A DNA stretch of 64,000 nucleotides, from NCBI GenBank assembly GCA_000002435.2, contig CM018789.1; one strand, given 5' to 3'. Below, piece by piece: positions 1-64,000 of the stretch. Origin of the DNA: Giardia intestinalis (lineage: Eukaryota). The notes under the pieces were generated by a model. It worked only from the letters and a program-made list of their open reading frames with translations, was not told the DNA's origin and did no database searches. How positions within the stretch are numbered: the first letter of the stretch is position 1; every line of letters begins with the position of its first letter. The position numbers and the translations under genes were made by a program.

Positions 1-473
1 AAGTACTTGAAAATGGCGTTTATCATGTCATCCGGCGTGTCGAATAAAGCGACTGCAGAAGAGGGGGTAACACTTTGGTTGTACTTTGTTATGATGTCGT
101 TTATAACGCCCAATACAGCTTGCGAATAAATACGGACTTGTTCTAGGATCACAGTGTTCGACTTATTGAACGTCATTGCGTTGCTTATTGTAAGACACAA
201 ATCACAAAACACGTCGCCAATGTGTGTGTACGTGTTCCCACTGCGGTTAGAAAGGCGTTGCTTTATCTCGGAAAGGCTACAAGGAAACTCTATAACGGCT
301 TCATACTGCTGCTTCAGGTCTGGGTAATCGACGACCACAGGGTTTTGAAAGAGGGTAAAGCTATCCAGAGGCTTCATGCTATCTCGCAGAACCGTTCGGA
401 TGTTGAACTTATTCATGGTCTCCTTGATCTCTCTGATCAGCATGGTAACGAGATTGTTCTCGTCCTGCTTCAT
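1..473 (-). CDS. Hypothetical protein, partial (ATG at 473, 3' end beyond window start)
   Basis: Minus-strand ORF starts at the ATG at 473 with an in-frame TGA just upstream at 482..480 and no stop through position 1; reads MKQDENNLVTMLIREIKETMNKFNIRTVLRDSMKPLD..., which looks protein-like. It is absent from the ORF track because it runs off the window edge. Confidence 0.4.
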   Translation of the reverse strand, partial: MKQDENNLVTMLIREIKETMNKFNIRTVLRDSMKPLDSFTLFQNPVVVDYPDLKQQYEAVIEFPCSLSEIKQRLSNRSGNTYTHIGDVFCDLCLTISNAMTFNKSNTVILEQVRIYSQAVLGVINDIITKYNQSVTPSSAVALFDTPDDMINAIFKY

Positions 474-632
474 GTGCGTTCACGGTTTTACAGTAGAATC
501 CATGGCAATTTCAACTAAAATAGCTAAAGTATTGATTTACATTTCAGTTATTTTTTGCATATCTCCACTTGTTTTTCATACCCAAATCTGCCAAATCCGC
601 TCTTGTTAAACTAAAACCAGATAGTCAGCGGC

Positions 633-1469
633 ATGCTATCTTTGACTACCATCAAGCCTAGGGACAGAGATTGCTACTCGATTACTAAGCAGCTTACTGA
701 GCAGACTGCGATCCTCAAGGACAGTCAGGACTTTTCTTTAGCCGAATCTCTACAACGCGAAATCCAAAAGGCAAAGCAAGACATTCTTCAGAAGCTTAGC
801 GTAGCAGAGGATGCACGGCAGGCTTTTGAGCGTGATTGTTTAGAGCAAGCTCAAAAGCTAGCCATGACGTCCGAACAGAAAGCGTGGGCCGAAAACGAGG
901 CTCTTCTTCAAAAGGAGATAGAGGAGAGCATTGCACAACTCCAAGAGGACCAAGAGGTCGAGCTAAGGCGTCTAGAGTCTAAACTTTCATCAGACAACCC
1001 GAAGGTCTATTTTTCCTCTAAGGTTCTTGGGTTACGGAAGGAAGCAGCCACCCTCTTTAAGCTCAAAGAGTTTGAGAGAGCCAAGGAGTCTGCTGCTCTG
1101 GCGGACAAGGAGGAGAAGGCCTTTCTGGCCCAGCTAGAGCGTGAGCGGGTGAAGAAAGCGGACATCGAAAGGAAAAAGCTTTATGACAAGCACGATAAGG
1201 AGATAGCTGTGCTAGAGTATAGAAACTATCTCAAATTCTGTGAGTTCTGGACCACACGAAACGCGGCCTTGGCTGCTACAGCACAGAGGGGAAAGAATTT
1301 CAAGCAAGATCTAGACATCGCGCACAAAGAGGAGTACATCAACTTGCGAGCTCGTTGTGTTGATAGGGACATTGTTTCCAATCGTAAAAGCTATCAATCG
1401 GCATCAGCAACGTTTCGAGGCTCTTCCTTTCTCAAGCTCGCTCGCACACACGCCAGTGCGAACGAGTAA
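633..1469 (+). CDS. Coiled-coil protein (hypothetical)
   Basis: ATG at 633; 278 aa rich in E/K/Q/L heptad-like stretches; AGTAAAC motif overlaps the stop codon (1465..1471). Confidence 0.55.
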   Translation: MLSLTTIKPRDRDCYSITKQLTEQTAILKDSQDFSLAESLQREIQKAKQDILQKLSVAEDARQAFERDCLEQAQKLAMTSEQKAWAENEALLQKEIEESIAQLQEDQEVELRRLESKLSSDNPKVYFSSKVLGLRKEAATLFKLKEFERAKESAALADKEEKAFLAQLERERVKKADIERKKLYDKHDKEIAVLEYRNYLKFCEFWTTRNAALAATAQRGKNFKQDLDIAHKEEYINLRARCVDRDIVSNRKSYQSASATFRGSSFLKLARTHASANE

Positions 1470-1509
1470 ACTGGCGGAACAAGACAGTGAAGAAATAAAT
1501 AACACAGAG

Positions 1510-3744
1510 CTAGTTTACATTACTGGATGGCGCCTCTTCAGGGTCGGCGAGTAGAGCCTGTTTAGCTGCATTCCTCTTAACCTCTTGAAGCAAGAGGATT
1601 TCTCGTATCTCTTCGGTAGTATCCATATCTAAAACTGTTTTATTGTCGATATTCTTTATGAGCAGCTCATAGGGGGCTAACAGCTTGACACAGTCCGGTG
1701 CCTTGGATGAAACAGCAGCCATCAGCGCGGTGGTTCCAACGGTCGTCTTCATCCCGCGCTCGTACCTGCAAAGAATCTTTGCGCACTCATACTGCCGATT
1801 GAAGCATGCAAACATCAACGCTGTGGTGCCCGGGGCTCTATTAAACGTGTTTGTTACCCTCTTGGAAAGCGTTTTGGCGAGAAGCTTGACTATCTTCGCG
1901 TGCCCCTTCTTGGCCGCAAGCATGAGACCCGTATACCCGCTGTTACTGACTATCTCTTCCTCAAAGTCCAGCAGAAAGTCTACTATTTGATAGTTTCCTC
2001 TGTCAGAAGCATACAAGAATGCAGTGAAGCCATCAATATCCTGTTTCTTCTGCTCACAAGGTGCGAGTATCTTAACCGCCTCCAAGTGGTTGCATTGTGC
2101 GGCAATCATCATTGCAGTTTGCAGGCCGTTAGATTGCAAGCCAGCTTCTTTATCCAACAGGGCCAGAATACACTCTGTATTGTTTCCGTGAGCTGCGTAC
2201 ATCAATGCTGACCATCCATTATCATCCTTCATTCCTGCCTCGTAGGGTATGAGCATATTGACGGCTTGAACATTGTTCGCCCTGGCTGCAGCCATCAGTG
2301 CGGTGTAATCGTTACAGTTAGACATTCCTGCTTCTCGTTCGATAAGATAGTCTAGCATGTCGTTCTTATTGTTGGCTGCAGCAACCATCAACGCGGTAAA
2401 GCCTCTGTTGTCTTGCTGCCCCAGATCAGTGCTGAGGAAGTTCTTATTGAGTTCCGTGAATGTAAATACTGTGCCAATCATCAGTGTTGTCCATCCAAAG
2501 TGACGAAGAAGCCGAAATTCGTCTATGAACAGCTCATTTGCGCACTCGGTCTTCCCCGACACCGTGGCCAAGCGAAGGGCAAAGTGCCCAGACTCTGTGG
2601 ATATATTACGTTCGTAGGGCTTAAGAAGGCTCACGATCCCATGATTCCCGTTTCTTGCGGCAAACATCAGGGCTGTCATCCCACGCCATTCACCATTGGC
2701 AACAATCTGGTATCTGCATTCGTATCGCACTAGGCACTTAGCAATCTCAATATAACCGTTTTCTGCTGCATGTATTAAGGCTGTCTTGCCTGAGCGCTCA
2801 GCAAGACCCGCTTGATATGGAATCAAATTCATAACTGTGTCTATATCGTTTCTTAGAACAGCATTCATTAACTCTGTTCGGTTATTGACCCCCAGGACAA
2901 TACCTCTGCGGGTGTTTAGATCAGCTACATGATCTGCTATTAGATGGTTCTTTAGCAGATTTGTGGCGGATGGACGATGCTCTTCCTCACTGGTTGCCAT
3001 GAGCTGTACAACGTTATAGAGCTCATTACTATATTTGAGGCTTATTTCTGGAAAAGGATAGAGCATCCGTAGCTCAGCAGTCGAGATTGAAGGGTCAGAA
3101 CAAAAGTGGTGATCGACAGTGGCCAAGCTGTGAATAAGTTTCGCCAGCGAATAGGTATCTGACACGTGAGATCGTGTACCTGTGAGCTTCACTTCGGGCG
3201 CGTCATACATCTGAGGTTGCTGTGCAGCGGACGTACTGGCAGCGTTGATACAACTCTGAGCCAAATTGCCTATCTTAAGGACCCCGAAGCTGTCGAAGTA
3301 GATGTGCTTGGGATCTAAACACCCATGAGGAAAGGAGTGGAGGCCGTCAAGGTTCTTCCAATTGTGAATATAAGAGAGACCGGCTAGACACTGCACTAAA
3401 ATGTCCCATATCTCTTCTTCTGAAAAGGGCTCCTGGTGAAAAATACGGTCATCAATAACGTCCTGAAGAGAGCATCCAAAGGTCATGTCGGTGTAGACGT
3501 CATAAAATAAATTGGATACATTGTTCCGGTACGGGCTATACTTAACAAGATTGATGTGGTTTAAGAGGGATATTTTGTTGATATACGTGCTAATCTTCTC
3601 TTTGTACTTGTGTTTAAACCGTTTTAACGAGATCCTCTCGCAATAACAAACTCGGCCATTTAGATCATTAACGACCGTGCACAAGGGTTTTCCTTCGTTA
3701 ATAACGGTATAGGAAAATTCGCTCTTATCATCTATCGATTTCAT
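1510..3744 (-). CDS. NEK-like pseudokinase with C-terminal ankyrin repeats
   Basis: The N-terminal kinase fold retains an APE-like YDAPEV motif and a subdomain IX-like segment, but it has HGCLDP in place of HRDLKP and IGNLAQ in place of DFG, with no clear GxGxxG loop. It is followed by more than 10 ankyrin repeats (GxTALMxAAxxGH...). Confidence 0.75.
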   Translation of the reverse strand: MKSIDDKSEFSYTVINEGKPLCTVVNDLNGRVCYCERISLKRFKHKYKEKISTYINKISLLNHINLVKYSPYRNNVSNLFYDVYTDMTFGCSLQDVIDDRIFHQEPFSEEEIWDILVQCLAGLSYIHNWKNLDGLHSFPHGCLDPKHIYFDSFGVLKIGNLAQSCINAASTSAAQQPQMYDAPEVKLTGTRSHVSDTYSLAKLIHSLATVDHHFCSDPSISTAELRMLYPFPEISLKYSNELYNVVQLMATSEEEHRPSATNLLKNHLIADHVADLNTRRGIVLGVNNRTELMNAVLRNDIDTVMNLIPYQAGLAERSGKTALIHAAENGYIEIAKCLVRYECRYQIVANGEWRGMTALMFAARNGNHGIVSLLKPYERNISTESGHFALRLATVSGKTECANELFIDEFRLLRHFGWTTLMIGTVFTFTELNKNFLSTDLGQQDNRGFTALMVAAANNKNDMLDYLIEREAGMSNCNDYTALMAAARANNVQAVNMLIPYEAGMKDDNGWSALMYAAHGNNTECILALLDKEAGLQSNGLQTAMMIAAQCNHLEAVKILAPCEQKKQDIDGFTAFLYASDRGNYQIVDFLLDFEEEIVSNSGYTGLMLAAKKGHAKIVKLLAKTLSKRVTNTFNRAPGTTALMFACFNRQYECAKILCRYERGMKTTVGTTALMAAVSSKAPDCVKLLAPYELLIKNIDNKTVLDMDTTEEIREILLLQEVKRNAAKQALLADPEEAPSSNVN

Positions 3745-3827
3745 GACACAGCTCGCTTCTACTCAAATTCTGAACTTTTTCATTTCAATTAATCCACCTT
3801 AGATGGTCTATGCTCCGGCACTCTACG

Positions 3828-5978
3828 CTAACCGAGCTTCAGTATCTCGAAGAAACTTAAGAGATCAGTAGATTCAACTCTGGAATCATTGCCTAGCACA
3901 TTTCTGTGGAATCCGCGCTCACCCTTTCCGCAGGTATATTTGATCCCTCTGATGGTGGTGTCAAACCGCACTTTTCTATCTTTCTCTGTAAACTCGAAGT
4001 GGGAATCGTCAGCTATTTGACGCTCGAACCGCTGCGCCCCGTGAATGAGGATGTCTAGTCCCTGGGGCGTCCGCAGCTCGCTATGCATGGACGACCTGCG
4101 TCTCAGGGGGCTGCAGGCAGTGCACTCTCTAATGACTGATGCTGATGCTATTTTACGCATGGACCCTGTTGTGGGAGAGACAAGCTTGGGTGACTCCATA
4201 GGAACGGTTAGTGCCATGGTCGGTGATTGAAGAGACGGAGTGATGGCAGCATGGCCTACCTCATTAATGACGTTGGAGTGGTGAAGGGGTGGGAGAGGAG
4301 AGGGAGCAGTTGATAGCGGTGAGAGCTGTCCCTCAGGTGACGCCCAGGCAGTCAGAATGGATGGAGGTGCAGATGTAAAGGTAGGTGTATGGTTTGCCTC
4401 TGTTGTTGCAATTAGAGATTCCTGGTAATGCCTATCCGCTAATTGCAATATAGTAGACGGCTTATTTATTCGCTCCTCATTTTTACGAACATCCAAAGGT
4501 GTAAGTCGCTTCTGTCCGGAGACTACTATATCAAGTTCTGCATCCATACTAACTAGGAACTGTACAAAGTCTGTTACTGTATCATTCTTAAATTCGCGTT
4601 GAAACTGCTTTAATTGATTGATGAAGAAATCCCTAAGTGCTATTGAAATGTCAAGCTGCCGTAACTTTCCTATCACAGTGTTGTATGTCTGCGCGCTGTG
4701 TATAGAAAAGTTGACATCCTTATCAATATATTGCAAGTACACCAGTATTAGTAGGGCCTCGATTGCCATGTGGTTTAAAGGTCTTAATAGAATAATAAAT
4801 ATTTGGGAATATATTGCCTCTCTATGCTGAGTAAGACTCTCCATCAATTCCTTTGTAGCCTTTTTCATCTCGCTAGACGTGCAGTATTTCTTCTTCATAT
4901 ACCGAAACAGAAAACAGTTAAAGTCGTCTGAAATAGAGCAATCTTCTTTCTTATTTGCACCCAGAAATAGCTCCTTATACCTATCTGACGTGATTGCAGA
5001 AATCAGCTTATGCAGCCAGAGTGCCGACCGGGTTGTTGCACGAGGCTTTCGTTGCTGAGCAGCGTTTAGAGCTGGCCAGGCTTCTTTTGTGTATATTCTA
5101 TATTCTTTTCCGTTGGCTTGTTTATACGTGGTAATAAACAGATTGGCAGCAGAGTCGAAAATAGAGCTGCGCGATATAGCAGCAGTTAATTGCTTTCTGA
5201 TGGCCACCTGGTCACGAGGTGTCATATTATGAAAAACTGGATACACAGTTTTCTCTTCTTGTGCAGGTTCCCGTGCAGATCCGGGGCTTTCTGCAGGTGC
5301 GTTTGATTTATGATCGCTAATGGTAACGTTCTGTGTAGAGTCTTGTATAAGCTCATTCGATGATCTAGAGGATGCTCGCTTTGCGTGATCCAAGGGCTTA
5401 TTGAGAGGAAGAACAGCAAGTGCAGATTGAGTTCGCAGAGGTCTAGAGACAGACACAAGACCCGTGATAGGAGGCGCAGAGAAAACTGGAGAAGGCATGG
5501 TATGTCTGTCCGAATCCGAAGAGCCATCTTCTATCTCGGTATTCGATGCGGTGTGGCCTAGAAAGGAATGTTCTGTCTTCACATCACTTATATCAAATGA
5601 AGCTTTTCGTGGAGGAAGCCCAGAATGTGCCCTCACAGGGTCCTTTTCAAGCGAGTCAGAGACGCGCTCATCGAGCTTGTAGATTCTGGTTATTGCCTGA
5701 GCAGGTAAATTTGGAAGTGTACCGAGAGTAAATGCCCGCTGTCTAATACTTGAACTTTCTCGTTCATGAAGGACTGCATCTGCTTTCAGAGAGGAATTAC
5801 TATTAAGAGAAATGCCCGTGCTGTTGGATCTAGGGGGTCCTTTGTCTCTCCGAGGTAGACTGATTGGTGGCGGCGGGGGTGTCTTTAAAGCCTGATCTGG
5901 GACATTGGTGGCTAGAGATGTGCCCGACAACGCTCGATTGTTGCTGTGTGCGGCAAACTTCGTTAGCAGACTTCGCAT
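3828..5978 (-). CDS. Hypothetical protein (Pro/Ser-rich N-terminus)
   Basis: Long ORF; the track starts it at a TTG and the first ATG is at 5978. Low-complexity Pro/Ser-rich N-terminal region followed by a more complex C-terminal half. Confidence 0.5.
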   Translation of the reverse strand: MRSLLTKFAAHSNNRALSGTSLATNVPDQALKTPPPPPISLPRRDKGPPRSNSTGISLNSNSSLKADAVLHERESSSIRQRAFTLGTLPNLPAQAITRIYKLDERVSDSLEKDPVRAHSGLPPRKASFDISDVKTEHSFLGHTASNTEIEDGSSDSDRHTMPSPVFSAPPITGLVSVSRPLRTQSALAVLPLNKPLDHAKRASSRSSNELIQDSTQNVTISDHKSNAPAESPGSAREPAQEEKTVYPVFHNMTPRDQVAIRKQLTAAISRSSIFDSAANLFITTYKQANGKEYRIYTKEAWPALNAAQQRKPRATTRSALWLHKLISAITSDRYKELFLGANKKEDCSISDDFNCFLFRYMKKKYCTSSEMKKATKELMESLTQHREAIYSQIFIILLRPLNHMAIEALLILVYLQYIDKDVNFSIHSAQTYNTVIGKLRQLDISIALRDFFINQLKQFQREFKNDTVTDFVQFLVSMDAELDIVVSGQKRLTPLDVRKNEERINKPSTILQLADRHYQESLIATTEANHTPTFTSAPPSILTAWASPEGQLSPLSTAPSPLPPLHHSNVINEVGHAAITPSLQSPTMALTVPMESPKLVSPTTGSMRKIASASVIRECTACSPLRRRSSMHSELRTPQGLDILIHGAQRFERQIADDSHFEFTEKDRKVRFDTTIRGIKYTCGKGERGFHRNVLGNDSRVESTDLLSFFEILKLG

Positions 5979-6042
5979 GCTCAAACCAAGATTTTGGTGA
6001 GTAACAGGAATAGTAAGGAGACAAGATTTACACGGTGCGACA

Positions 6043-7437
6043 TTAGTGCTCCTCTATCTTGAAGTTATACAACGGGGTAAGGTACTTATCCTCCACACCC
6101 ATACTCTTGAGCTCTTCTATCTTCTTCCAGCGATAGTCATCAAACATGTTCTTTCTCGCCTCCAGCTCGCTGCGTATCCTCTCGTTTTCAGCACTAACTG
6201 CCTCTTTCCCTGTGAGTTTTTCTTTTAGCGCAAGGTGTTCATCCAATTGTCGCTTGGTCTCTTCCGCTATAAGTTTCTGACGCAGCTTCTCGCGTTCCTT
6301 TTCTTTCTGAAGCTCTTCATAGCATCGCTTATTTCGTTCTAGGTCAGCTAAGTACTCTTCGCGCTCGCGTCTAGCCTCCTCCGCTTTGACTGCGAGGCGG
6401 AGGTCGAGAGCTTCTTTCTGTTCGCGCTGGAACCGGATCTGCTTCTCCTGTTCTTCTCGGAGCCTTGCCTCGCGTGCTCTCTCCTTCTTTTCCAAGGTAG
6501 CTCGCAGGCGCGCCTCTTCAATCTCTGCCATCTTATTGTCCTTCTTTGCTTGCTGCTGCTGGAGGGCAGCAAACTCGATGTTCTTGCGCCTTTCCTCAAT
6601 GATCCTTTCTTCCTCCTTCTTCCTTTCCTCGATCTCCTTTTGACGAAGCATGGCAGCAAGTCGCAAGTCCTCCTCACGCTCAAGCATCTTCTCACGCTCC
6701 TTAAGACGCATAGTTTCAGCGTTAATGGCATCAGCTTCACGTCGAAGGCGCCTTTCGTTAGCTTCCTTGGCTTCTTGAATGGCTTTGCTCTTGGCCTCCT
6801 CTGCCTTTATATATGCTGCCAGCTGCTCTGCTTCTCGAAGCTCCGCTTCCTTCTCAAGTAATGCATTCTGCTGACGAATAAGCATGTCATTCTCCATATG
6901 TATGCGGAGGCTTTCCTTCTCCTGGGCCTCTTTATCACGCAACCTCTTCTTTTCATCTTCGATTTCCTTGAGAACGCGCTCAACACGTTCCTTTTCATCG
7001 AGTGCTTCCATTTTTTCTTCAATAATCTTTCGTTCAGCAGCAGCAATCTGCCGGTCGCGAACTGTGTAGACCTTGGCCTGCATGGCAAGACTATCAATCT
7101 GTCGAACAATTCCCTCCTGCTGAAGCTTAGCAGCAGTGAACTGGGAATTAAGTTCGTTGCGTCGCGCGGTCATCTGTTTTTCCTCAGATGATGGGGCTTT
7201 ATTGGCTTTGCGTTGTGTTTCTATGGCTTCTATTTTGTCGGCACGAGTTGCTGCAGCCTTATTTCTCGCAGCTACGTGCTCCCTTTTACGCTCCCTCACT
7301 TGATCTTCTTTGAAATGATCAGAAATCGCATTAGTGCGCATACGTGCGAGGTCATCCTCTGTGATGAGTTGTGCCTTATCGGAATTTGGCGGCAAAAGAG
7401 CCTTCAGCGTAGAGGTTAAAATGATATTACCTCTCAT
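6043..7437 (-). CDS. Highly charged (E/K/R-rich) coiled-coil protein
   Basis: 464 aa from the first ATG at 7437; continuous E/K/R/L-rich heptad pattern (trichohyalin-like). The track's antisense and out-of-frame ORFs at 6348..7191 are composition artefacts. Confidence 0.6.
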   Translation of the reverse strand: MRGNIILTSTLKALLPPNSDKAQLITEDDLARMRTNAISDHFKEDQVRERKREHVAARNKAAATRADKIEAIETQRKANKAPSSEEKQMTARRNELNSQFTAAKLQQEGIVRQIDSLAMQAKVYTVRDRQIAAAERKIIEEKMEALDEKERVERVLKEIEDEKKRLRDKEAQEKESLRIHMENDMLIRQQNALLEKEAELREAEQLAAYIKAEEAKSKAIQEAKEANERRLRREADAINAETMRLKEREKMLEREEDLRLAAMLRQKEIEERKKEEERIIEERRKNIEFAALQQQQAKKDNKMAEIEEARLRATLEKKERAREARLREEQEKQIRFQREQKEALDLRLAVKAEEARREREEYLADLERNKRCYEELQKEKEREKLRQKLIAEETKRQLDEHLALKEKLTGKEAVSAENERIRSELEARKNMFDDYRWKKIEELKSMGVEDKYLTPLYNFKIEEH

Positions 7438-10427
7438 CGACCTACGGATCAAATTATTTTTGGAATTTCCTGTCTCCTACCGAACTTTGTAAAAAAGCAT
7501 TGAACAGTGGACAGCGCGGTATCCATGCTGCGAGTATGTCTCTGATATCCTATTACTGCGACGTTACCATCTGGATGCTTCCTCGCATAGAAAGGCCGGC
7601 ACTCATCCATGTACACGGATTCGAAAGGCTGCAAGTTGCGGCCTCAGCAGAACCTCCAGTCTTTTACAGGAGAACTATAGACTGTCTGCAGCCTCTTAGG
7701 ATAATTTATCTATTTTCGCACTTCAGTACCCCATCCACGACGATGACCAGTAGACAGCAGCGACTCCTGCCTCGGACATAGCGCTAGATGCCGCCCAGCT
7801 CAGAACTCGTCAGCTAACATGTTCTGCCCGAACGGGAGAGGCGCTTGGACAGCTGAGTGCAGAGGGAGCTATCTGTTGAGGTTATCCAATGGTTGTATCA
7901 CCACGCACTCTTCCTTCATCGCTTCCATTTCTAAGACTTGCAGGAGAAGTCACAGACCCTATAGCAGCAGGGTAACGCTTGTTCAGACGATGCGCTCACC
8001 CCGCCCCTGAGCGTACTGGATGAATCGGTGCTGATCTTCTTGTCTCTAGTAGTTGACCCTGATCACTACAGCAGGTGTAGAACTTGTATGGTGGTGGACC
8101 TTATCCCGCCGCATAGGCTTAGATTTAAGGAGTAGAACATGCAGAGCTTCTTGGGGCCCGGCAGCTCGTTGCAGGCGGTGACAGAAGGGTCTCTCTGGCC
8201 AGTTGGGCAAGCATCATCCTATGCTTGCCACGGCCGCTGGGAATGCCGGTGTCACGTGTGTAGCTCGTAGGGTGAGCTCTTTTCGGAGCGCCCAATCTCC
8301 TTTTTATTCGTGAAGGCGAGACCCGTTCACAACAGACCAATGACGACAGATAGATGGCTCCATACTGTTCACTCAGGCTGTCTACCCCAAGCAGTAGGGC
8401 CGTTCTCCTTCGTAAGGCAGAGGAGACCATACGTTCACAAAGATACCCTTAAGTGAAGTGGCTTGGATGTGATATGTGTTTTCGGAGACTCTGGTGTACA
8501 CAGTTGCTCATCCTCCGATACCAGACTGCTCCATAGGCCGCCGGCCACGCTGGAGTGCCCCAAGGCGGGCCCAGATGAGAGTGCGTGTGCTGATAGCTTG
8601 TCCACCAGACCCTCCTGGCAGCAGAGCGCCGTCGTGGCAGGAGAGCCTGCCCCTTGCATCGGCCGGTCGGTTGCTGAGGAACCCCTGGTGCTCTGTCTGT
8701 GAGAGGAGACTGCCCATGAGGGCCCTGTACGCTGCTCCCCTGCACCGACTGGCACAGCAGGGGAGCCGGATGCCGAGGGACACCTCCAGAGTCTCGGGTC
8801 TCTACAGGACAGGACACACGGCAGAGACATCTGCATGCGGGCCGGGAGTCCTGCTCGGCCCCGTCCCTCGTCTGACATCTTGGTTCCTCGGGAGCCCTGT
8901 CAGCACCACCGGAGGCAGGAGCTCTCCAGGAGCGCTGGACTGGGCCCGCATGGAGTGGATGGCCCCACAGCCACTGCACGGGCCTCCAGGGCAGGGGGTC
9001 TCTGCTGCCATTGCAAGCTATAGCAGCGTGGGGGCCGCCCCGTGTGCTGCCCCCTCTGCCGTGGCGGGGCTTCAGGCATGCCATCGGGACTGTCCGACGG
9101 TCACCGGTTGGGCCCTGTGTGACAGCAACAGACGAGAAGGCTGCCCCACAACGACATGCCCTCGCTGGAGGACTGTCAGCAGGGGGGAGGAAGCTGTGAC
9201 CCACTGGGGGGAGTGAACGATCTCCGTGGGTCCAGGCGCGCTGCACTGTGGGTCCGTCGGCTCGGCCTCTGACGGGAAGGCTGGGGCCCTCGCTGATGGT
9301 CGAGCAGAGTCACCACAGGGGGGCACGAGCTCGAGTAAGTGGGGGCCTTCTAGCAGGGTGCATGTCAACCGAGCGAGGAGAACGACACGGCAGTCACGAA
9401 AGGAGCCATGAACTCCTGAGTCCTCTGAGGTTTGTACTAGGCTCGCTGGGCTTATCAATCTCAGGCTCTAGTTCGCTCGAGTGAGCACTGCAAGGGTGAG
9501 AAGGGAACCTAAATGGAGATAAGCCTCCACAAGTGGCGGACAGAGTATCTGTGATCGACGCTTGCCACTGATGCTGTCTGGCAACTTAGCTTTGCAGAGG
9601 CCCATTGAGTAAGCACTCCAGGCAGTAACAACGCAGCCAACTAGCCACTGCTCTAGACTGCTCCTGAAGACCTGCAGCGAGAGAAGGCGAAGTCCCCAGA
9701 GCTTGCTGATGCAGTGCCAGAGCTTATGCTCTTCTTCGATGATCTGCTGAGGATATCTCAACGGCTCCAAGACTGTGGAGAGGGAAGCTTGATAGTAGGA
9801 ATTCATAACCAGTGTTCCTTGGGCCCCGTAGGCCCTCCTCTCCAGTCATGGCGAGCTGCCGGGCCCTGAGAACGTCGGAGGGCCTTGCTGATGTGCATGG
9901 GCAGTGGGCAAGAGGATCCCCAACGTCTACGGTTCACAGGAGCTGTTTTACTACAGGCTGTCAGGCTTCTTCCCCGACATCACAGGGTTTTTGAAGCAGA
10001 GGCCTGGCAGAAAGAAGGTGGTGATAAGATAGCCAGGTCTCCAGCAGTGCAACAGAGAAGACCCTTGCTCTATCAGCGATGACTCGCTTCTGTTTCCTGA
10101 CACAATCGAGCATTGACTGAAGTTACTTACGGGATCCTTGGGGTGTGCTCGTAGGCAAGGGTCCTAGCAGTACAACGCTGAAGGTGACTGGTAGATGGAA
10201 TGAACAAATCCAAAGCTCTAGTGCCTACCCTGCACTGGTGCCCAGCCGGCTACAACCCCACAATTGAAGTCATCTCTCGTTGGGCACTTACCACACAAGG
10301 CAAGAAGGGCAGAGGGGATCCAGGGCGTACAATCTGTGTTTGGTGCGCTATCTGGATGATCTGTAAACAATACCGTGAATCGCAAGTTTACCAGTGCACG
10401 CGTTTCCTTTGTGACCATGGAATAAAA

Positions 10428-11096
10428 ATGTCGTCTACAGATGATTCAGATCACTGCTCTCAGGAGCACGACGACACCCCGCCCCTCATGTCTGAGAAGG
10501 ACACAGATGAGGAGGATGTGGGCGAGAACAGCCCCGCTAGGCCTCCGCGAGCAATTGGTGAGGATGAGGATGGCGTCACCGACCTCATGAAGGCGGCCAA
10601 GCGAAACGACGTGGATGCAGTGAAGCGCTACATTCCTCAGCAGGCAAGGATGGTGGCGAAGCTTGTCAGGGCAGGGATGGTAGAGATATACGAGGGGACA
10701 GCCATGATGGTCGCCGCGGTGCTCGGACACGTTGAGGCGGTGAAGCTGCTGATGAAGCACGAGCGTTGCATGAGGAGTAACAATGAGTACACGGCCCTCA
10801 TGTGGGCGACAGCCAACGAGCGTATCGAGGTTGTGAGGCTACTCCTGGATGCTGAGGGCTGCATGGAGAGGGACAGGGGCTGGACTGCCCTCACAATTGC
10901 AGCATACTTTGGTTGTTTGGAGTGTGTCAAATTGCTGTTGGAGAAGGAGAAGTACATAAGCAGCAGGTCTGCTCTTTGCGTAGCTGATATGAACGGTCAT
11001 TCCAAAGTGGTGTCTCTTCTCAAGAGTGAAGGCGTTGGACTGGAGGAGCCCTGTCTACGGATGCCGCCCAGAAAGCCCGTGAGTGAACGCGCCTAA
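10428..11096 (+). CDS. Ankyrin-repeat protein (Giardia Protein 21.1-like)
   Basis: Ankyrin repeats (TALMWATANERIEVVRLLL..., WTALTIAAYFGCLECVKLLL). The track's start at 10200 is a non-ATG codon and the first ATG in the ankyrin-like region is at 10428. It ends at TAA 11094..11096 in the same frame as the downstream NEK ORF. Confidence 0.6.
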   Translation: MSSTDDSDHCSQEHDDTPPLMSEKDTDEEDVGENSPARPPRAIGEDEDGVTDLMKAAKRNDVDAVKRYIPQQARMVAKLVRAGMVEIYEGTAMMVAAVLGHVEAVKLLMKHERCMRSNNEYTALMWATANERIEVVRLLLDAEGCMERDRGWTALTIAAYFGCLECVKLLLEKEKYISSRSALCVADMNGHSKVVSLLKSEGVGLEEPCLRMPPRKPVSERA

Positions 11097-11402
11097 CTGT
11101 TGGTTGCATTTGATGATAGATCGGATTCCCCTCAAGCTGTGCAGCAAACAGACACCCTAATGAAGTGGTGGCTGTTAGTGGGTCACACAGCCACCCGTTT
11201 CCGCAGAGGCCAGGGGGAACAGACCTTCTCACCCTCGGTCAGCGCTAGGACACCGGTGGGTGAAACGGTCGCACAGGTGGCCTTCTCGCTCCTGATGCAG
11301 AAGCCCTCCGCAAGTATTGGACCACTACAGATCTGTAGACATAAACTCCTGTGGAAACGGATCGTTTCCAAAACTGTAGATTACCAAAATAATAAAACCA
11401 GG

Positions 11403-13577
11403 ATGCACGCTGCTTCGTCTGGATCCGCAACAATAGCTTTCAGTGTCCCACCGTTCACTCTCAGAGGGCTCTACAAGCAACTGAATGACGTGCTTAATGA
11501 AAGTCCCGCGGGAACAGTCTACTCTCTCAAGGATTATCTGGGCCTCGCCGTAAAGGAGGTCCTGCTCGACGGCCTGGACAAGGGGGATCTGGACACCATC
11601 AGACTAGAGCTGGCCACCCTTCTCGACCTCTCCCATCCGGGGGTCCTCAAGCACCATCAAGTGGTCGAGGATGATGACTTCATCTACGTCGTCACGGACC
11701 GCCACGACAAGACTCTCGAGTGCCTCCTCACTGAACACAAGCGAAGGAAGATCCCCGTCCCTATCGCTGTGATTCTCTCCGTCCTGAGGCAGGTCGCTGC
11801 CGCCCTCGCCTATCTCTACGGCCTCAGTGGGATAGGTACTAGGGGGCTCGTCCACCGCGACCTCAGGCCTGCCAATATATTTATCAGCGCAGATGGTGAG
11901 TACTTCGTCATCGCTGGTCTCGGCCTCTGCAGGAACGCCCTGAGAGGCGGGAGCATCACCGCGATAACAAGGCCGTACATGGCCCCCGAGGTGCTCCTCC
12001 ACAACGAGACCAGCCCTGCCTCCGATGTGTGGAGCCTCGGGGTCATCGTCTACGAGCTTACTATTCTGAGGAGACCGGACTTCCTAGAAGGTAAAGACCC
12101 AAAAGACGTCTTCGTTGACGGGTGGAGGCCGAACCTGAGCGGTGTCACCGATGGCTTCATAAAGAGCATTCTGGAAAGGATATTCGTGCTGGAGCCAGAG
12201 AGGAGGCCAACGGCCAAGGGACTGTGCGAGATGCTCGCCACAGCAGACATCCCAGTTAGTGAGCTGGGGCATCGGTGTGTGGCACTAGAAGACAAATGCA
12301 GCGCCTTGGAGGCTGCTTTGAACAGTGCTAATGCTAATATCGTGCTTCTGAAGGACGAGCTCAAGGTCGAGTCGGATAAGGTCACTGCTCTTGAGGCAGC
12401 CCTCGACGCCAGGTCTGCTGAGATTGCCTCTCTAAAGGGCGCTCTTGAGAACAGGCCAAGTGAGGCCGACGCCCTGGGACAGGAGCCCCGACTCAAGACC
12501 ACCAGGATCGACGCGCTTGAAGATCAGTGCAAGGAGTATTTAGCCATGATTAAGGCACTGGAGGATAAGCTTGCACAATCTAGTAGTGGGATGAACACGA
12601 GTAGCCCCCAGATCAACCTCTCCGCGCTGCCTCAACTGATATACGCTGCACACACGAATGACATGGAGACTGTCCAGATGCTGGCCAACGAGAAAGATTG
12701 TATCGGTCAGCGCGACGAGCGGGGGATGACGGCCCTCATGCATGCAGCCCAGCAGGGGCACGGTGGGCCTGTTGAGCTGCTTGTTAAGAAGGAAAAGGGC
12801 CTCAAAGATAAAAACGGCTGGACCGCGCTCATGCACGCCGCACACGGGAACCATCCTGAGGTAGCTAGGATTCTCATCCCTCATGAGCATGGGAGGAAGA
12901 GCAAGAACGGCCGTACTGCTCTGATGATTGCTGCACAGGAGGGCCATGCGGAGGCTGCTTCTGTTCTGGCTCCGTACGAGGAGGACCTGACCGACAGACA
13001 AGGCAACACGGCCCTGATCCTTGCGGCAGAGGCAGGACACGAAGCTGTGGTGGAGGCTCTCGACCCAACCGATGATAGGGGCGTCACAGCGCTCATGCGG
13101 GCCGCGAAAAGAAACGACACATTAGCAGTAAGCGCACTCATACCCGTCCAGAAGAAGCGATTGGCACCTACTGGGACAGCGCTAATACAAGCAGCAATAT
13201 GCGGCCACGTAGCAGCAGTACGACTGCTGATGCCATATGAGAGTAGGGCACGGGATGGTTGTGGTGCGACCGCCCTCATGAAGGCTGCCTCTGAGAATCA
13301 TGCAGAAGTAGTGCAGCTGTTGATGGAGCGCGAAGGCTGCATGCTGGATCCCCATGGCTTACCCGCTATCGTGCACGCAGCGTATGGCGGCCGCTTAGAG
13401 ATAGTGAAGCTGCTATTTGAAAAGGAGGGGCATCTAATAGACAAGTCTAATGAATCCTTCTTTGATAAGCTTGAGGCCAAGGGCTACTCTGAGATAGCAT
13501 CCTTCCTTAGGGACAGCCGTACACCGGGCGCCGATGACTGCAACGATCACCAAGCTGCTCCACGAGCTCACGAGTAA
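11403..13577 (+). CDS. NEK-like kinase with coiled-coil and ankyrin repeats (left inverted-repeat copy; probably catalytically impaired)
   Basis: The kinase domain keeps HRDLRPANIF and APE (YMAPEV) and has the lysine in LAVKEV, but the DFG motif is replaced by AGLGL. It continues into a coiled coil and then about 9 ankyrin repeats. First ATG at 11403; AGTAAAC overlaps the stop (13573..13579). Confidence 0.8.
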   Translation: MHAASSGSATIAFSVPPFTLRGLYKQLNDVLNESPAGTVYSLKDYLGLAVKEVLLDGLDKGDLDTIRLELATLLDLSHPGVLKHHQVVEDDDFIYVVTDRHDKTLECLLTEHKRRKIPVPIAVILSVLRQVAAALAYLYGLSGIGTRGLVHRDLRPANIFISADGEYFVIAGLGLCRNALRGGSITAITRPYMAPEVLLHNETSPASDVWSLGVIVYELTILRRPDFLEGKDPKDVFVDGWRPNLSGVTDGFIKSILERIFVLEPERRPTAKGLCEMLATADIPVSELGHRCVALEDKCSALEAALNSANANIVLLKDELKVESDKVTALEAALDARSAEIASLKGALENRPSEADALGQEPRLKTTRIDALEDQCKEYLAMIKALEDKLAQSSSGMNTSSPQINLSALPQLIYAAHTNDMETVQMLANEKDCIGQRDERGMTALMHAAQQGHGGPVELLVKKEKGLKDKNGWTALMHAAHGNHPEVARILIPHEHGRKSKNGRTALMIAAQEGHAEAASVLAPYEEDLTDRQGNTALILAAEAGHEAVVEALDPTDDRGVTALMRAAKRNDTLAVSALIPVQKKRLAPTGTALIQAAICGHVAAVRLLMPYESRARDGCGATALMKAASENHAEVVQLLMEREGCMLDPHGLPAIVHAAYGGRLEIVKLLFEKEGHLIDKSNESFFDKLEAKGYSEIASFLRDSRTPGADDCNDHQAAPRAHE

Positions 13578-13579
13578 AC
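13573..13579 (+). promoter_or_regulatory. Putative Giardia-type polyadenylation signal (AGTAAAC) overlapping a stop codon
   Basis: AGTRAAY motifs overlap or closely follow the stops of several + strand genes: 1465..1471, 13573..13579, 14494..14500, 20814..20820, 49693..49699, 53429..53435 and 56628..56634. Confidence 0.5.
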
Positions 13580-13739
13580 CCGTCGTTCCCTTCACGAGAA
13601 GCAGAAGGCCCTGGAGAACAGGCCATACGGACCAGCGCCCCATGCTTCTGGCCGTGCCAAAGTGCCATGAAACAGCGTCTCCAAGTTTTCTATCAATTAT
13701 GTCTTATGAAGAGCCGCGATCGCAATTGGGAGGCAAAGA

Positions 13740-14498
13740 ATGGCACTTATTGAGGCGGCCAAGGAGAACAGGCTGGACTACGTCAGGGCCCACAAGGCCG
13801 CGGACGCAGGCCAGAGGGACGCAGACGGGAAGACGGCGCTCATGTGGGCCGCCGAGGCCGGGCACACCGCCGTCGCCCTGGAGCTGGTCGACGCAGAGGC
13901 GGGCCTGGTCTCGAACGACGGGTCCTTCGCGCTGATCGCGGCGGCAAAGAGGGGGAACCTCGAGCTGATCCAGGCCCTTTTCGAGAAGGAGGGGAGGCTG
14001 CGGGACGCCGGCAAGCTCTCCGCCCTCAACCACGCCTCCAAGGCGAAGCAGTTCGAGGCGGCCAAGGTCCTCCGGCTGAAGACCATCGAGACGATGGACG
14101 CGGCGATGCTGGAGCAGCTCCGGCAGAGGGTCGCGGCCACCTACACCGAGATGGCCAAGAAGTCGCAGCAGGCCGAGGTCAAGAGCCACAACATGGCCAT
14201 CTTCCGCTCGTTCTTCGAGGCGTTCTACTTCCTCTCCTGCTCGGGGATCGACCAGGGGGCGGAGATCTCGGAGGAGCAGCTGAACAAGTCCCTCGAGAAG
14301 TGCCTGGGCGAGATCCGCAAGCTCCTCAACTCGAAGAAGTACACGAAGTGCGTGAAGTGCCGCGCCAACGCCCCCAACCTGGTCTGCATGCCGTGCAAGC
14401 ACTACGTCCTCTGCAAGGACTGCGGGAAGGACGTCGCCAGCAAGGTCTGTCCTGCTTGCAACAAGCCGGTCGAGGAGTTCATGGAGGTCTTCAAGTAA
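13740..14498 (+). CDS. Ankyrin-repeat protein with C-terminal RING-type zinc finger (left inverted-repeat copy)
   Basis: Ankyrin repeats (KTALMWAAEAGHTAVALELV...), a coiled linker, then CVKCRANAPNLVCMPCKHYVLCKDCGKDVASKVCPACNKP (C3HC4-like). GC3-rich codons. AGTAAAC overlaps the stop (14494..14500). The antisense and other-frame ORFs in the track here are GC artefacts. Confidence 0.75.
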   Translation: MALIEAAKENRLDYVRAHKAADAGQRDADGKTALMWAAEAGHTAVALELVDAEAGLVSNDGSFALIAAAKRGNLELIQALFEKEGRLRDAGKLSALNHASKAKQFEAAKVLRLKTIETMDAAMLEQLRQRVAATYTEMAKKSQQAEVKSHNMAIFRSFFEAFYFLSCSGIDQGAEISEEQLNKSLEKCLGEIRKLLNSKKYTKCVKCRANAPNLVCMPCKHYVLCKDCGKDVASKVCPACNKPVEEFMEVFK

Positions 14499-14996
14499 AC
14501 GCCAAGAGGTGCTCCACGTCTGCAGATGTCCACCTAGTCGGGGCTCACCAGTAGGATTGCTTTGGCAGCTGCGCCACGAACCACACAGGACAGAGACGCG
14601 GTGATTGGCGCAGCCCCAGAAGGAGCCAGCGGACGCGACCCGTGACAGTCTGACAGGACCAGATTTGTGAAGACGTCTGTCTCTACAAGCCCCTCCACCC
14701 AGCGGCCGTAGCCGAGACCCACCCTGGCCCTCTTTCCCATCAGTCCACCCAGGCAAGGTTTACTGTAGAACCGATGCTTCCCGCTGTTCAGTGTATTTGT
14801 TTGACTAAAGACACGCGGGTCCTTTTCAGATGCGGCTGCAGGACCATCCCGCGTGGAGCTGGGAGAGCGCAACGGCCTCCTCCGCCGCGTACTGCTCCGG
14901 GGCGTCGGCAGGCTGCTCTCGTAGAGCCAGCCGTGGTGGGCCAGCGCCAGCCGTCCTCGCTGCACGGGCTTATGGAGAGCTGGTAGATGAGCTTCG

Positions 14997-16740
14997 TCAG
15001 GTGCTCGCGGAAGGCGGGGAGGCCCTGCAGCTCGAACACCCCGTATATGCGCGAGTAGTCCCCGCCGCGAAGGGCAGTATGTGCTTGGCGATCTTCAGAA
15101 GCACGACGATGGACGAAAGGCTGTTGACCTTGGACAGCTGGTACCCCGGGAAGCTGCACGTGAGCGTGCCCGCCGTGTTCATGTTGGCGGGGCTGTTGGT
15201 GCTATGTCTCCGCGCAGGAACGCCATCAGGTTGGCCAGGTTGTTCGGGATGTACGCCGTCGGCGGCCTGGAGCCCCGCCCGGGACGCTCTGCGCCGCGGC
15301 CCCTGGCTGGCCGCCGTGCTGGAGGGCTGCAGGATGTGCGAGACGTAGCCGTAGAAGCAGCGCGACGCCGTCAGCAGGCAGAACAGCCGCCTGCCGCTCA
15401 CCAGGCTATGAAGGGGCCTCGCGGGGTCTAGCGCCGGGTCCGGCGGGGCGCCCTGCTTGGCGGGCCTGGCCTGCAGGAGGAGAAGGACGTGGAGGCAGCT
15501 CTTCAGCACAGACTCCCGGATGTGCCGCGTGGACGACGGGGTGTTGCTGGAGAACGCGCCCTTCTCGGCGTCCCTCGTCGTGCCCGCAGTCGCCTTGGCC
15601 GACAGGACCGTCTCCAGCATGTGGGGGACCCCACACAGCGCCAGGCGGAGCAGCGACGAGAGGAACGCCGGCATGTCGACCTCCCGGTTCAGGTGGTAGA
15701 GCTGGTGCCCCAGGACGCAGTCGGCCTCGTTGGAAATGCCGACGAGCATCGCCCGCTGGACGTCCAGGGGGAGCGCGTAGGCGAGCACGTTGACCAGCTC
15801 GTGGCACTTGATGCTGCGGAACCGCTCCTCGTGGTGGTTGAAGGACAGCGCCTTCTCTATGCACCGCTCGAAGTAGGGCAGATTGCCCTTCGCACCCGGC
15901 CTCCCCGAGAACGGGAAGGACGCGGTCAGCCCCCGCTTGACCCTGTTGAGGTACACGCGGTAGTCGCCGGTGGCCACCGCGTTGCCGAGGGTGCGCTCCA
16001 GCTCGGCGTCGTGCCCGCCGTGGAGGTCTGCCAGGGACTGCAGGCCGATCCGCACGTCCGGCCCGGGCGCCGCCTGTTGGGCTGGGGGCGTTGAAGGCCG
16101 TCATGACGCTTGCACACTCTGCCATCTGGTCTGCGACGCCCTTGTCGGCGTAGGGGAGACGTTGCCGGACGAGAAGGGGGCGGAAGCCGCTCGACGGTCT
16201 CGATCGCGCAGGACCCGGCGCTGCCCTGCTCCTCCAGGGCCATCCTGCGGATGCTCCGGCACGTCCGGGCCTGCTTGTGGCCGCCCAGGGGCCCAGGAGG
16301 AGGAGGAGCGCCTGCCTGGATCAGCTTGGAGAGCAGGCGCGCAAGGGCTGGACCAGGGCCCTGACGAAGCCTTCGAAGGTGCGGAGGCAGGGCAAGCAGT
16401 CGACCGAGCCGTCCAGGCGGTCGCAGACGGTGACCCCCCGCAGGTTCAGGGAGGCCAGCACAAGGTGCAGGACCTGGATGCAGTGGGCCAGGGGAGGCGG
16501 GAGCTGCTTGCTTGCGTTCTGCGTCGACTCCGCCCTCAGGTCCGAGAGGGAGGCCGCGCACTCGCCGGGACGCCGAACCGCTTGAGGACCTGCCTGAAAA
16601 GGGAGCCGCCGTTGTGGAGGAAGAGGAGGAGCGCCCGCCTCGCCTCGTCGGCGCCCATCTCGTCCTCGAAGAGCGAGAGGAACGACTCGCTGAGCTCGTA
16701 GATCGCCGGCTCCACGTCCGACCACACGACCGGGAGCGGG
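14997..16740 (-). pseudogene. GC-rich gene of unknown function, split over three reading frames (possible pseudogene or frameshifted gene; left copy)
   Basis: Protein-like segments occur on the minus strand in three frames (16727..16536 WSDVEPAIYELSESFLSLFEDEMGADEA...; 16563..16321 ...ASKQLPPPLAHCIQVLHLVLASLNLRGVTVC...; 16055..14997 MRIGLQSLADLHGG...352 aa). This implies at least 2 frameshifts, and both are also present in the right copy. Confidence 0.35.
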
Positions 16741-18325
16741 GCGGTCGTCCGGTTCTAGTCCAGGCTTCCGTCCCCCATGTTTGCGGTTTCATGGCCCGCG
16801 CGGCCCTCTGCCCCAATCCATAGGGCCATGGGCTTGAGCAGACGAGCGCTGCCCATTCATCCTCTACTATACGTTTCCACGGATGGCACCGTTCGCGGCA
16901 GGGGCACTGAAGCCTCAGGCGTTCCTCTCTGCCAACAACCATGAACTACGGTAAGGTCCTGACTAGGCTGGAAGGCGCTCTGGCGGTGGCACGGGCAACT
17001 GCTAGACCCGCCCGCATCGGCCTCTGGTCATGAAGGCGAGCTGGCCCTTCCTTGGTGTGTCCTCCATACTAGTGGGACTTGCCGCGCTTCCCCCTCACGT
17101 GCAGCCAAAGGCCATGGCCGACGTCCGCACTGGTCATATAGCCGACCTCCGCGACTCTGGTGGCAGCGTGCTTGCTCGCTTATTCCACGAGGCATGGGCA
17201 TGGTAGTTACCGGCCTTGCTGCACAGCTCTTGACGGCGCCTTCCAGCCATTGCATCGGCCAGCTGTGCTACTTACAAGAAGCTCGCGCGCGTTCCCAACG
17301 TTGCAGCAACGCACGCTTGATCCCCGGCGGTGATTACTTTCATTAGTGGTGGTGCCCGCTCCGTCTCTAATCTGGTGTCGAACACACCAAGGATGATAGC
17401 GGCGCCACTCACGTTGCCGACGACTGCTTTATCCTGGCTTCTCAGATTGAAGGAGTGCTCTTGCTGGGCGTGGGCTCCCACGCTCCCCTTCATGGCCTCC
17501 TGGCCCTGTGCAATCTCTTCCTGGAAAAACGATATGCTGCTGTGCGCGATGTCGTGCACGGCATGTCGCCGAAGCAATAGCAGGGCTGCGCAATCATGCA
17601 TCCACTTGGTGGGCTACATGACTTGGCCCGCCATGCTTCTCTGTGCCTTCTTGTCAGTGCTAAGCGGGCACCCTTACGACGGCCAGCGCCTATGCGGCTG
17701 CGTGTCTATTCAGCGTATTTGCTCGCGTCATTATCGATTTACCGTACTTGGTCTCCTCATTGAGCTCTGCAATTGTCAGCTGCCACAGAGCGAGGCAGGT
17801 TCTTACTCTGCCCGAGGGCGATTATTGTGGGAAGCTCCATGCAAAGAACGACTCCACAGCGGCTCAGTTTGTTATATGGACAGCTGGCAACCCGAGTTGT
17901 TCGTGGGGGAGACAGTGCCACAGACACATACCCTCTTCTCTCAATTCTAACAAGCAATCTTACAAGACCAGGAACAGAAGATTGCTGTCCATGAGGGCGG
18001 CTCTAAACTGCTCGGCGCATACAATGCACTCGAGAAGAGGCCTCCTGAAGATGTGCTGGTAGGCGCGGAATCGGACGGTCCGATCGAGACGCCGTCCCTG
18101 GCAGCCGCTGGTTCTCCTAGGGGCGACGAGCCCCATGCCCCCGATGGACTCCTACTTCCAAAGCCCCAGCCGGCAACGCCTGATGCCTCCAGGTGCTCCT
18201 CTCAAACTGACAGATTAAGGAAGTACTATGTTGAGCTAGCAGCCATGCATAGGCAGATTACCGTACTTCAGTCTTCCGTACGCGAATCAGAGACAGAGTG
18301 CGTGCCAGTTCTTAGATCCTTGTAG

Positions 18326-20800
18326 TTTAGTATTCCTAGGGGGTGCCTGGTTGGGGTGGGGGGCTGTGTTGGCTCCGGGAAGTCGAGCTTCCTATTGGCT
18401 ATTCTGGGAGAGGTGGCCCTTTCGACATCAAGTAGTTCGGATTCCGCTCATATACACTCGGTGGGCCGTATTGCATACTGCTCGCAGGTGCCGTCCGTGT
18501 TTACAGGGACCATACAGTTCAATATCCAGTTATTCTTACCCTATGATGAAGAGAAAATGCAGCTTGCAACTCGACTCTCCTGTCTGGATGGGGACCTTTC
18601 TGAACTACCAGGGGGGCTTGCCACACTTGTTGGCAGCCGCGGTGTGACACTGTCTGGAGGACAGAAAGCTCGATTATCAATTGCCAGGGCCATCTACTCC
18701 GACGCGGATATTTACTTGTTTGATGATCCGTTCGCCTCTCTGGACTCTCATGTTTGCAAGTCGTTATGGAGCGAGACCATCAAAGGGTATCTACTTGCAA
18801 GGGGGAAGACCGTTGTGTTGGCGACCAATCAGATGCATTACTTTCGTTCGTGCTTAAAGGTGCTATTTATAGATGCTGGCACGATCAAAGAAGTGACACC
18901 AGAGAGCGTAGATATAGACTGTTCTCCTCTGCCCGTCGCAGAAGTCCTCTCACTGACCTCTATACAGGCTGTAGAGAAACACGACTCTGACTATCAAGTG
19001 CATCGAATGGCAGCAGTGCTTAAGGAGGAGAAATGCACGGAGCTGGGATCTGTTAATTCTAAATATTACAAGCTATGGTTCAAGGCAGGCGGGACCTGGA
19101 GATTCGTCATTTATGTTGTCATGTGGGTCTTCTGTATACTTATGTTGCAACTGGCGTCGCTGCTCATCAACTTCTGGACCGAACAGCGGCTAGGGCTGAG
19201 CACAGGTGGTTGCATAGGTCTGTTCTTGTCGTTCTCCTTTGCATTTATGGTGATCCTCTTCGTTGGGCAGCTCTTCTATATGCTGTTCACACGGAAGGCG
19301 GCAGAGAAGCTGTACTACAGCATGGAAGAGGGGCTTATCAATACATCGATGTCGTTCTATGACGCACACCCCATTGGACGGATCCTTAACCGCCTGATAG
19401 CAGACACAGGTACATGTGATTTGACGGTGAAGAATGGCCTAGCAGCGACATGTGAGAACTCCATCTTTGTGCTGGGTTCATTACTGGCCACTTTGCTGAT
19501 GAGCTGGCCATCTACGTTTGTGCTAGTTCCCTTGCTGGGACTGTTCCTTTGGATGTTCATGGGATTTCGTGCTGTGTCGCCCCTCTTGCGACGCACCACC
19601 TCCCTCTTGAATAGCCATGTGTGTAACTTTATTCTAGACACATACTACAACCTGGCATCTCTTAGAGCGTATAGGTATGAAGCCCAGGCGGCAAGCTACT
19701 ACGCCAGAGCCGTCCTAGCTATGGAGGCGGCATTTTGGATGGATGTTTCCCTCTACAGATGGCTACACTTTACAACTACCCTTCTATCTATCTGTGTGTC
19801 CGCAGTAGTTACTGTGTCCACTATCATAACGTCTTCTTTTGCTAACGGAGAGATATTTTCAGGTACCGTACTCATGAATGGCTTTGATGTTGTCATGATG
19901 TTAATAGATATGTGCTTCGGGATTGTTGCAATGGATCTTTCTATGGCCAGCGTGGAGAGGGTAGCAGAGTACGCTACTCTTGAACCAGAGAGTACAAGCG
20001 CTCCGCATAGCCCAAGTAGCTTGCCGGCAGACTCTACTCTCGGGCTTATTGTGCAAGATCTTTCGCTACGCTATCAACAGCATTTGCCAGTTGTGCTTCA
20101 TGGGATCTCATTCACAGCGGCCAAGGGAGAGCGCGTTGCAATCATAGGAAAGACAGGGTCTGGCAAGTCATCCCTTGTCAATGCGATTCTCAGACTTGTC
20201 GAGCCAGAGGCGGGCTCTGAGATTCTCTTGAATGGCCTGAACCTGCTGAAGATGGGCTTACATCAGGCACGGTCTAAGGTGACGCTGATACCACAGGATC
20301 CTTTTATTTTCTCCGGGACACTGCGAGCCTATCTCTCCGGGGATAGACGGTTCTCAGATGAGGAGCTGTGGCGTGTCTTGGAGAAGACGCACTTGCGTGA
20401 ATACTTCGCAGCTCAGTCAAAGCAACTTGACTACCACCTTTTTGATAACGGCAGCAACCTTTCGCTCGGACAGCGACAGCTTCTGTGCGTAGCCCACGCG
20501 CTGCTCAGAGACACAGAAGTCATCCTATTGGACGAGGTAACAGCACACGTAGATAGTGCCGCAGAGGCGGCTATTCAGGATGCCCTGGGGGCATATAAGG
20601 AGCAAAAGATCATTATTACGATAGCCCATAGACTCCGCACTGTTTGCAACCAGGATAGGGTTATTGTTATGGCCGGTGGTCAAATAGTCGAGCAGGGTCC
20701 TCCACGCGTGCTGTTTCACAAGCCTGACAGTATCTTTGCCAATATGGTAAGGTGTTCGGTAGATTCGGAAGACCTCGTCGATTTTCTTACGTCGATGTGA
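18326..20800 (+). CDS. ABCC/MRP-type ABC transporter, 5'-truncated (NBD1-TMD2-NBD2 only); possible pseudogene
   Basis: Walker A (GGCVGSGKSS) lies at the very start, followed by LSGGQKARLSIARAIY...DADIYLFDDPFASLD (signature and Walker B), about 6 TM helices, a second Walker A (GKTGSGKSS) and a second signature (LSLGQRQLL...ILLDEVTAHVD). Homology to MRP NBD1 (ITV...PVLRSL*FSIPRG) continues upstream across an in-frame TAG at 18323 to about 18260. No TMD1 is encoded upstream, where the inverted-repeat arm begins at 18209. Confidence 0.8.
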   Translation, partial: FSIPRGCLVGVGGCVGSGKSSFLLAILGEVALSTSSSSDSAHIHSVGRIAYCSQVPSVFTGTIQFNIQLFLPYDEEKMQLATRLSCLDGDLSELPGGLATLVGSRGVTLSGGQKARLSIARAIYSDADIYLFDDPFASLDSHVCKSLWSETIKGYLLARGKTVVLATNQMHYFRSCLKVLFIDAGTIKEVTPESVDIDCSPLPVAEVLSLTSIQAVEKHDSDYQVHRMAAVLKEEKCTELGSVNSKYYKLWFKAGGTWRFVIYVVMWVFCILMLQLASLLINFWTEQRLGLSTGGCIGLFLSFSFAFMVILFVGQLFYMLFTRKAAEKLYYSMEEGLINTSMSFYDAHPIGRILNRLIADTGTCDLTVKNGLAATCENSIFVLGSLLATLLMSWPSTFVLVPLLGLFLWMFMGFRAVSPLLRRTTSLLNSHVCNFILDTYYNLASLRAYRYEAQAASYYARAVLAMEAAFWMDVSLYRWLHFTTTLLSICVSAVVTVSTIITSSFANGEIFSGTVLMNGFDVVMMLIDMCFGIVAMDLSMASVERVAEYATLEPESTSAPHSPSSLPADSTLGLIVQDLSLRYQQHLPVVLHGISFTAAKGERVAIIGKTGSGKSSLVNAILRLVEPEAGSEILLNGLNLLKMGLHQARSKVTLIPQDPFIFSGTLRAYLSGDRRFSDEELWRVLEKTHLREYFAAQSKQLDYHLFDNGSNLSLGQRQLLCVAHALLRDTEVILLDEVTAHVDSAAEAAIQDALGAYKEQKIIITIAHRLRTVCNQDRVIVMAGGQIVEQGPPRVLFHKPDSIFANMVRCSVDSEDLVDFLTSM

Positions 20801-20933
20801 ATTAGCATATGCTAGTAAATCCACAGAGCGCTTGCGTAGACAGGTAGCAGGGCGATCGACACCCCGCAGAAACGAGTCTTTTGCGGTCAGTGACACCTAA
20901 ATTGTTGGATTGAGGCTCTGTCATAATAAAAGC

Positions 20934-21761
20934 ATGTGTGGATTGGAAAACAACATGGAGGCCAAGCAGAGGGCGAAGCGTCTCAAGGGATACATGATAC
21001 GGTATGACAAGCTTGCAAGGCAGCGCACACGACTTATGGACCACACCGAGCGTCTCGCAGACAGCCGCGTATCCGTGGACGAAGAGACACAGACTCGGGC
21101 GTCCTCGGCCGAGACATCCTTGCATGTACTATACCTGGATGGGCATGGAAACATCTGCCCCACCGTCCCGGTGCAGCCAGGGCTGCCAAGGTGGGTGTCT
21201 CTGCGCGTGAACTCCTGTGCCTCTCTTCTTCTATCGGTTCACAACATCGTAGTCAGGTCGGAGCTTGCCGCACGCTGTGAGACTAACGACGCCGCCGATC
21301 GCATTCTTACCAGAATCCAGACAAACCACGGACCTTCCGTCCAGATCCCCAACGAGTGCATCGTGCTCTGTCCCCCGCCGCCCCTCTTTCTTGAGTCCTT
21401 GCACTATCTCCTGGTGAAACTGCAGCTCTGCACGGCGCCGGTCCCAGGTGCTGACTCCCGAGTGGTCGGCGAGGTTGCGGCCCGCCCATTTACATTCAGC
21501 AGGAATATGACACATAAGGATCGTCAGTTTACACAAATATCCGACACCTACCCAATCGTCCTCGATTCGGAGGTTGTTGGAAGCCTGTGCTTGCGACTGG
21601 AAATGCTTTCGCACGACCATACAATCGAGACCACGCGTCACTTCACGGTAGACTGCTCCAGTCTTAATAGGCCCAATCAGAAAGAAAAACGAAGACTGAT
21701 AGGCGCACAGACACAGACAACTGGATATCTCACTTCGACCTTAGAGGAAAGGCGGCTGTAA
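20934..21761 (+). CDS. Hypothetical protein (weak call)
   Basis: Longest ORF in this interval; first ATG at 20934 (alternative at 20955); no recognisable domains; a competing antisense ORF lies at 21231..21641. Confidence 0.25.
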   Translation: MCGLENNMEAKQRAKRLKGYMIRYDKLARQRTRLMDHTERLADSRVSVDEETQTRASSAETSLHVLYLDGHGNICPTVPVQPGLPRWVSLRVNSCASLLLSVHNIVVRSELAARCETNDAADRILTRIQTNHGPSVQIPNECIVLCPPPPLFLESLHYLLVKLQLCTAPVPGADSRVVGEVAARPFTFSRNMTHKDRQFTQISDTYPIVLDSEVVGSLCLRLEMLSHDHTIETTRHFTVDCSSLNRPNQKEKRRLIGAQTQTTGYLTSTLEERRL

Positions 21762-21788
21762 AGGCTATGACGGCAGAGCTATAACAGC

Positions 21789-22328
21789 TCAGGTGGAGCC
21801 GAACTCCGCTGTGAACTTCGCTATGCGCGACTTGTCAGCTTGGGAGACGCTCGACTTCACGGCTGCCTTGGCACGCAACAGGCTACTCACAGTGACATAG
21901 GGAACCGTCAGCTTATCGTTGGGAATATCCATAAAGTCTTTCTTCTCAGCGCCGGGCATGTCTGATGCTGAAACCTCGTACATGCCTGTGATCTTATTGA
22001 GGCGGAAGTAGGACACCTTCTGCAACACGCGCACGGGGTCCATGAGAGCTTCCTTGCACAATATGCTGAGGTCAGAGCCAGAGTAGTTCTCTGTTTGCTG
22101 TCCGAGCTCAGTGATATCCTCATCTGCTAGCACATTGGGCGTAGTGCCGATGCAATTCTTTATGATATTTGCTCTGGCAGCGGCGTCTGGGAGGACGATC
22201 TCGATGCGCTTCTCGAAGCGGCGGCGGATCTCCACCCAGGCCCCCTTGAACGGCAACTGTGCGGCCAATCCACGAGCAGCTTTCTGTGCAACAATCACAA
22301 GTGGGGCCTGTACACAATGCAATGAGGG
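21789..22328 (-). pseudogene. VPS4-like AAA ATPase, C-terminal fragment only
   Basis: ...VEIRRRFEKRIEIVLPDAAARANIIKNCIGTTPNVLADEDITELGQQTENYSGSDLSILCKEALMDPVRVLQKV...AKFTAEFGST aligns with the VPS4 C-terminal region from RRFEKRIYIPLP to the end. There is an in-frame stop at 22331..22329 and no Walker A/B or MIT region upstream. Confidence 0.7.
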
Positions 22329-22779
22329 TTACTTCCTCAAGGACGGCGGCTGCTATCAGACAGATAGACAGCCTGGTAAGCAGGTCTGTAGTAGTGCACA
22401 GGGAGGAACATGTCAGACGTGTGCCAACGGACTGCAGGTACAAAGTGGGGCCTGTGGGGAGTGCCACTCTACTTGTGCTACGTGCTCGACTGCAGATGAC
22501 CCTAATAAGTGTAAGACCTGTGCCACTGGGTATTACAAGACAAGCGATAATGATGGCCCGTGCATGAAGTGCTCTGAGGGGCTCGCTGGGTGCAGACAGT
22601 GCACAGCGTCATCCACCGATGCGTTCATGTGCCTCGAGATGGGCGATGGCACTGGCGACAACACCGGGGGAAGCACCAACAAGAGCAGCCTCAGCACTGG
22701 CGCCATCGCGGGGATCTCCGTCGCTGTGATTGTCGTTGTGGGGGGCCTTGTGGGCTTTCTCTGCAGGAGAGAGACGTAG
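22285..22779 (+). pseudogene. VSP / high-cysteine membrane protein-like C-terminal fragment
   Basis: CxxC-rich sequence with a GGCY motif (CTQCNEGYFLKDGGCY, CQTCANG, CATCSTADDPNKCKTCATGYYKT) and the conserved VSP transmembrane helix STGAIAGISVAVIVVVGGLVGFLC. The tail is CRRET* instead of canonical CRGKA. There is no signal peptide or N-terminal region; the 5' part of the track ORF (22111..22284) is the antisense of the VPS4 fragment. Confidence 0.65.
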
Positions 22780-23063
22780 ACTTAGATAATAAATATGTCA
22801 CATCAAGGCATCCTGTGCTCAGTGATTGTCCGACAACTGATTCCCTAAACACTGAATGGTATCTAACTGAAGGTCTCAAGAAGAGGTAAACTCACAACGG
22901 ATAACCGATAGCATCAGGAGGGGAGAACTAGGAATGCCTCTATCAAAACTGGCAGGACGAGTCCGCTGAGACAACATGGGCCGTGCCACACATTCCAAAC
23001 TATTCTGACATGTAAAAATGTGGTTTTTAATTAGTTTGTCTAATTTAAGTACTCAAGGAAGCC

Positions 23064-25088
23064 ATGAAGCACTCTAAAAGTGAGGAAGAGTTCTTATCGT
23101 GGAAGGAATTCACATCGGAGACATGTACCAAAATATATAAACTAGCTGCTGAGCACTTTTCGCGTCGGTATCTCTCCAATATGACCAGGACTGGGGATCC
23201 TCGTTTTTGGGGGAATGAAATGGAATCTATTATTTTACAAAAGCACCATAAAAACACATATGCGCTTAGCACTAATCACTGTCACGATCAACTTGCAAGA
23301 CTTTCAGATAGATTGACGCTCATGCCTGAATTTGCACGGTTTATCCTTGAGTTCATACCTGTTGCTCCATTTGATGAAGAGCTAAGAGGTCTTCGTCTTA
23401 GATGTGATGAATATACTAGACATGTCACTGACTTGCTCGCTACAGCGGAGCTAGAAGAACTCACGATTCTTTTAGGCACATGCTATCCAGTCTTTGGGAA
23501 AGACTTTTTAATGGACAGGGACGCCTTTAGCTCACAGACTCCCGACCAGCTTGAGCTATTGAAGACCAAAATGCTCGAGTACGTCACTGATACTGGTAGG
23601 TATCGTACGCTAGTCTCCAATATGCTTTTGCGGAAGGGCAGTATCTCGTGGGCTACCGTGTCTTCTAGTTGTGGAGACACGTACTATCTCCCAGGGCCTC
23701 TGTTTGGTATGGGCTTGTGTGGGATGCATGTCACGATCCAGAGTGCAACCATGGAAGACTCGCGCCTCCTTTACGATGCACTTCAACCCTTGTGTCCGGT
23801 TCTCTTGGCTCTTAGCGCATCTACTAGCGTATTGGCTGGGGTTGTTCTAGATAAGGATACGCGGACATCCTATTTGTCTGATGCCATGGACGATCGGCCA
23901 CTACATGAGCACTCTATAGGACTACCAAGACGCTATAGTGTGGCAGGAGTGTATATTGCAAATCATCCAGCAAATATCCCTCTTTTAAACGACGTATCAC
24001 CTGTTTCATCAGGGCTCAGTAGTAGATCTAGTGTCATTCAGTCTAGTGGTAATGATTCCAAAATACATGCCTACGTTCAATCTGTTATTTCACATTTTCC
24101 ATTAGTAGTTTTACGAGATTCTCTTGTCTTCCACGATGAAAGTTTTGACTCAGACTGTTGGGATCAAATACATTCGCTTTTTTGGCCGACTTGTCGTTGG
24201 AAAGTTCCCCCAATAGACTCTCTCAAAGGAAGTACGGGCTGGCGCACTGAAGTTCGTTGCATGGAGATGCAGTTCTCCATAGCAGAGAACCTTGCATACT
24301 CGGTCTTTGTGTTCCTGCTTTCAAGTGCCATTAGAGACATGGGTCTGCTATTCTACATTCCTCAGACTTTCATCTTACAGGATATGTCTTCTGCAGAAAA
24401 GCGTGACGCTGTTAATAATGAGTTGTTCTGGGTAAGAGACGTCTTCCTCGACCTACACTTCGAAAGTGTATCTGGTGCTGATCTTCAACTCGGCTCCTCA
24501 GGTATCTTTTCAGAGCAATGCAGACAAATGGCTGTAGAGATATTTTCTTCTCAAATCAGATTGGCACTGGAAAATAGACGAGCGTTTGCAACTCTAAGCT
24601 CAGCAGACGATGCTGGTACACATAGGCACACGTGGTGTCCTAAAAGCGTGTGCACGTGTTTCGAGAATAGCATTTCTGATTTTCATCTGATAAAGGTAAG
24701 TCTTAAAGAGTTTATGTGCGGGTCCGCTCGATATCCTGGGCTTCTTCCTGTACTTGCTATGTACACAGACGCATATTTTGATACTATCGCCGATCCCACA
24801 TCCCTGGATGACGTTGAATATATTCACTCTGTCATTTCATATCTTGCAGACCGTGCTGCTGGTGTTATTCCAACCTGTGCTGCAGCAGTGCGAAATCTTA
24901 TACAGAATATGCACACTCACAGAGACAATAGCTTCGCTGAAGTGTGCTCTAGTATGCTTTCAGAACCAGAGGTACAAATAGTTACCGAGTACATGCTTGG
25001 TGCTAGGCGACTATCGCTAGATGGTCTGCGAGAATACTATAGAGCCCACTCTGGTACTGTTAGTATTAGCGTTAGCACCCCCGAATGA
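23064..25088 (+). CDS. Glutamate-cysteine ligase catalytic subunit (gamma-glutamylcysteine synthetase)-like
   Basis: Matches eukaryotic GCLC along its length: N-terminal LSWKEF...[11 protein letters not shown] resembles LSWEET...[75 protein letters not shown] resembles [92 protein letters not shown] resembles [28 protein letters not shown]. Confidence 0.8.
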   Translation: [674 protein letters not shown]

Positions 25089-27597
25089 TGTTACTTGCTC
25101 TCCTTCCTATTTCTGTACCAGCCTCCATGGGGAGCATGTTGCTACTCTCGTTCCAACTGGTTGCAACCCAAACAGCTCGGCTTGAGCTTCTGGAAACACC
25201 TCGCTCGGAGTCTGTATGTACTGGAAAGGTGGCACTGATGCCAATTGATAATTGGGAGTATGTAGAGACGACACTAGCTCGCTGGTAGCTACTGCTGGCT
25301 CGACTAACACTAGCTCTCGACACTCTGCTAGCCATCGTTAAAGGAACTCTTGGGGGATCCAGGGTGGTCCCAGGCTCTAATTGCGAATAGATAGAACCAT
25401 CTGGAGATCTTGAAGCGGTGGTGCCCGGAGGCGTTACTCTTCGTTGCGGGGCCTTGGATCTACGCAAGTTATCAGCTACACTAGTTTGACTGCGTCTAGC
25501 GCATTGTAGAAACTCTTCTGAAGGATCTGGAAGCTCGTTCCGATACGACTGAGTGGCGGACTGGTTAGATCCCGAACGTAACTTCTTAGCACTTTTAGAT
25601 ATAGGTGTCCCTGTCTTCTCGTATGGAGTAATATTTATTGAAGGGGCTAAAATGGAAGATGCCGTGTACAAATCGGATGCTTCTATCGTGCTACTTAGAG
25701 AAAGCTCAAACATCATGCTGTTGTCTGGAAATCGACGACTAAAGATGGAATATGCATCATACATCTCCAGGTAGCTACTGATTAGTGCAGAAAGCTCTCC
25801 CCGAGTAAGAATGCTGTAGAGCTGAGTTGGAGTAATAGGCTTGTCGTTTATCAACTCCCAAATGCTTTCACATGGAATGGGATCGCTTGAAGAAAATGTC
25901 TCCATTAAATTAAACCCCTCTCGCCTACTCTTAAAGACTGCTCTATCGGTGGTTCCTATAGAATAGTCCATTGCTTTGTGCACTGTGCATGTTAAATAAG
26001 CAATTTCGGCGGGTCTTTGGCCAACGGTCTTCGGCTTTGAAGTTGCAAGATAATACTGCATACGATCGATCAATCCTGTCTCATAGAAGCACATGTAATA
26101 GAGGGAGTTGTCATAGGCCCCTAGTTCCAACATAGAATTGCGTATACGCGTTAGGGGGCAAAGAATCATGTTACAGTTGATGAAGCGTGCAGAGGAGGAG
26201 ACGTCTGACATGAATTCTAATAGTTCCTTACAACAGAGGCTAGCTGCTGCACCCATTATAGGAGAGTATCGCAGGACCTTGGCAGCATTTTCTGGTGACA
26301 GCCATTCTGATGTACCTCCACAACCAAGATATGCTGTGGAGTTCATCTCAGCGCGGCTGCTCTCTGAAGCAATATACATCTCCATCGCCTTTACGTGTAT
26401 GGAGTCGTATTCTGGTACATAGCTATGCACTAGGTCTCCGAGAAGGATGGCCTCCTTTAACTCTCCAAAGCAACAGAAGAACCTGGCAACAAGAACCAGG
26501 ATATAATAAACCTGTCGAAAGGAAAGCTGCTGAACTATGGTACCTGAGCAGCACTGGTACGTACTATGTAGCTCTGCTATGACCAGTTTTATTACATCAG
26601 ACATTCCTGGTATGGCCAGGGGAATAAGATCAACGATAGAGATAGATGTTTCATAGACAGTTGCAGTTTTTCTCAGGTCTTCTTCATTGTAGCGTAAAGT
26701 CTCAGCAGAAAGGGACAAGGAAAAGTAAGTTGCTATTAAGTTAATGATATCCATGACGAATGTATCATATTGGCTGTACTGTGCTATGTGCCGAGCCATG
26801 TGCGTAGCTATATCAAACACTTGGTCGTAGAAGCAGTTGAGGTCTTCTGGATACTTGCTAAACAATAACGTAAGTGACGTACATATGTTTGTCACGTGAT
26901 CACTGTGGGGAATGGGCATCTGTAACAGCTTACTTAAATAGCGAAACAAGGAATACATGAAGGTTAGAGGGACGGAGGCATCTTCTTGTAGGAGCGGAAC
27001 AACGGCACAAAACTTATCTGAGGAGAGAAGGTTGAGAAGTGGCGAGTATTGATCATGCGAAACAATGCTAAGTCCATCCTTCGGGCTGACCTCTGCAAGA
27101 GTGGTAAGTATGCTTTTAATTATTTCAAATTGAGAGTGAAGGTCTTCATATGTTTGGTATCCTAGCATAAGGCTCTTAGTCGCCTTTTCCACACCATTAG
27201 CAAAGTACCTCTGAAACTCTGCACTGGAGAGATATGCATCTCGAATGGGTTTGCTTCTCAGCATAGCACTGAAGATTGCAGGTAGCTTATCAGTAATTTG
27301 CTTTTCCTGAGATGTGGTGAATACTATACCTTCCTCGTTATACTGACCGGAAAAGGCGGCGAGAGAAAGGTTTGTGATAACATCTGGCCGTATCAATGTG
27401 GAAACAAGATGGCTAGTTGGGTTGGCCAATTCAAGGATGAAGCTATCCCTTAGTATTAATGAAAGAATTGCTCCACGGGTTTCATGCTCGTGAGACTGGT
27501 CTACGAACATGTTCGTAGAAAGCACAGACCAGTAAATACGTTGTGCCCCCAAAGGAGTATCAACGTCCCTGATAAGTTTCATAGGAGTTAGAGGCAT
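25072..27597 (-). CDS. Large hypothetical protein (842 aa from first ATG)
   Basis: Long uninterrupted ORF. The track's start at 27681 is GTG and would overlap the divergent gene at 27659, so the first ATG at 27597 is more consistent with a 61-bp divergent intergenic region. No recognisable catalytic motifs; possibly helical-repeat. Confidence 0.55.
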   Translation of the reverse strand: MPLTPMKLIRDVDTPLGAQRIYWSVLSTNMFVDQSHEHETRGAILSLILRDSFILELANPTSHLVSTLIRPDVITNLSLAAFSGQYNEEGIVFTTSQEKQITDKLPAIFSAMLRSKPIRDAYLSSAEFQRYFANGVEKATKSLMLGYQTYEDLHSQFEIIKSILTTLAEVSPKDGLSIVSHDQYSPLLNLLSSDKFCAVVPLLQEDASVPLTFMYSLFRYLSKLLQMPIPHSDHVTNICTSLTLLFSKYPEDLNCFYDQVFDIATHMARHIAQYSQYDTFVMDIINLIATYFSLSLSAETLRYNEEDLRKTATVYETSISIVDLIPLAIPGMSDVIKLVIAELHSTYQCCSGTIVQQLSFRQVYYILVLVARFFCCFGELKEAILLGDLVHSYVPEYDSIHVKAMEMYIASESSRAEMNSTAYLGCGGTSEWLSPENAAKVLRYSPIMGAAASLCCKELLEFMSDVSSSARFINCNMILCPLTRIRNSMLELGAYDNSLYYMCFYETGLIDRMQYYLATSKPKTVGQRPAEIAYLTCTVHKAMDYSIGTTDRAVFKSRREGFNLMETFSSSDPIPCESIWELINDKPITPTQLYSILTRGELSALISSYLEMYDAYSIFSRRFPDNSMMFELSLSSTIEASDLYTASSILAPSINITPYEKTGTPISKSAKKLRSGSNQSATQSYRNELPDPSEEFLQCARRSQTSVADNLRRSKAPQRRVTPPGTTASRSPDGSIYSQLEPGTTLDPPRVPLTMASRVSRASVSRASSSYQRASVVSTYSQLSIGISATFPVHTDSERGVSRSSSRAVWVATSWNESSNMLPMEAGTEIGRRASNIIRGC

Positions 27598-27658
27598 CGT
27601 GTAAAGGGACGTTAGGATTTCTTTTAAAAATCCGCGTCCTTTTGGTCGGCATTCTACG

Positions 27659-28816
27659 ATGACACAGCAGTTTCTAGCCACACAGACAGACCTAGTGAAG
27701 CCTTATGCGGAACACCCACTCATTCTTCGTTCTTTTGATGACATCTACACCCGTAAGGCCCTGCTGCACAAAGGGAGTGATGTGTCTCTATACCTCACCG
27801 TCCTGACTACATCCATGGAGCAGGTAATTTCTAAGGAGATCTACTATCAGGAAGAGAACGAAGATCTCGTCTTTGCTTTAACAGACGAGCTACGCTATAT
27901 CTCTTACATGAATAATCGGTGCTTGCAGCCGATTCTTGATGTGTTCTTCCAGAGACCTGAGAAACGTATCATTGCTGTCTATGCTTCTGTTAATGGGCTC
28001 TCTCTGAGGCAGATAATAACCTATAACACAAAACACAATGTTCGCATTTCCGAGAGTGACATGTGGCGCATAGCAGGTCAGCTAGTGAGCGTTCTTTACT
28101 ACATGCACTTCGTTCAATCTCTTCATCGACTCGTGAAGAGCGCCAATACTGATGCGTTTACTGAGAGCGCTCGTGAGGAGGATTTTGCCGTTATGTATAG
28201 ACTCTATAAAAACCGTCCGGAGAACTTCTGCAGCGATGATATTCATTATAAAAACTTTCAGCTGGAAGAGCTGGCACGCGTCTCTAATCACTTGGTTCGT
28301 GAAAAGAGCATGGAGCTCTATGAATATGCCTGTCAGATAATACCAATCTTGCACAGAGAGATTACCCCGGACAACCTGATAGTCGACAGTGCAGGCTATC
28401 TTGTACTGTGTAATGCTAATCCGTATAGAGTCCTCTCGCAAGAATACGGTCCATATGACTCTCCAGAACTGCAGAAATTTGGTATATTTTCAGAAGCAAC
28501 TGACTTGTACAGTGTAGGGCTTGTCTTGTATGAACTCTTAACCTGTCGCAAGTATCTCGAACGGTCTGTGGACTCTCACTGGTGTCCGCGCCAACTTCCA
28601 AATACCCTCTATTTTGATGGGTACTCTACACATCTTCGCAACCTGATCAGAGGACTGCTTCACCCAGATCCAGCGCTGAGGCCTCTCCTGACAGACATCA
28701 TGAGGCTACCTCGCCTAAGCGATTCATTTCGTGGTGTGGATAGCGTTGGGAAGGTTACCCCAATATACAAAAGCCTTCTTCTACATAACTACACAAATCT
28801 TGCTGCGTTCAAGTGA
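27659..28816 (+). CDS. NEK-like pseudokinase (kinase fold lacking catalytic residues)
   Basis: HREITPDNLIV corresponds to HRDLKPENIL, LCNANPY replaces DFG, DSPE replaces APE, and DLYSVGLVLYELLT matches subdomain IX. There is no GxGxxG loop or VAIK lysine. Confidence 0.65.
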   Translation: MTQQFLATQTDLVKPYAEHPLILRSFDDIYTRKALLHKGSDVSLYLTVLTTSMEQVISKEIYYQEENEDLVFALTDELRYISYMNNRCLQPILDVFFQRPEKRIIAVYASVNGLSLRQIITYNTKHNVRISESDMWRIAGQLVSVLYYMHFVQSLHRLVKSANTDAFTESAREEDFAVMYRLYKNRPENFCSDDIHYKNFQLEELARVSNHLVREKSMELYEYACQIIPILHREITPDNLIVDSAGYLVLCNANPYRVLSQEYGPYDSPELQKFGIFSEATDLYSVGLVLYELLTCRKYLERSVDSHWCPRQLPNTLYFDGYSTHLRNLIRGLLHPDPALRPLLTDIMRLPRLSDSFRGVDSVGKVTPIYKSLLLHNYTNLAAFK

Positions 28817-28950
28817 TTGATTGGTTGTGGGAGCTACAGTAAGGCAGACACATCGCAGCCAGCATAACCTTCTGACTGAAATAGAACAGTACTTAGCAGT
28901 GGTTGTAACATTGTATTTTCCTCATCCAATAACGAACCATCACTTACTTC

Positions 28951-31900
28951 TTATTGGTCGCTTTCGATGCTTGTGAGATTCTTCACAGCCACATTTTTGA
29001 CATTCTTCACTCGGGCAGCAAATGAAAGTGTTGAGAGAGTCTCATAGAGTAAATTTGGAAGCGGAGATATATTTGCAAACAGAAGCGTCTTGCTATTATT
29101 GCCGAGCGACTGCTGAAGGATCATCGTTAGCTTGTTATTTCTGTACGGTACATAGCTTGCAACTTTCTTCCTCGAAAGGGCTGCAATGACATCCCCGAGT
29201 GCACAAAGAGACGTGTTAATGTGCTGGGCCTCCTTAAGACGTAGCCCATTACTGTGGGATTTTGTTACATTCTCACTGCCAGCCAGGTCAGCAAATGTCA
29301 GTACCGAGCGTGCAGTTCTGGTTCCTTTTGCTGTTTCGCGGTATGAGGTAATCTCGATTAAGAACACAGTATGTGAACGAGAAGACAGAGAGTTGAGCTT
29401 TGTTGCCGCAATATGCCTCCTTTCAAGGCCGTACCCGAGATAGCCGACTAGCTCCTCTGCGCTTGCCACAGTCTTGTAAGAGAGATTTTGTATGTATGTT
29501 TCCCCCTTAGCGGTTTGTCGAACGACCAGTTTATCAGAGTTGAAGCTCGGAAGCTGTGTCCGGGTGTCATCCTCTGTATGCAGCAGGTCAAGGATATTAT
29601 CAAGGTAGTGCTCAATCATCGCACATCTGAGTTCATATCGTTGGGATTGGGATGTGTCAGCCTCAATAAGATTGAATAGTTCTACAATCGAGCGAGGCAA
29701 AAGTCCAAGCCTTTCATATGGATTTTTCTCCTCAGGATCCTTTTGCATGGACATCACAACACTCTCAGCAACAGCCGTTTCAGAGTCGTCTCCTATGAGC
29801 GTAAATGTCTTTCCGCTCCCCGTGCAGCCATATGCCAATACACAGACATTATAGCCGTCAATAACCGACTTTAGAAGGTGGGACATGTCATGAAATACAT
29901 CCTCCTGGGTCTTTGTTTCGTCTAGAATCTTATAGAAGTCAAAACTATAATTCTCTTGAGAAGCCACGCCATACGGAAGCTTGAGCTGCAGCGTATGCTC
30001 ATCCTTAAAAATGAAGGCGTTGCGATAATTAAAGGATCTGAATTTCGATGTCTTTAGCTCTTCCTTTTCATGCTGCAACATCGGACGCATGCGCACAATT
30101 ACTCTTATGCTTCCTTTCATCTCTTCGAGAGTGTTGTGTAAGGTTTTTCGTTGTTTGTTTTCTACAACCATCAATCCCTGCAATCTGGTGTATTCCCGTT
30201 GAAACATACCGTAGTCCAAACTTATTTCTGCGCTTTTCCGCACATCTGGTGTGAAGGTTGGCGTCTTGGAGAGGGCGTAAGACAGCTTGTTCTGAATATC
30301 GGCAAGACTGGTTCTTGATTCTTCTAAGGCTTGTGTCATATTACTATGCTCTATGTTTGCTATCTCGATTTCAATGTCGAAAAACGTGTCCATGAGAGAG
30401 TATACCTCCAGGTTCTGAAGAATCTCTGTTAGCTCTGCTCGCTCGGCTTCTATTTGCTGTTTAATGGTCTGGATAGCAAGGAGTGATGAATTCTGTTGGG
30501 ACTTGGTGATCCCAAGAACCTTAGCAGACGGTGGACGTGGGGGCCCGTCACTCTGCCTAGGTCTGATAGTTGTTGGTGTCGTATTGGATGATCGTCGTGC
30601 TACATCATTGACATCCAACTCGATGCTCTCGTCTGTAGTGAGAGTACCGAATGTATCTCTGGTGGCTTTGGTTGTGTCAAGGTGAGACTCTGACGTTGGC
30701 GGTGGCTGGTGTGTGGCAGTGTTGCTTGAGCTTCTGGCCAAGTCGCGTGCATTTCTCAACTGTTCTACCTCTAACTTCAGTGCAGCTAACTCCTCATCGT
30801 ACTTGTGTTTGAACAGGCTCCAATCAGACATGGGTGCTTCTTGAAATTGGTTACAGAGCTTCTTAGATCCCTGTAGCGTATGTGCCGACAATACAGACTC
30901 ATCAACTACTGCATTGCTAGTGGGAGTAGAGGCAATAGTTCTCTTAATAGTGTCCATCTCCTGCTTGATTAAGGTAACCTGCTCCTGTAATTCCGAAACT
31001 AGTGCAAGCTCCTCAGTTAGATGAGGTTGCTTCTGTGAGGCATGGTCTCTTGTCATATTTTGTACTGATATATTTTCCACTAGTTGTATATCAGCGCGCG
31101 AATCATCATTCATTTGTCGTAATAGCTCAATATCGTCCTCGGTAAATGAGGGATAGTCACTGTCATTTGCCACTTTGCTCTCTGCAGTGGTCTCTTCCAT
31201 CTCACTGTCAGCTAATCGTGCATGTGGTGTCAACTCAGGCTTTTCAAGGAGACCCCCTTTAGATGCACTCAGAATTGATTGATGCAGTTGCAGGTCGACT
31301 ACAGATGGCTGGGGCACAGTTATCTTTGTTGTTTTTGCCGGAAATTCTGGCTGAGTGGACGCATACATCCGATCACTCCCGTGCAAGTCAGTCAAAGAAA
31401 TACGACTCGTGGTAAGTTCCTTTGTCTTTGTATAATGATTAGTAGCCGGAATCAGGGGCGGAGAATCAGTGGGAGAGTAAGATTCTCCCTTGGGGGGACA
31501 GGGTTCGTAATTGCTATTAGAAAGGCGCTTTCTGGGAGAAACCGTAACAGCACCAGACTGGTGGGGAGACTTTTGAGGAGTCTGCGGCTTTTGTGGCTGA
31601 CTTCTCTTCTTGGTGGATTTTGCACTCTGCATTTTGGGGTAGCTCACGGGTGGCTCGAAGTAAGACGATTTGATAACTGAGCGGGTTGATGATGTCTTGC
31701 ATGTCTTCTGCTGGCTAGAGCTACGCCCTGCTGCCTTCACAACAATACTCTTCACTGAGTCATCGCGTAGAGATGAGGTGGAGCTGTTGCACAGACCAAT
31801 ACTCTGAGTGGTAGATCTCTTGTCTGTACTACCTCGTTGGATTCTTGGACTAGATCTTGTGCAGTCTTTGGTGGGGATTGTGAAGTGCCGGGTAGCTGCA

Positions 31901-32469
31901 GACTGCAGTGTTGCATCTCTACTCGCCATGTGAGCATTAATGACGTTTGGAGAAGAAAGGTTTTCAGCAGTAGTATTGAGTTCATTGATGGGTGGATTCA
32001 TAGACTTTGGATGGTAGCCATCAATAGTTCCATTATGACCTTCGAATAGCGGGGCTCCAAATGTATCTCTTCTGTTTGAGTGAGAGGTCTGTCCTTTACC
32101 CCTACTTCTGCTCCTGCTTCTGCTTCTACTCCTACCTCTGCTCTTGCTTTTTTCATCTCCATATGCAGCCCCATCCGTCGGGTTGTCCTGATCTCTTATG
32201 TCCAACTGTTCTTCTTGGGCTGGGGTCGATGTGTGAAGGACAAAAGTAGTTTCTGGCGATAGCTCGAGCTCGCTGCCAGTCATGCGGTCCGAAAGGAGCT
32301 GCTTATTCAGGTACAGAGCTTGGCAGTCAACAGGTATTCCTGTAGCCTGAAAAATGCTCTTCTTCAGCATCCGAACTCGAACATTGGGGACGTCCTCTAC
32401 TCTGACAGTAATCTTAAATTTTCTCCGTTCAGCCACGTGCACGATGGTAAACTGGAGCCGATCGCTCAT
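28951..32469 (-). CDS. Kinesin with C-terminal motor domain (kinesin-14-like), N-terminal ubiquitin-like domain and RS-repeat
   Basis: The C-terminal motor has IRVIVRMRP, GYNVCVLAYGCTGSGKTFTLIGD, SSRSHTVFLIEI and LTFADLAGSEN, preceded by a long coiled coil. The N-terminal 80 aa (LQFTIVHVAERRKFKITVRVED...GIPVDCQALYLNKQLL...TTFVLH) has a ubiquitin-like pattern. There is an SRGRSRSRSRSRSRGKG repeat. Confidence 0.8.
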   Translation of the reverse strand: MSDRLQFTIVHVAERRKFKITVRVEDVPNVRVRMLKKSIFQATGIPVDCQALYLNKQLLSDRMTGSELELSPETTFVLHTSTPAQEEQLDIRDQDNPTDGAAYGDEKSKSRGRSRSRSRSRSRGKGQTSHSNRRDTFGAPLFEGHNGTIDGYHPKSMNPPINELNTTAENLSSPNVINAHMASRDATLQSAATRHFTIPTKDCTRSSPRIQRGSTDKRSTTQSIGLCNSSTSSLRDDSVKSIVVKAAGRSSSQQKTCKTSSTRSVIKSSYFEPPVSYPKMQSAKSTKKRSQPQKPQTPQKSPHQSGAVTVSPRKRLSNSNYEPCPPKGESYSPTDSPPLIPATNHYTKTKELTTSRISLTDLHGSDRMYASTQPEFPAKTTKITVPQPSVVDLQLHQSILSASKGGLLEKPELTPHARLADSEMEETTAESKVANDSDYPSFTEDDIELLRQMNDDSRADIQLVENISVQNMTRDHASQKQPHLTEELALVSELQEQVTLIKQEMDTIKRTIASTPTSNAVVDESVLSAHTLQGSKKLCNQFQEAPMSDWSLFKHKYDEELAALKLEVEQLRNARDLARSSSNTATHQPPPTSESHLDTTKATRDTFGTLTTDESIELDVNDVARRSSNTTPTTIRPRQSDGPPRPPSAKVLGITKSQQNSSLLAIQTIKQQIEAERAELTEILQNLEVYSLMDTFFDIEIEIANIEHSNMTQALEESRTSLADIQNKLSYALSKTPTFTPDVRKSAEISLDYGMFQREYTRLQGLMVVENKQRKTLHNTLEEMKGSIRVIVRMRPMLQHEKEELKTSKFRSFNYRNAFIFKDEHTLQLKLPYGVASQENYSFDFYKILDETKTQEDVFHDMSHLLKSVIDGYNVCVLAYGCTGSGKTFTLIGDDSETAVAESVVMSMQKDPEEKNPYERLGLLPRSIVELFNLIEADTSQSQRYELRCAMIEHYLDNILDLLHTEDDTRTQLPSFNSDKLVVRQTAKGETYIQNLSYKTVASAEELVGYLGYGLERRHIAATKLNSLSSRSHTVFLIEITSYRETAKGTRTARSVLTFADLAGSENVTKSHSNGLRLKEAQHINTSLCALGDVIAALSRKKVASYVPYRNNKLTMILQQSLGNNSKTLLFANISPLPNLLYETLSTLSFAARVKNVKNVAVKNLTSIESDQ
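32096..32146. repeat. Simple CT-rich trinucleotide-like repeat encoding an Arg-Ser repeat within the kinesin gene
   Basis: cctacttctgctcctgcttctgcttctactcctacctctgctcttgc on the + strand; encodes (SR)n on the minus strand. Confidence 0.5.
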
Positions 32470-32612
32470 CAGATTTCTTCTACTTGAAATTTTACTGGTC
32501 CTAATTTAGCATGCGTTGACTCGACAATGTGGCTTATAGCGAAGCAATTTACATAAACGACAATGTAAGGAAAGCATGGTTCTCAGCAGTTGCCAAGGTT
32601 TGCGAAAGCTTG

Positions 32613-32912
32613 CTAAGACGCCTTAAAGACAACAACCCCGGTCATTCCATAGGCCATAGCCAGCTTGTGCCCAACAACAGTGTCTATCGAGTATCCAAAG
32701 GAGTTACCGACGCATACATGAAAGTACTGGCCAAACTTCCGGTCGAGGCTCTCCTTTATGAACCGCGCGGCCTGCTCTGGGTCACTGGGGAACTTCTCAA
32801 CGGCAGTTACAATGGTTTCCGTTGCTTCGGCCCGTTCCTCCTCGTTCATATCGCATTCCACGACAAGTGGATAGTTAATGGAGCTCAAGAAATTGTCCTC
32901 GTCGTCACTCAT
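32613..32912 (-). CDS. Dynein light chain LC8-type
   Basis: 99 aa from the ATG at 32912; FIKESLDRKFGQYFHVCVGNSFGYSIDTVVGHKLAMAYGMTGVVVFKAS matches the LC8 core ([27 protein letters not shown]...). The track's longer N-terminal extension (to 33125) is not protein-like. Confidence 0.75.
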   Translation of the reverse strand: MSDDEDNFLSSINYPLVVECDMNEEERAEATETIVTAVEKFPSDPEQAARFIKESLDRKFGQYFHVCVGNSFGYSIDTVVGHKLAMAYGMTGVVVFKAS

Positions 32913-32960
32913 TTGTAGCAGATTTTTTAGGAATTTTTGTCTCAGTACAATAAAAAGGAG
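32913..32960. promoter_or_regulatory. Short AT-rich bidirectional intergenic region between the divergent LC8 and LRR genes (putative Giardia-type initiators)
   Basis: 48 bp (tttgtagcagattttttaggaatttttgtctcagtacaataaaaaggag) between the ATG at 32912 (-) and the ATG at 32961 (+). Similar divergent gaps occur at 27598..27658 (61 bp) and 55284..55324 (41 bp). Confidence 0.45.
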
Positions 32961-34370
32961 ATGTTGGAAAGCGATAAGCGATTTTGCCCGCCCAATGGAC
33001 GCGCAGGGTTGGATAAGAATCAAAAGTTCATCATTACGAGAGTCCAACGAGACTCTGAGGCCGATGAGAACGCTTTCAAAGAAGGGGTAGCCGCCTATTT
33101 GAGGAATCTTCATCTTTTCGGTCAATGGGGCAACCCTAGGTATACTGCTGGAAAGGCTATCATTCCCTGCACGGACCTATTCGTGCAGAAAGTTAACACA
33201 CCAAGCGCCAAGGAAGAGCTGTCAAGAGCCCTCTGTTGCCAAATCGACTTTTCCGTTCAGCGAATTACTAAGTTAGAGTTTCTACCAGAAGTCCGTGAAC
33301 AACTAGAGCGATTCTTTGAAGCAAAGACCTGGTCTGACACTGCAAGCAACAAAAAGTGCCTGAATCTATCGTCCATTGTGGAATCCTACAAGCAATGGAT
33401 GAATATACAGCAGAAGTGCTCTAATGGCGAAGAACCACGAGACTCATTCACAGATGCCCAAGAACCTGAGCTATCCTTTGACAACATGCGTTTGGTGAAC
33501 GTGCTTACCGACTACTTAAGGGAGAATGAAATAAATGTACTAATACTGTCCAACAATAACCTGACCGATTTGAAACGCCTAACTTGCCCGACTGGATTGA
33601 AGAATGCAACAACCTTGACAAAGCTGGTGCTCACAAGTAACAATATTACCTCTTTGGAAGCACTGAAATGCCTCACATACATTAAGCAGTTGGAAACTAT
33701 TGTATTAACAGACAATCCTGTCGTCAATGATCCTGATTTCGTAAGCACACGAGATGCTCTCAAGCTCACTTGCGTCACCCAGCCCCCGCTTCCCCAGCAC
33801 TTGCCAGACGCCAAGAGCTACAGGTCCTTTAAATATCTACATGACAACATATGCATGGCTATTACGAACGGCGATACAGACATGCTTGCTGCTCCCTACA
33901 CCCTGGGTTTAGATGGCTTTGGATTTCAGCCCCCTGCGGTCTCCATCATTTACCACGTAGTAGACATGGGCGACAGGCGTGTTCCTATTCACTGTGCTGC
34001 GAACAAATATCTGCAAACAATCCACAGATTGCTTGAGGATAGGGTGTTATTTATAGATGGTAGGGCTAATATTCTTGGCACCTCTACCAGTGTCATCCAC
34101 AACCCCTACTACACTATTGAAGCCAGCAGGGTCCTACCTAACCTGGTGCGTACAACTTACATCTGTACGGGCAATGCGACCCTTCGCAAGCGTAAGCCCA
34201 GTGCAGAGACCAAAGAAATTCTGTTATCGTATGTCAGAACCCTCACCCTGATTACTCCCTGTGTCTGGGACGGATCCCTGAAGACGACCTTTGAGAAGAA
34301 TAACACTAAAGACTTTACTGGTAGAATTATTGCCGATGTGGCGCAGTTCAAGCTGTCTGAGGGCATGTGA
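32961..34370 (+). CDS. Leucine-rich-repeat protein with C-terminal NTF2-like region (possible NXF/TAP-like export factor)
   Basis: LRRs (LILSNNNLTDLKRLTCPTGLKNATTLTKLVLTSNNITSLEALKCLTYIKQLETIVLTDNPVV), then a roughly 180-aa C-terminal domain that looks NTF2-like. First ATG at 32961 (the track start at 32937 is TTG). The family assignment is tentative. Confidence 0.55.
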   Translation: MLESDKRFCPPNGRAGLDKNQKFIITRVQRDSEADENAFKEGVAAYLRNLHLFGQWGNPRYTAGKAIIPCTDLFVQKVNTPSAKEELSRALCCQIDFSVQRITKLEFLPEVREQLERFFEAKTWSDTASNKKCLNLSSIVESYKQWMNIQQKCSNGEEPRDSFTDAQEPELSFDNMRLVNVLTDYLRENEINVLILSNNNLTDLKRLTCPTGLKNATTLTKLVLTSNNITSLEALKCLTYIKQLETIVLTDNPVVNDPDFVSTRDALKLTCVTQPPLPQHLPDAKSYRSFKYLHDNICMAITNGDTDMLAAPYTLGLDGFGFQPPAVSIIYHVVDMGDRRVPIHCAANKYLQTIHRLLEDRVLFIDGRANILGTSTSVIHNPYYTIEASRVLPNLVRTTYICTGNATLRKRKPSAETKEILLSYVRTLTLITPCVWDGSLKTTFEKNNTKDFTGRIIADVAQFKLSEGM

Positions 34371-34773
34371 TGTCTGTGCCTCTTTAGAGAACTCGCACAT
34401 TACCAGCACACCTATAAGCTGTGCCCTGACCCAGTTTTGTACAGAAAAATGGGCACCACGTCGTCTCTACTTACCGAATACGGTGTGGACTCCCGAGCGT
34501 CGAAAGGACGTACAGTTTTCTTAGAGGTAGGAACAGATGGGTCTCAGTATGACCCAAAGCCTTCACAATACATAATCGAAGTAGCCACTGCTAAGGCGCA
34601 CTACTCTAGCGTCTACTCCCCAGAGCTAGCGAATGCATGACAAGGGTGTAGTATTTGCTTAACCCATAAGCATGGCATTAACGAATGCGCGCCTGGGCTT
34701 CACCAAAGTTTTTGAGATTTTGAGACCTGTAAACAGTGGCCCCAATGATTAGTAAAGCACAGTATGCTCCTTA

Positions 34774-37545
34774 CTACGAGCACTCATCTAACAGGTCGCT
34801 CAGTAGTTGATTTTCCTCGTGGAAGTCAGGTTTTAGAGGTCCTTCAACACCACTGCCGGTATCTCCTCCCTGCAAAATTCCGTCAACAAAGTTATCAATG
34901 TCCTTCTGGGATGGTGCTATGAGCTCTCTTGCGGCATCTGTTAGCTGCCCCTTGACCCCTGCCTTTCCTGCATTAATCTTACTTTGCGCAGTCGCTGCTG
35001 AATTTGCTTTGAGCGCTTCCATCATTTGATGCTGTTGAACAACCATTTCTTTATATTTCTGAAGCTTTCTCATTTTGGCTAATAAAGCCACGTGTTCCTT
35101 CTTTAGAGTGACCAATGCTGTCTTTTGAGATATATAGGCATTTCTTAATTCAAGAATACCTGCTTTAGCTTGATTCAGGATGGTTTTCAGACGCATAAAT
35201 TTAGAACTAGCCTCTTCCTTTTCCTTTTTAGCGCTAGCCAACTCTTTTGTTAGCTCTTCAAGACGGATAACCATGCCTTCGCTTGTGGCTTGGCACTGAT
35301 TCAGCAGAGTCGTTGTGCTCTCTACTCGCGCTGTCTCTAAAGCTAGCTGCTGTGTTAAACTTTCTACCCGCCTGGAGAGTGTGTGACACTCTTCGATAGG
35401 TACATAGTGCTTATCAAGAGTGTCACGGAAGCCTTCTATCTCTGTGCGATATTTATCTGCTTGGGATCTCACCAGTGATACGTCCTCGGCTAATAGTCCC
35501 ATTGTATTCAGTGTCTTCATGACAGACGCCTCGTAAGAGTGTCTGTACGCTTGATCCAGATCACTCACGAGTTGAAGGAGTCGATTTCTGGGAGCATCTG
35601 TAGCCAGGTCCTGAAAGCTGATTATTCCCTGCTTAATATCGTGTAAAGCACCATAGAGAGAAGAGGCTGCATTAGCCTCTAAAGCCTCATCAATATCCTG
35701 CTTCTTTTCTGCGAGGAACACTGCAGGCTCCTGCATCTTCTCCAACTCACTTTCTATCTGCTTTAAGATATCATCTACGGAGGCGAGTGAAAGGATGCTT
35801 AAAGTGTTGATTGGCCGATATAGCACTGAGCCATCAGTCTGGACATAGCACGCTTTCTCCGGATAAAAGCAAGAGGCAACTTCCTCTAAATCTAAATCCA
35901 AGCAAGTATACGAATCAGTCGTCTCGAAATTATAGGTGTCTAACTTGTCTATGTCTTCAAATACAACCTCCATGTCATTAATGGTTGCTACTCTTGCTGT
36001 TATTGGTGTCGCGCCCTTATCTGCCATTGCGTTTGAAGACATCGAAGACCTAGCCTCTGGCCACAAAGCTACGTCTTGAGGACACCTAAAGATGCTTTGA
36101 GATAAATTAGATAATGAATGAGCAGGCATAGGACTGGTGTTTGCTACGCGTGTGCTGACTGGAACTGCTGGTGTTCTTTCTGTAAAGGTTGCACTGAGAG
36201 ATAGGGGCGACAAGGCAATACTTTGTAGGCAGTGCTCGCTGCCAGATGATGAGAATGCTAGTTTCTTTAGCTCTGGCTCAGTTAGCTCTGTGCCAGATAA
36301 CCTATGTGCCCCACTCTCTGCAGTTAAATATTCTAACGACCCTGCATTTGCCTCAAGACTTCTGCATCGCTCTTCTAGCTCTCTGACTCTGATTGCAAGC
36401 TGCTGCCGTTCTGTTTCTAGACGAATCATTGCATTGTTTTCTGCTAAGACTTCATTGGAGTGGACCCTCATCTCTATGGAGGATGCGTTGCTGGCGTACC
36501 TGAGTGTGCTTAGTGTTTCCTCTATGTGTTCGCTTGCCAAGCTTATGCATGCTATCATTGTTGTGTAGCAGTTTCCCTGGAGGCTAGTTTGTAAGATTTT
36601 AGTTAGATTGGAATCACGGTAGGGAACGTGAGCGGCATTCGATGTGATAGCAGAAAAAACACGCCCCAGAGTCAGTAAGCTCTTATTAATATTATTTGCT
36701 TCTTTGAAGCGCTCTCCAATTGCATTTGTTTTTACCTGGCGCTCCGATCCAGCAAGATCTACTATGGTAAGTGTTGCAGTTCTATAGGAGATGTCGTAGT
36801 CGCTTAGCTTTTCAATGCTGTCAGGTGGAGGAAGCTTGTTTGCCTTGACTAGCTCATCAAGGAGAGCTGTATCAACCGACTCTATGGTAAGCCGTGCAAT
36901 AGCATGCGATCTTGATGAAACTGTGTTCAGATCTGTGGCAGCAACTTCACGAAGCCGGTTCCCGAACCGTAGGTAGGACAACACGTCCTCCAGGGAACCA
37001 ACTCGCTTTTCCACGCATGAAACTTGCATAGAATGCTTTGTATACCTGATCTCCAACCTATGCTTCTCACCCGCAAGGAGATCCTTGAGTTCTTCATTAT
37101 ATAACTCCCAGTACGTAAAGTAAACAACAAAAAATCGATTGGTAACGGATTGTAAGTTGTTGAAGAGATCTTTCACACACAGTGGCAAAATCCCGGGGCA
37201 GGTGTGTTCTAGAGATGAAGTTGACGAAGAATTAGCCTCCAAACAGTCGCCGAAGATAGTGAATGTCTTTCCTGAGCAGCTCTGACCGTATGCAAAGCAC
37301 GTACAGTTATACCCTTCTACAATGTGAGCCGCAAAATTGGCCATTGTCTGTGCATAGAGCTCACGCGTTGTCACACTGGGATCGTAGACACCATCAAAGC
37401 TAAAGCGCTGAAGCGACGCGCCCTGGTGTTTGGAAGTTTCTAAAGGTGATATCGTATTGTCGGAAACAATCCAGGCAGGCTTTTGCTCTGAGGATACCAG
37501 TGGGCGGACCCTGACTAGTACTGATATCTTGTTGGTAATCTCCAT
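34774..37545 (-). CDS. Kinesin with N-terminal motor domain and long coiled-coil tail
   Basis: ISVLVRVRPLVSSEQKP, GYNCTCFAYGQSCSGKTFTIFGD, SSRSHAIARLTIE and LTIVDLAGSER; the ATG at 37545 gives MEITNKISVLVRVRP. Confidence 0.8.
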   Translation of the reverse strand: MEITNKISVLVRVRPLVSSEQKPAWIVSDNTISPLETSKHQGASLQRFSFDGVYDPSVTTRELYAQTMANFAAHIVEGYNCTCFAYGQSCSGKTFTIFGDCLEANSSSTSSLEHTCPGILPLCVKDLFNNLQSVTNRFFVVYFTYWELYNEELKDLLAGEKHRLEIRYTKHSMQVSCVEKRVGSLEDVLSYLRFGNRLREVAATDLNTVSSRSHAIARLTIESVDTALLDELVKANKLPPPDSIEKLSDYDISYRTATLTIVDLAGSERQVKTNAIGERFKEANNINKSLLTLGRVFSAITSNAAHVPYRDSNLTKILQTSLQGNCYTTMIACISLASEHIEETLSTLRYASNASSIEMRVHSNEVLAENNAMIRLETERQQLAIRVRELEERCRSLEANAGSLEYLTAESGAHRLSGTELTEPELKKLAFSSSGSEHCLQSIALSPLSLSATFTERTPAVPVSTRVANTSPMPAHSLSNLSQSIFRCPQDVALWPEARSSMSSNAMADKGATPITARVATINDMEVVFEDIDKLDTYNFETTDSYTCLDLDLEEVASCFYPEKACYVQTDGSVLYRPINTLSILSLASVDDILKQIESELEKMQEPAVFLAEKKQDIDEALEANAASSLYGALHDIKQGIISFQDLATDAPRNRLLQLVSDLDQAYRHSYEASVMKTLNTMGLLAEDVSLVRSQADKYRTEIEGFRDTLDKHYVPIEECHTLSRRVESLTQQLALETARVESTTTLLNQCQATSEGMVIRLEELTKELASAKKEKEEASSKFMRLKTILNQAKAGILELRNAYISQKTALVTLKKEHVALLAKMRKLQKYKEMVVQQHQMMEALKANSAATAQSKINAGKAGVKGQLTDAARELIAPSQKDIDNFVDGILQGGDTGSGVEGPLKPDFHEENQLLSDLLDECS

Positions 37546-37598
37546 TGGCAATGGGAGGAAGGGTGTTGAAGCCTTCTGTCTGGCTTTTTAATTTCAAT

Positions 37599-40500
37599 TC
37601 ATCCAGATCCCTTGGAAAGTAGATTTGTAGAGTAAAGTCCCAGGTAAAGCCTTCGTTCAGCAGGCGAAAGACATCTGAAGTTGAAGCGTGGGATTGAAAA
37701 AGGTAAATCAGGATTTTCATAAACAGTTGAAAAATTAATATGAGGTTCTGATGGCCGGGTATCAATTATGTTGATGTCTTTATACAAGCAATTGGCTATT
37801 AGAAAATCCAGATGCTTGCAAATGGCTACATACTTTGTGATGAAATTGCACCACATGATGGCATAATTGTTGAAAATAAAGGGATACCCATTTCCTCTGA
37901 AAAGATTTAATTTTCTAATGAAGGTTGCAAAATCCCCGTTTGAATACTGAGGAACTTCCAGTGCTTGTATCTTCATAACCCTTGTTATCATTCGCATTCC
38001 TCGGATTTTATATTTTGACAGATCCGCACGTGCTCTAATCAACTGTTGGAAGGCTTCTATCGGCTTCTCTGTCATATATATGTCGTTTAACAGTTCTACA
38101 AACAGATCCAACATCATATTGGCTCCCTCTAACTCTTTCTGTGCTAGACCATATATTTGATCGGATTGTGATAGTGTAGAATTGGGTTGAATGTCTGATA
38201 AATCAAAAGTATATACGGAGCTAAAGATGTCATAGATTGTAATAGAGGCCAGTGGTTCCATTTTCCTTGCTTCAGCTAATAACAGATTGCGCTGTGTATG
38301 TGCTTGTAAGACTAGGTGGGGCGCCGGATGCTCTACCTGCTTGTCTGGTTTTTCTAGAGATGTTCTACCTAGAAGACGAAGCCTGTTATAGCTTTCTATA
38401 TATCTATCACTCCTATCTATCTCTTCCTGAGGTACTACTGAATTAGCGACATATAAGCTAGAAGTAATGGGAAGTGACTCCACAGGTTCAGTTGTAAGAC
38501 GGTCACCATCGTCAGTGTTCACAAGAATCTCACTTGGGGCAGAGGACGGTGGGACTTCGGCGTGCTTTGGCACAGTCTCATTTGTCAGTATTGGGTCGGA
38601 ACTTGATCGATGTACAGGCAAGACACCAGCAGGAGGGCCTGGTAAATTGATCAAGTGCACTCTCCGGCTGCTCGTTGATGGTGGGGGTACTCTTGGTGGA
38701 GGTGGGGGTAGCAATCCTATAGTTGTCACACCTGCAGTACTTTGTGGACCGCTAAGGCTATTAGGTGCATGCATCACATTCCTTAATGGGCTAATTTTCC
38801 TTTCTGATGACAATCTATGGAGAATATTTCCTTTGACAGAAAGACTGGATTGGGATTCAGAATCGGACTCATTTAGATCCTCAGATTGCAACAAACTATA
38901 ATCCGGTAAAAACTGATATGCAGGGGTATCTGTAATAGTTGAGGAGTCAGAGCTGAGATCTAATATCTGGAGACTAGAACGCTGGGAAGCATCTATCTTC
39001 TGTAATCCTTTATCAAAGTGCTGTGCTTCGACTACGCTTTGCACTCCTGTTGTGGCAACAGCCGAATGTTCCTTCATGCACAAATTCACACCTATGAGCG
39101 TGGCGGAGCTTTCGGCTGTAGATTCAGTTGCCATCCTAAGGCTTTCAGAACTGCTAGAACTGGTCAGCACGTTCCCAGGCCTCTCATCTACAGCATGACT
39201 AGAAGACGCCAATATTCGAGAATGCCTAGGAAGCTTTTCTAGTAATTTCAGTGACTCCCGCAATGGTGAGTTGTTCGCATGCTCTGTTTGCGTCAGTGGA
39301 CTAGACCTTACTTGCATAGATAGTGTATGCTGTTTGGATTCATTACAACCATACATTTGACGAAACTGCCTGTATCGCTCTAAAACATTGTTCTTCTCTA
39401 ATGTAGATTCATTGTATTGGTACTTTGTACCTTCACGTGAGTCCTTTTGATGATATAACAGCCTTCTCAATTGAGATGTGTTGTGGACTTGTGCATTATT
39501 AAGTCGTTGTATTGAAGATTGGAAAGCGGCATCTTGTGCATACTCTGGGATGGGGCTGGACGCTATTGAAGCTGTACACAACTGCGCAGGAAAGACTGGC
39601 TGCAATGTTTTCTTATTGTCTGGGTTGAGCCGTTTGTGTATGCCACTCAAATTAAGTGCTTTGAAATCTATTTCTGCTTCCCCTACTCCATGGTCCGGTG
39701 GCAAGTTACGCTTAGGTGAGCCGCGAAAAGGTTGTTGTGATACTTTACTATCAGCAGTACATGGCTTAGTACTAGTGTCCACCATTTGGTCGGCCCGAGG
39801 AAGCTCTACCTTAACCAAATTATTTAGTTGCTCACGTAAAGGATTCAGTAGTAGTGGGGGATCAGAAGTAAGCTCGCTTGGGGATGTCTTGCTATCACAC
39901 TTTCTGGATATCTCACGTTGGGAAAACAAGAGAGATCCAATGGATGCTAATACAGACGGATTTTCGGCCTCCTTTGTATCATTACATACGTTCTCAAAGA
40001 AATATGGGTTGGTATCAGCGATGTAACTGGTCTCAACATTAACTGGCGATGGCATATTGGGCATAGACAGCTTATCTTGCCTGTACCTGTATGCCTTATA
40101 AGGGCTCTGGCTCCTAGGTGGAATATTAGTTCGTGGCTTCCGCGGCAGATCAACTGAGGGATCAGGGCTAAGCACGTGGAGATCTCGCTGAATTTGCATT
40201 GTGGTTTCACTAAAATCTTCAATAGCATATGGTTGCGCTATTGAAGATTCATAGGACTTTGAAATAGGAGGATTGATTTGCTGCATATAATCAAGTTCCT
40301 TCTCAATATTAACAACAACTGTCAAGGTATCCAGCTCTGTATCGCTACTAGAACTGAAGAGGTCGTGCTTTTGTGAGGATGGTATGTTCTCCTTCTTCCA
40401 AAGGTTCTCCAGGGAGCTCAGCATCTGCTGTACTTGGCGATCCTTATGCAGCCTATGCCCTCCAGCGTTAGCTATATTGCGTACTGCTTTTAGTCTTGCC

Positions 40501-43500
40501 TTCTTTGGCTTGCTTACTTCCGGCTCGCTCATAGCATTTGATCGATAATCCTCCAATCGATAGAGCTCCATAACTTCATTAGTTGAGAACAACTCTTTCG
40601 AGGATCTTTCCTTTGATGATGGTCGTTGGCTTAGTGGAGGTAATGCTCGTCTCTTTCTGCTTTTGCAGAAACAGTCCGACATATCAACCAACTCTCCTAC
40701 TGTACCAGCCTCCTGTTGTAACTTATCACTCGGCACAGTAATGCTAGAGATGCCCAGCATGTCGTCTGGATTGAATTCGTAATCGGAGCACTCTTCAGAA
40801 CCATGCATCTTACGAGATTTTTTAGGTACTAGAACAACCTTACGTCCACCTCGCCGCATCCTCCGTGCAATCATTCGAACTGTGGTCGAGTGGGAGTCAT
40901 CACCATCGCTTCTTGTATCCTTATCTTTAGATGCTTCCATAAGCAGCCCCGTATGACTAACTTGGCTATTGTTTAGAGAAATCGACCTATGAGAAATATC
41001 CGGAGATTCCTTGGGTAGAGTTGATTGCTGGAGGATACCTGGAGTTACCAGTGTTGGCAAACCCGAGTTATAGTATTTCATGTTAGACGCAGCATCTACC
41101 TTGCGCTCATCAGTTGGAAATCTGGTAAAGACTGATCCTTTTAGTCCTTTTGGAGCTAATCCTTGAGAATAGATCACGTTCATAGATCCTTCAGCATGCT
41201 GTTGTAGCGAGCTATCGGTATTTTTAAGTGTTGTTGAGCTTTGACTGCGTCCAGAGGTGGCACAGGATGCTATAGAAGAAACAGAAGCAGAATAGATATC
41301 TTGAACTGAAAAGCGAGGAGTGCTCATTTCTGTGTCCCGTAACTGCATGGGACGCCTAAGTGCCCTGGTGGGAGACGGACTAGCAGAAAGAGCCTTTTCA
41401 AAAAGCAGTTGCTTTTGACGAAGCTTCATTTCAACAGCAATAGTAAGCTCTGATAAAGCTCGATGTGTAGAAGATACCTTTCCTAGGTTCAAAGATGTCT
41501 TCTTTAAAAGAGTCTTTTTATCTTTGACAACCTTCTTAAGTCGTTGCACAGAGGATTGTATCCTTGAAAGGTATAGTTGTGTATATTGATACAAGGGCAA
41601 GAGGGAATCCATGATAGCTTTTATTGCCTCTATATGGTCCACATATAGCAGCTCAGAATGGGACTTAGAAAAGCTGAATACGAACTTTCGCATATCGTGC
41701 CCATATCGCTTAATATATTCATATTCTACTTCCTGGTTGGTTATCTTTATAGCCTCACTCCCATGGCGACTCTGACGGGACGCCCTTGCTAAGGCGTAGA
41801 GGTCCTTCTTGATGGCAGATTTTAGTTGCGCTATCTTGTGTTGAACTCTTAGCTGAGCACTATGTTGTGCTATGATATCTGCTATATCATTGTAGAAGAA
41901 CTCGGACTGGTCTAAAATATGTTGCAATTCATCAATGGCAAGAAGAAGATCCGGTTGGATCATGTAGATGGAATTGTATGTCAATTCTGCATAGCCTAAT
42001 GTAACCTCCTCCTCACTTTCAACCTCGGTAGTATGCGTATGAGAAAGAGCAGATCCAATGAGTCTCGGAGATGATATGCCTTCACTAATCACATTCTGTG
42101 TTCCAGAGCCGAGTATAACAACCATGCCCTTTTGCTTTTCTAGAGCCATATACACCTCTGGTGGAAAAGAAATTACGGTAGAATTTGGCCGGCGAAACCC
42201 TAAGTATGATCTTGCATCAATCAGATCTTGATGGAGGTGCTTTGGAAGCTGCTTGATAAGATATTGACGATATGGATCAATGGTCAAGGCAGTTGCTAAT
42301 GACTCTGTAATGACTTCACATAGGGATTTGTTGATAGATGATTCTAATAATGATCCTTGTGATTCCTCCATCAAATGTCTCGGTGTATTCTTACGTGTAT
42401 TAGTGCGAGGCGATGGCAACATGCGGGTGATTTTACCATCAGAAGCTCCACTCTCATAGTCGGCCTTTCCGCGAAGAAGAGATGTGAAGCTAGAGCAGCT
42501 TTTATTATCTATCGGATTGGTTTCCTCAAAGCTCCCAGTAACACTCTCCTGGTTCTGATGTCCATATGTAGAGACTGACTCTATAAAATCTGTGCAGACA
42601 TTAGCGATGGTATCCAATTCATAACTGGGGTTGCGCTGTAATTCCACAGGTTTGCGCTTCCGGGTATCCATCTTCTCCTTCGCAAGCAGGCCAGCTGCCA
42701 AGTCTCTCATGGCGCTGTACATATCAGTATAGCTGGTATCTGTAGTTGATATAGAGGACGGCTTGGACTGCCTTCCAGAACTAAATACAGTAACATCTGT
42801 TAACATAGGATTAAAGCGCTTTTGGGAGAGTCTGGCGGTACACCCTAAGATGTCTTGCTTCAGTACTTCCAAAAGAGAGCACAGCCGAAGGTCGGCAGTG
42901 ACTGCCAAGAAACGATCGTGGATTGCATGATCCTGCTGTACATGTAGTTCATCAAGATTGTTCTGGTATTGTGCCCGAAGAAGGTCGATCAAACTGGTAA
43001 AAAAGGTTGTGAGGTTATGCTCCTGCCCTTTGTCCTGTAGATTGATGTCCTTTATATCAGAAATCAGGCTATCTGAACATACTCGTCTTTGCTCCAGTAA
43101 GGACCGTAGCACTTTGCGCAGTGCATTAGTATCGTTATTTGTTAGGGCTTTGGTCAATTCCTCGGTCATATCTTCCGGTATGTGAGGAAGGTCTGCAGCG
43201 TGCTTTATAGATCTATACTTCTCATTTTTCTGCTTGATTATGCCATGAACTTTATTAAGCATGAGGTCCCCTTGCTGCTGAAGCAAATGTATTTGGTTAT
43301 CTGTGTACGATAATGTTCCCAACTGCTGCTCACGGTACTCCTTAATGATGTCTGATTCGCCCTCCATAACCTTCGGCTTCTCGTCTATATAATTTTGTAA
43401 TGTGTCCATATCCCTTGAGGCTATGATATCGAAATCTGCAAGTATCTTACGCAACCTGTTTGCCTCACTGGACTCTATCTTGACCACTTTTTGAACTGAC

Positions 43501-46127
43501 TGACTCTCTTCAAATCTGCAACAATCTTCCAATTGTCTATCATTCATGCGCGAAAATATCTTGAATGCAACAAAGTTATTACACTCAGCTTGGTGTGACC
43601 TAGCAAAAATAGTTGCACAACGTTTGCAGCAGCCTAGAAAGATACTACAATTGGGGCAATAGACTGCGGTTGACTCTATCTCGAAGGATGTTGTTGTTGA
43701 AATAGTGTGCATATAACTTGACACGATCTCCCTGACAGCTGGCAGATACCGGGAATGCTCACGCGAAAACTTGCAGTAAGTGATGAAAGATGACATCTGC
43801 GCACCTAGTTTATCTATCATTCTATCCTTTCGCTCCACCCCATCTCTGTATGATGGAGGCTCCGTTTTCGCAGAGGGTGTGGGCCAATCTTTAATAATTG
43901 TTGGATCTGGGGTGCAACTTGAGGGTTGAGAAGGTTTAGTACTTAGTGAGCGATTTCTCTCTTTTGTCATGGGTCTGAATTGAGGTTGCTTAACGTCTGC
44001 TGACATGGACCTACTCACAGGCTCGGAACTAAATCGGTTTGAAAGGATAGCTGATGAATGCAATATAGAGGGAGGTCTGTGCTTTATTCTCTCTCCAGAA
44101 GATTTTGGAAGTGAATAAGCAACTGCAGACCGAGTTCGAGACGCAAAAATGGCTTCTGTTCCAATAGAGTGCTGGTAGTAATGAGGCTGGACTTCGTCAT
44201 GCAAAAGGCCCTTGGCAGAGAGTGTCTTTCGATATTCTGCCAAGATATTCTGCAGGGACTCGGAGCCTTCTTCGGGGGCTTCATACTGTCTAAGCTGCAT
44301 CGCAATATTATCAACAGACGACGGAGAGACGTTAGAGATTTGCCTTCCGAAACTACTCTTGTCTCTGCAGCAAACATGGCAAAAATCGGGAAGATAAAGA
44401 AAACGTATGATTGCCTTGACCAACTCAATACGTTGGCAGATATCTAAATCCTCCCAACTGTTCACACGGAGGTGCAAGCCCAACAGTGTTGCGTTATATT
44501 TATTCATATCCTCTGCAGATACTATAGCATATTGTAGCTCTGAGTCATCTTCATAGGTAGTAGATAGAGGTGTGGATCTATTACTAGAGGTAGATGATCT
44601 TTCGATAGCCAACGTAGCCAATAGAGAATGGTGCTCTCGCCTAGGCCGTGGAATGCTAGCTGGAAGAGGACATGGGTTGACAGGTATAGATGATGAAGGC
44701 CCTGATATAGCTGGCTGGGCCGGTCTGCTTGAAAGTCTGACCGAGGCTGCACGGTTCTGGACTGAGGACTGGGGATCGAAAGGAATCTCAAAGGCATGAA
44801 CGGCACTGGCAAGTCCAGCTACCGATGTCACATGGCTGTTACTAAGTTGTTCATGACTAGAATTAAGACTACAACTGGTGGATTGACGTTTCAGTTGCTT
44901 TAAAGGCTGGCTGAAAGAACGTTGGAATGGTCCCGCTTGTGATAAATTCTCTACAAAGGGGGTCAATATATCGCTTACTGTATGCGTCAGTTGAACAAGT
45001 CCTTTGGTACCTAGGTCTAGATCATGATCTGCTTGCATAGAAGTGTTTGAAAGTGCTTGGACGTCTGAACAGATACTCTGCAGATTGAAGTAGGTCTGTG
45101 CAAAGGAGGGGCTTGTGGTTAGGTTGTCAAAATGAGGCGCTAATTCAGCTTCAGCGTTCTGGCCTCGAAATAACCGTTTTCGGAATTGGCATACCAAGGT
45201 CTCGGGTGGAGCAGAGGTTATGGGCCCAGTCTCGGCTCCAACGTGGAGAGCAAAGCATACCGACTTTGTGGACTGCTTACTTCTTTCTCGATCCTCTACC
45301 TCCTTTAAATATTGGTAGGCAGGATCCATGGAATAGAGGTAGCGTCGCTGTATAGGGGATACAGAGAGATGCTCTTCCTCAATGCAGGTCCGGACATCGT
45401 CTGACGTTTCCAGTATTCGGGGAATACATAGGTCAGCATTAGCATACCTCATACAGCTATCTTCGCATGTGTCTAGATCATTGTAAGCTTCCTCTCGTGC
45501 CGCCTGCATACACTGCGCTACAAGTGCTTCATTCCTCTTGATAGCTCTTTTCTGCATAGCTGTTAGCCTCAGACGTATCGACTTATAGGCATAAGTAACT
45601 GCTTTCAGGGCAGATATAGCCTGATGCTCCTTATAGGATCTAATAAGCTGCACCCCATCGTAGACAATTAAGTCTTCAATGTCTAGTTGGTGGGCTTGCC
45701 CTAGAACCATCCGTGGGGGTATCAAGAGGTATATTGTCTTGAAACAGATCGCTGTCTTTTCAAAAAGCCCATAGTACTCGTCTCCGCTAGTACTGCGAGC
45801 ATTGAGATCCTTTGGATTTATCTCAGAAAAGAGCATGACGAGGATTGTCGGCATAGACATGTCGTTGAAATCACTGATTTTCTCCAGAGTATATTGAATA
45901 CTTGCCACAGCCTTTCCGATGTGCTCCTCATTATGAGTACTATCAGGTGGTTTCACAACTAGGTAACGTGGCAAGGGATCAAAGGTAAGAAACGGAGACA
46001 CCGCGTCGACAAAGTGGTACAGCAAAGCAGTTTCTTGGCGCGTGTACAGCAGATCCATATATATCGCGCTTCTTGTGACAGAAATCTGGAGATACTTTCC
46101 CCAACGGACATCATTTATGGACAGCAT
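37599..46127 (-). CDS. Giant hypothetical protein (2842 aa)
   Basis: Single uninterrupted 8.5-kb ORF with an ATG at 46127; Ser-rich with many predicted low-complexity segments interspersed with complex regions; no recognisable enzymatic motifs. Confidence 0.6.
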   Translation of the reverse strand: MLSINDVRWGKYLQISVTRSAIYMDLLYTRQETALLYHFVDAVSPFLTFDPLPRYLVVKPPDSTHNEEHIGKAVASIQYTLEKISDFNDMSMPTILVMLFSEINPKDLNARSTSGDEYYGLFEKTAICFKTIYLLIPPRMVLGQAHQLDIEDLIVYDGVQLIRSYKEHQAISALKAVTYAYKSIRLRLTAMQKRAIKRNEALVAQCMQAAREEAYNDLDTCEDSCMRYANADLCIPRILETSDDVRTCIEEEHLSVSPIQRRYLYSMDPAYQYLKEVEDRERSKQSTKSVCFALHVGAETGPITSAPPETLVCQFRKRLFRGQNAEAELAPHFDNLTTSPSFAQTYFNLQSICSDVQALSNTSMQADHDLDLGTKGLVQLTHTVSDILTPFVENLSQAGPFQRSFSQPLKQLKRQSTSCSLNSSHEQLSNSHVTSVAGLASAVHAFEIPFDPQSSVQNRAASVRLSSRPAQPAISGPSSSIPVNPCPLPASIPRPRREHHSLLATLAIERSSTSSNRSTPLSTTYEDDSELQYAIVSAEDMNKYNATLLGLHLRVNSWEDLDICQRIELVKAIIRFLYLPDFCHVCCRDKSSFGRQISNVSPSSVDNIAMQLRQYEAPEEGSESLQNILAEYRKTLSAKGLLHDEVQPHYYQHSIGTEAIFASRTRSAVAYSLPKSSGERIKHRPPSILHSSAILSNRFSSEPVSRSMSADVKQPQFRPMTKERNRSLSTKPSQPSSCTPDPTIIKDWPTPSAKTEPPSYRDGVERKDRMIDKLGAQMSSFITYCKFSREHSRYLPAVREIVSSYMHTISTTTSFEIESTAVYCPNCSIFLGCCKRCATIFARSHQAECNNFVAFKIFSRMNDRQLEDCCRFEESQSVQKVVKIESSEANRLRKILADFDIIASRDMDTLQNYIDEKPKVMEGESDIIKEYREQQLGTLSYTDNQIHLLQQQGDLMLNKVHGIIKQKNEKYRSIKHAADLPHIPEDMTEELTKALTNNDTNALRKVLRSLLEQRRVCSDSLISDIKDINLQDKGQEHNLTTFFTSLIDLLRAQYQNNLDELHVQQDHAIHDRFLAVTADLRLCSLLEVLKQDILGCTARLSQKRFNPMLTDVTVFSSGRQSKPSSISTTDTSYTDMYSAMRDLAAGLLAKEKMDTRKRKPVELQRNPSYELDTIANVCTDFIESVSTYGHQNQESVTGSFEETNPIDNKSCSSFTSLLRGKADYESGASDGKITRMLPSPRTNTRKNTPRHLMEESQGSLLESSINKSLCEVITESLATALTIDPYRQYLIKQLPKHLHQDLIDARSYLGFRRPNSTVISFPPEVYMALEKQKGMVVILGSGTQNVISEGISSPRLIGSALSHTHTTEVESEEEVTLGYAELTYNSIYMIQPDLLLAIDELQHILDQSEFFYNDIADIIAQHSAQLRVQHKIAQLKSAIKKDLYALARASRQSRHGSEAIKITNQEVEYEYIKRYGHDMRKFVFSFSKSHSELLYVDHIEAIKAIMDSLLPLYQYTQLYLSRIQSSVQRLKKVVKDKKTLLKKTSLNLGKVSSTHRALSELTIAVEMKLRQKQLLFEKALSASPSPTRALRRPMQLRDTEMSTPRFSVQDIYSASVSSIASCATSGRSQSSTTLKNTDSSLQQHAEGSMNVIYSQGLAPKGLKGSVFTRFPTDERKVDAASNMKYYNSGLPTLVTPGILQQSTLPKESPDISHRSISLNNSQVSHTGLLMEASKDKDTRSDGDDSHSTTVRMIARRMRRGGRKVVLVPKKSRKMHGSEECSDYEFNPDDMLGISSITVPSDKLQQEAGTVGELVDMSDCFCKSRKRRALPPLSQRPSSKERSSKELFSTNEVMELYRLEDYRSNAMSEPEVSKPKKARLKAVRNIANAGGHRLHKDRQVQQMLSSLENLWKKENIPSSQKHDLFSSSSDTELDTLTVVVNIEKELDYMQQINPPISKSYESSIAQPYAIEDFSETTMQIQRDLHVLSPDPSVDLPRKPRTNIPPRSQSPYKAYRYRQDKLSMPNMPSPVNVETSYIADTNPYFFENVCNDTKEAENPSVLASIGSLLFSQREISRKCDSKTSPSELTSDPPLLLNPLREQLNNLVKVELPRADQMVDTSTKPCTADSKVSQQPFRGSPKRNLPPDHGVGEAEIDFKALNLSGIHKRLNPDNKKTLQPVFPAQLCTASIASSPIPEYAQDAAFQSSIQRLNNAQVHNTSQLRRLLYHQKDSREGTKYQYNESTLEKNNVLERYRQFRQMYGCNESKQHTLSMQVRSSPLTQTEHANNSPLRESLKLLEKLPRHSRILASSSHAVDERPGNVLTSSSSSESLRMATESTAESSATLIGVNLCMKEHSAVATTGVQSVVEAQHFDKGLQKIDASQRSSLQILDLSSDSSTITDTPAYQFLPDYSLLQSEDLNESDSESQSSLSVKGNILHRLSSERKISPLRNVMHAPNSLSGPQSTAGVTTIGLLPPPPPRVPPPSTSSRRVHLINLPGPPAGVLPVHRSSSDPILTNETVPKHAEVPPSSAPSEILVNTDDGDRLTTEPVESLPITSSLYVANSVVPQEEIDRSDRYIESYNRLRLLGRTSLEKPDKQVEHPAPHLVLQAHTQRNLLLAEARKMEPLASITIYDIFSSVYTFDLSDIQPNSTLSQSDQIYGLAQKELEGANMMLDLFVELLNDIYMTEKPIEAFQQLIRARADLSKYKIRGMRMITRVMKIQALEVPQYSNGDFATFIRKLNLFRGNGYPFIFNNYAIMWCNFITKYVAICKHLDFLIANCLYKDINIIDTRPSEPHINFSTVYENPDLPFSIPRFNFRCLSPAERRLYLGLYSTNLLSKGSG

Positions 46128-46375
46128 CCAGTTTTTTGAAGGTACTCAAGTCTCTGTTATCACATGCACAGAATGATCTTAGCCATCTCAATAGCGTAAG
46201 GCACCATTGTCTCATCGCAAATGGCAAGGAGGCCACAGGGGATTCACTCGAGTTTCGTCAATTGGATTCAAAAAAATAAAGCTCAATTCAAAGATTTTGA
46301 CTAAACTAGCAATGTGCAGAAATTTACCCATAATAATCATCTATCCTTGTAGGATCCTTGTAGGGACTATAGACA

Positions 46376-47344
46376 ATGATAGCATATTACAATGCAACTC
46401 TCATAGGGTTCCTGCTCCTGAGCCTACTTCATGCTTCGCTTACTAACTTTTGGGCCGCAAAGCTGTCTGAAGTTACAGTAAGAAACCCTCTATCAGTTTT
46501 TAAAATAAAGATTGAATCCGAATTAAAAAAATTGTATATGAATCATCCGGGCGTAAAGCTCGCCATTGCAAGGTACTCACGCACAGCGATTAACAAGAAT
46601 GCTAGCGAAACGCAGAAGCCTCTTCTCATCACCAGCATTCACATAGATTCTGGAGGCTTGACATCTTTGCCTCGGCTTTCGTTTTTCCCGGCTGCTACAA
46701 AGCTCCAGGCAAGCCATAATAAGATTACAGAGATTTTGGACAACTGGAACGACAAAATTGAAGACGTGGACCTGTCTGATAACCAGCTAACAAGCTTTCC
46801 AGAGATAGGAGGGGTCATGCTAATGTCCTTGAATCTGAGCGAAAATGCCCTTCGAAACATAACAATTCCAAGGCAACTTCCGCACCTTATGGAACTGAAC
46901 CTTTCAATTCAGTGCGAGAAGCAGGCCGCGCCTACTGACTCTGGGGGCTTCTGCAGCGTGTTTTCGGACAGCTTCTCCCAGTCTCTCTTCGACAACTGCC
47001 CGCAGCTTCAGTCAATAAATATATCTATGACAGGAATTACTAGCCTCTCGTGTCTAGAGAGGTGCGACAGTCTGAGGCAGATAATCTGTCTGAAAAACCC
47101 CATAGAGAACTTGCAGGATGTATTGCCGTTTCTCCATGACCGGCTCATATACCTCGACTTGTCTGACTGCCCAGTTGCCAAAGATAGACGACTATTCGAG
47201 GCTGTCTGCGCCAAGTGTCCCGATCTTTCATTCTTTAACAGCAAAAGATATACCGAGCAGCAAGTAAGGTTCACAGGGAGCAAGTACCTTCGTGAGCAGA
47301 AACGGAGAGACATTTCTAGCAAGGATCAAGCCAGGAAGAGTTAA
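46376..47344 (+). CDS. Leucine-rich-repeat protein with hydrophobic N-terminus
   Basis: ATG at 46376; hydrophobic N-terminus (IGFLLLSLLHASL), then LRRs (LQASHNKITEILDNW, VDLSDNQLTSFPEIGG, LNLSENALRNITIP, LNLS..., INISMTGITSLSCLERC, LDLSDCPVA). Confidence 0.55.
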   Translation: MIAYYNATLIGFLLLSLLHASLTNFWAAKLSEVTVRNPLSVFKIKIESELKKLYMNHPGVKLAIARYSRTAINKNASETQKPLLITSIHIDSGGLTSLPRLSFFPAATKLQASHNKITEILDNWNDKIEDVDLSDNQLTSFPEIGGVMLMSLNLSENALRNITIPRQLPHLMELNLSIQCEKQAAPTDSGGFCSVFSDSFSQSLFDNCPQLQSINISMTGITSLSCLERCDSLRQIICLKNPIENLQDVLPFLHDRLIYLDLSDCPVAKDRRLFEAVCAKCPDLSFFNSKRYTEQQVRFTGSKYLREQKRRDISSKDQARKS

Positions 47345-47494
47345 ATTGACTGATTAGTTGCGCCGCAGAAGTGCAGCAGCTCTGTTTATGGGCATAATAC
47401 TTATCGTCATTGCCGTAATTAGGCCTTGAAACGTCAACACATCAAAAGTTCAACATCAAAAGGTTTAGTAAGTTAGTAAATGTAAATTAGGCTT

Positions 47495-49687
47495 ATGGAT
47501 CCCTTGGCTACACAGCAGCGTATAGTCTCTGAACCCACACGAGGGTCGGAAAGGCCAGGTAATGACATAAAGTCTCTCGTAATCTCATTTTTCACTACGT
47601 TCACCAGAGCAGATGATGTCCAGCCATACATTCGCTCCATCAAGAATATCTTGGAAACTCATGACTCCCTTGTCATCGATATCGGAGATATCCGAGGCCA
47701 TTCTCCTCAACTGTATGATAGACTCGTTGTACAACCCGCGCACGTGCTTCAAGTGATTACCCAGGTTGTTGAATCCATGCTAGCTGAAGAGTCCTCCGGC
47801 TCTACACCTTACCTCAAGCCAAATATAATACTGCAGTATACTTCACTGGACGGGTCCCTACGTCCCTCTGAACTACGGGCAAAGCATATCAACCGTTTAG
47901 TTTCTGTTCGAGCGATTGTCTCTGGAACCTCCCGGCTCCGCTCTAAAACACAGCTGCTTGTTGCCAAGTGCCGCGGTTGTGGCCACAAGTATCGCCAAGC
48001 TCTTGTTAGTGGACTGGATGCAATCGTTCTTCCCACTACCTGCCTGAGTGAAAAAGCACAAGGTGACTCTTCCAAATGTGGAAAGTCACCATACGTTATT
48101 AACCCGCATAGTTGCGTGTATATCGATCAACAAAGCATCAAACTCCAAGATATACCCGGAGACATGCCATTCTATAGGCCGACAGGAGGTGACGATATCG
48201 AGGGACTTGGGGGTCTCGAGGGAGGTGCACAAGCAGGTACAGCTGAGGATGGGGGCTCTACTGTCTTACCAGCTGTTTTAGAGGGTCATGTGGTAAAGCC
48301 GGATCTTCTGGCCGGATGCAAGCTTATTGTGACGGGTACCTTGGTTGCTAAGCCAGGAACAAAGATAGTGTACTTGCTAGGACATGGCATACACGTCGTA
48401 GACTCAGCAGATGAGTTCGATCATATTCAGACAGTGCAGAACTTCTACTCTGCGGAAGATATACCAAAGTTTCACGCATTTAAAAACCAACCAAATGTGA
48501 TTTCAGTCATAGAGTCACTGATTGCTCCTCAAATTGAAGGTATGGAGGATGCCAAACGAGCTATTGCATGTCTTCTTTTTGGGGGAACTAATAAGTATAC
48601 GCAAGAGCTAATACGACTTAGAGGCAACATAAACGTTCTCCTAATATCGGACCCAGGGTTGGGGAAGAGTGAGCTGCTTTTGGAGGCGTCTCGCCTGGCT
48701 CCAATTGGCATCTATACAAGTGGCAAATCAACCTCTGCAGTAGGGTTAACCGCCGGCGTTATGCGCGATAAGGCCACAAGCGAGTTTTTTCTAGAAGGGG
48801 GTGCGCTTGTCCTTGCAGATAAAGGGATTGTTTGCATAGACGAGTTAGACAAAATGAACGAGACAGATAGAGTGGCACTCCATGAAGCGATGGAACAAGG
48901 ATCCATTTCAATTAGCAAGGCAGGAATCTCCACCACGCTTAATGCACGGACATCCATACTTGCTGCAGCTAATCCGACCCTCGGTCGTTTTGATGACTTT
49001 CAGAAAGCAGCTGACCAGATAGACTTCTCCGTGACCATCTTAACCAGGTTTGATCTTGTGTTCATGCTGAAGGACAAACAGAGCCCAGAAAGAGACGCAA
49101 TGATTGTCAACAAAATAGCTAGGATTGCAGCGGGAGAAAGACCCGCCTCTGTGGCTTCACACCAGGAGCAGAACCCAATGTTTACCCAGTCATTCCTTAA
49201 AAAGTATATAGCCTATGCGCAAGCAACCTGTACGCCCAAGTTAGATCAGAGCTCTCTAGAAATCTTGAAGGCTGCCTACATAAGGTATAGAGCAGATGCT
49301 CTTAAGAACAGCTCTGCTATTCCCATCACTGTGAGACAGCTAGAGGCACTTATACGCCTCTCTGAGTCGTTTGCAAAAATGCGTCTTTCCCCAGTTGTGA
49401 CAGTGGAGGATGTAGAATACGCAATCGACATCTTCCAGAAGAGTACCGCAGACGCACTTCAGGCAGGGATATCTGACCCCTCGTTAACTAACTCTACCAT
49501 AATTGCACAGGTGGAGCAAACACTCTTAAGAATGATACCCCATGGTGCCATACTTTCCAAAAGCGCTGTTCTACGGGACTCGGCACGCTTGGGTCTATCG
49601 GAGGCTGTAGTTGTCTACGTCATCACCAAATTAATCAACTCCAACGTCCTGGAGGTAATTCGAGGCACCATGTTGAAGAGAAAATAA
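47495..49687 (+). CDS. MCM2-7 family replicative helicase subunit
   Basis: Zinc-finger CRGCGHKY...C...KCGKSP, Walker A ISDPGLGKSELL, Walker B/sensor CIDELDKMNETDRVALHEAMEQGSISISKAGISTTLNARTSILAAANP, and arginine finger TILTRFDLVFMLKD. An AGTGAAC motif follows the stop (49693..49699). The paralogue was not assigned. Confidence 0.85.
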   Translation: MDPLATQQRIVSEPTRGSERPGNDIKSLVISFFTTFTRADDVQPYIRSIKNILETHDSLVIDIGDIRGHSPQLYDRLVVQPAHVLQVITQVVESMLAEESSGSTPYLKPNIILQYTSLDGSLRPSELRAKHINRLVSVRAIVSGTSRLRSKTQLLVAKCRGCGHKYRQALVSGLDAIVLPTTCLSEKAQGDSSKCGKSPYVINPHSCVYIDQQSIKLQDIPGDMPFYRPTGGDDIEGLGGLEGGAQAGTAEDGGSTVLPAVLEGHVVKPDLLAGCKLIVTGTLVAKPGTKIVYLLGHGIHVVDSADEFDHIQTVQNFYSAEDIPKFHAFKNQPNVISVIESLIAPQIEGMEDAKRAIACLLFGGTNKYTQELIRLRGNINVLLISDPGLGKSELLLEASRLAPIGIYTSGKSTSAVGLTAGVMRDKATSEFFLEGGALVLADKGIVCIDELDKMNETDRVALHEAMEQGSISISKAGISTTLNARTSILAAANPTLGRFDDFQKAADQIDFSVTILTRFDLVFMLKDKQSPERDAMIVNKIARIAAGERPASVASHQEQNPMFTQSFLKKYIAYAQATCTPKLDQSSLEILKAAYIRYRADALKNSSAIPITVRQLEALIRLSESFAKMRLSPVVTVEDVEYAIDIFQKSTADALQAGISDPSLTNSTIIAQVEQTLLRMIPHGAILSKSAVLRDSARLGLSEAVVVYVITKLINSNVLEVIRGTMLKRK

Positions 49688-49711
49688 AAGCGAGTGAACA
49701 AATTTAAAAAA

Positions 49712-52700
49712 ATGAGTTCCAACGGTGGCAGCGAGGCTGCGGTGGATCAGACTACGGCCCCCATAGATCCGCATGTGGTCGCAGAGGAGTCCCTGAAGCT
49801 GGCATGTGATAGACTAGAGAAAGCTGTTTCAACCAAGCGAGAGCAGGCGGTTGCTGCTGCTGTAGACAACCTGTACAACCTGTTCAACGATTCCAATTCG
49901 CCAACGACTGGGGTTCCAATTGTCCTCCGATACATAGAACCATACATCAATTCACTGATTGACTACTATGAAGCATCCAGAAATAAGAAACTGGGATCAA
50001 TTGCTCTGAAGCTCCTGCTGATTTATCGAGTGGACTCTCCCGATTTCCTTCAGCTCTTTGGGTGCATTTATTATGAAACCCACGCCACTGCATTGGAACT
50101 TTGGTCAGTGGAATTCTTATGCGGTGCTGCCAACTATTTTGCACAATTTTATGGTAACTACATTTATCTTAGGAAGGAGAAAGGCGAGGCATTGATCTCT
50201 GATTTATGTAACTGCATCAACAATTTCCATATTAACTGTCAGACAGCTTATGAAATCTTGCTCTCGGATGTAGAGCGGCTTACACAGAAGAACATGGAGT
50301 CTGAAGCAATAGATTGTCTTATTGAGGCCAGGCTTTGTACCAATGTTAAGGCTCTTACGACGATTATTAACAAGGGCAACATACATGGCCTGGCGGAATA
50401 CCTCTATCAATGTGCTGTTTACGGAGATCCTGCGCAACGTAACCAAATCATCCTGGCGCTGGTGCAAGTTTATCTATCTCTTGATATGGTCTGTGATGCT
50501 TTTGTGCTCCTGCTCTCTCTCTGCTTCTTCTCCTATGCCAAAAGCATCCTATATAAAACAACCCTAATTAACCGATTGCTTCAAATGGCCTACCTTATTG
50601 CTTGTAACGGCTGCTGCTGTCATTTTTCCCGCAACGATTTTCGAAAAGCTTTGGCATCCAGTTCTTCTTTTGCAGAGGATACAGATAGCTTGGAAAAGCA
50701 AACAGATGAGCTCTGGCTGGTTGCTTGCAATGCATACACACATACACACCTCCTCTCACTTGTCAGTGAACTGGAACTAAATGTGCCACGTAGTGTTGCA
50801 GAGATCCTTAAGGCTGACCAGCTCTCATTCAAGGCAAAGCATCTCGATAGGCTATATGGCCCCTTAGGAGACTATCTAATGAACGGGTTTGCTAATGCGG
50901 CAATGGGGACCGACAAGCTATTAGCCTCTCACAAAATTTACCGTTACAAACAACGTGATGTTAAAGGAAAACCCATAACAACTAACGAAGACATTGTCGT
51001 GCCCGCTCCCACCGAGCTCGACCTTCCTTTACACTCTGACAGGGAAGACGCAAACGCGGAAGGTACTGGCTCCAACGGTTTAACGTCGGAAGGCAGCACA
51101 CTCTTGGAACACTCAGTATCCCCCATCACTTCCATTATCCAGACCGTTGGAGCAGCCTCAGTGGGGCTTATATACTTGTATCACGGGAATGGTCACGGAC
51201 AGGCATTTAACGTTATAAGTAGATACTTCTCGTCTCCTCATCACTGGGTACGTGCTGGTGCTGTCTTGGCTTTGGGGCTCTCTGCTGCCAACACACAAGA
51301 CCCCACGGGACTGGATCCTGCTCTCCGCATGATGGGTGGCGTGTTTAATCTATTTCATGTCAATCCTGCTGAATCATTCAGCTTCCATGAATATTTTCCT
51401 TACAGCTGTAATATTATCAGAAAGCAGCTTTCGGAACTTCAATCGGGCTCACGCCCAAGCCAATCATCAAGAGGTATAAACAGCAACCCTCAGACTATTT
51501 CAGAAGAAGGCCGTGAGGAGGAGTCTGTTTTTGCCAATGTCCAATATATGGTATCCCAAAGGGTCTCAGCCTCCCACTCTAGAGAGAGCGACACTCGAAC
51601 AAGGCAGCAGTACATGGAAGACTTAAAGCGTATCATAAACAATCCACACATAGAGAAAGCGTATAGCATTATTCCTCATACCAATTTCCCGTCACCTGCT
51701 ATTAGTATCGATATAAAGGACGAGCATGAGTACCTGTACATGTCTCAGGCCAGTGCTGCACTTGGAATAGGTGTAGCATACGCGGGAACTAGCAATAAGC
51801 TGGCAATAGAGATACTATATCAACGCCTCTCTTTGTCCTCGACCAACGTATGTAAGCATGTGCCTATACTTGAGAAGAATCCTCGATCCACAGGCTGCCT
51901 GGCTCTTGGGCTTGTACTAGCAAGTACAGCAAATATGGATGCTGCAAACTTTATACTGCGGGTTATGGCAGGAAACACTAGGAATCAGCGATCCTTACGG
52001 TTTTTCCCGCTGAAGCCAGTTGGGTTGGGATGCATCTTTATGCGTGCAGGGCGCACAGAGGAAGGTCAGCGAAGAATGAAAGACTTCTGTGATAACATGT
52101 ATGACAAGCTACTCCAAATAGATACACCAGACAGTAAGCAAGAGCACGGCCCAATGCCCAGTCCAGAGGAGCACCTGTATCTGGCAGCATACGTTCAGTC
52201 CGTAATCACCGTCTGTGGATATGCCTTTACAGGAAATATATCTATCATTTCAGAAATAATGCAGAGCATTTATGAGACAATCTCCGGAAGAGTTGCAGCG
52301 GAGGAGACCATTAACTTGAACAAGCTTGGTTCAGCAACTAAGCCGGGGTCCCGCTCTAGCTCTAGACCTGTGGATTCTCCAGACGACACTTCCTCAAACA
52401 CGTCTAGATCACAGGGCAGAACTATTGCTCGTCTGCCTCGTTCAAGATCTGAAAGGAGTCAGAGTCGTTACAACGCAGACGATCAAACACGAGCAAACAA
52501 TATGGCGGCTTACACTGCAGATAGTGGTATGCCTCTGCAACTACCTCGTGATAACACTACTCTCTGGCCGGGCGAGAATTTGGATCCAGTTGGCATATTA
52601 GTCGCGGGCCTTGGGCTTGTTGCAGGTAATGACCCCGTTTGCTCAATGATGGTCACGCGCTTTATCAACAGGATTATGCAATATGGTAGTAGCTATGCCA

Positions 52701-53410
52701 AACGTGCATGTCCATTGGCCCTTGCCGTTATGAATCTGTCAAGACCGGCTCCAGAGCTCACAGACATGCTGTTTCGAATGGCCTCACAAAGTGACGAGAG
52801 CCTCAGTATTAACGCAATTATAGCTCTCGGGTTGATAGGTTGCGGATCGTGCAACTCAAGGATAGCACAGAGTCTGAGACAGCTGGCAGACTCAAAGTAT
52901 TTATCCATGCCTCACACAGACTATGGCAGAGAGTTGACGAATATGATAATATTAGCAATCAAGCTTTCCTTAGGACTAGTGCATTGTGGACGGGGTCTCA
53001 TGCATATCAGTGTGACCCATCATCATGGAAAAGCCATTAGCAACTCCAGGCTTTCGTGCATAGCAGCTTTAATTCTGCTTTTAGCATCTAATTCACGGGT
53101 GATGGTGAGACCGAAGTTTATTAACTACTTCTTTCTCATAGCAGGGGCTCTTCGTCCCAAGTACTTGGTTACAGTTGACGCTGCAAACAAGGAACAATCC
53201 AATCCTCTTAAAACGGGGTCCTACATAGACACAGTGAGCCTTCCCGAGCCATTCAGACTCACTGGCTATCAAACAAACACAACGCCAATAATCCTTAGCC
53301 ACGCGGAGCGTGCAGTCCAAAGTGATGAGAATATTGTTCCTATGCTTAGCATACTTGAAGATGTTGTTGTGACCACGCGTACCATTTCAGTAGATATGAC
53401 AATAGACTGA
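49712..53410 (+). CDS. 26S proteasome regulatory subunit RPN1 (PSMD2)-like
   Basis: PC/PSMD repeats (VRAGAVLALGLSAANTQDP, ALGIGVAYAGTSNK, CLALGLVLASTANMDAANFILR, IIALGLIGCGSCNSRIAQ). The C-terminus LTGYQTNTTPIILSHAERAVQSDENIVPMLSILEDVVV resembles PSMD2 [38 protein letters not shown]. First ATG at 49712 (the track start is GTG); an AGTGAAC motif follows the stop (53429..53435). Confidence 0.7.
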   Translation: MSSNGGSEAAVDQTTAPIDPHVVAEESLKLACDRLEKAVSTKREQAVAAAVDNLYNLFNDSNSPTTGVPIVLRYIEPYINSLIDYYEASRNKKLGSIALKLLLIYRVDSPDFLQLFGCIYYETHATALELWSVEFLCGAANYFAQFYGNYIYLRKEKGEALISDLCNCINNFHINCQTAYEILLSDVERLTQKNMESEAIDCLIEARLCTNVKALTTIINKGNIHGLAEYLYQCAVYGDPAQRNQIILALVQVYLSLDMVCDAFVLLLSLCFFSYAKSILYKTTLINRLLQMAYLIACNGCCCHFSRNDFRKALASSSSFAEDTDSLEKQTDELWLVACNAYTHTHLLSLVSELELNVPRSVAEILKADQLSFKAKHLDRLYGPLGDYLMNGFANAAMGTDKLLASHKIYRYKQRDVKGKPITTNEDIVVPAPTELDLPLHSDREDANAEGTGSNGLTSEGSTLLEHSVSPITSIIQTVGAASVGLIYLYHGNGHGQAFNVISRYFSSPHHWVRAGAVLALGLSAANTQDPTGLDPALRMMGGVFNLFHVNPAESFSFHEYFPYSCNIIRKQLSELQSGSRPSQSSRGINSNPQTISEEGREEESVFANVQYMVSQRVSASHSRESDTRTRQQYMEDLKRIINNPHIEKAYSIIPHTNFPSPAISIDIKDEHEYLYMSQASAALGIGVAYAGTSNKLAIEILYQRLSLSSTNVCKHVPILEKNPRSTGCLALGLVLASTANMDAANFILRVMAGNTRNQRSLRFFPLKPVGLGCIFMRAGRTEEGQRRMKDFCDNMYDKLLQIDTPDSKQEHGPMPSPEEHLYLAAYVQSVITVCGYAFTGNISIISEIMQSIYETISGRVAAEETINLNKLGSATKPGSRSSSRPVDSPDDTSSNTSRSQGRTIARLPRSRSERSQSRYNADDQTRANNMAAYTADSGMPLQLPRDNTTLWPGENLDPVGILVAGLGLVAGNDPVCSMMVTRFINRIMQYGSSYAKRACPLALAVMNLSRPAPELTDMLFRMASQSDESLSINAIIALGLIGCGSCNSRIAQSLRQLADSKYLSMPHTDYGRELTNMIILAIKLSLGLVHCGRGLMHISVTHHHGKAISNSRLSCIAALILLLASNSRVMVRPKFINYFFLIAGALRPKYLVTVDAANKEQSNPLKTGSYIDTVSLPEPFRLTGYQTNTTPIILSHAERAVQSDENIVPMLSILEDVVVTTRTISVDMTID

Positions 53411-53540
53411 GGATTGCTTATATTACTGAGTGAACGCTATTTATCTGTAACTTTTTCTTTCTATTTAAAGAGGCAAGGATTTAGGAACGTTGGGAACCAT
53501 CCTAGATACTGTAGAGATTGTAGAGAGATTTATCGCCTGT

Positions 53541-55283
53541 TTAATTTCTTAGTAACGCTATGCAAATATCCTTGTTGTACTTGCTAACACGCCAATAGGG
53601 GTGCTCTGCATAGTACAGGGCTGTGCGGCCAAATGCGTCCTTTAGAGTGCTTTCCTTAGGCTTCAACAGTGTAATAAGTTCGCTATTTCCATACTTTGCA
53701 GCCCACATAAGGGCAGAATGACCGTCTATGTCCTGGAAACCTGTCTCTTCGTTTATGAGTAGCTTAACGCAATCTACATGATTATGTTGGACAGCCAAAA
53801 TAAGAGACGTCTCATCTATGGTATTCTGCATTTGCTTCTCAAAGGGGAGGAGTAACTTGCAAGCGTTAAGATGGCCGCGGATCGCGGCTTCCATAAGGGC
53901 TGTGTTGCCATAATCGTCTTGCATACACGCCTCGAATCTCGATAGCTTATCAATGACTTCTAGGTAGTCATTCTGCGCAGCAATCATGAGAGCAGTTACC
54001 CCATCACCTGTTTGGAGTTTGGCTTCCATGGGAACTAGGGAATCTATTACATTAGGCCAGTTGTTCTTCGCCGCATAGATCAGGGCTGTGGACCCGTCCC
54101 ACCAGCGCTGTCTTCCGGCTTCTGTCTTAAGGAGCAGCTCAACGCACAGTAAGTGCCCTCTGCTAGCTGCATACATTAGCGCAGTCTTTCCTTTTCTATC
54201 TACTATTCCGGCTTCTGGCAGCAGAAGCTTCATTACTTCATAGTTGCCCTTCCATGCAGCGAGCATGAGAGCAGTCCTTCCATCTTCGGTTTGCATGCCT
54301 AGCTCTGTCAGTAGGTGTCCTGCAATCAAGATATTTCCTTTCCACGCAGCAAGCATAAGTGCAGTAACATGTTTGGCAAAATAAGAGGTCTTCAAATTTA
54401 GTGTTAAGCAAATGATGTCGCGGCATGCGCAACGAGCACAACCGATGTGCTTAATAACATCCTCTTTGGAGTCGTCTTCGACAGCTTTCAGTAATGGGGT
54501 TTTTTCCCGTGGAAGAGGTGTGTCCAGAGAAAGCTCTGAATAGCGAAGGTGGATACCATGTTCATAGCAATATGTCGACAGTGCAAATAGTTGATTACTA
54601 TCACGCAACTTCATAAGGGCTTCAAACAAGGCTTGCAACTGTCTTTCGCCAGAGTTTGTGCTGCATAACGTCCTGTAAAAATTTAACTGCTGACGACAAA
54701 AGTGGAACCTTGCCATGGTTAGCTGTAAGCGAATGTCTGATTCCGTTAACAGTGCCTGTTCAATGCAGGTCTTCTTCTCAGGGCACGGTGGATCGGCATC
54801 AGTATCAGTAGAGCCATTTTCTAAATATTTATACCGCTGAGTAAGCTCTTGCAGTTTGTACTTGTGATTTAGGTGAACGAGGGCCTCGTCTATACCAGAC
54901 GCTGTAAGAACAAGAATAACTCCTTGGAGAAGCTGCTTCATGCCTGCATCAACAGTGATCTGCGACAGTGTATCTATTAAGACCTTAAGACCTTCTCTTC
55001 CGGTAGTATCTTTAGTATTGTATCGGTCAGGTTCAACAAGGTATTCACCGCTGATCCCAGTCAGATCGACAACAGTGAAGCCTTCAAGAATAACGCACTG
55101 CGGCACGTAACTTGGTGTTTGTCCTTGAGTTTCTGACTTAAGCGCAAGTTGCAAAAGGCTTTCAGTAAGGCTCTTCGCATCAATCCGTGAAAGTAGATCC
55201 TTGTCTCTAAGACAGTGGTCAATAAGCTCTAGGAAGGATCTCCGGCATTTCCACTGATCCGGCTGGCCATGGTTGGCCTGCAT
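53541..55283 (-). CDS. Ankyrin-repeat protein (Protein 21.1-like) with non-ankyrin N-terminal region
   Basis: About 9 C-terminal ankyrin repeats (TALMLAAWKGN..., TALMYAASRGHLLCVELLL, TALIYAAKNNWPNVIDSLV, TALMIAAQNDYLEVIDKL, TALMEAAIRGHLNACKLLL, ...); first ATG at 55283. Confidence 0.75.
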   Translation of the reverse strand: MQANHGQPDQWKCRRSFLELIDHCLRDKDLLSRIDAKSLTESLLQLALKSETQGQTPSYVPQCVILEGFTVVDLTGISGEYLVEPDRYNTKDTTGREGLKVLIDTLSQITVDAGMKQLLQGVILVLTASGIDEALVHLNHKYKLQELTQRYKYLENGSTDTDADPPCPEKKTCIEQALLTESDIRLQLTMARFHFCRQQLNFYRTLCSTNSGERQLQALFEALMKLRDSNQLFALSTYCYEHGIHLRYSELSLDTPLPREKTPLLKAVEDDSKEDVIKHIGCARCACRDIICLTLNLKTSYFAKHVTALMLAAWKGNILIAGHLLTELGMQTEDGRTALMLAAWKGNYEVMKLLLPEAGIVDRKGKTALMYAASRGHLLCVELLLKTEAGRQRWWDGSTALIYAAKNNWPNVIDSLVPMEAKLQTGDGVTALMIAAQNDYLEVIDKLSRFEACMQDDYGNTALMEAAIRGHLNACKLLLPFEKQMQNTIDETSLILAVQHNHVDCVKLLINEETGFQDIDGHSALMWAAKYGNSELITLLKPKESTLKDAFGRTALYYAEHPYWRVSKYNKDICIALLRN

Positions 55284-55324
55284 AATTACCAACCTCTTTT
55301 AAAAAAGATCGTTTCATTGTACCC

Positions 55325-56602
55325 ATGACAGCAAAAGATCTTACTGAGCCGTATAAAAAGGGGCTAATCTTCATGGCATGCTGTCGGGAAGACATAGGGA
55401 CTCCATTGGAGAACACTCCGCGGCCTGTTAGAATCTATGATAGCCGCGAAGACCCCACAGCTCGCGGGAGCTACGAGTATTATGTTTATTTTGGAGGGTA
55501 CAACGCCCGCTTGGCGGATTGGTACCCGTCATCGGCCTTACGAAGCATTACAGATGAAGAAAGGCAATTATACGCAAAAGAAATATGGTTTTTTAGCCAG
55601 GCAGACAAGGAATTTCTGCCCAGGAATATAGATAAAGTGGTGATCTCTCAGTACGTGATGTGTCCGTGGTACTTCTCGCCACTCCCCGAGGAGTTTTTTG
55701 CCTCCAGAACTGTCTACATCTGCGAGTATTGCTTCACCATGTTGACCACTGAGCGGATCTACAAGCGCCATGTGGCCCGGTGCACCTGTAGATCACCACC
55801 TGGTGACCTCATATATAGAGATGACGAAGTCTGCTTCTTTGAAATCAACGGCAGTGAGCATACTAACTATTGCCGTAATATATGCCTAGTTGCGCGGCTT
55901 TTCCTGCAGCATAAAACATTGGTGGCAGACGTAGATGTCTTCCTCTTTTATGTTATGTTTGCAAAAACCAACAACAAAAAGGCTAATAACCAACAACTAT
56001 CGGCAGCCCAGAAGGCTTCCGATGAACAAGAACAAAGAGCTCACTGCGAGCCTGAAATAAAGCGGATACCCGATTGGCAACAGACGGGACCGGGTGATCA
56101 GGACGATGACTCATACCATTTTGTAGGATTTTTCTCCAAAGAGAAACAGCAAGAAAATAGTCTCAGCTGCATTGTTGCACTTCCATGCTTTCAGAAGAAA
56201 GGATATGGAAATATGATGATAAACTTTTCGTACATGCTCAGTAGCCGTGAATGTAGACTCGGAGGACCTGAGATGCCCCTGTCGGACCTTGGCCTCATGT
56301 CCTACTTAAGTTATTGGAAGCGCCGAATTTGCGAAGTGCTGGTTCGCAACACCACTTCAGAAATCAGCCTTTTCGAGATTAGTAAGCAAACAATGATCAG
56401 CTACCGCAATCTAATCATGGCAATGAATAAGTACGGGCTTCTGAAAGAAACACCGTCAAATACCGCTATTTACTTTGGAAACGAACTAGCAGATGAGTTG
56501 CGCACGTGTTTAGAGAAGGAGGAAAAACGCGGAGTACACCGTCTTGAAGACAAGTACCTCCATTGGGTCCCATATGTCAACATGTGTTACGAGTACAAAT
56601 AG
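55325..56602 (+). CDS. MYST-family histone acetyltransferase
   Basis: C2HC zinc finger CEYCFTMLTTERIYKRHVARC, MYST core FEINGSEHTNYCRNICLVARLFLQHKTL and FLFYVM, and acetyl-CoA-binding motif LPCFQKKGYGNMMINFSYMLS; ATG at 55325. Confidence 0.85.
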   Translation: MTAKDLTEPYKKGLIFMACCREDIGTPLENTPRPVRIYDSREDPTARGSYEYYVYFGGYNARLADWYPSSALRSITDEERQLYAKEIWFFSQADKEFLPRNIDKVVISQYVMCPWYFSPLPEEFFASRTVYICEYCFTMLTTERIYKRHVARCTCRSPPGDLIYRDDEVCFFEINGSEHTNYCRNICLVARLFLQHKTLVADVDVFLFYVMFAKTNNKKANNQQLSAAQKASDEQEQRAHCEPEIKRIPDWQQTGPGDQDDDSYHFVGFFSKEKQQENSLSCIVALPCFQKKGYGNMMINFSYMLSSRECRLGGPEMPLSDLGLMSYLSYWKRRICEVLVRNTTSEISLFEISKQTMISYRNLIMAMNKYGLLKETPSNTAIYFGNELADELRTCLEKEEKRGVHRLEDKYLHWVPYVNMCYEYK

Positions 56603-59229
56603 TCAACGTAGACTGCAAAGTTGTCCAAGTAAATCCCCCTCGCGAGTCGCTGCACTGGACTGGCTACCTCTCGCTCGCTCCCATCAAAGTCCAGAATCTG
56701 AAACTCAAATGTCAGCCAACTCCGATGGAAGAAGAACTCTTATGCTTCGTCTCCCCAGGAAGCCGCTGCTCCTCACGTTACCTCTAAGGTTTCTCCCATC
56801 CTCTGGCTAGCTTGGAGCAACCACCACCTGGCACCGGTGGGCACCTGCTGTCTCGAGCCTTGCGTCGGTCACAGCAGTCTGGCCTCGAGAGCAATTGACT
56901 CTGGCCATGTACTCCGGAGTAGCTTTGTAGTGTTGGTGCTCTACGACAAAGATCACACGCCACGGCCCCGGGTGCCTACCCCGTTCCTCGGGGTGCCTCT
57001 TCGTCTCTTCGTGGAGGGCACCATCTGTTCCATTATCAAGGGTGCGATTCCCGTACGCCTCTATCTTGGAATCATAGTACGCGTTCGTGGATGTCGATGG
57101 AGTACTCCCATGCGCTGGTATCAGGGGAGAGGCCCATCCCTCTGCTCATGGATCGCAGAGGTGCTCCGTCACCCAGCACGAGACCGCGTCGACGCTCACC
57201 CTGTGCAGTGCGTCTGGCTCAGTGATGTGTGAGCTGGTCCATCTGCACAGCACACTTGGGGTGATGCTTCGGTCTGTCGAGGCGTCGTCCAAAGCACCAG
57301 GAGCAATCAGGACCGGTTCGCTGTCAGGTCGTCTCTCTACAATCGGCACTCGTCTACTCGAGGGTGTCAGGCACTGCCAGCTGCTGCGGCAGATGCTCGG
57401 CAGGTGGCCCAGGCCGCCACTCTCCGGTGCGGGCAGGATCAGTCCGCTTCTACCAACCAGACACCCCAACTCCTATTTCTTGCCGAGGGATTCATATGGG
57501 TCACGTGTGGGTCCGTCTCGACAAGCGGGGCGAGTGATTGGTGCCATTGCCAGCCTCGGACGCTCATCTGCATTCGCTATCACCTCGAGGGAGGGGGCAT
57601 AAATCTTCCCCGTCAGAACTGGACGACATCCGACTTTCGGATTCTGGGTCTCAGCTAGTGAACGAGCGAGAGACTGCCAGCCTGGGGCGGCGGTGGCTCG
57701 CATGGAGGACCTGTTCAGGCAACAGCTGACAAACTAGTCTCAGTGCAATAAGGTAACTGGCTAGTTTGAGAGGAGCACCTGGAGGCATCAGGCGTTGCCG
57801 GCTGGGGCTTTGGAAGTAGGAGTCCATCGGGGGCATGGGGCTCGTCGCCCCTAGGAGAACCAGCGGCTGCCAGGGACGGCGTCTCGATCGGACCGTCCGA
57901 TTCCGCACCTACCAGCACATCTTCAGGAGGCCTCTTCTCGAGTGCATTGTATGCGCCGAGCAGTTTAGAGCCGCCCTCATGGACAGCAATCTTCTGTTCC
58001 TGGTCTTGTAAGATTGCTTGTTAGAATTGAGAGAAGAGGGTATGTGTCTGTGGCACTGTCTCCCCCACGAACAACTCGGGTTGCCAGCTGTCCATATAAC
58101 AAACTGAGCCGCTGTGGAGTCGTTCTTTGCATGGAGCTTCCCACAATAATCGCCCTCGGGCAGAGTAAGAACCTGCCTCGCTCTGTGGCAGCTGACAATT
58201 GCAGAGCTCAATGAGGAGACCAAGTACGGTAAATCGATAATGACGCGAGCAAATACGCTGAATAGACACGCAGCCGCATAGGCGCTGGCCGTCGTAAGGG
58301 TGCCCGCTTAGCACTGACAAGAAGGCACAGAGAAGCATGGCGGGCCAAGTCATGTAGCCCACCAAGTGGATGCATGATCGCGCAAGGGTCATCCTTCCCA
58401 CGTATATGAGCTCTTGACGCCTACGTGGGTGCATTCGACTCCTGCACAGCTCCTGATAATTATAGGCCTTTATCACCCGTAGCCCTGCTATTACTTCGGT
58501 GACATGCCGTGCACGGACATCGCGCGCAGCAGCATATCGTTTTTCCAGGAAGGGATTGCACAGGGCCAGGAGGCCATGAAGGGGAGCGTGGGAGCCCACG
58601 CCCAGCAAGAGCACTCCTTCAATCTGAGAAGCCAGGATAAAGCAGTCGTCGGCAACGTGAGTGGCGCCGCTATCATCCTTGGTGTGTTCGACACCAGATT
58701 AGAGACGGAGCGGGCACCACCACTAATGAAAGTAATCACCGCCGGGGATCAAGCGTGCGTTGCTGCAACGTTGGGAACGCGCGCGAGCTTCTTGTAAGTA
58801 GCACAGCTGGCCGATGCAATGGCTGGAAGGCGCCGTCAAGAGCTGTGCAGCAAGGCCGGTAACTACCATGCCCATGCCTCGTGGAATAAGCGAGCAAGCA
58901 CGCTGCCACCAGAGTCGCGGAGGTCGGCTATATGACCAGTGCGGACGTCGGCCATGGCCTTTGGCTGCACGTGAGGGGGAAGCGCGGCAAGTCCCACTAG
59001 TATGGAGGACACACCAAGGAAGGGCCAGCTCGCCTTCATGACCAGAGGCCGATGCGGGCGGGTCTAGCAGTTGCCCGTGCCACCGCCAGAGCGCCTTCCA
59101 GCCTAGTCAGGACCTTACCGTAGTTCATGGTTGTTGGCAGAGAGGAACGCCTGAGGCTTCAGTGCCCCTGCCGCGAACGGTGCCATCCGTGGAAACGTAT
59201 AGTAGAGGATGAATGGGCAGCGCTCGTCT

Positions 59230-60960
59230 GCTCAAGCCCATGGCCCTATGGATTGGGGCAGAGGGCCGCGCGGGCCATGAAACCGCAAACATGGGGGACG
59301 GAAGCCTGGACTGGAACCGGACGACCGCCCCGCTCCCGGTCGTGTGGTCGGACGTGGAGCCGGCGATCTACGAGCTCAGCGAGTCGTTCCTCTCGCTCTT
59401 CGAGGACGAGATGGGCGCCGACGAGGCGAGGTGGACGCTCCTCCTCTTCCTCCACAACGGCGGCTCCCTTTTCAGGCGGGTCCTCAAGCGGTTCGGCGTC
59501 CCGGCGAGTGCGCGGCCTCCCTCTCGGACCTGAGGGCGGAGTCGACGCAGAACGCAAGCAAGCAGCTCCCGCCTCCCCTGGCCCACTGCATCCAGGTCCT
59601 GCACCTTGTGCTGGCCTCCCTGAACCTGCGGGGGGTCACCGTCTGCGACCGCCTGGACGGCTCGGTCGACTGCTTGCCCTGCCTCCGCACCTTCGAAGGC
59701 TTCGTCAGGGCCCTGGTTCAGCCCTTGCGCGCCTGCTCTCCAAGCTGATCCAGGCAGGCGCTCCTCCTCCTCCTGGGCCCCTGGGCGGCCACAAGCAGGC
59801 CCGGACGTGCCGGAGCATCCGCAGGATGGCCCTGGAGGAGCAGGGCAGCGCCGGGTCCTGCGCGATCGAGACCGTCGAGTGGCTTCCGCCCCCTTCTCGT
59901 CCGGCAACGTCTCCCCTACGCCGACAAGGGCGTCGCAGACCAGATGGCAGAGTGTGCAAGCGTCATGACGGCCTTCAACGCCCCCAGCCCAACAGGCGGC
60001 GCCCGGGCCGGACGTGCGGATCGGCCTGCAGTCCCTGGCAGACCTCCACGGCGGGCACGACGCCGAGCTGGAGCGCACCCTCGGCAACGCGGTGGCCACC
60101 GGCGACTACCGCGTGTACCTCAACAGGGTCAAGCGGGGGCTGACCGCGTCCTTCCCGTTCTCGGGGAGGCCGGGTGCGAAGGGCAATCTGCCCTACTTCG
60201 AGCGGTGCATAGAGAAGGCGCTGTCCTTCAACCACCACGAGGAGCGGTTCCGCAGCATCAAGTGCCACGAGCTGGTCAACGTGCTCGCCTACGCGCTCCC
60301 CCTGGACGTCCAGCGGGCGATGCTCGTCGGCATTTCCAACGAGGCCGACTGCGTCCTGGGGCACCAGCTCTACCACCTGATCCGAGAGGTCGACATGCCG
60401 GCGTTCCTCTCGTCGCTGCTCCGCCTGGCGCTGTGCGGGGTCCCCCACATGCTCGAGACGGTCCTGTCGGCCAAGGCGGCTGCGGGCACGACGAGGGACG
60501 CCGAGAAGGGCGCGTTCTCCAGCAACACCCCGTCGTCCACGCGGCACATCCGGGAGTCTGTGCTGAAGAGCTGCCTCCACGTCCTTCTCCTCCTGCAGGC
60601 CAGGCCCGCCAAGCAGGGCGCCCCGCCGGACCCGGCGCTAGACCCCGCGAGGCCCCTTCATAGCCTGGTGAGCGGCAGGCGGCTGCTCTGCCTGCTGACG
60701 GCGTCGCGCTGCTTCTACGGCTACGTCTCGCACATCCTGCAGTCCTCCAGCACGGCGGCCAGCCAGGGGCCGCGGCGCAGAGCGTCCCGGGCGGGGCTCC
60801 AGGCCGCCGACGGCGTACATCCCGAACAACCTGGCCAACCTGATGGAGTTCCTGCGCGGAGACAATAGCACCAACAACCCCGCCAACATAAGCACGGCGG
60901 GCACGCTCACGTGCAGCTTCCCGGGGTACCAGCTGTCCAAGGTCAACAGCCTTTCGTCCA
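59230..60960 (+). pseudogene. Right-arm copy of the GC-rich frameshifted gene
   Basis: It has the same protein-like segments as 14997..16740 (-). It shares the two upstream frameshifts with the left copy and has an additional copy-specific frameshift (...GVPARRQ* followed by ...NNPANISTAGTLTC in another frame, against contiguous ...GVPARRHSTNSPANMNTAGTLTC in the left copy). Confidence 0.35.
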
Positions 60961-61571
60961 TCGTCGTGCTTCTGAAGATCGCCAAGCACATACTGCCCTT
61001 CGCGGCGGGGACTACTCGCGCATATACGGGGTGTTCGAGCTGCAGGGCCTCCCCGCCTTCCGCGAGCACCTGACGAAGCTCATCTACCAGCTCTCCATAA
61101 GCCCGTGCAGCGAGGACGGCTGGCGCTGGCCCACCACGGCTGGCTCTACGAGAGCAGCCTGCCGACGCCCCGGAGCAGTACGCGGCGGAGGAGGCCGTTG
61201 CGCTCTCCCAGCTCCACGCGGGATGGTCCTGCAGCCGCATCTGAAAAGGACCCGCGTGTCTTTAGTCAAACAAATACACTGAACAGCGGGAAGCATCGGT
61301 TCTACAGTAAACCTTGCCTGGGTGGACTGATGGGAAAGAGGGCCAGGGTGGGTCTCGGCTACGGCCGCTGGGTGGAGGGGCTTGTAGAGACAGACGTCTT
61401 CACAAATCTGGTCCTGTCAGACTGTCACGGGTCGCGTCCGCTGGCTCCTTCTGGGGCTGCGCCAATCACCGCGTCTCTGTCCTGTGTGGTTCGTGGCGCA
61501 GCTGCCAAAGCAATCCTACTGGTGAGCCCCGACTAGGTGGACATCTGCAGACGTGGAGCACCTCTTGGCGT

Positions 61572-62330
61572 TTACTTGAAGACCTCCATGAACTCCTCGA
61601 CCGGCTTGTTGCAAGCACGACAGACCTTGCTGGCGACGTCCTTCCCGCAGTCCTTGCAGAGGACGTAGTGCTTGCACGGCATGCAGACCAGGTTGGGGGC
61701 GTTGGCGCGGCACTTCACGCACTTCGTGTACTTCTTCGAGTTGAGGAGCTTGCGGATCTCGCCCAGGCACTTCTCGAGGGACTTGTTCAGCTGCTCCTCC
61801 GAGATCTCCGCCCCCTGGTCGATCCCCGAGCAGGAGAGGGAGTAGAACGCCTCGAAGAACGAGCGGAAGATGGCCATGTTGTGGCTCTTGACCTCGGCCT
61901 GCTGCGACTTCTTGGCCATCTCGGTGTAGGTGGCCGCGACCCTCTGCCGGAGCTGCTCCAGCATCGCCGCGTCCATCGTCTCGATGGTCTTCAGCCGGAG
62001 GACCTTGGCCGCCTCGAACTGCTTCGCCTTGGAGGCGTGGTTGAGGGCGGAGAGCTTGCCGGCGTCCCGCAGCCTCCCCTCCTTCTCGAAAAGGGCCTGG
62101 ATCAGCTCGAGGTTCCCCCTCTTTGCCGCCGCGATCAGCGCGAAGGACCCGTCGTTCGAGACCAGGCCCGCCTCTGCGTCGACCAGCTCCAGGGCGACGG
62201 CGGTGTGCCCGGCCTCGGCGGCCCACATGAGCGCCGTCTTCCCGTCTGCGTCCCTCTGGCCTGCGTCCGCGGCCTTGTGGGCCCTGACGTAGTCCAGCCT
62301 GTTCTCCTTGGCCGCCTCAATAAGTGCCAT
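61572..62330 (-). CDS. Ankyrin-repeat + RING-finger protein (right inverted-repeat copy)
   Basis: 252 aa, differing from 13740..14498 at about 2 positions (YSLSCSG against YFLSCSG; KVCRACNKP against KVCPACNKP). Confidence 0.75.
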   Translation of the reverse strand: MALIEAAKENRLDYVRAHKAADAGQRDADGKTALMWAAEAGHTAVALELVDAEAGLVSNDGSFALIAAAKRGNLELIQALFEKEGRLRDAGKLSALNHASKAKQFEAAKVLRLKTIETMDAAMLEQLRQRVAATYTEMAKKSQQAEVKSHNMAIFRSFFEAFYSLSCSGIDQGAEISEEQLNKSLEKCLGEIRKLLNSKKYTKCVKCRANAPNLVCMPCKHYVLCKDCGKDVASKVCRACNKPVEEFMEVFK

Positions 62331-62492
62331 TCTTTGCCTCCCAATTGCGATCGCGGCTCTTCATAAGACATAATTGATAGAAAACTTGGAGACGCTGTTT
62401 CATGGCACTTTGGCACGGCCAGAAGCATGGGGCGCTGGTCCGTATGGCCTGTTCTCCAGGGCCTTCTGCTTCTCGTGAAGGGAACGACGGGT

Positions 62493-64000
62493 TTACTCGT
62501 GAGCTCGTGGAGCAGCTTGGTGATCGTTGCAGTCATCGGCGCCCGGTGTACGGCTGTCCCTAAGGAAGGATGCTATCTCAGAGTAGCCCTTGGCCTCAAG
62601 CTTATCAAAGAAGGATTCATTAGACTTGTCTATTAGATGCCCCTCCTTTTCAAATAGCAGCTTCACTATCTCTAAGCGGCCGCCATACGCTGCGTGCACG
62701 ATAGCGGGTAAGCCATGGGGATCCAGCATGCAGCCTTCGCGCTCCATCAACAGCTGCACTACTTCTGCATGATTCTCAGAGGCAGCCTTCATGAGGGCGG
62801 TCGCACCACAACCATCCCGTGCCCTACTCTCATATGGCATCAGCAGTCGTACTGCTGCTACGTGGCCGCATATTGCTGCTTGTATTAGCGCTGTCCCAGT
62901 AGGTGCCAATCGCTTCTTCTGGACGGGTATGAGTGCGCTTACTGCTAATGTGTCGTTTCTTTTCGCGGCCCGCATGAGCGCTGTGACGCCCCTATCATCG
63001 GTTGGGTCGAGAGCCTCCACCACAGCTTCGTGTCCTGCCTCTGCCGCAAGGATCAGGGCCGTGTTGCCTTGTCTGTCGGTCAGGTCCTCCTCGTACGGAG
63101 CCAGAACAGAAGCAGCCTCCGCATGGCCCTCCTGTGCAGCAATCATCAGAGCAGTACGGCCGTTCTTGCTCTTCCTCCCATGCTCATGAGGGATGAGAAT
63201 CCTAGCTACCTCAGGATGGTTCCCGTGTGCGGCGTGCATGAGCGCGGTCCAGCCGTTTTTATCTTTGAGACCCTTCTCCTTCTCAACAAGCAGCTTGACA
63301 GGACCAATGTGCCCCTGCTGGGCCGCGTGCATGAGGGCCGTCATCCCCCGCTCGTCGCGCTGACCGATACAATCTTTCTCGTTGGCCAGCATCTGGACAG
63401 TCTCCATGTCATTCGTGTGTGCAGCGTATATCAGTTGAGGCAGCGCGGAGAGGTTGATCTGGGGGCTACTCGTGTTCATCCCACTACTAGATTGTGCAAG
63501 CTTATCCTCCAGTGCCTTAATCATGGCTAAATACTCCTTGCACTGATCTTCAAGCGCGTCGATCCTGGTGGTCTTGAGTCGGGGCTCCTGTCCCAGGGCG
63601 TCGGCCTCACTTGGCCTGTTCTCAAGAGCGCCCTTTAGAGAGGCAATCTCAGCAGACCTGGCGTCGAGGGCTGCCTCAAGAGCAGTGACCTTATCCGACT
63701 CGACCTTGAGCTCGTCCTTCAGAAGCACGATATTAGCATTAGCACTGTTCAAAGCAGCCTCCAAGGCGCTGCATTTGTCTTCTAGTGCCACACACCGATG
63801 CCCCAGCTCACTAACTGGGATTTCTGCTGTGGCGAGCGTCTCGTGCAGCTCCCTGGCCGTCGGCCTCCTCTCTGGCTCCAGCACGAATATCCTTTCCAGA
63901 ATGCTCTTTATGAAGCCATCAGTGACACCGCTCAGGTTCGGCCTCCACCCGTCAACGAAGACGTCTTTTGGGTCTTTACCTTCTAGGAAGTCCGGTCTCC
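62493..64000 (-). CDS. NEK-like kinase/ankyrin protein (right inverted-repeat copy, 5' end beyond window)
   Basis: Stop at 62493; near-identical to the C-terminal 500 or so residues of 11403..13577 (a few substitutions, for example QQGHIGPVKLLVEKEKG against QQGHGGPVELLVKKEKG). The kinase domain start lies beyond position 64000. Confidence 0.75.
   Translation of the reverse strand, partial: RPDFLEGKDPKDVFVDGWRPNLSGVTDGFIKSILERIFVLEPERRPTARELHETLATAEIPVSELGHRCVALEDKCSALEAALNSANANIVLLKDELKVESDKVTALEAALDARSAEIASLKGALENRPSEADALGQEPRLKTTRIDALEDQCKEYLAMIKALEDKLAQSSSGMNTSSPQINLSALPQLIYAAHTNDMETVQMLANEKDCIGQRDERGMTALMHAAQQGHIGPVKLLVEKEKGLKDKNGWTALMHAAHGNHPEVARILIPHEHGRKSKNGRTALMIAAQEGHAEAASVLAPYEEDLTDRQGNTALILAAEAGHEAVVEALDPTDDRGVTALMRAAKRNDTLAVSALIPVQKKRLAPTGTALIQAAICGHVAAVRLLMPYESRARDGCGATALMKAASENHAEVVQLLMEREGCMLDPHGLPAIVHAAYGGRLEIVKLLFEKEGHLIDKSNESFFDKLEAKGYSEIASFLRDSRTPGADDCNDHQAAPRAHE

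What the first reader, a model, noticed from the sequence alone, without database searches (positions are those of the whole stretch)
12069..64000. Large near-perfect inverted duplication (at least 6.1-kb arms) bracketing a 39.5-kb core gene block
The reverse complement of 57763..64000 matches 18209..12069 at about 99% identity; ORF-coordinate sums stay at about 76069 across 6 kb. Each arm carries the same three genes: a NEK-ankyrin gene, an ankyrin-RING gene and a GC-rich frameshifted gene. The right arm runs off the window, so the true arm length is unknown. The 39.5-kb spacer (18210..57762) holds housekeeping genes (ABC, GCL, two kinesins, MCM, RPN1, HAT), so this is not a mobile-element cargo. 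It looks like an inverted segmental duplication, and homologous recombination between arms of this size and identity could flip the whole core block. The high identity implies either a recent event or ongoing gene conversion. A few copy-specific differences (a 98-bp indel near 58390..58500, a 1-bp indel and scattered substitutions) argue against a trivial assembly copy-paste, but a chimeric or collapsed assembly remains possible.
Basis: seen in the sequence. Interest (0 to 1): 0.8.

Follow-up and report, generated by a model that had tools for sequence, protein, structure and literature searches.

The report
Inverted segmental duplication in Giardia chromosome
Two near-identical, oppositely oriented copies (at least 7.9 kb each) of a kinase/ankyrin gene cluster flank about 40 kb of the Giardia intestinalis WB reference chromosome; the duplication is real, belongs to a kind already reported for this genome, and could in principle let the middle block flip, which remains untested.

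Summary
Window 12070-18208 matches the reverse complement of 57763-64000 with 41 substitutions (0.67%), a 97-bp indel and a few 1-bp indels.

The window is Giardia intestinalis WB C6, from the 1.49-Mb chromosome of the 2020 PacBio reference. Annotated proteins show the right arm continues past the window through a complete NEK kinase and an ankyrin gene. The arms are therefore at least 7.85 kb.

Each arm carries ARP-1, NEK and ARP-2 (ankyrin-RING). It also carries two GC-rich decayed pseudogenes, not one frameshifted gene:
- a relic of a conserved diplomonad protein;
- the 5' membrane domain of an ABC transporter.

The repeat ends inside that ABC gene. The left arm runs on into the rest of the gene. 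The right arm stops and abuts 1.16 kb of orphan DNA, so it looks like a truncated secondary copy.

The "core" is a mosaic. Only about 23.0-56.6 kb is conserved housekeeping synteny.

Both arms carry derived alleles, some shared with other isolates, plus clustered conversion-like patches. This argues against an assembly copy-paste.

Multi-gene duplications rich in NEK/ARP genes are already reported for this genome. Flipping by homologous recombination is plausible (Giardia lacks NHEJ) but is not shown. It is a new member of a known kind, of modest interest.

The parts
12070..18208 (.). Left arm, the part whose partner lies inside the window
   Evidence: 99.2% identical to the reverse complement of 57763-64000
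10356..12069 (.). Left arm, inferred outer extension (partner lies beyond base 64000)
   Evidence: The right-arm NEK KAE8301251 (805 aa) is identical to the left copy over its first 352 aa. The right-arm ARP-1 KAE8301252 (246 aa) is 100% identical to window 10356-11096. The true outer end is unknown.
57763..64000 (.). Right arm (runs off the window)
10200..11096 (+). ARP-1 ankyrin-repeat gene, left copy (GL50803_112937 / KAE8301230)
   Evidence: Pfam Ank_2; exact match to XP_001704388.1
11160..13577 (+). NEK kinase with ankyrin repeats, left copy (KAE8301231, 805 aa, intact)
   Evidence: Pfam Pkinase + Ank; exact match to P0102
13740..14498 (+). ARP-2 ankyrin + C3HC4 RING gene, left copy (KAE8301232, 252 aa)
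   Evidence: exact match to P0040
14829..16856 (-). psiX, left copy: GC-rich (about 63-65%), frameshifted and internally deleted relic of a conserved diplomonad protein of about 1055-1088 aa
   Evidence: The phmmer search found G. muris GMRT_14080, Hexamita and Spironucleus homologues. tblastn shows pieces in three frames covering about 2.0 kb instead of about 3.2 kb.
16775..18208 (+). psiABC 5' part, left copy (N-terminus + TMD1 + linker of an ABCC-like transporter); many in-frame stops up to about 17330
18209..20800 (+). Rest of the ABC gene (NBD1-TMD2-NBD2), just outside the left arm; in-frame TAG at 18323-18325; annotated as the 747-aa 'Xenobiotic-transporting ATPase' KAE8301233
20832..21761 (+). 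310-aa hypothetical gene (309-aa protein in isolate DH)
   Evidence: tblastn 97% identity
21789..22229 (-). Vps4 C-terminal fragment (147 aa, 100% identical to DH Vps4 residues 309-455), truncated at 22229 inside the AAA SRH motif
22232..22779 (+). VSP pseudogene 3' fragment (Cys-rich repeats + TM tail) fused to the Vps4 fragment
   Evidence: Pfam PF03302 VSP, E 8e-40; sequence
23064..56602 (.). Conserved single-copy housekeeping block (GCL, kinesin-14, dynein light chain, a second kinesin, a 2842-aa protein, MCM, RPN1, an ankyrin protein, MYST HAT)
   Evidence: Pfam. 100%-identical 34-kb short-read contigs span 22704-56917. Synteny with an assemblage-B-like contig was shown directly only for 45370-56606.
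56607..57762 (.). Segment D: 1.16 kb of orphan DNA between the HAT stop codon and the right arm; no homologue found
57763..59294 (-). psiABC 5' fragment, right copy, ending abruptly at the arm boundary; carries the 97-bp segment
   Evidence: ABC_membrane hit for ORF 58021-58614
58385..58481 (.). 97-bp segment present in the right arm and in all other isolates examined, deleted in the left arm at 17586/17587
59213..61241 (+). psiX, right copy
61572..62330 (-). ARP-2, right copy (KAE8301250, 2 aa different from the left copy)
62493..64000 (-). NEK, right copy (3' 502 codons; the gene continues beyond the window; KAE8301251)
12209..12248 (.). Conversion-like patch 1 (7 substitutions + 2 indels; changes 5 aa)
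12743..12800 (.). Conversion-like patch 2 (10 substitutions in 58 bp; changes 3 aa)

Best explanation
This is a genuine inverted segmental duplication (an inverted low-copy repeat pair) on the 1.49-Mb chromosome of Giardia intestinalis WB (sub-assemblage AI).

Structure. The repeated unit is at least 7.85 kb. It carries lineage-specific multigene-family genes (ARP-1, NEK kinase, ARP-2 RING), all intact in both copies. These are followed by two GC-rich decayed pseudogenes: psiX and the 5' TMD1 part of an ABC transporter. The unit ends in the TMD1-NBD1 linker of the ABC gene.

Which copy is original. The left copy sits in the ancestral context. Its outer flank is syntenic with assemblage E, and its inner end runs on into the rest of the ABC gene. 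The right copy is a truncated secondary copy. It lies next to 1.16 kb of orphan filler, on the far side of a conserved housekeeping block.

Origin (inferred). One or more homology- or replication-driven rearrangements occurred in the assemblage-A lineage, because Giardia lacks NHEJ. The same set of events left a Vps4 fragment fused to a VSP pseudogene at 22229.

Divergence since then. The arms have diverged by point changes on both copies, by short ectopic conversion tracts from other paralogues, and by a 97-bp deletion in the left arm.

Function. The structure has no dedicated machinery. It is a passive substrate for homologous recombination. It doubles the dosage of three family genes. It could undergo arm-to-arm gene conversion or a crossover that inverts the 39.5-kb spacer. 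Because both arms hold the same dead ABC 5' end, such an inversion would change no gene. The structure itself is shown; its origin and any flipping are inferred.
For: Repeat geometry and identity.

Provenance and gene identities: exact protein matches to WB C6 KAE83012xx entries on a 1,485,438-bp contig.

Arm extension: NEK 797/805 aa identical, with all 8 differences in two patches, and ARP-1 246/246 identical.

Arm content: Pfam, psiX homologues, ABC frame analysis.

Left copy in ancestral context:
- The P15 (assemblage E) contig runs CFAP45-TBCC-ARP-1.
- A2-like contigs L014 and L019 run psiX-TMD1-97bp-ABC-309aa gene-Vps4 without a break.

Right side non-ancestral: in an assemblage-B-like contig HAT is followed directly by IFT20 and other core genes. 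Synteny with the window stops at 56606.

Real copies rather than an artefact:
- About 13 left-derived and about 12 right-derived changes relative to the A2-like outgroup.
- Right-arm alleles at 17568, 17575 and 17592, plus the 97-bp segment, are shared with independent AI isolates.
- Strongly non-random clustering: 10 substitutions in 58 bp, Bonferroni P about 1e-7; a 1429-bp difference-free stretch, P about 0.003.
- Two ARP-1 copies were already annotated in the 2007 Sanger assembly.

Timing: arm-to-arm divergence is 0.67%, against 2.4-2.6% to A2-like sequence.

Context from the literature:
- 6.9% of the WB genome is duplicated, with multi-gene duplications up to 20 kb that often contain multigene-family members; separately, synteny between isolates breaks at regions rich in cysteine-rich protein, NEK and ARP families (PMC7000408).
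- Giardia lacks NHEJ and recombines with arms of 150 bp or more (PMC9042576).
Against: - No read-level data could be examined, so linkage of each arm to its flanks rests on the published PacBio/optical-map assembly.
- The right arm's outer end and right flank lie outside the window and could not be fetched.
- The 2007 annotation held only one NEK copy, with the sequence that is now in the right arm, attached to the left flank. The older assembly therefore collapsed the arms or linked them differently.
- Arm divergence (0.67%, about 0.3% without the patches) exceeds the WB-versus-AI-isolate divergence in the adjacent ABC segment (0.03-0.45%). Yet those isolates' k-mer contigs cross the left junction as if the inner arm were single-copy there. 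The dating is therefore not clean.
- WB keeps all three intact Vps4 paralogues according to PMC10758263. At least the Vps4 fragment, and possibly more of 18209-22229, has another copy elsewhere. The A2 contigs may be orthologous to that locus rather than to this one.
Confidence: 0.8

Rival explanations
1. Assembly artefact. The two arms are one locus, or two allelic haplotypes of the tetraploid, mis-joined or copied by the long-read assembler. The inverted repeat would then not exist on one DNA molecule.
For: - The 2007 assembly had a single NEK copy.
- Exact look-ups of two ORFs at or near the right junction found nothing in public short-read assemblies.
- Xu et al. note that 20 kb is about the limit of what their reads could resolve.
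Against: - The arms differ at 41 sites plus indels in a structured, polarised pattern. Both carry derived alleles, and some alleles are shared with independent isolates.
- WB allelic heterozygosity is reported as about 0.01% (PMC7048089), about 70 times lower than the arm divergence.
- Two ARP-1 copies were annotated independently in 2007.
- The ABC-to-GCL gene order is also implied by consecutive 2007 accession numbers.
- The arms (8-10 kb) are within PacBio read length.
- Short-read contigs of WB-like samples stop on both sides of the single-copy block, as expected for flanking repeats.
Confidence: 0.06
2. The inverted repeat is the scar of an inversion or rearrangement, not a pre-existing substrate. 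Staggered breaks or replication-based template switching (BIR/MMBIR) that moved the housekeeping block would have generated the inverted duplicate at the breakpoint in the same event.
For: - The right copy is truncated at an arbitrary point inside a gene and joined to 1.16 kb of filler with no homologue.
- A second non-homologous fusion (Vps4 fragment to VSP tail) lies at the other side of the conserved block.
- Both edges of the conserved block break synteny with other assemblages.
- Giardia lacks NHEJ, which favours replicative repair.
- From general knowledge (Ranz et al. 2007), inverted duplications flanking inversions are the signature of the staggered-break model in Drosophila.
Against: - A simple two-break staggered inversion predicts that one arm-spacer junction is novel on the side where the arm keeps its ancestral outer flank. 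Here left flank, left arm and ABC all look ancestral, so at least three breaks are needed.
- The location of the displaced partners (IFT20 block, full Vps4 block) in WB could not be checked.
Confidence: 0.3
3. An actively flip-flopping invertible segment. Both orientations of the 39.5-kb block would coexist among the four genome copies, the two nuclei or the cells of a culture, through frequent crossover between the arms.
For: - Arms of at least 7.85 kb at 99.3% identity far exceed the 150-bp homology that suffices for recombination in Giardia.
- ONT data predicted 162 intra-isolate inversions in AWB, mean length 19.4 kb (PMC7048089).
- The NEK variant linked to the left flank in the 2007 annotation is today's right-arm variant.
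- A 1429-bp identical stretch and the mosaic pattern fit arm-to-arm exchange.
Against: - There is no direct evidence of a second orientation.
- The 2007/2020 swap is equally well explained by a collapsed Sanger consensus.
- The arms have kept 41 private differences, so homogenisation is not intense.
- The reference assembly gave a single path, reported as consistent with the optical map at chromosome scale.
- The supplements of PMC7048089 did not mention the local gene ids.
Confidence: 0.12
4. A mobile element. The arms would be terminal inverted repeats of a giant composite transposon, or retrotransposon-associated repeats, carrying the spacer as cargo.
For: - The inverted-repeat geometry.
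- Giardia has GilM/GilT/GilD retrotransposons, and RT remnants lie between some inverted VSP pairs.
Against: - No transposase, integrase or RT domain in any arm ORF.
- The arm genes are ordinary NEK/ARP family genes and pseudogenes.
- The left arm is in syntenic context.
- Most of the spacer is syntenic housekeeping DNA.
- No Rfam or tRNA features.
Confidence: 0.02

Closest known systems
Multi-gene segmental duplications of the Giardia intestinalis WB genome (Xu, Jex & Svard 2020, Sci Data 7:38, PMC7000408)
   Same: Same organism and assembly. The paper reports that 6.9% of the genome is duplicated, with multi-gene duplications up to 20 kb that often contain members of multigene families. It separately reports that synteny between isolates breaks at regions rich in cysteine-rich protein, NEK and ARP families. 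This pair fits on size, content (NEK, ARP-1, ARP-2) and location at a synteny break.
   Different: The paper does not describe this pair, its inverted orientation, the 39.5-kb spacer, or the truncation inside an ABC gene.
Inverted low-copy repeats that mediate NAHR inversions in humans, e.g. the 11.3-kb repeats flanking the 48-kb FLNA-EMD region on Xq28 (Small et al. 1997; own knowledge)
   Same: Very similar geometry: arms of about 8-11 kb at 99% identity or more, flanking about 40-48 kb of housekeeping genes. An inversion would be gene-neutral because the breakpoints fall inside the repeats.
   Different: In humans both orientations are documented as a common polymorphism. Here no second orientation has been observed. 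The organism is a tetraploid, binucleate protist with no demonstrated meiosis.
Inverted VSP gene pairs of Giardia (Xu et al. 2020, Table 2)
   Same: Inverted, near-identical duplicated genes in the same genome. One such pair has a NEK gene between the copies.
   Different: Those pairs are single VSP genes 2.6-12.4 kb apart. Here the arms hold no VSP, contain several genes, and are 39.5 kb apart.
Inverted duplications at inversion breakpoints (staggered-break model, Drosophila; Ranz et al. 2007; own knowledge)
   Same: A block flanked by inverted copies of sequence that was single-copy at one breakpoint. The secondary copy is truncated at an arbitrary site.
   Different: Junction polarity here does not fit a simple two-break event. 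Extra filler and a second fusion junction imply a more complex history.
Large palindromes or inverted repeats kept alike by arm-to-arm gene conversion (human Y palindromes, plastid IRs; own knowledge)
   Same: High arm identity, with long stretches free of differences.
   Different: Identity is lower here (99.3% against 99.9% or more). The spacer is several times the arm length. The arms have also taken up foreign conversion patches.

Membership tests
Segmental duplication / low-copy repeat | Two copies of at least 1 kb at 90% identity or more, not a transposable element | tested here: met
   6139 bp visible at 99.3%, at least 7.85 kb inferred; no TE domains
Giardia WB multigene-family duplications (Xu 2020) | Duplicated block containing NEK/ARP or Cys-rich family genes, up to about 20 kb, in a region where synteny between isolates breaks | tested here: met
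   ARP-1, NEK and ARP-2 in each arm. Synteny with A2, B-like and E contigs breaks at 22229, 56606 and near 10.9 kb.
NAHR-type invertible region | Inverted orientation, arms of several kb, 97% identity or more | tested here: met
NAHR-type invertible region | Both orientations of the spacer observed in cells, isolates or reads | not testable with these tools
   No read data are available. The WB chromosome and other long-read assemblies could not be fetched. Only an indirect hint exists: the NEK variant swap between the 2007 and 2020 annotations.
Conversion-homogenised palindrome | Arm-to-arm gene conversion that keeps the arms nearly identical | tested here: inconclusive
   The mosaic pattern (1429-bp identical stretch, P about 0.003; clustered patches) fits conversion. 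However, 41 private differences persist, and the patches look like input from third-party paralogues.
Composite transposon / TIR element | Recombinase (transposase, integrase or RT) encoded in the arms or cargo | tested here: not met
   Pfam scans of all arm ORFs and of the large spacer ORFs (150 aa or more), plus the ORFs of segment D, found none
Composite transposon / TIR element | Target-site duplication at the outer ends | not testable with these tools
   The right outer end lies beyond the window.
Giardia inverted VSP pairs | The duplicated unit is a VSP gene | tested here: not met
   No VSP domain in the arms. The only VSP sequence is a pseudogene tail at 22232-22779, in the spacer.

The most novel reading that the evidence does not exclude
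The 39.5-kb block really does flip. Orientation would be mosaic among the four genome copies, between the two nuclei, or between laboratory sublines of WB C6. The exchange of arm-specific NEK variants between the 2007 and 2020 assemblies would be a trace of crossover or conversion between the arms. That would give a sequence-resolved, PCR-scorable readout of mitotic (or cryptic meiotic) crossover in an organism whose sexual cycle is still debated.
Probability: 0.12. Interest if true: 0.6.

Novelty: new member of a known kind. Interest (0 to 1): 0.33.

Why it matters
The structure is in the reference genome of a major human parasite. Anyone mapping reads, calling variants or designing knock-outs for the NEK, ARP-1, ARP-2 or 'Xenobiotic-transporting ATPase' genes here needs three facts. 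These genes sit in a two-copy inverted repeat, and ARP-2 has six copies. The ABC gene is broken, and its 5' end is duplicated. The block between the arms could differ in orientation between sublines. Because Giardia repairs breaks only by homologous recombination, pairs like this are natural reporters of ectopic recombination rate. Beyond that, it is an ordinary example of the duplication-rich, family-gene-rich synteny breaks already described for Giardia.

Tried and rejected
- Rfam at gathering thresholds found nothing. ARAGORN found no tRNA. So the GC-rich arm segment is not rDNA or another known RNA gene.
- The mobile-element reading was rejected for lack of any recombinase or RT domain.
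- Exact look-ups of the two ARP-2 copies and of two right-side ORFs (one spanning the right junction, one inside segment D) returned nothing. The WB chromosome record is not in that index, so sequence beyond base 64000 could not be obtained.
- Two scans of JGI metagenome contigs, one for the right junction and one for the inner arm end, found nothing.
- Segment D (56607-57762) has no Pfam, BLASTN or TBLASTX match to the window or to any fetched locus.
- No donor for the two NEK conversion patches exists inside the window.
- The supplements of Pollo et al. 2020 do not mention GL50803_112937 or GL50803_13372.
- GC-biased gene conversion was considered as the cause of the 62-65% GC. Among the 23 polarised recent changes, 14 are GC-to-AT and 7 are AT-to-GC, so there is no current signal. 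The idea stays speculative.
- One wide literature search was uninformative.
- The ends of AI-isolate contigs at 22202 fall 27 nt short of the WB breakpoint at 22229. I could not decide whether they reflect a second copy of the ABC segment or a k-mer shared among Vps4 paralogues.

Full report
**Observation**

The inverted match is real. The repeat finder reports three collinear inverted segments covering 12070-18208 and 57763-64000. A self-BLAST gives 99.20% over 5524 columns plus 99.2% over the innermost about 630 bp, and finds no other repeat in the window.

A global alignment lists 41 substitutions in 6139 bp (0.67%). It also shows a 97-bp segment present only in the right arm (58385-58481, left-arm site 17586/17587) and a few 1-bp indels. 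Similarity stops sharply at ...CTCTCAAACT | after 18208 and 57763. The left limit of 12070 exists only because the right arm hits the window end.

**Provenance**

Exact protein look-ups place the window in Giardia intestinalis WB clone C6. It lies on a 1,485,438-bp contig of the 2020 PacBio reference, with proteins KAE8301227 to KAE8301252. By size this is the smallest chromosome.

**Arm anatomy (left-arm coordinates)**

- ARP-1 ankyrin gene, 10200/10356-11096 (+).
- NEK kinase with ankyrin repeats, 11160-13577 (+), 805 aa.
- ARP-2 ankyrin + RING, 13740-14498 (+), 252 aa.
- A 3.4-kb stretch of 62-65% GC with no annotated protein.

It is two divergently oriented pseudogenes.

- On the minus strand, 14829-16856 is a relic ("psiX") of a conserved diplomonad protein. 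Its homologues include G. muris GMRT_14080 (1055 aa), Hexamita inflata, Spironucleus salmonicida, P15 GLP15_3774, and intact 1062-1088-aa versions in unnamed read-set assemblies. The pieces lie in three frames and span only about 2.0 kb instead of about 3.2 kb.
- On the plus strand, 16775-18208 is the N-terminus, first membrane domain and linker of an ABCC-like ABC transporter (ABC_membrane hits; N-terminus located with P0082). It is riddled with stops up to about 17330.

**The arms are longer than the window shows**

The right-arm NEK (KAE8301251) is a complete 805-aa protein, 797/805 identical to the left copy. The first 352 residues, mostly encoded beyond base 64000, are identical. The next gene, right-arm ARP-1 (KAE8301252, 246 aa), is 100% identical to window 10356-11096.

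The arms are therefore at least 7.85 kb. The outer boundary is unknown. The GC-rich, fast-evolving domain starts near 8.06 kb, where identity to assemblage E drops from 86.5% to about 70-75%. That hints at arms of up to about 10 kb, but it does not prove it.

**The inner boundary cuts a gene, and the spacer is a mosaic**

The left arm runs straight into NBD1-TMD2-NBD2 of the same ABC gene (18209-20800). In frame 2 the sequence reads ...SSQT|DRLRK...GSGKSS. The gene is itself broken by stops at 17948-17950 and, in WB and other AI isolates, by a TAG at 18323-18325 inside NBD1. The right arm ends at the same nucleotide and abuts unrelated DNA.

The spacer has four parts:
1. 18209-22229 holds the rest of the ABC gene, a 310-aa gene and the last 147 codons of a Vps4 gene.
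2. At 22229, inside the AAA SRH motif, this is fused to the tail of a VSP pseudogene at 22232-22779 (PF03302, E 8e-40).
3. 23064-56602 is a conserved housekeeping block: GCL, two kinesins, dynein light chain, MCM, RPN1 and a MYST HAT.
4. 56607-57762 ("segment D") has no detectable relative.

**Comparative evidence**

- In assemblage E (P15), CFAP45 is followed by a TBCC gene and then ARP-1, where the contig ends. The outer part of the left arm is therefore in its ancestral place.
- In A2-like sequences (DH contig AHGT01000062 and an ENA metagenome scaffold), psiX, the arm-type TMD1, the 97-bp segment, ABC, the 309-aa gene and a full Vps4 are contiguous. Continuity across 18208/18209 is therefore ancestral, the 97-bp deletion is peculiar to the WB left arm, and the 22229 fusion is derived.
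- In an assemblage-B-like contig, HAT is followed directly by IFT20 and further core genes. Synteny with the window ends at 56606. Segment D and the right arm are therefore not ancestral neighbours of the block.
- WB-like short-read contigs (100% identical) span only 22704-56917, as expected if both sides are repeated.
- In 26-29 read sets from other assemblage-A isolates, single k-mer contigs cross 18209. This suggests the inner right arm is absent or different there.
- Those contigs carry, outward of about 17.5 kb, a different version of the ABC 5' end: 80% identity, 48.6% GC and an intact 451-aa ORF. I cannot explain this version.

**Pattern of arm differences**

The differences are far from uniform. 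There are 10 substitutions in 58 bp (Bonferroni P about 1e-7) and a 1429-bp stretch with none (P about 0.003). All eight NEK amino-acid differences fall in two patches with about 15% local divergence. These are typical of short ectopic conversion from diverged paralogues, but no donor lies in the window.

Polarising 15004-18208 with the A2-like outgroup gives about 13 left-derived and about 12 right-derived changes. The right arm shares three alleles and the 97-bp segment with the ABC-adjacent copy of other AI isolates. Arm divergence (0.67%) is about a quarter of the divergence to A2-like sequence (2.4-2.6%).

ARP-2 exists in six near-identical copies on three chromosomes. NEK has only the two arm copies.

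**Real or artefact?**

The evidence favours two real copies:
- the structured, polarised differences;
- alleles shared with independent isolates;
- two ARP-1 genes already annotated in 2007;
- the ABC-to-GCL order implied by consecutive 2007 accessions;
- the arm size, which is within PacBio read length.

One caveat is also a lead. The 2007 annotation contains only one NEK, placed next to the left flank (EukProt P000563-565). Its sequence equals today's right-arm copy. This reflects either a collapsed Sanger consensus or a different linkage of arm variants.

**Mechanism**

What is shown: an inverted low-copy repeat pair with a truncated secondary copy, plus filler and a second fusion junction at the edges of a conserved block.

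What is inferred:
- Origin by homology- or replication-driven rearrangement. Giardia lacks NHEJ and repairs breaks by homologous recombination, for which 150-bp arms suffice (PMC9042576).
- Subsequent point mutation, ectopic conversion and a deletion.
- The arms are ample substrate for arm-to-arm conversion or a crossover that inverts the spacer.

Because both arms carry the same dead ABC 5' end, inversion would alter no coding sequence. No tool here could test for a second orientation. Published ONT analysis predicts many intra-isolate inversions in WB (162, mean length 19.4 kb; PMC7048089), but I could not link any of them to this locus.

**Comparison with what is known, and novelty**

Xu et al. 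2020 already report that 6.9% of this genome is duplicated, with multi-gene duplications up to 20 kb that often contain members of multigene families. They also report that synteny between isolates breaks at regions rich in cysteine-rich protein, NEK and ARP families. This pair is a specific, undescribed instance.

Its geometry closely resembles human NAHR inversion substrates such as the FLNA-EMD repeats (own knowledge). I rate it a new member of a known kind, with modest interest. The flip-flop reading is the only route to higher interest, and it is untested.

**Limits**

- The history of the wider repeat family, the alternative ABC 5' haplotype and the exact dating remain unresolved.

Noticed in passing
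window 8060-9700: Assemblage E (P15) has an intact 275-aa TBCC-domain gene between CFAP45 and ARP-1. WB shows only 69-72% nucleotide similarity there, 59% GC, and no TBCC-like ORF (only a 20-aa tblastn match). The gene appears decayed or lost at this locus.
   Followed up: partly
window 21789-22779: A Vps4 C-terminal fragment (147 aa, 100% identical to DH Vps4) is fused at 22229, inside the AAA SRH motif, to a VSP pseudogene tail (PF03302, ending GGLVGFLCRRET*). A paper reports that WB keeps all three intact Vps4 paralogues, so this is an extra partial copy and marks another duplication edge.
   Followed up: partly
window 14829-16856 and 59213-61241: psiX is the decayed relic of a protein conserved in G. 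muris, Hexamita and Spironucleus. No intact orthologue is annotated in WB, DH or GS. P15 has a 686-aa version, and unnamed read-set assemblies hold intact 1062-1088-aa versions. This may be a gene being lost within G. intestinalis.
   Followed up: partly
L003-L012, L015 (positions about 1-1000) versus window 16838-17587: Some AI isolates are 99.6-99.97% identical to WB in the ABC gene. Yet they carry an alternative ABC 5' end that is only 80-88% identical to the WB/A2 arm type. It has normal GC (48.6% against 62%) and an intact 451-aa TMD1 ORF. Contigs of other isolates (L007, L012, L016, L017) break exactly where the two types diverge. The origin (paralogue conversion, introgression or a second locus) is unexplained.
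   Followed up: partly
NEK proteins P0102/P0103 (window 11160-13577; 62493-64000): The 2007-annotation NEK that sat beside the left flank has the sequence now found in the right arm. The left-arm variant has only 2020 accessions.
   Followed up: partly
ARP-2 proteins P0040, P0042, P0043, P0048, P0049, P0050: There are six near-identical ARP-2 copies in WB, two on each of three chromosomes. An F/S dimorphism (…EAFYFLSCS / …EAFYSLSCS) splits the pairs on the 1.49-Mb (this window) and 4.02-Mb chromosomes, while both 2.76-Mb copies carry S. This suggests copying of pairs or conversion between chromosomes.
   Followed up: no
window 17948-17950, 18323-18325, about 17999: The ABC transporter annotated as the 747-aa 'Xenobiotic-transporting ATPase' is broken. 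A TAA ends the TMD1 ORF in all assemblage-A sequences examined. A TAG interrupts NBD1 in WB and other AI isolates. A2 isolates differ from WB by a 4-bp indel near 17999.
   Followed up: yes
window 56787-57762: WB-like short-read contigs end at 56787 or 56917, about 0.85-1 kb before the right arm. Part of orphan segment D is therefore probably repeated elsewhere in the genome.
   Followed up: no
window 8000-18200 and 57800-64000: A GC-rich domain (55-65% against about 45% in the core block) coincides with the arms and with the decayed genes (TBCC, psiX, ABC 5'). Recent polarised changes are AT-biased, so GC-biased conversion is not currently evident.
   Followed up: partly

Follow-up and report, generated by a model that had tools for sequence, protein, structure and literature searches.

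The ABC transporter sequence at 16.8–20.8 kb of the window, the 64,000-nucleotide stretch of DNA analysed here, is probably a paralogous, degenerating copy of a full transporter gene of the "short" ABCC/MRP type (TMD1-NBD1-TMD2-NBD2, 1403 aa), with a 5′ end that is borne on an arm of an inverted repeat and has decayed, and a 3′ end that has been maintained by gene conversion. In the order of events that we propose, selection would have been lost first and the relics would then have decayed, with GC-biased arm-to-arm gene conversion shifting their composition. From about 18108 on, recent conversion would hold the copy near-identical to its paralogue, so that 814 codons stay open, and WB-type genomes would afterwards have gained a 4-nt deletion (codon 470) and a CAG>TAG change (codon 579).

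Gene content and reference annotation

The window comes from the 1.485-Mb contig of Giardia intestinalis WB, and exact matches to WB proteins (KAE8301227-KAE8301249) were obtained for nine of its ORFs, one of them the annotated 747-aa ABC protein. The 3′ part of the ABC sequence and the stretch beyond it contain the following features:

18356..20800, plus strand: 814-codon ORF spanning NBD1 from its Walker A, TMD2 and NBD2
18557-20800, plus strand: reference-annotated ABC protein, 747 aa (XP_001706041.2/KAE8301233.1, "Xenobiotic-transporting ATPase")
20814..20819, plus strand: AGTAAA, 14 nt past the TGA stop of the ABC ORF
20934..21761, plus strand: 275-aa gene GL50803_00137692 (KAE8301234.1), a duplicate of the ancestral-locus gene GL50803_00137699
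21789..22229, minus strand: Vps4a C-terminal fragment (AAA_lid_3 and Vps4_C only), right end of the duplicated segment
22303..22779, plus strand: VSP gene 3′ fragment adjoining the duplication boundary (PF03302, E 3.7e-36)

The 814 codons are free of stops, as the sequence-only reading had stated, and Pfam matches two ABC_tran domains and one ABC_membrane domain in them. The annotated protein, which starts 3′ of the NBD1 Walker A, most likely represents a remnant without function, judging from the lesions described below. The AGTAAA fits the Giardia polyadenylation-signal consensus and is a candidate signal. A match between 6168-6647 of the P15 locus (L001) and 22764-22303 of the window was considered as an inversion and rejected, the sequence being the conserved 3′ end of a VSP gene. 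A scan of the entire window against Rfam at gathering thresholds gave no match, so the GC-rich stretch at 14-18 kb is not rDNA. Our literature search found no mention of the gene's accession, its locus tags or a "Xenobiotic-transporting ATPase" in Giardia; the WB genome paper reports 6.9% duplicated sequence with multi-gene duplications of up to 20 kb, and the present locus is absent from its text.

The ancestral block and its duplicate

The ancestral block has the order 686-aa gene, ABC gene, 275-aa gene and Vps4a, and is present in P15 and DH. P15 locus L001 aligns with window positions 15495-22229, and colinearity with P15, DH and an AII scaffold (L002) ends at 22229. The ancestral gene order is kept in DH (L004) and in L002, and the window's order is found in a metagenome contig (L003). 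In assemblage A a second copy of the block adjoins the GCS...MYST2 block on the 1.485-Mb contig, and the outer part of this second copy, up to ABC codon 541, is repeated in inverted orientation beyond a block of 39.5 kb, forming the repeat arms. The 275-aa gene, the 3′ end of Vps4a and a relic of the upstream neighbour were copied along with the ABC sequence, which indicates a segmental origin and not retroposition; GL50803_00137692 and GL50803_00137699 differ at 6 residues. The ancestral locus lies on another WB contig, of 4.0 Mb, which carries KAE8305544-46 (methyltransferase, Vps4a and the 275-aa gene), and the earlier reader could not know that the ABC locus was a paralogous duplicate.

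Intact relatives of the ABC sequence are available for comparison. The P15 gene encodes 1403 aa, as does an intact paralogue in the AI-type Logan contigs L005 and L006, and other full-length orthologues encode 1404-1411 aa; that full-length genes with TMD1 would exist elsewhere had been expected from the sequence alone. Relative to these parents, the window copy carries disabling mutations. For WB itself, the state of the paralogue is inferred from contigs of short reads, and these may be chimeras.

The inverted repeat

Three features define the repeat:

12070..18208, no strand assigned: left arm, as far as its partner extends in the window (repeat search and arm-to-arm alignment)
57763..64000, no strand assigned: right arm (repeat search and arm-to-arm alignment), continuing past the end of the window
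57763..59285, minus strand: right-arm copy of the ABC relic, codons about 13-541

Over at least 6.1 kb the two arms share 99-100% identity, the right arm running past the window edge; aligned to each other, they differ by 46 substitutions, one 97-nt indel and two indels of 1 nt. The inner edge that had been placed at 18209 was borne out, 18208/18209 corresponding to 57763/57762. An independent contig from DH (assemblage AII; L015) crosses the right junction at 57763, and L003 crosses both 18208 and 22229 and runs on into GCS. Two opposed arms of high identity, reproduced in independent assemblies (DH and L003), make this an inverted segmental duplication.

The duplication breakpoint does lie inside the ABC gene, as had been proposed. 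The boundary at 18208/18209 corresponds to codon 541, in the TMD1-NBD1 linker, and the P15 gene is intact and colinear over that point, in keeping with the earlier conclusion that the ABC gene is older than the repeat. The copy that the repeat junction actually cut is the right-arm fragment at 57763-59285, on the evidence of the alignments.

Decay of the first transmembrane domain

Upstream of the open frame, the left copy contains the following:

15495..16790, minus strand: decayed relic of the divergent upstream neighbour, a homologue of P15 GLP15_3774 (686 aa)
16787..18001, plus strand: 5′ relic of the ABC gene (TMD1, codons about 13-470), from P15 protein alignment and an indel map against the intact paralogue L005
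17586..17587, plus strand: site of a 97-nt deletion (codons 299-331) in the left arm only, the sequence being kept in the right arm, L002, L003, L005 and P15
17661..17999, plus strand: out-of-frame stretch, from a 2-nt deletion (codon 356) to a 4-nt deletion (codon 470)
18002..18322, plus strand: in-frame TMD1-NBD1 linker and start of NBD1 (codons 472-578)

The sequence-only reading held that recognisable ABC homology began at about 18260, that no TMD1 was encoded upstream and that the repeat junction had truncated the left-copy gene. On this alternative, the junction removed TMD1 and the gene begins at NBD1. It draws on the position of the repeat edge (18208) near the onset of obvious generic MRP homology and on the uncorrected ORFs 5′ of 18053, which have zero Pfam matches. 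The missing Pfam match seemed to favour an absent TMD1, a view that the orthologue alignments overturned. The 1403-aa P15 orthologue aligns over residues 16 to 1403, starting at 16811 and running through 20797, the intact assemblage-A paralogue aligns base for base over 16.8-20.8 kb, and homology to full-length Giardia orthologues is unbroken through 18208 back to about 16800, so that the left copy carries the ancestral gene on through 18208 without interruption. P15, DH, L002 and L003 are all colinear through the left junction. Moreover, the relic matches Pfam ABC_membrane (PF00664; E 2.7e-6, 27.7 bits against a cut-off of 28) after manual frame correction, in which the 97-nt gap of the left arm was filled from the right arm. 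Truncation by the junction is refuted by the colinear alignments, and we give it almost no weight.

TMD1 was instead lost through decay in place, by frameshifts, stops and GC-biased substitution. The 5′ relic carries 13 frameshifting indels, 2 in-frame deletions and, in the corrected frame, 2 stops, and it is these frameshifts and stops, not the absence of TMD1, that make the stretch unreadable as an ORF. All 13 frameshifting indels relative to L005 fall before codon 470 and none beyond it. The majority of these indels are common to both arms and to L002; the 2-nt deletion at codon 356 is shared by all decayed copies, and the 4-nt deletion at codon 470 is confined to AI/WB-type sequences. A stop at 17948-17950 falls inside the out-of-frame stretch. 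TMD1 is present as a relic only and not as an open six-helix ABC_membrane domain, and in the window copy neither the ancestral start codon nor the promoter region survives. Searched against proteins, the intact TMD1 of L005 (codons 1-545) gave no scored matches. The upstream neighbour has decayed as well: tblastn recovers it in pieces colinear with P15, which occupy frames -1/-3/-2/-1 and are broken by internal stops and deletions.

The premature stop codon and the 3′ part

One further feature separates the linker from the open frame:

18323..18325, plus strand: TAG nonsense codon (codon 579 of 1403); CAG (Gln) in P15, DH, L002, L003 and L005/6/8

The TAG lies in the ABC reading frame, as first reported, 15 codons ahead of the NBD1 Walker A, and all other copies examined have CAG. 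Giardia uses the standard genetic code and hexamitid diplomonads read TAG as Gln; reading the codon as Gln in the hexamitid style was set aside, the remaining ORFs of the window terminating normally. The possibility that long-read assembly or sequencing of WB produced the repeat, the TAG or the 22229 join as an artefact finds some footing in the repetition of the region in the genome and in the breaks of short-read contigs, which fall at 17.5 kb, at 20.8-21.2 kb and at 22.2 kb. It is scarcely credible, as every join is reproduced independently (57763 by L015, and 18208 and 22229 by L003) and an identical 814-aa TAG-bearing ORF occurs in at least 29 independent assemblies (29 Logan contigs), which answers the earlier concern that the TAG might be a sequencing error.

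The Walker A, Q-loop, signature and Walker B of NBD1 are all encoded in the DNA. Because the TAG precedes them and the first ATG (18557) falls 3′ of both the Walker A and the Q-loop, no single translated product would contain a complete NBD1. TMD2 and NBD2 are intact (PF00664 at residues 265-518 and PF00005 at residues 591-740 of the 824-aa translation), and NBD2 has its Walker A (GKTGSGKSS), signature (LSLGQRQ), Walker B (ILLDE) and H-loop (AHR). Within residues 79-299 of the 915-aa frame, in the NBD1 region, the WB haplotype departs from the intact copy by 4 missense changes and 1 nonsense change.

Divergence and probable gene conversion

Divergence from the intact paralogue is sharply partitioned along the gene. 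Most of CDS 1-900 has diverged by 10-43%, and a patch at CDS 901-1050 by about 0; the values are 5-10% at CDS 1051-1500 and at most 1.3% beyond, and the 3′ 2.7 kb differ from the intact 1403-aa paralogue of AI-type samples by 15 nt (0.5%). Substitutions in codons 1-470 are biased from AT to GC (110 W>S against 21 S>W), compared with 6 against 5 downstream, and GC content is 59-72% in the window relic against 41-53% in the orthologous P15 DNA. At 0.5% difference, recent gene conversion would account for the long open frame and explains it better than selection does; likewise, very recent homogenisation with the paralogue fits the open 3′ part better than the recent disruption suggested by the sequence-only reading. 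Over 17.6-20.8 kb, WB-like short-read contigs with the flanks of the other locus match the window within 1-5 nt, so reads and peptides are not uniquely assignable there.

An alternative is that the 3′ part is a functional, expressed and selected truncated transporter, half-transporter-like or a regulatory ATPase: in WB a partial NBD1-TMD2-NBD2 product from the ATG at 18557, and in AII an NBD1-TMD2-NBD2 product of 937-1018 aa. The 814-codon frame with its intact TMD2 and NBD2 motifs is compatible with such a product. Four further observations favour it and were counted against the preferred view, namely a dN/dS below 1 within assemblage A (0.29-0.55 for the 3′ part, from small counts and confounded by paralogue conversion), the 937-1018-aa ORFs that AII copies keep in both genomic contexts, the poly(A)-like AGTAAA 3′ of the stop and the coding annotation in the reference. 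The dN/dS may reflect some constraint on the 3′ part, acting on it directly or taken over from a functional copy by conversion. Against a selected truncated product, the 15-nt divergence already explains the open frame, both the start codon and the promoter region of the ancestral gene are gone, the WB haplotype has its nonsense and missense changes in the NBD1 region, and an ATG-initiated product would lack the NBD1 Walker A and Q-loop. We also know of no functional ABCC protein with an NBD1-TMD2-NBD2 architecture, and consider this alternative unlikely.

Returning to the degenerating copy maintained by conversion, the exchange may also have run in the other direction. In contigs from 10 or more WB-like read sets, a TMD1 without decay is joined to the window's 2-nt deletion, 4-nt deletion and TAG and to the ancestral-locus variant of the 275-aa gene, and one AII scaffold has a fully decayed TMD1 in the ancestral context; the tract common to the two loci is about 3.3-3.6 kb. 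Because of these mixed contigs and the AII scaffold, we tentatively raise the possibility, which we hold to be somewhat less than even, that the decayed, GC-enriched arm copy acts as a donor in ectopic conversion and is progressively disabling the ABCC gene at the ancestral locus, which lies on the other WB contig. If so, isolates would hold intact (L005-type), half-converted (L007-type) and fully converted (AII) copies, which would make the locus a concrete phased case of gene death driven by a pseudogene, and of GC-biased conversion, in a Giardia lineage that is putatively asexual.

For assemblage A, intact, partly converted and fully decayed copies of the locus form a compact natural series in which ectopic conversion, GC-biased substitution and pseudogenisation can be studied. 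Such phenomena are familiar, and the result is chiefly corrective, describing what would be an ordinary duplicated pseudogene with instructive details. ABC/MRP genes are routinely looked at in Giardia drug-resistance work, and recognising a 5′-decayed, nonsense-bearing duplicate avoids an over-count of transporters in the WB annotation.

Relation to known systems

The Giardia 1403-aa copies and the 3′ part of the window sequence resemble short ABCC/MRP transporters (ABCC4/MRP4-like, without TMD0), matching the structures of ABCC4, ABCC2 and MRP1, their nearest solved relatives, at E about 1e-130; by sequence, too, the nearest relatives are ABCC proteins. The Walker B of the window NBD1 (DDPFASLD) is of ABCC type, and NBD2 has the canonical LLDE. 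Unlike short ABCC full transporters, the window copy has no readable TMD1 or start codon and has a premature stop ahead of the NBD1 Walker A, and in its present state it cannot encode a full transporter.

The pseudogenes ABCC6P1 and ABCC6P2 flank human ABCC6 (PMC3434077). They are truncated ABCC duplicates, carrying the 5′ part of the gene, that arose by segmental duplication near their parent and resemble it closely enough for sequence exchange, which the Giardia right-arm fragment recalls in holding only codons about 13-541. Gene conversion occurs between ABCC6 and these pseudogenes. In contrast to ABCC6P1/P2, the Giardia duplicate spanning the full gene has itself undergone 5′ decay, the copies lie in an inverted repeat around 39.5 kb of unrelated genes, and the parent locus is on a different WB contig.

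The arms of primate Y-chromosome palindromes are homogenised by GC-biased gene conversion. The Giardia arms are similarly 99-100% identical to each other and far from the orthologue, with an AT-to-GC excess of about 5:1 in the arm-borne part only. They differ from the Y palindromes in that the bias is inferred from substitution counts alone, conversion events not having been observed, and in that the GC-rich state is also found in AII copies possibly outside the arms (L002). Within Giardia, premature-stop alleles have been described in sub-assemblage AI but not AII, together with gene-conversion tracts of median length 3.3 kb in GC-enriched genes (PMC12669663). The present locus resembles both patterns, with a TAG of AI type only and a two-locus tract of similar length.

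The TMD1 relic

The ABC gene is a degenerating ABCC duplicate known in the reference as a short protein. Nine long ORFs of the window exactly match proteins of WB clone C6 (ATCC 50803), all on a 1,485,438-bp contig and within KAE8301227-KAE8301249 (NEK kinase, glutamate-cysteine ligase, kinesin-14, MCM5, MYST2 and others). The reference entry for the ABC gene is:

18557-20800: XP_001706041.2 / KAE8301233.1, "Xenobiotic-transporting ATPase", 747 aa, starting at the first ATG 3' of the TAG

The best named relative, an "ABC transporter, putative" from Giardia P15 (assemblage E), is 1403 aa long, and other Giardia-like sequences have 1404-1411 aa, bearing out the expectation that full-length orthologues with TMD1 exist. 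By tblastn, P15 residues 16-1403 map to 16811-20797, with a second, partial match on the minus strand at 59258-57754. Alignment to P15 identified TMD1 sequence at nearly all positions 5' of 18053 (ERCPFILYYTF, LVMK-SWPF, HIADLRDS, VITFISGGARS-SNLVSN-PRMIA), broken up by stops, deletions and frame changes. The sequence-only reading had held that no TMD1 is encoded upstream; it persists there as a relic. After frame correction two stops remain in translation and, with the missing 97 nt supplied from the right arm, the relic matches Pfam ABC_membrane (E 2.7e-6, 27.7 bits). The divergently oriented upstream neighbour, a homologue of P15 GLP15_3774 (686 aa), has also become a relic spread over several frames (15495-16790); the two head-to-head genes decayed together in the arm interior.

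The same reading had the repeat junction truncating the gene. The P15 locus is colinear at the DNA level with 15495-22229, across the repeat edge, so the left copy is not truncated by the junction; it is the right-arm copy that ends there. The junction lies in the linker between TMD1 and NBD1, at codon 541. Other parts of that reading stand: the inner edge lies at 18208/18209 in the arm alignment, the breakpoint falls inside the ABC gene, and the gene is older than the repeat.

Lesions and the in-frame TAG

Two AI-type Logan contigs, L005 and L006, hold an intact 1403-aa assemblage A version of the gene (P0380, P0381) with zero indels against P15, and this intact paralogue served as reference for the lesion map. 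Relative to it, the left arm carries 13 frameshifting indels and two in-frame deletions in codons 23-470; no indels were found in the window copy 3' of codon 470. All but two of the indels are common to the right arm, and most also occur in the AII scaffold L002.

Principal lesions of the window copy
17586/17587: 97-nt deletion, codons 299-331, left arm only
17661: 2-nt deletion, codon 356, 5' bound of the out-of-frame stretch
17948-17950: stop codon inside the stretch between the 2-nt and 4-nt deletions
17999: 4-nt deletion, codon 470, 3' bound of the out-of-frame stretch

AII copies lack the 4-nt deletion at codon 470, which is why their ORFs reach 937-1018 aa.

As first read, a TAG at 18323-18325 is in frame with the ABC reading frame and an 814-codon stop-free ORF follows (18356-20800). 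An ORF identical to it is present in 29 Logan contigs, with near-identical variants in more than 20 others, which argues against sequencing error. At 18323 a T occurs only in the window and in WB-like contigs that combine its lesions with an undecayed TMD1; P15, DH, L002, L003, L005, L006 and L008 have C (CAG), and some sequences that are otherwise WB-like lack the TAG and give a 915-aa form. AI-type genomes are thus polymorphic for the TAG, which is genuine and of recent origin. Compared with the intact copy, the WB haplotype has codon 579 turned from Gln into a stop, and within the NBD1 region it carries four amino-acid replacements (L to S, L to F, L to F, P to L).

Divergence, probable conversion and base composition

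The window copy and the intact AI paralogue were compared in 150-nt bins.

Divergence from the intact AI paralogue
CDS 1-900: 10-43%
CDS 901-1050: about 0
CDS 1051-1500: 5-10%
CDS 1501 onward: at most 1.3%

Over 18002-20797 (2796 nt) there are 15 differences between the two (6 synonymous, 9 non-synonymous), compared with roughly 50-60 between AI and AII copies. Paralogues within a sub-assemblage are thus closer than orthologues between sub-assemblages, which points to concerted evolution of the 3' part of the ABC copies by gene conversion. The open frame is therefore no evidence that the window copy is used. The dN/dS of the 3' part, 0.21 against P15 and 0.29-0.55 within assemblage A, from small counts confounded by conversion, reads as relaxed yet below 1. 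In the right arm, at 58330-58481 (CDS 901-1050), a patch of ~150-235 nt matches the intact paralogue exactly inside a relic otherwise 10-22% diverged. It has the look of a short stretch converted by the intact copy, and the left arm has its 97-nt deletion inside it.

Between 13.8 and 17.7 kb the window has 59-72% GC, compared with 41-53% in orthologous P15 DNA; the mirror of this GC-rich interior is 58300-62200. Substitutions were polarised at sites where P15 equals the intact paralogue. Relic codons 1-470 show 110 AT-to-GC vs 21 GC-to-AT changes and codons 471-1403 show 6 vs 5; the intact paralogue's own changes run in the opposite direction (24 GC-to-AT, 5 AT-to-GC). Judging from these counts, the excess is what GC-biased gene conversion of the repeat arms would leave behind.

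The inverted repeat

A repeat search and full arm alignment gave a single inverted repeat in three blocks:

12070-15205, paired with 60865-64000
15205-17553, paired with 58516-60864
17587-18208, paired with 57763-58384

Between the arms there are 46 substitutions, two indels of 1 nt each and 97 nt that the left arm lacks, and similarity stops sharply at 18208/18209 and 57763/57762. They are at least 6.1 kb long, the right arm continuing past the window end. The reference has two similar "Ankyrin repeat protein 1" genes, KAE8301230 (222 aa; 10200-11096, left of 12070) and KAE8301252 (246 aa; presumably past 64000), so the arms probably exceed the visible 6.1 kb. Differences between arms concentrate in two patches, 12209-12248 and 12743-12800 (mirror 63861-63822 and 63327-63270), with 8 and 10 substitutions inside the ankyrin-repeat part of the NEK gene, typical of small conversion tracts from other ankyrin/NEK paralogues.

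Colinearity with P15 on the right stops just past MYST2, at 56605. The 1.16 kb between MYST2 and the right arm (56606-57762) is present in DH; it gave no Pfam match, and P15 has nothing equivalent, MYST2 being followed there by IFT20-like and other genes. The P15 NEK orthologue (L014, 19717-21263) lies ~8.4 kb right of MYST2, and the 744-aa WB NEK kinase (1510-3744) lies to the left of the left arm, its relative orientation unchanged. Assemblages E and A thus differ by rearrangement of this region in addition to the repeat.

The ancestral locus and its duplicate

In P15, DH (AII; AHGT01000062, L004/L010) and L002 the gene order is ABC, a 275-309-aa gene, full-length Vps4a (454 aa) and a methyltransferase. 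The 4,018,654-bp WB contig keeps the same right-hand series (KAE8305546, GL50803_00137699, 275 aa; KAE8305545, Vps4a; KAE8305544, methyltransferase). The window series breaks off at 22229, with Vps4a reduced to its C-terminal 146 residues (AAA_lid_3 and Vps4_C), followed by a VSP 3' fragment (PF03302, E 3.7e-36) and glutamate-cysteine ligase. Since the AII-like metagenome contig L003 has the window's gene order and a DH contig spans 57763, linking MYST2 to the right arm, the arrangement is real and predates the AI/AII split. The boundary at 22229 falls within the conserved 'RRRFEKRIEIVLPDAAAR' region of Vps4a and adjoins the VSP fragment (21789-22779). At the same position, the AII-like metagenome contig L009 (8292-9836) encodes a Vps4a N-terminal part fused to a Vps4b-like C-terminus (514 aa), which suggests that Vps4 paralogues recombined here.

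One structure is common to ten contigs, each from a different run (SRR3602117, 118, 127, 130; SRR10662873, 874, 875, 877, 878, 887). TMD1 is undecayed up to ~CDS 1100; the middle is 1-5 nt from the window over 17587-20826 or 17587-21221, the -2, -4 and TAG lesions included; and the 275-aa gene is the ancestral-locus variant in the five long enough to include it. Several break at 20826 or 21221, or start at the arm-identical patch, and all that reach the end stop at 22202, as expected if two loci with a common middle branch apart on both sides. The protein cluster of the ABC gene holds no 1403-aa WB protein. Going by these short-read contigs, which are possibly chimeric, an intact copy of the ABCC gene is probably absent from WB, with the lesions present at both loci.

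Comparison with known systems

The chief value of the locus is an annotation correction and a neat case of mosaic decay driven by conversion. The parent gene belongs with the short, ABCC4-like MRPs. Human ABCC6 with its pseudogenes offers a likeness, namely a truncated 5' duplicate and a full-length one in decay, both part of a segmental duplication whose copies exchange sequence. ABCC6 and its pseudogenes exchange sequence by gene conversion. The existence of ABCC6 pseudogenes is stated in PMC3434077. Duplicated sequence makes up 6.9% of the WB genome, and multi-gene duplications there reach 20 kb (PMC7000408). A 2025 Giardia population study describes premature-stop alleles confined to AI, along with gene-conversion tracts (median 3.3 kb) in GC-rich genes (PMC12669663), and the ABC locus fits the pattern set out there.

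What the first reader, a model, noticed from the sequence alone, without database searches (positions are those of the whole stretch)
21789..22779. Head-to-head junction of two 5'-truncated gene fragments: a VPS4 C-terminus and a VSP-like C-terminus
The minus-strand 21789..22328 encodes only the last 180 or so residues of a VPS4-type AAA ATPase, starting from the RRFEKRI motif. The plus-strand 22285..22779 encodes only the cysteine-rich C-terminal part of a VSP/high-cysteine membrane protein, with its conserved transmembrane helix but no N-terminus or signal peptide. The two truncation points overlap within about 45 bp, which marks a rearrangement breakpoint that destroyed both genes. The VSP tail is degenerate: tgc agg aga gag acg tag (CRRET*) against canonical tgc agg ggc aag gcg (CRGKA), and the WWFxC stretch is missing. 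VSP gene fragments are known substrates or relics of recombination in Giardia. This places one in the chromosome core next to housekeeping genes.
Basis: partly seen in the sequence, partly recalled or inferred. Interest (0 to 1): 0.6.

Follow-up and report, generated by a model that had tools for sequence, protein, structure and literature searches.

The report
Truncated Vps4a copy abutting VSP remnant
In the Giardia WB genome, the edge of a 4.6-kb duplicated block, which carries the last third of the Vps4a gene, is joined directly to the remaining 3' end of a surface-antigen (VSP) gene; it is an ordinary genomic scar that the reference annotation lists as two small protein-coding genes.

Summary
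The window is Giardia intestinalis WB chromosome 1.

**The two pieces**
- Minus strand 21789..22229 is 100% identical to residues 309-454 of intact Vps4a (454 aa).
- Vps4a itself survives on the 4.02-Mb chromosome, next to a paralogue of the hypothetical gene that flanks the fragment here.
- The fragment is therefore the end of a 4.6-kb duplicated block (ABC transporter 3' part, hypothetical gene, Vps4a 3' part; 17587..22229). It is not a destroyed VPS4 gene.
- Plus strand 22230..22779 is the last 182 codons of a VSP.
- Assemblage E isolate P15 has an intact 625-aa VSP at the syntenic site upstream of the glutamate-cysteine ligase gene.

**The junction**
- The two homologies abut bluntly at 22229|22230. 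There is no 45-bp overlap.
- The same junction occurs in sub-assemblages AI and AII.

**Later changes**
- The VSP remnant lost 15 nt (WWFxC) and the CRGKA tail.
- It is frameshifted in AII.
- It carries gene-conversion patches (10.5% AI/AII divergence against 0.6% in the flanks).

**Annotation**
- GL50803_00137691 (209 aa, "High cysteine membrane protein") is a chimeric ORF. Its start codon and predicted signal peptide are antisense Vps4a codons.
- It is barely transcribed and has no unique peptides.

Verdict: ordinary, low interest.

The parts
17587..22229 (.). Duplicated block: ABC-transporter 3' part, hypothetical gene, and the 3' 441 nt of Vps4a. It is a copy of the ABC / GL50803_00137699 / Vps4a locus on the 4.02-Mb chromosome.
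   Evidence: It is 97.9% identical to DH contig L015 over 4647 nt, and the alignment ends exactly at 22229. It is 98.3-99.6% identical to Logan contigs L004-L009. The left edge is fuzzy, about 17.6-18.1 kb.
18356..20800 (+). Longest ORF (814 aa) of the chromosome-1 ABC-transporter copy. The copy is split into several ORFs here.
   Evidence: Pfam finds ABC_tran and ABC_membrane. The intact 1403-aa form in L004 aligns to 16844..20797 at 78% identity.
20934..21761 (+). Hypothetical protein GL50803_00137692 (275 aa), paralogue of GL50803_00137699.
   Evidence: Exact look-up gives KAE8301234.1. The paralogue KAE8305546.1 is in the same 90% cluster.
21789..22229 (-). Vps4a-derived fragment: codons 309-454 plus the stop codon. 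It holds the end of the large AAA subdomain (RRRFEKRI), the lid, the beta domain and the C-terminal helix. It has no MIT domain and no Walker A/B motifs.
   Evidence: tblastn of Vps4a (P0277) matches residues 309-454 to 22229..21792 at 100% identity. Pfam finds AAA_lid_3 and Vps4_C only. Alignment A3.
21789..22043 (-). Annotated 84-aa ORF "Vps4 C terminal oligomerization domain-containing protein" (KAE8301235.1/XP_037901535.1). It starts at an internal Met of the fragment.
   Evidence: Exact look-up.
22229..22230 (.). Blunt junction between Vps4a-derived and VSP-derived DNA.
   Evidence: Three-way comparison of the window, Vps4a (L015) and a VSP (L016). The identical junction is present in L003 and L012 (AII).
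22230..22779 (+). VSP-derived fragment: the last 182 codons plus the stop codon. It is the positional orthologue of P15 "VSP S8".
   Evidence: Pfam VSP, E 7.9e-40. Alignment A2 shows homology from STQAPLNGNC onward. P15 has an intact 625-aa VSP at the syntenic site. The 3' spacer is 77% identical to that of P15.
22150..22779 (+). Annotated chimeric ORF GL50803_00137691 "High cysteine membrane protein", 209 aa (XP_001706040.1). Codons 1-27 are antisense Vps4a and codons 28-209 are VSP.
   Evidence: Exact look-up. Table S1 of bioRxiv 10.1101/2022.03.07.483299.
22150..22191 (+). Predicted signal peptide MQFFMIFALAAASG, encoded antisense to Vps4a codons 322-335 (PDAAARANIIKNCI).
   Evidence: The prediction is in Table S1 of 10.1101/2022.03.07.483299. 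Coordinates are from the sequence.
22702..22764 (+). VSP-type transmembrane helix AIAGISVAVIVVVGGLVGFLC. AII alleles have one extra nucleotide here relative to WB, which shifts the frame.
   Evidence: Alignments A1 and A2. The TMD is listed in Table S1.
22762..22779 (+). Degenerate cytoplasmic tail C-RRET*. A 15-nt deletion (TGGTGGTTYATCTGC) between TCTGC direct repeats removed WWFxC, and CRGKA is mutated.
   Evidence: DNA alignment with DH VSP L016 and P15 VSP S8.
22780..22794 (+). Degenerate VSP-type extended polyadenylation motif ACTTAGATAATAAAT (canonical ACTTAGGTAGTAAAC).
   Evidence: A motif hit with p 1e-7 is listed in Table S6 of 10.1101/2022.03.07.483299.
23064..25088 (+). Glutamate-cysteine ligase gene (KAE8301237.1), the unique downstream anchor used for synteny.
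   Evidence: Pfam GCS. Exact look-up. Synteny in L001-L003 and L010-L012.

Best explanation
The feature is a genomic scar. It is the non-homologous end of a partial segmental duplication (or ectopic conversion tract) joined to a resident VSP gene.

**Origin (inferred from the points listed as shown)**
- The event happened in the assemblage A lineage, after its split from assemblage E and before the AI/AII split.
- About 4.6 kb was copied from the ABC transporter / hypothetical / Vps4a locus on the 4.02-Mb chromosome and came to lie on chromosome 1.
- One end of the copy lies within ABC-transporter paralogue homology.
- The other end stops at Vps4a codon 309 and is joined bluntly to roughly codon 434 of a VSP that lay upstream of the glutamate-cysteine ligase gene.
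- This removed the VSP promoter, signal peptide and about 430 codons.
- An equivalent route is a deletion within an originally complete second copy.

**Present state**
- Neither piece can make its original protein. The Vps4a piece lacks the MIT domain and the ATPase core. The VSP piece lacks its leader and most of its ectodomain.

**Later history**
- The Vps4a/hypothetical/ABC copy has been partly homogenised with its intact parent by gene conversion. This, together with its youth, explains why it still reads as a perfect ORF.
- The VSP remnant has received conversion patches from other VSP genes.
- The remnant lost WWFxC through a 15-nt deletion between TCTGC repeats.
- Its CRGKA tail and poly(A) motif mutated.
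- It acquired a frameshift in AII.

**Annotation**
- The reference lists a chimeric 209-aa "High cysteine membrane protein", whose start codon and predicted signal peptide are antisense Vps4a, and an 84-aa "Vps4 C-terminal domain" protein. Most likely neither is a functional gene.

**Shown:** the sequence relationships, the junction, synteny, and the divergence patterns.
**Inferred:** the order and mechanism of the events, and the lack of function.
For: **Identity of the window.** It is Giardia intestinalis WB chromosome 1.

**The Vps4a piece**
- Vps4a residues 309-454 match 22229..21792 at 100% identity, and no other part of Vps4a is in the window.
- In DH the intact 454-aa VPS4 lies directly after the paralogous hypothetical gene and ABC transporter (L015).
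- In WB, Vps4a is KAE8305545.1 and the hypothetical gene GL50803_00137699 is KAE8305546.1, consecutive accessions on the 4.02-Mb chromosome.
- DNA homology to L015 stops exactly at 22229.

**The VSP piece**
- P15 has an intact 625-aa VSP with a CWWFICRGRA tail at the syntenic site.
- The P15 VSP-to-ligase spacer aligns to 22780-23066 at 77% identity.

**Reality and age of the junction**
- The same junction is present in four independent assemblies: WB, DH contig AHGT01000093, and two ENA contigs.

**Concerted evolution of the block**
- The two copies of the block differ by 0.4% within AI and by 1.1% between the two AII-type assemblies, but copies from AI and AII differ by 2.0-2.1%.
- Some variable sites are shared by both copies within a lineage, and others are shared by the same copy across lineages.

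**Gene conversion in the VSP body**
- AI and AII differ at 54 of 516 sites in the VSP body against 5 of 788 in the flanks (Fisher p 1.6e-17).
- Synonymous divergence dS is 0.27.
- Each allele matches different VSP genes in the divergent patch.

**Decay and expression**
- The tail deletion, the degenerate poly(A) motif and the AII frameshift are shown.
- Sense transcript level is 1-4 TPM and only non-unique peptides were detected (10.1101/2022.03.07.483299, Tables S9 and S13).

**Background**
- 6.9% of the WB genome is duplicated and 208 pseudo-VSPs are annotated (PMC7000408).
Against: - The chimeric ORF is open, in frame, starts with ATG, has a predicted signal peptide and a transmembrane helix, and was classed as a complete Cys-rich membrane protein in 10.1101/2022.03.07.483299. 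A product in WB cannot be excluded.
- The Vps4a fragment carries no disabling mutation within its 146 codons, so decay is not directly visible there.
- I could not read the WB 4.02-Mb chromosome itself. The parent locus was seen in DH and in collapsed short-read contigs.
- What lies upstream of the intact VSP in P15 is unknown, because the contig ends 326 nt upstream. Insertion and deletion routes therefore cannot be told apart.
Confidence: 0.86

Rival explanations
1. One reading: a reciprocal rearrangement broke a single-copy VPS4 gene and a VSP gene, and destroyed both.
For: Both pieces are 5'-truncated and meet head to head. Two database searches with the fragment failed to return a near-identical full-length protein.
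Against: - Intact Vps4a with an identical 146-aa C-terminus exists in WB and DH, in the same gene order as the flank of the fragment.
- The fragment is the edge of a 4.6-kb block that is 98-99.6% identical to that locus.
- No reciprocal product (Vps4a 5' part or VSP 5' part) is present in the window.
Confidence: 0.03
2. The chimeric ORF GL50803_00137691 is a newly born functional gene. It would be a short VSP-derived membrane protein whose signal peptide arose from the antisense strand of the Vps4a lid region.
For: - It is an open 209-codon frame with an ATG.
- It has a predicted signal peptide (MQFFMIFALAAASG), seven CXXC motifs, a transmembrane helix and a short basic tail (Table S1).
- It retains a recognisable VSP-type 3' motif.
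- Non-unique peptides were detected.
Against: - Sense RNA is only 1-4 TPM.
- No unique peptide was found.
- The 40 nt upstream of the ATG are Vps4a coding sequence and are not AT-rich.
- AII alleles are frameshifted inside the transmembrane helix and end differently.
- The CRGKA tail and WWFxC are lost.
Confidence: 0.07
3. The VSP remnant is kept as a silent sequence reservoir that exchanges segments with expressed VSP genes and so contributes to antigenic diversity.
For: - The remnant has clearly exchanged sequence with other VSPs since the AI/AII split.
- A third allele, P0043, carries a GNGK insertion typical of other VSPs.
- Pseudo-VSPs are abundant in the WB genome (PMC7000408).
Against: - Only acceptor behaviour is shown here. 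Donation to functional VSPs was not tested.
- Conversion is expected between any similar sequences without selection for it.
- There is no evidence that the locus is maintained, since it shows a frameshift and tail decay.
Confidence: 0.1
4. Assembly artefact: a chimeric join of repeats in the WB assembly.
For: The region is repeat-rich. It includes a duplicated block, the conserved VSP tail, and an inverted repeat of at least 6 kb nearby. Short-read contigs break on both sides of the junction.
Against: - The identical junction is present in DH (AHGT01000093), in two ENA metagenome contigs and in WB. XP_001706040.1 carries an accession adjacent to that of the glutamate-cysteine ligase entry, and from memory I take this series to date from the original WB annotation, which I did not check.
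- The short-read breaks are explained by the Vps4a/Vps4b shared core and by the conserved VSP transmembrane repeat.
Confidence: 0.01

Closest known systems
Giardia pseudo-VSPs (pVSP) and pseudogenised HCMP/CRMP genes, as catalogued by Xu et al. 2020 (PMC7000408) and bioRxiv 10.1101/2022.03.07.483299
   Same: It is a 5'-truncated VSP 3' end with a VSP-type transmembrane helix, CXXC motifs and a VSP-type 3' motif, and it has lost the native signal peptide and the CRGKA tail. Such remnants number more than 200 in WB.
   Different: It stands alone next to single-copy genes rather than in a pVSP array or at a chromosome end. Its truncation point is fused to an unrelated gene fragment, whose antisense strand supplies an ATG and a predicted signal peptide. 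Because of this, published pipelines class it as a complete CRMP rather than a pseudogene.
Giardia Vps4a (KAE8305545.1/XP_001705076.1; called glvps4a, GL50803_101906, in PMC12611102)
   Same: The 146 C-terminal residues (309-454) are identical. The downstream neighbours (hypothetical gene, ABC transporter) are the same.
   Different: It lacks residues 1-308 (MIT domain, Walker A/B, pore loops). It has no start codon of its own except internal Mets, and no promoter. It is not a fourth VPS4 paralogue but a partial duplicate.
Truncated genes at the edges of segmental duplications, kept similar to the parent by gene conversion (a general eukaryotic phenomenon)
   Same: A multi-gene block is duplicated at 98-99.6% identity. 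One edge cuts a gene. Paralogues within a lineage are more alike than orthologous copies between lineages.
   Different: Nothing unusual, apart from the small scale and the fusion partner being an antigen-family gene.

Membership tests
VPS4 / AAA+ ATPase (functional member) | N-terminal MIT domain | tested here: not met
   Pfam finds only AAA_lid_3 and Vps4_C. tblastn of full Vps4a matches residues 309-454 only.
VPS4 / AAA+ ATPase (functional member) | AAA ATPase core with Walker A and Walker B motifs | tested here: not met
   There is no PF00004 hit. Upstream frames are antisense VSP sequence. Alignment A3 starts at I309.
VPS4 / AAA+ ATPase (functional member) | AAA lid and Vps4 C-terminal oligomerisation helix | tested here: met
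   PF17862 E 8.5e-10 and PF09336 E 2.2e-11. The fragment is 100% identical to Vps4a.
Variant-specific surface protein (VSP) | Native N-terminal signal peptide and full CXXC-rich ectodomain | tested here: not met
   VSP homology starts at 22230/22231, equivalent to about residue 434 of the 625-aa P15 VSP S8. No VSP 5' part is in the window.
Variant-specific surface protein (VSP) | Conserved C-terminal transmembrane helix | tested here: met
   AIAGISVAVIVVVGGLVGFLC aligns with canonical VSPs in WB. AII alleles are frameshifted within it.
Variant-specific surface protein (VSP) | Invariant CRGKA cytoplasmic tail preceded by WWF(L/I) | tested here: not met
   The tail reads C-RRET*. There is a 15-nt deletion plus substitutions.
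Variant-specific surface protein (VSP) | Extended poly(A) motif ACTYAGRTAGTRAAY just after the stop codon | tested here: inconclusive
   ACTTAGATAATAAAT differs from the canonical ACTTAGGTAGTAAAC of L016 at three positions, and AGTAAA has become AATAAA. It is still scored as a motif hit in Table S6.
Cys-rich membrane protein (CRMP/HCMP) as defined in 10.1101/2022.03.07.483299 | ORF with a predicted signal peptide, CXXC motifs, one C-terminal TMD and a non-CRGKA tail | tested here: met
   The paper's Table S1 lists SP = Y (MQFFMIFALAAASG), one TMD and tail RRET, and Table S3 lists the gene as CRMP. The criteria are met formally, but the signal peptide is antisense Vps4a sequence.
Cys-rich membrane protein (CRMP/HCMP) as defined in 10.1101/2022.03.07.483299 | Evidence of expression as a protein | tested here: inconclusive
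   Only non-unique peptides were detected (Table S13). Sense TPM is 1-4 (Table S9).
Segmental duplication with truncated edge gene | Two or more loci sharing a multi-gene block at high identity, with homology ending inside a gene | tested here: met
   Window 17587-22229 against L015 is 97.9% identical, and against L006 is 99.6% identical. Homology ends at Vps4a codon 309.

The most novel reading that the evidence does not exclude
GL50803_00137691 would be a case of gene birth by fusion. A decapitated VSP would have regained a start codon and a working signal peptide from the antisense strand of a duplicated Vps4a lid domain, and in AI isolates it would make a short surface or secretory-pathway Cys-rich membrane protein.
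Probability: 0.06. Interest if true: 0.5.

Novelty: already known. Interest (0 to 1): 0.15.

Why it matters
The practical value is for annotation.
- Two small "protein-coding genes" of the Giardia WB reference are best read as pseudogene fragments. These are XP_037901535.1, the 84-aa Vps4 C-terminal domain protein, and GL50803_00137691, the 209-aa High cysteine membrane protein.
- The predicted signal peptide that placed GL50803_00137691 among complete Cys-rich membrane proteins is antisense Vps4a sequence.
- ESCRT surveys should not count the fragment as a fourth VPS4.

The locus is also a clean, datable example of three processes already known to shape this genome:
- partial segmental duplication;
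- concerted evolution between copies on different chromosomes;
- gene conversion among VSP sequences since the AI/AII split.

It does not open a new question.

Tried and rejected
1. **Searching for the intact VPS4 parent by sequence.**
   - The word-indexed search returned only the fragment cluster and relatives at 48% identity or less.
   - The exhaustive representative search gave best full-length hits of 52-53% (P0048 and P0049, from unidentified compact genomes).
   - For a while this suggested that no close parent existed.
   - The idea was rejected once synteny through the paralogous hypothetical gene led to the intact Vps4a.
   - Vps4a was presumably hidden under a cluster representative.

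2. **A 40-kb inversion between WB and AII.**
   - I suspected this because alignments of L003-L009 and L015 break at 17587 and resume at 57754-58812 on the other strand.
   - It was rejected. The window holds an inverted repeat (12070-18208 and 64000-57763). Arm A has a 94-nt deletion at 17587, which splits the alignments.

3. **Logan contigs all ending at window-equivalent 22202.**
   - I first read this as the duplication boundary.
   - It is instead explained by the Vps4a/Vps4b shared AAA core, which begins at 22173 (22173 + 29 = 22202, which fits if the contigs were built with k = 31, an assumption from memory).

4. **Microhomology at the junction.**
   - There is none at the join itself.
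   - A 7-nt CTCGAAG is shared 11-15 nt upstream in Vps4a and in a related VSP. Because that VSP is not the true ancestor, I give this no weight.

5. **Literature search by accession numbers** found nothing.

Insertion and deletion routes therefore could not be separated.
Full report
**Where we are.** Exact protein look-ups place the window on the 1,485,438-bp chromosome of Giardia intestinalis WB clone C6. The reference annotates four genes across the finding:
- hypothetical protein GL50803_00137692 (20934..21761, +);
- an 84-aa "Vps4 C terminal oligomerization domain-containing protein" (KAE8301235.1, 21789..22043, -);
- a 209-aa "High cysteine membrane protein" (XP_001706040.1, listed as GL50803_00137691 in Table S1 of 10.1101/2022.03.07.483299; 22150..22779, +);
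- glutamate-cysteine ligase (23064..25088, +).

**Checking the observation.**
- Pfam finds only AAA_lid_3 and Vps4_C on the minus-strand ORF, and the VSP family (E 7.9e-40, C-terminal third of the profile) on the plus-strand ORF.
- Upstream of RRRFEKRI, none of the three minus-strand frames shows AAA sequence.
Its coordinates are not.
- An exhaustive HMMER search aligns VPS4 proteins only from residue 33 of the 179-residue translation of 21789-22328, that is from EIRRRFEKRI.
- tblastn with intact Vps4a matches residues 309-454 to 22229..21792 at 100% identity.
- Alignment with related VSPs shows VSP homology already at STQAPLNGNCAANPRAAFC, which is 22231 onward.
- A three-way DNA comparison fixes the join:
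  - window: GCGGCGGAT|CTCCACCCAGG
  - Vps4a: GCGGCGGAT|GGCGCTGTC
  - a related VSP: GCAAGAC|CTCCACTCAGG
- The pieces abut bluntly at 22229|22230.

**Where the VPS4 piece comes from.**
- The hypothetical gene next to the fragment has a paralogue more than 90% identical, GL50803_00137699, on the 4.02-Mb chromosome.
- In the AII isolate DH, the contig carrying that paralogue reads ABC transporter, hypothetical gene, then an intact 454-aa VPS4 on the opposite strand. This is the same order and orientation as around the fragment (L015).
- The WB equivalent is "Vacuolar protein sorting 4a", KAE8305545.1. Its accession is adjacent to that of GL50803_00137699, KAE8305546.1.
- Its last 146 residues are identical to the fragment.
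- DNA identity between the window and L015 runs from 17587 to exactly 22229, at 97.9% over 4647 nt.
- The fragment is therefore the cut edge of a 4.6-kb duplicated block. VPS4 was not lost: WB keeps Vps4a, Vps4b and Vps4c (PMC12611102).
- The ABC-transporter copy in the block is itself split into several ORFs here.

**Where the VSP piece comes from.**
- In assemblage E isolate P15, the gene directly upstream of the glutamate-cysteine ligase orthologue, in the same orientation, is an intact 625-aa VSP ("VSP S8") that ends CWWFICRGRA.
- The spacer between that VSP and the ligase gene aligns to window 22780-23066 at 77% identity.
- The VSP is therefore the old resident of this site, and in assemblage A it lost about 430 N-terminal codons at the junction.
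- The window contains no VSP 5' part and no Vps4a 5' part, so no reciprocal product is nearby.

**Age and reality of the junction.** The same junction, base for base, is present in DH (AHGT01000093), in two ENA metagenome contigs and in WB. It is therefore not an assembly artefact, and it predates the AI/AII split. Its absence from the P15 site puts it after the A/E split.

**What happened afterwards.**
- *The duplicated block.* The two copies of the block differ by 0.4% within AI-type assemblies and by 1.1% between the two AII-type assemblies. Any AI copy differs from any AII copy by 2.0-2.1%. The site table shows positions where both copies of a lineage share a derived base, and also positions where the chromosome-1 copies of both lineages agree against the parents. 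This mosaic points to an old duplication followed by partial gene conversion. It explains why the Vps4a fragment is still a flawless 146-codon frame. In WB it differs from the parent-type sequence at one synonymous site. In DH it differs at five sites, including one Asp-to-Asn change.
- *The VSP remnant between AI and AII.* It differs at 54 of 516 sites, against 5 of 788 in the sequence on either side (Fisher p 1.6e-17). Synonymous divergence is 0.27. That is far too high for neutral decay since the AI/AII split. In the most divergent patch, the WB allele matches one group of VSPs (P0213) and the AII allele matches another (P0214, P0218). A third allele carries a GNGK insertion typical of the latter group. 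These are gene-conversion patches from other VSP genes.
- *The VSP tail.* A 15-nt deletion between TCTGC repeats removed WWFxC. CRGKA became RRET. The poly(A) motif ACTTAGGTAGTAAAC became ACTTAGATAATAAAT. From just past the AII frameshift site to the ligase gene (22746-23063), the tail and 3' flank are identical in AI and AII (0 of 318 sites), so this damage is old.
- *The AII frameshift.* AII alleles have one extra nucleotide inside the transmembrane helix. This shifts the frame and adds 37 unrelated residues.

**The annotated chimeric ORF.**
- The VSP frame happens to stay open through 80 nt of antisense Vps4a, back to an ATG at 22150.
- The first 14 codons, MQFFMIFALAAASG, are antisense to Vps4a codons 322-335. 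Signal-peptide programs accept them.
- A published census therefore lists GL50803_00137691 as a complete Cys-rich membrane protein with a signal peptide, a TMD and the tail RRET (10.1101/2022.03.07.483299, Tables S1 and S3).
- The same study reports sense transcript levels of 1-4 TPM and only peptides shared with other proteins (Tables S9 and S13).
- The 40 nt before the ATG are Vps4a coding sequence and are not AT-rich; from general knowledge, Giardia promoters are short AT-rich elements.
- Together with the AII frameshift, this makes a functional product unlikely, though it is not excluded for WB.

**Mechanism of origin.** The most likely origin is a one-sided homologous event. Recombination or repair synthesis would have started within ABC-transporter paralogue homology, copied from the other chromosome through the hypothetical gene into Vps4a, and ended by non-homologous joining inside the VSP. 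A deletion within a once-complete second copy would give the same product. The two routes cannot be separated, because the P15 contig ends 326 nt upstream of its VSP.

**Comparison with what is known.** The WB genome paper reports that 6.9% of the genome is duplicated, with multi-gene duplications up to 20 kb, and it annotates 208 pseudo-VSPs (PMC7000408). This locus is one more instance of both. Both ORFs are already in the reference annotation. What I did not find described is that they are two halves of one junction, and that the signal peptide of GL50803_00137691 is antisense Vps4a. A search by accession numbers found no paper.

**Verdict.**
- The feature is real and precisely mapped, and it is ordinary.
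- Interest is low. The main use is to flag two likely pseudogenes that are annotated as proteins.

Noticed in passing
window 12070-18208 and 57763-64000: A large inverted repeat. Arm A (12070..18208, +) matches arm B (64000..57763, -) at 99.2-99.7% identity, with a 94-nt segment present only in arm B (58385-58477, deleted at 17587 in arm A). The repeat runs off the end of the window, so it may be longer. It encloses about 39.5 kb of unique genes, including the finding. The arms carry part of an ankyrin-repeat protein kinase gene and the 5' part of the ABC-transporter copy. Such arms could mediate inversion of the spacer.
   Followed up: partly
proteins P0277 (Vps4a) and P0275 (Vps4b), alignment A3; window 22173-22229: WB Vps4a (454 aa) and Vps4b (483 aa) are nearly identical in protein sequence across the central AAA core, and fully identical from LFQGKREPW to DAAAR. 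Their N- and C-terminal regions are only distantly alike (66% identity overall). This looks like a gene-conversion tract between paralogues. Six short-read contigs all end at window-equivalent 22202, which is 29 nt past the start of the shared core; that fits DNA-level identity there.
   Followed up: partly
window 16600-20800: The chromosome-1 ABC-transporter (MRP-like) copy is split into several ORFs (for example 17330-17950 and 18356-20800). Some isolates carry an intact 1403-aa form (L004, L005). The copy is therefore probably a pseudogene too. Its 5' part is only 79-85% identical to the other copy, while its 3' part is 98-99.6% identical.
   Followed up: partly
L013 (SRR31929897) and L014 (SRR14944320): The best full-length matches listed for the fragment in the representative library (52-53% identity) come from two unidentified, gene-dense genomes that appear intron-poor. 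One contig encodes BBS1, an Arf-family GTPase, a folate carrier, Ssl1 and E2F/DP-like proteins. They may be undescribed diplomonad or fornicate relatives of Giardia.
   Followed up: no
window 23064-25088: WB carries a glutamate-cysteine ligase gene (674 aa) that evolves fast for a housekeeping enzyme. It is 82% identical to the P15 protein and 62-67% identical to three forms from short-read assemblies.
   Followed up: no
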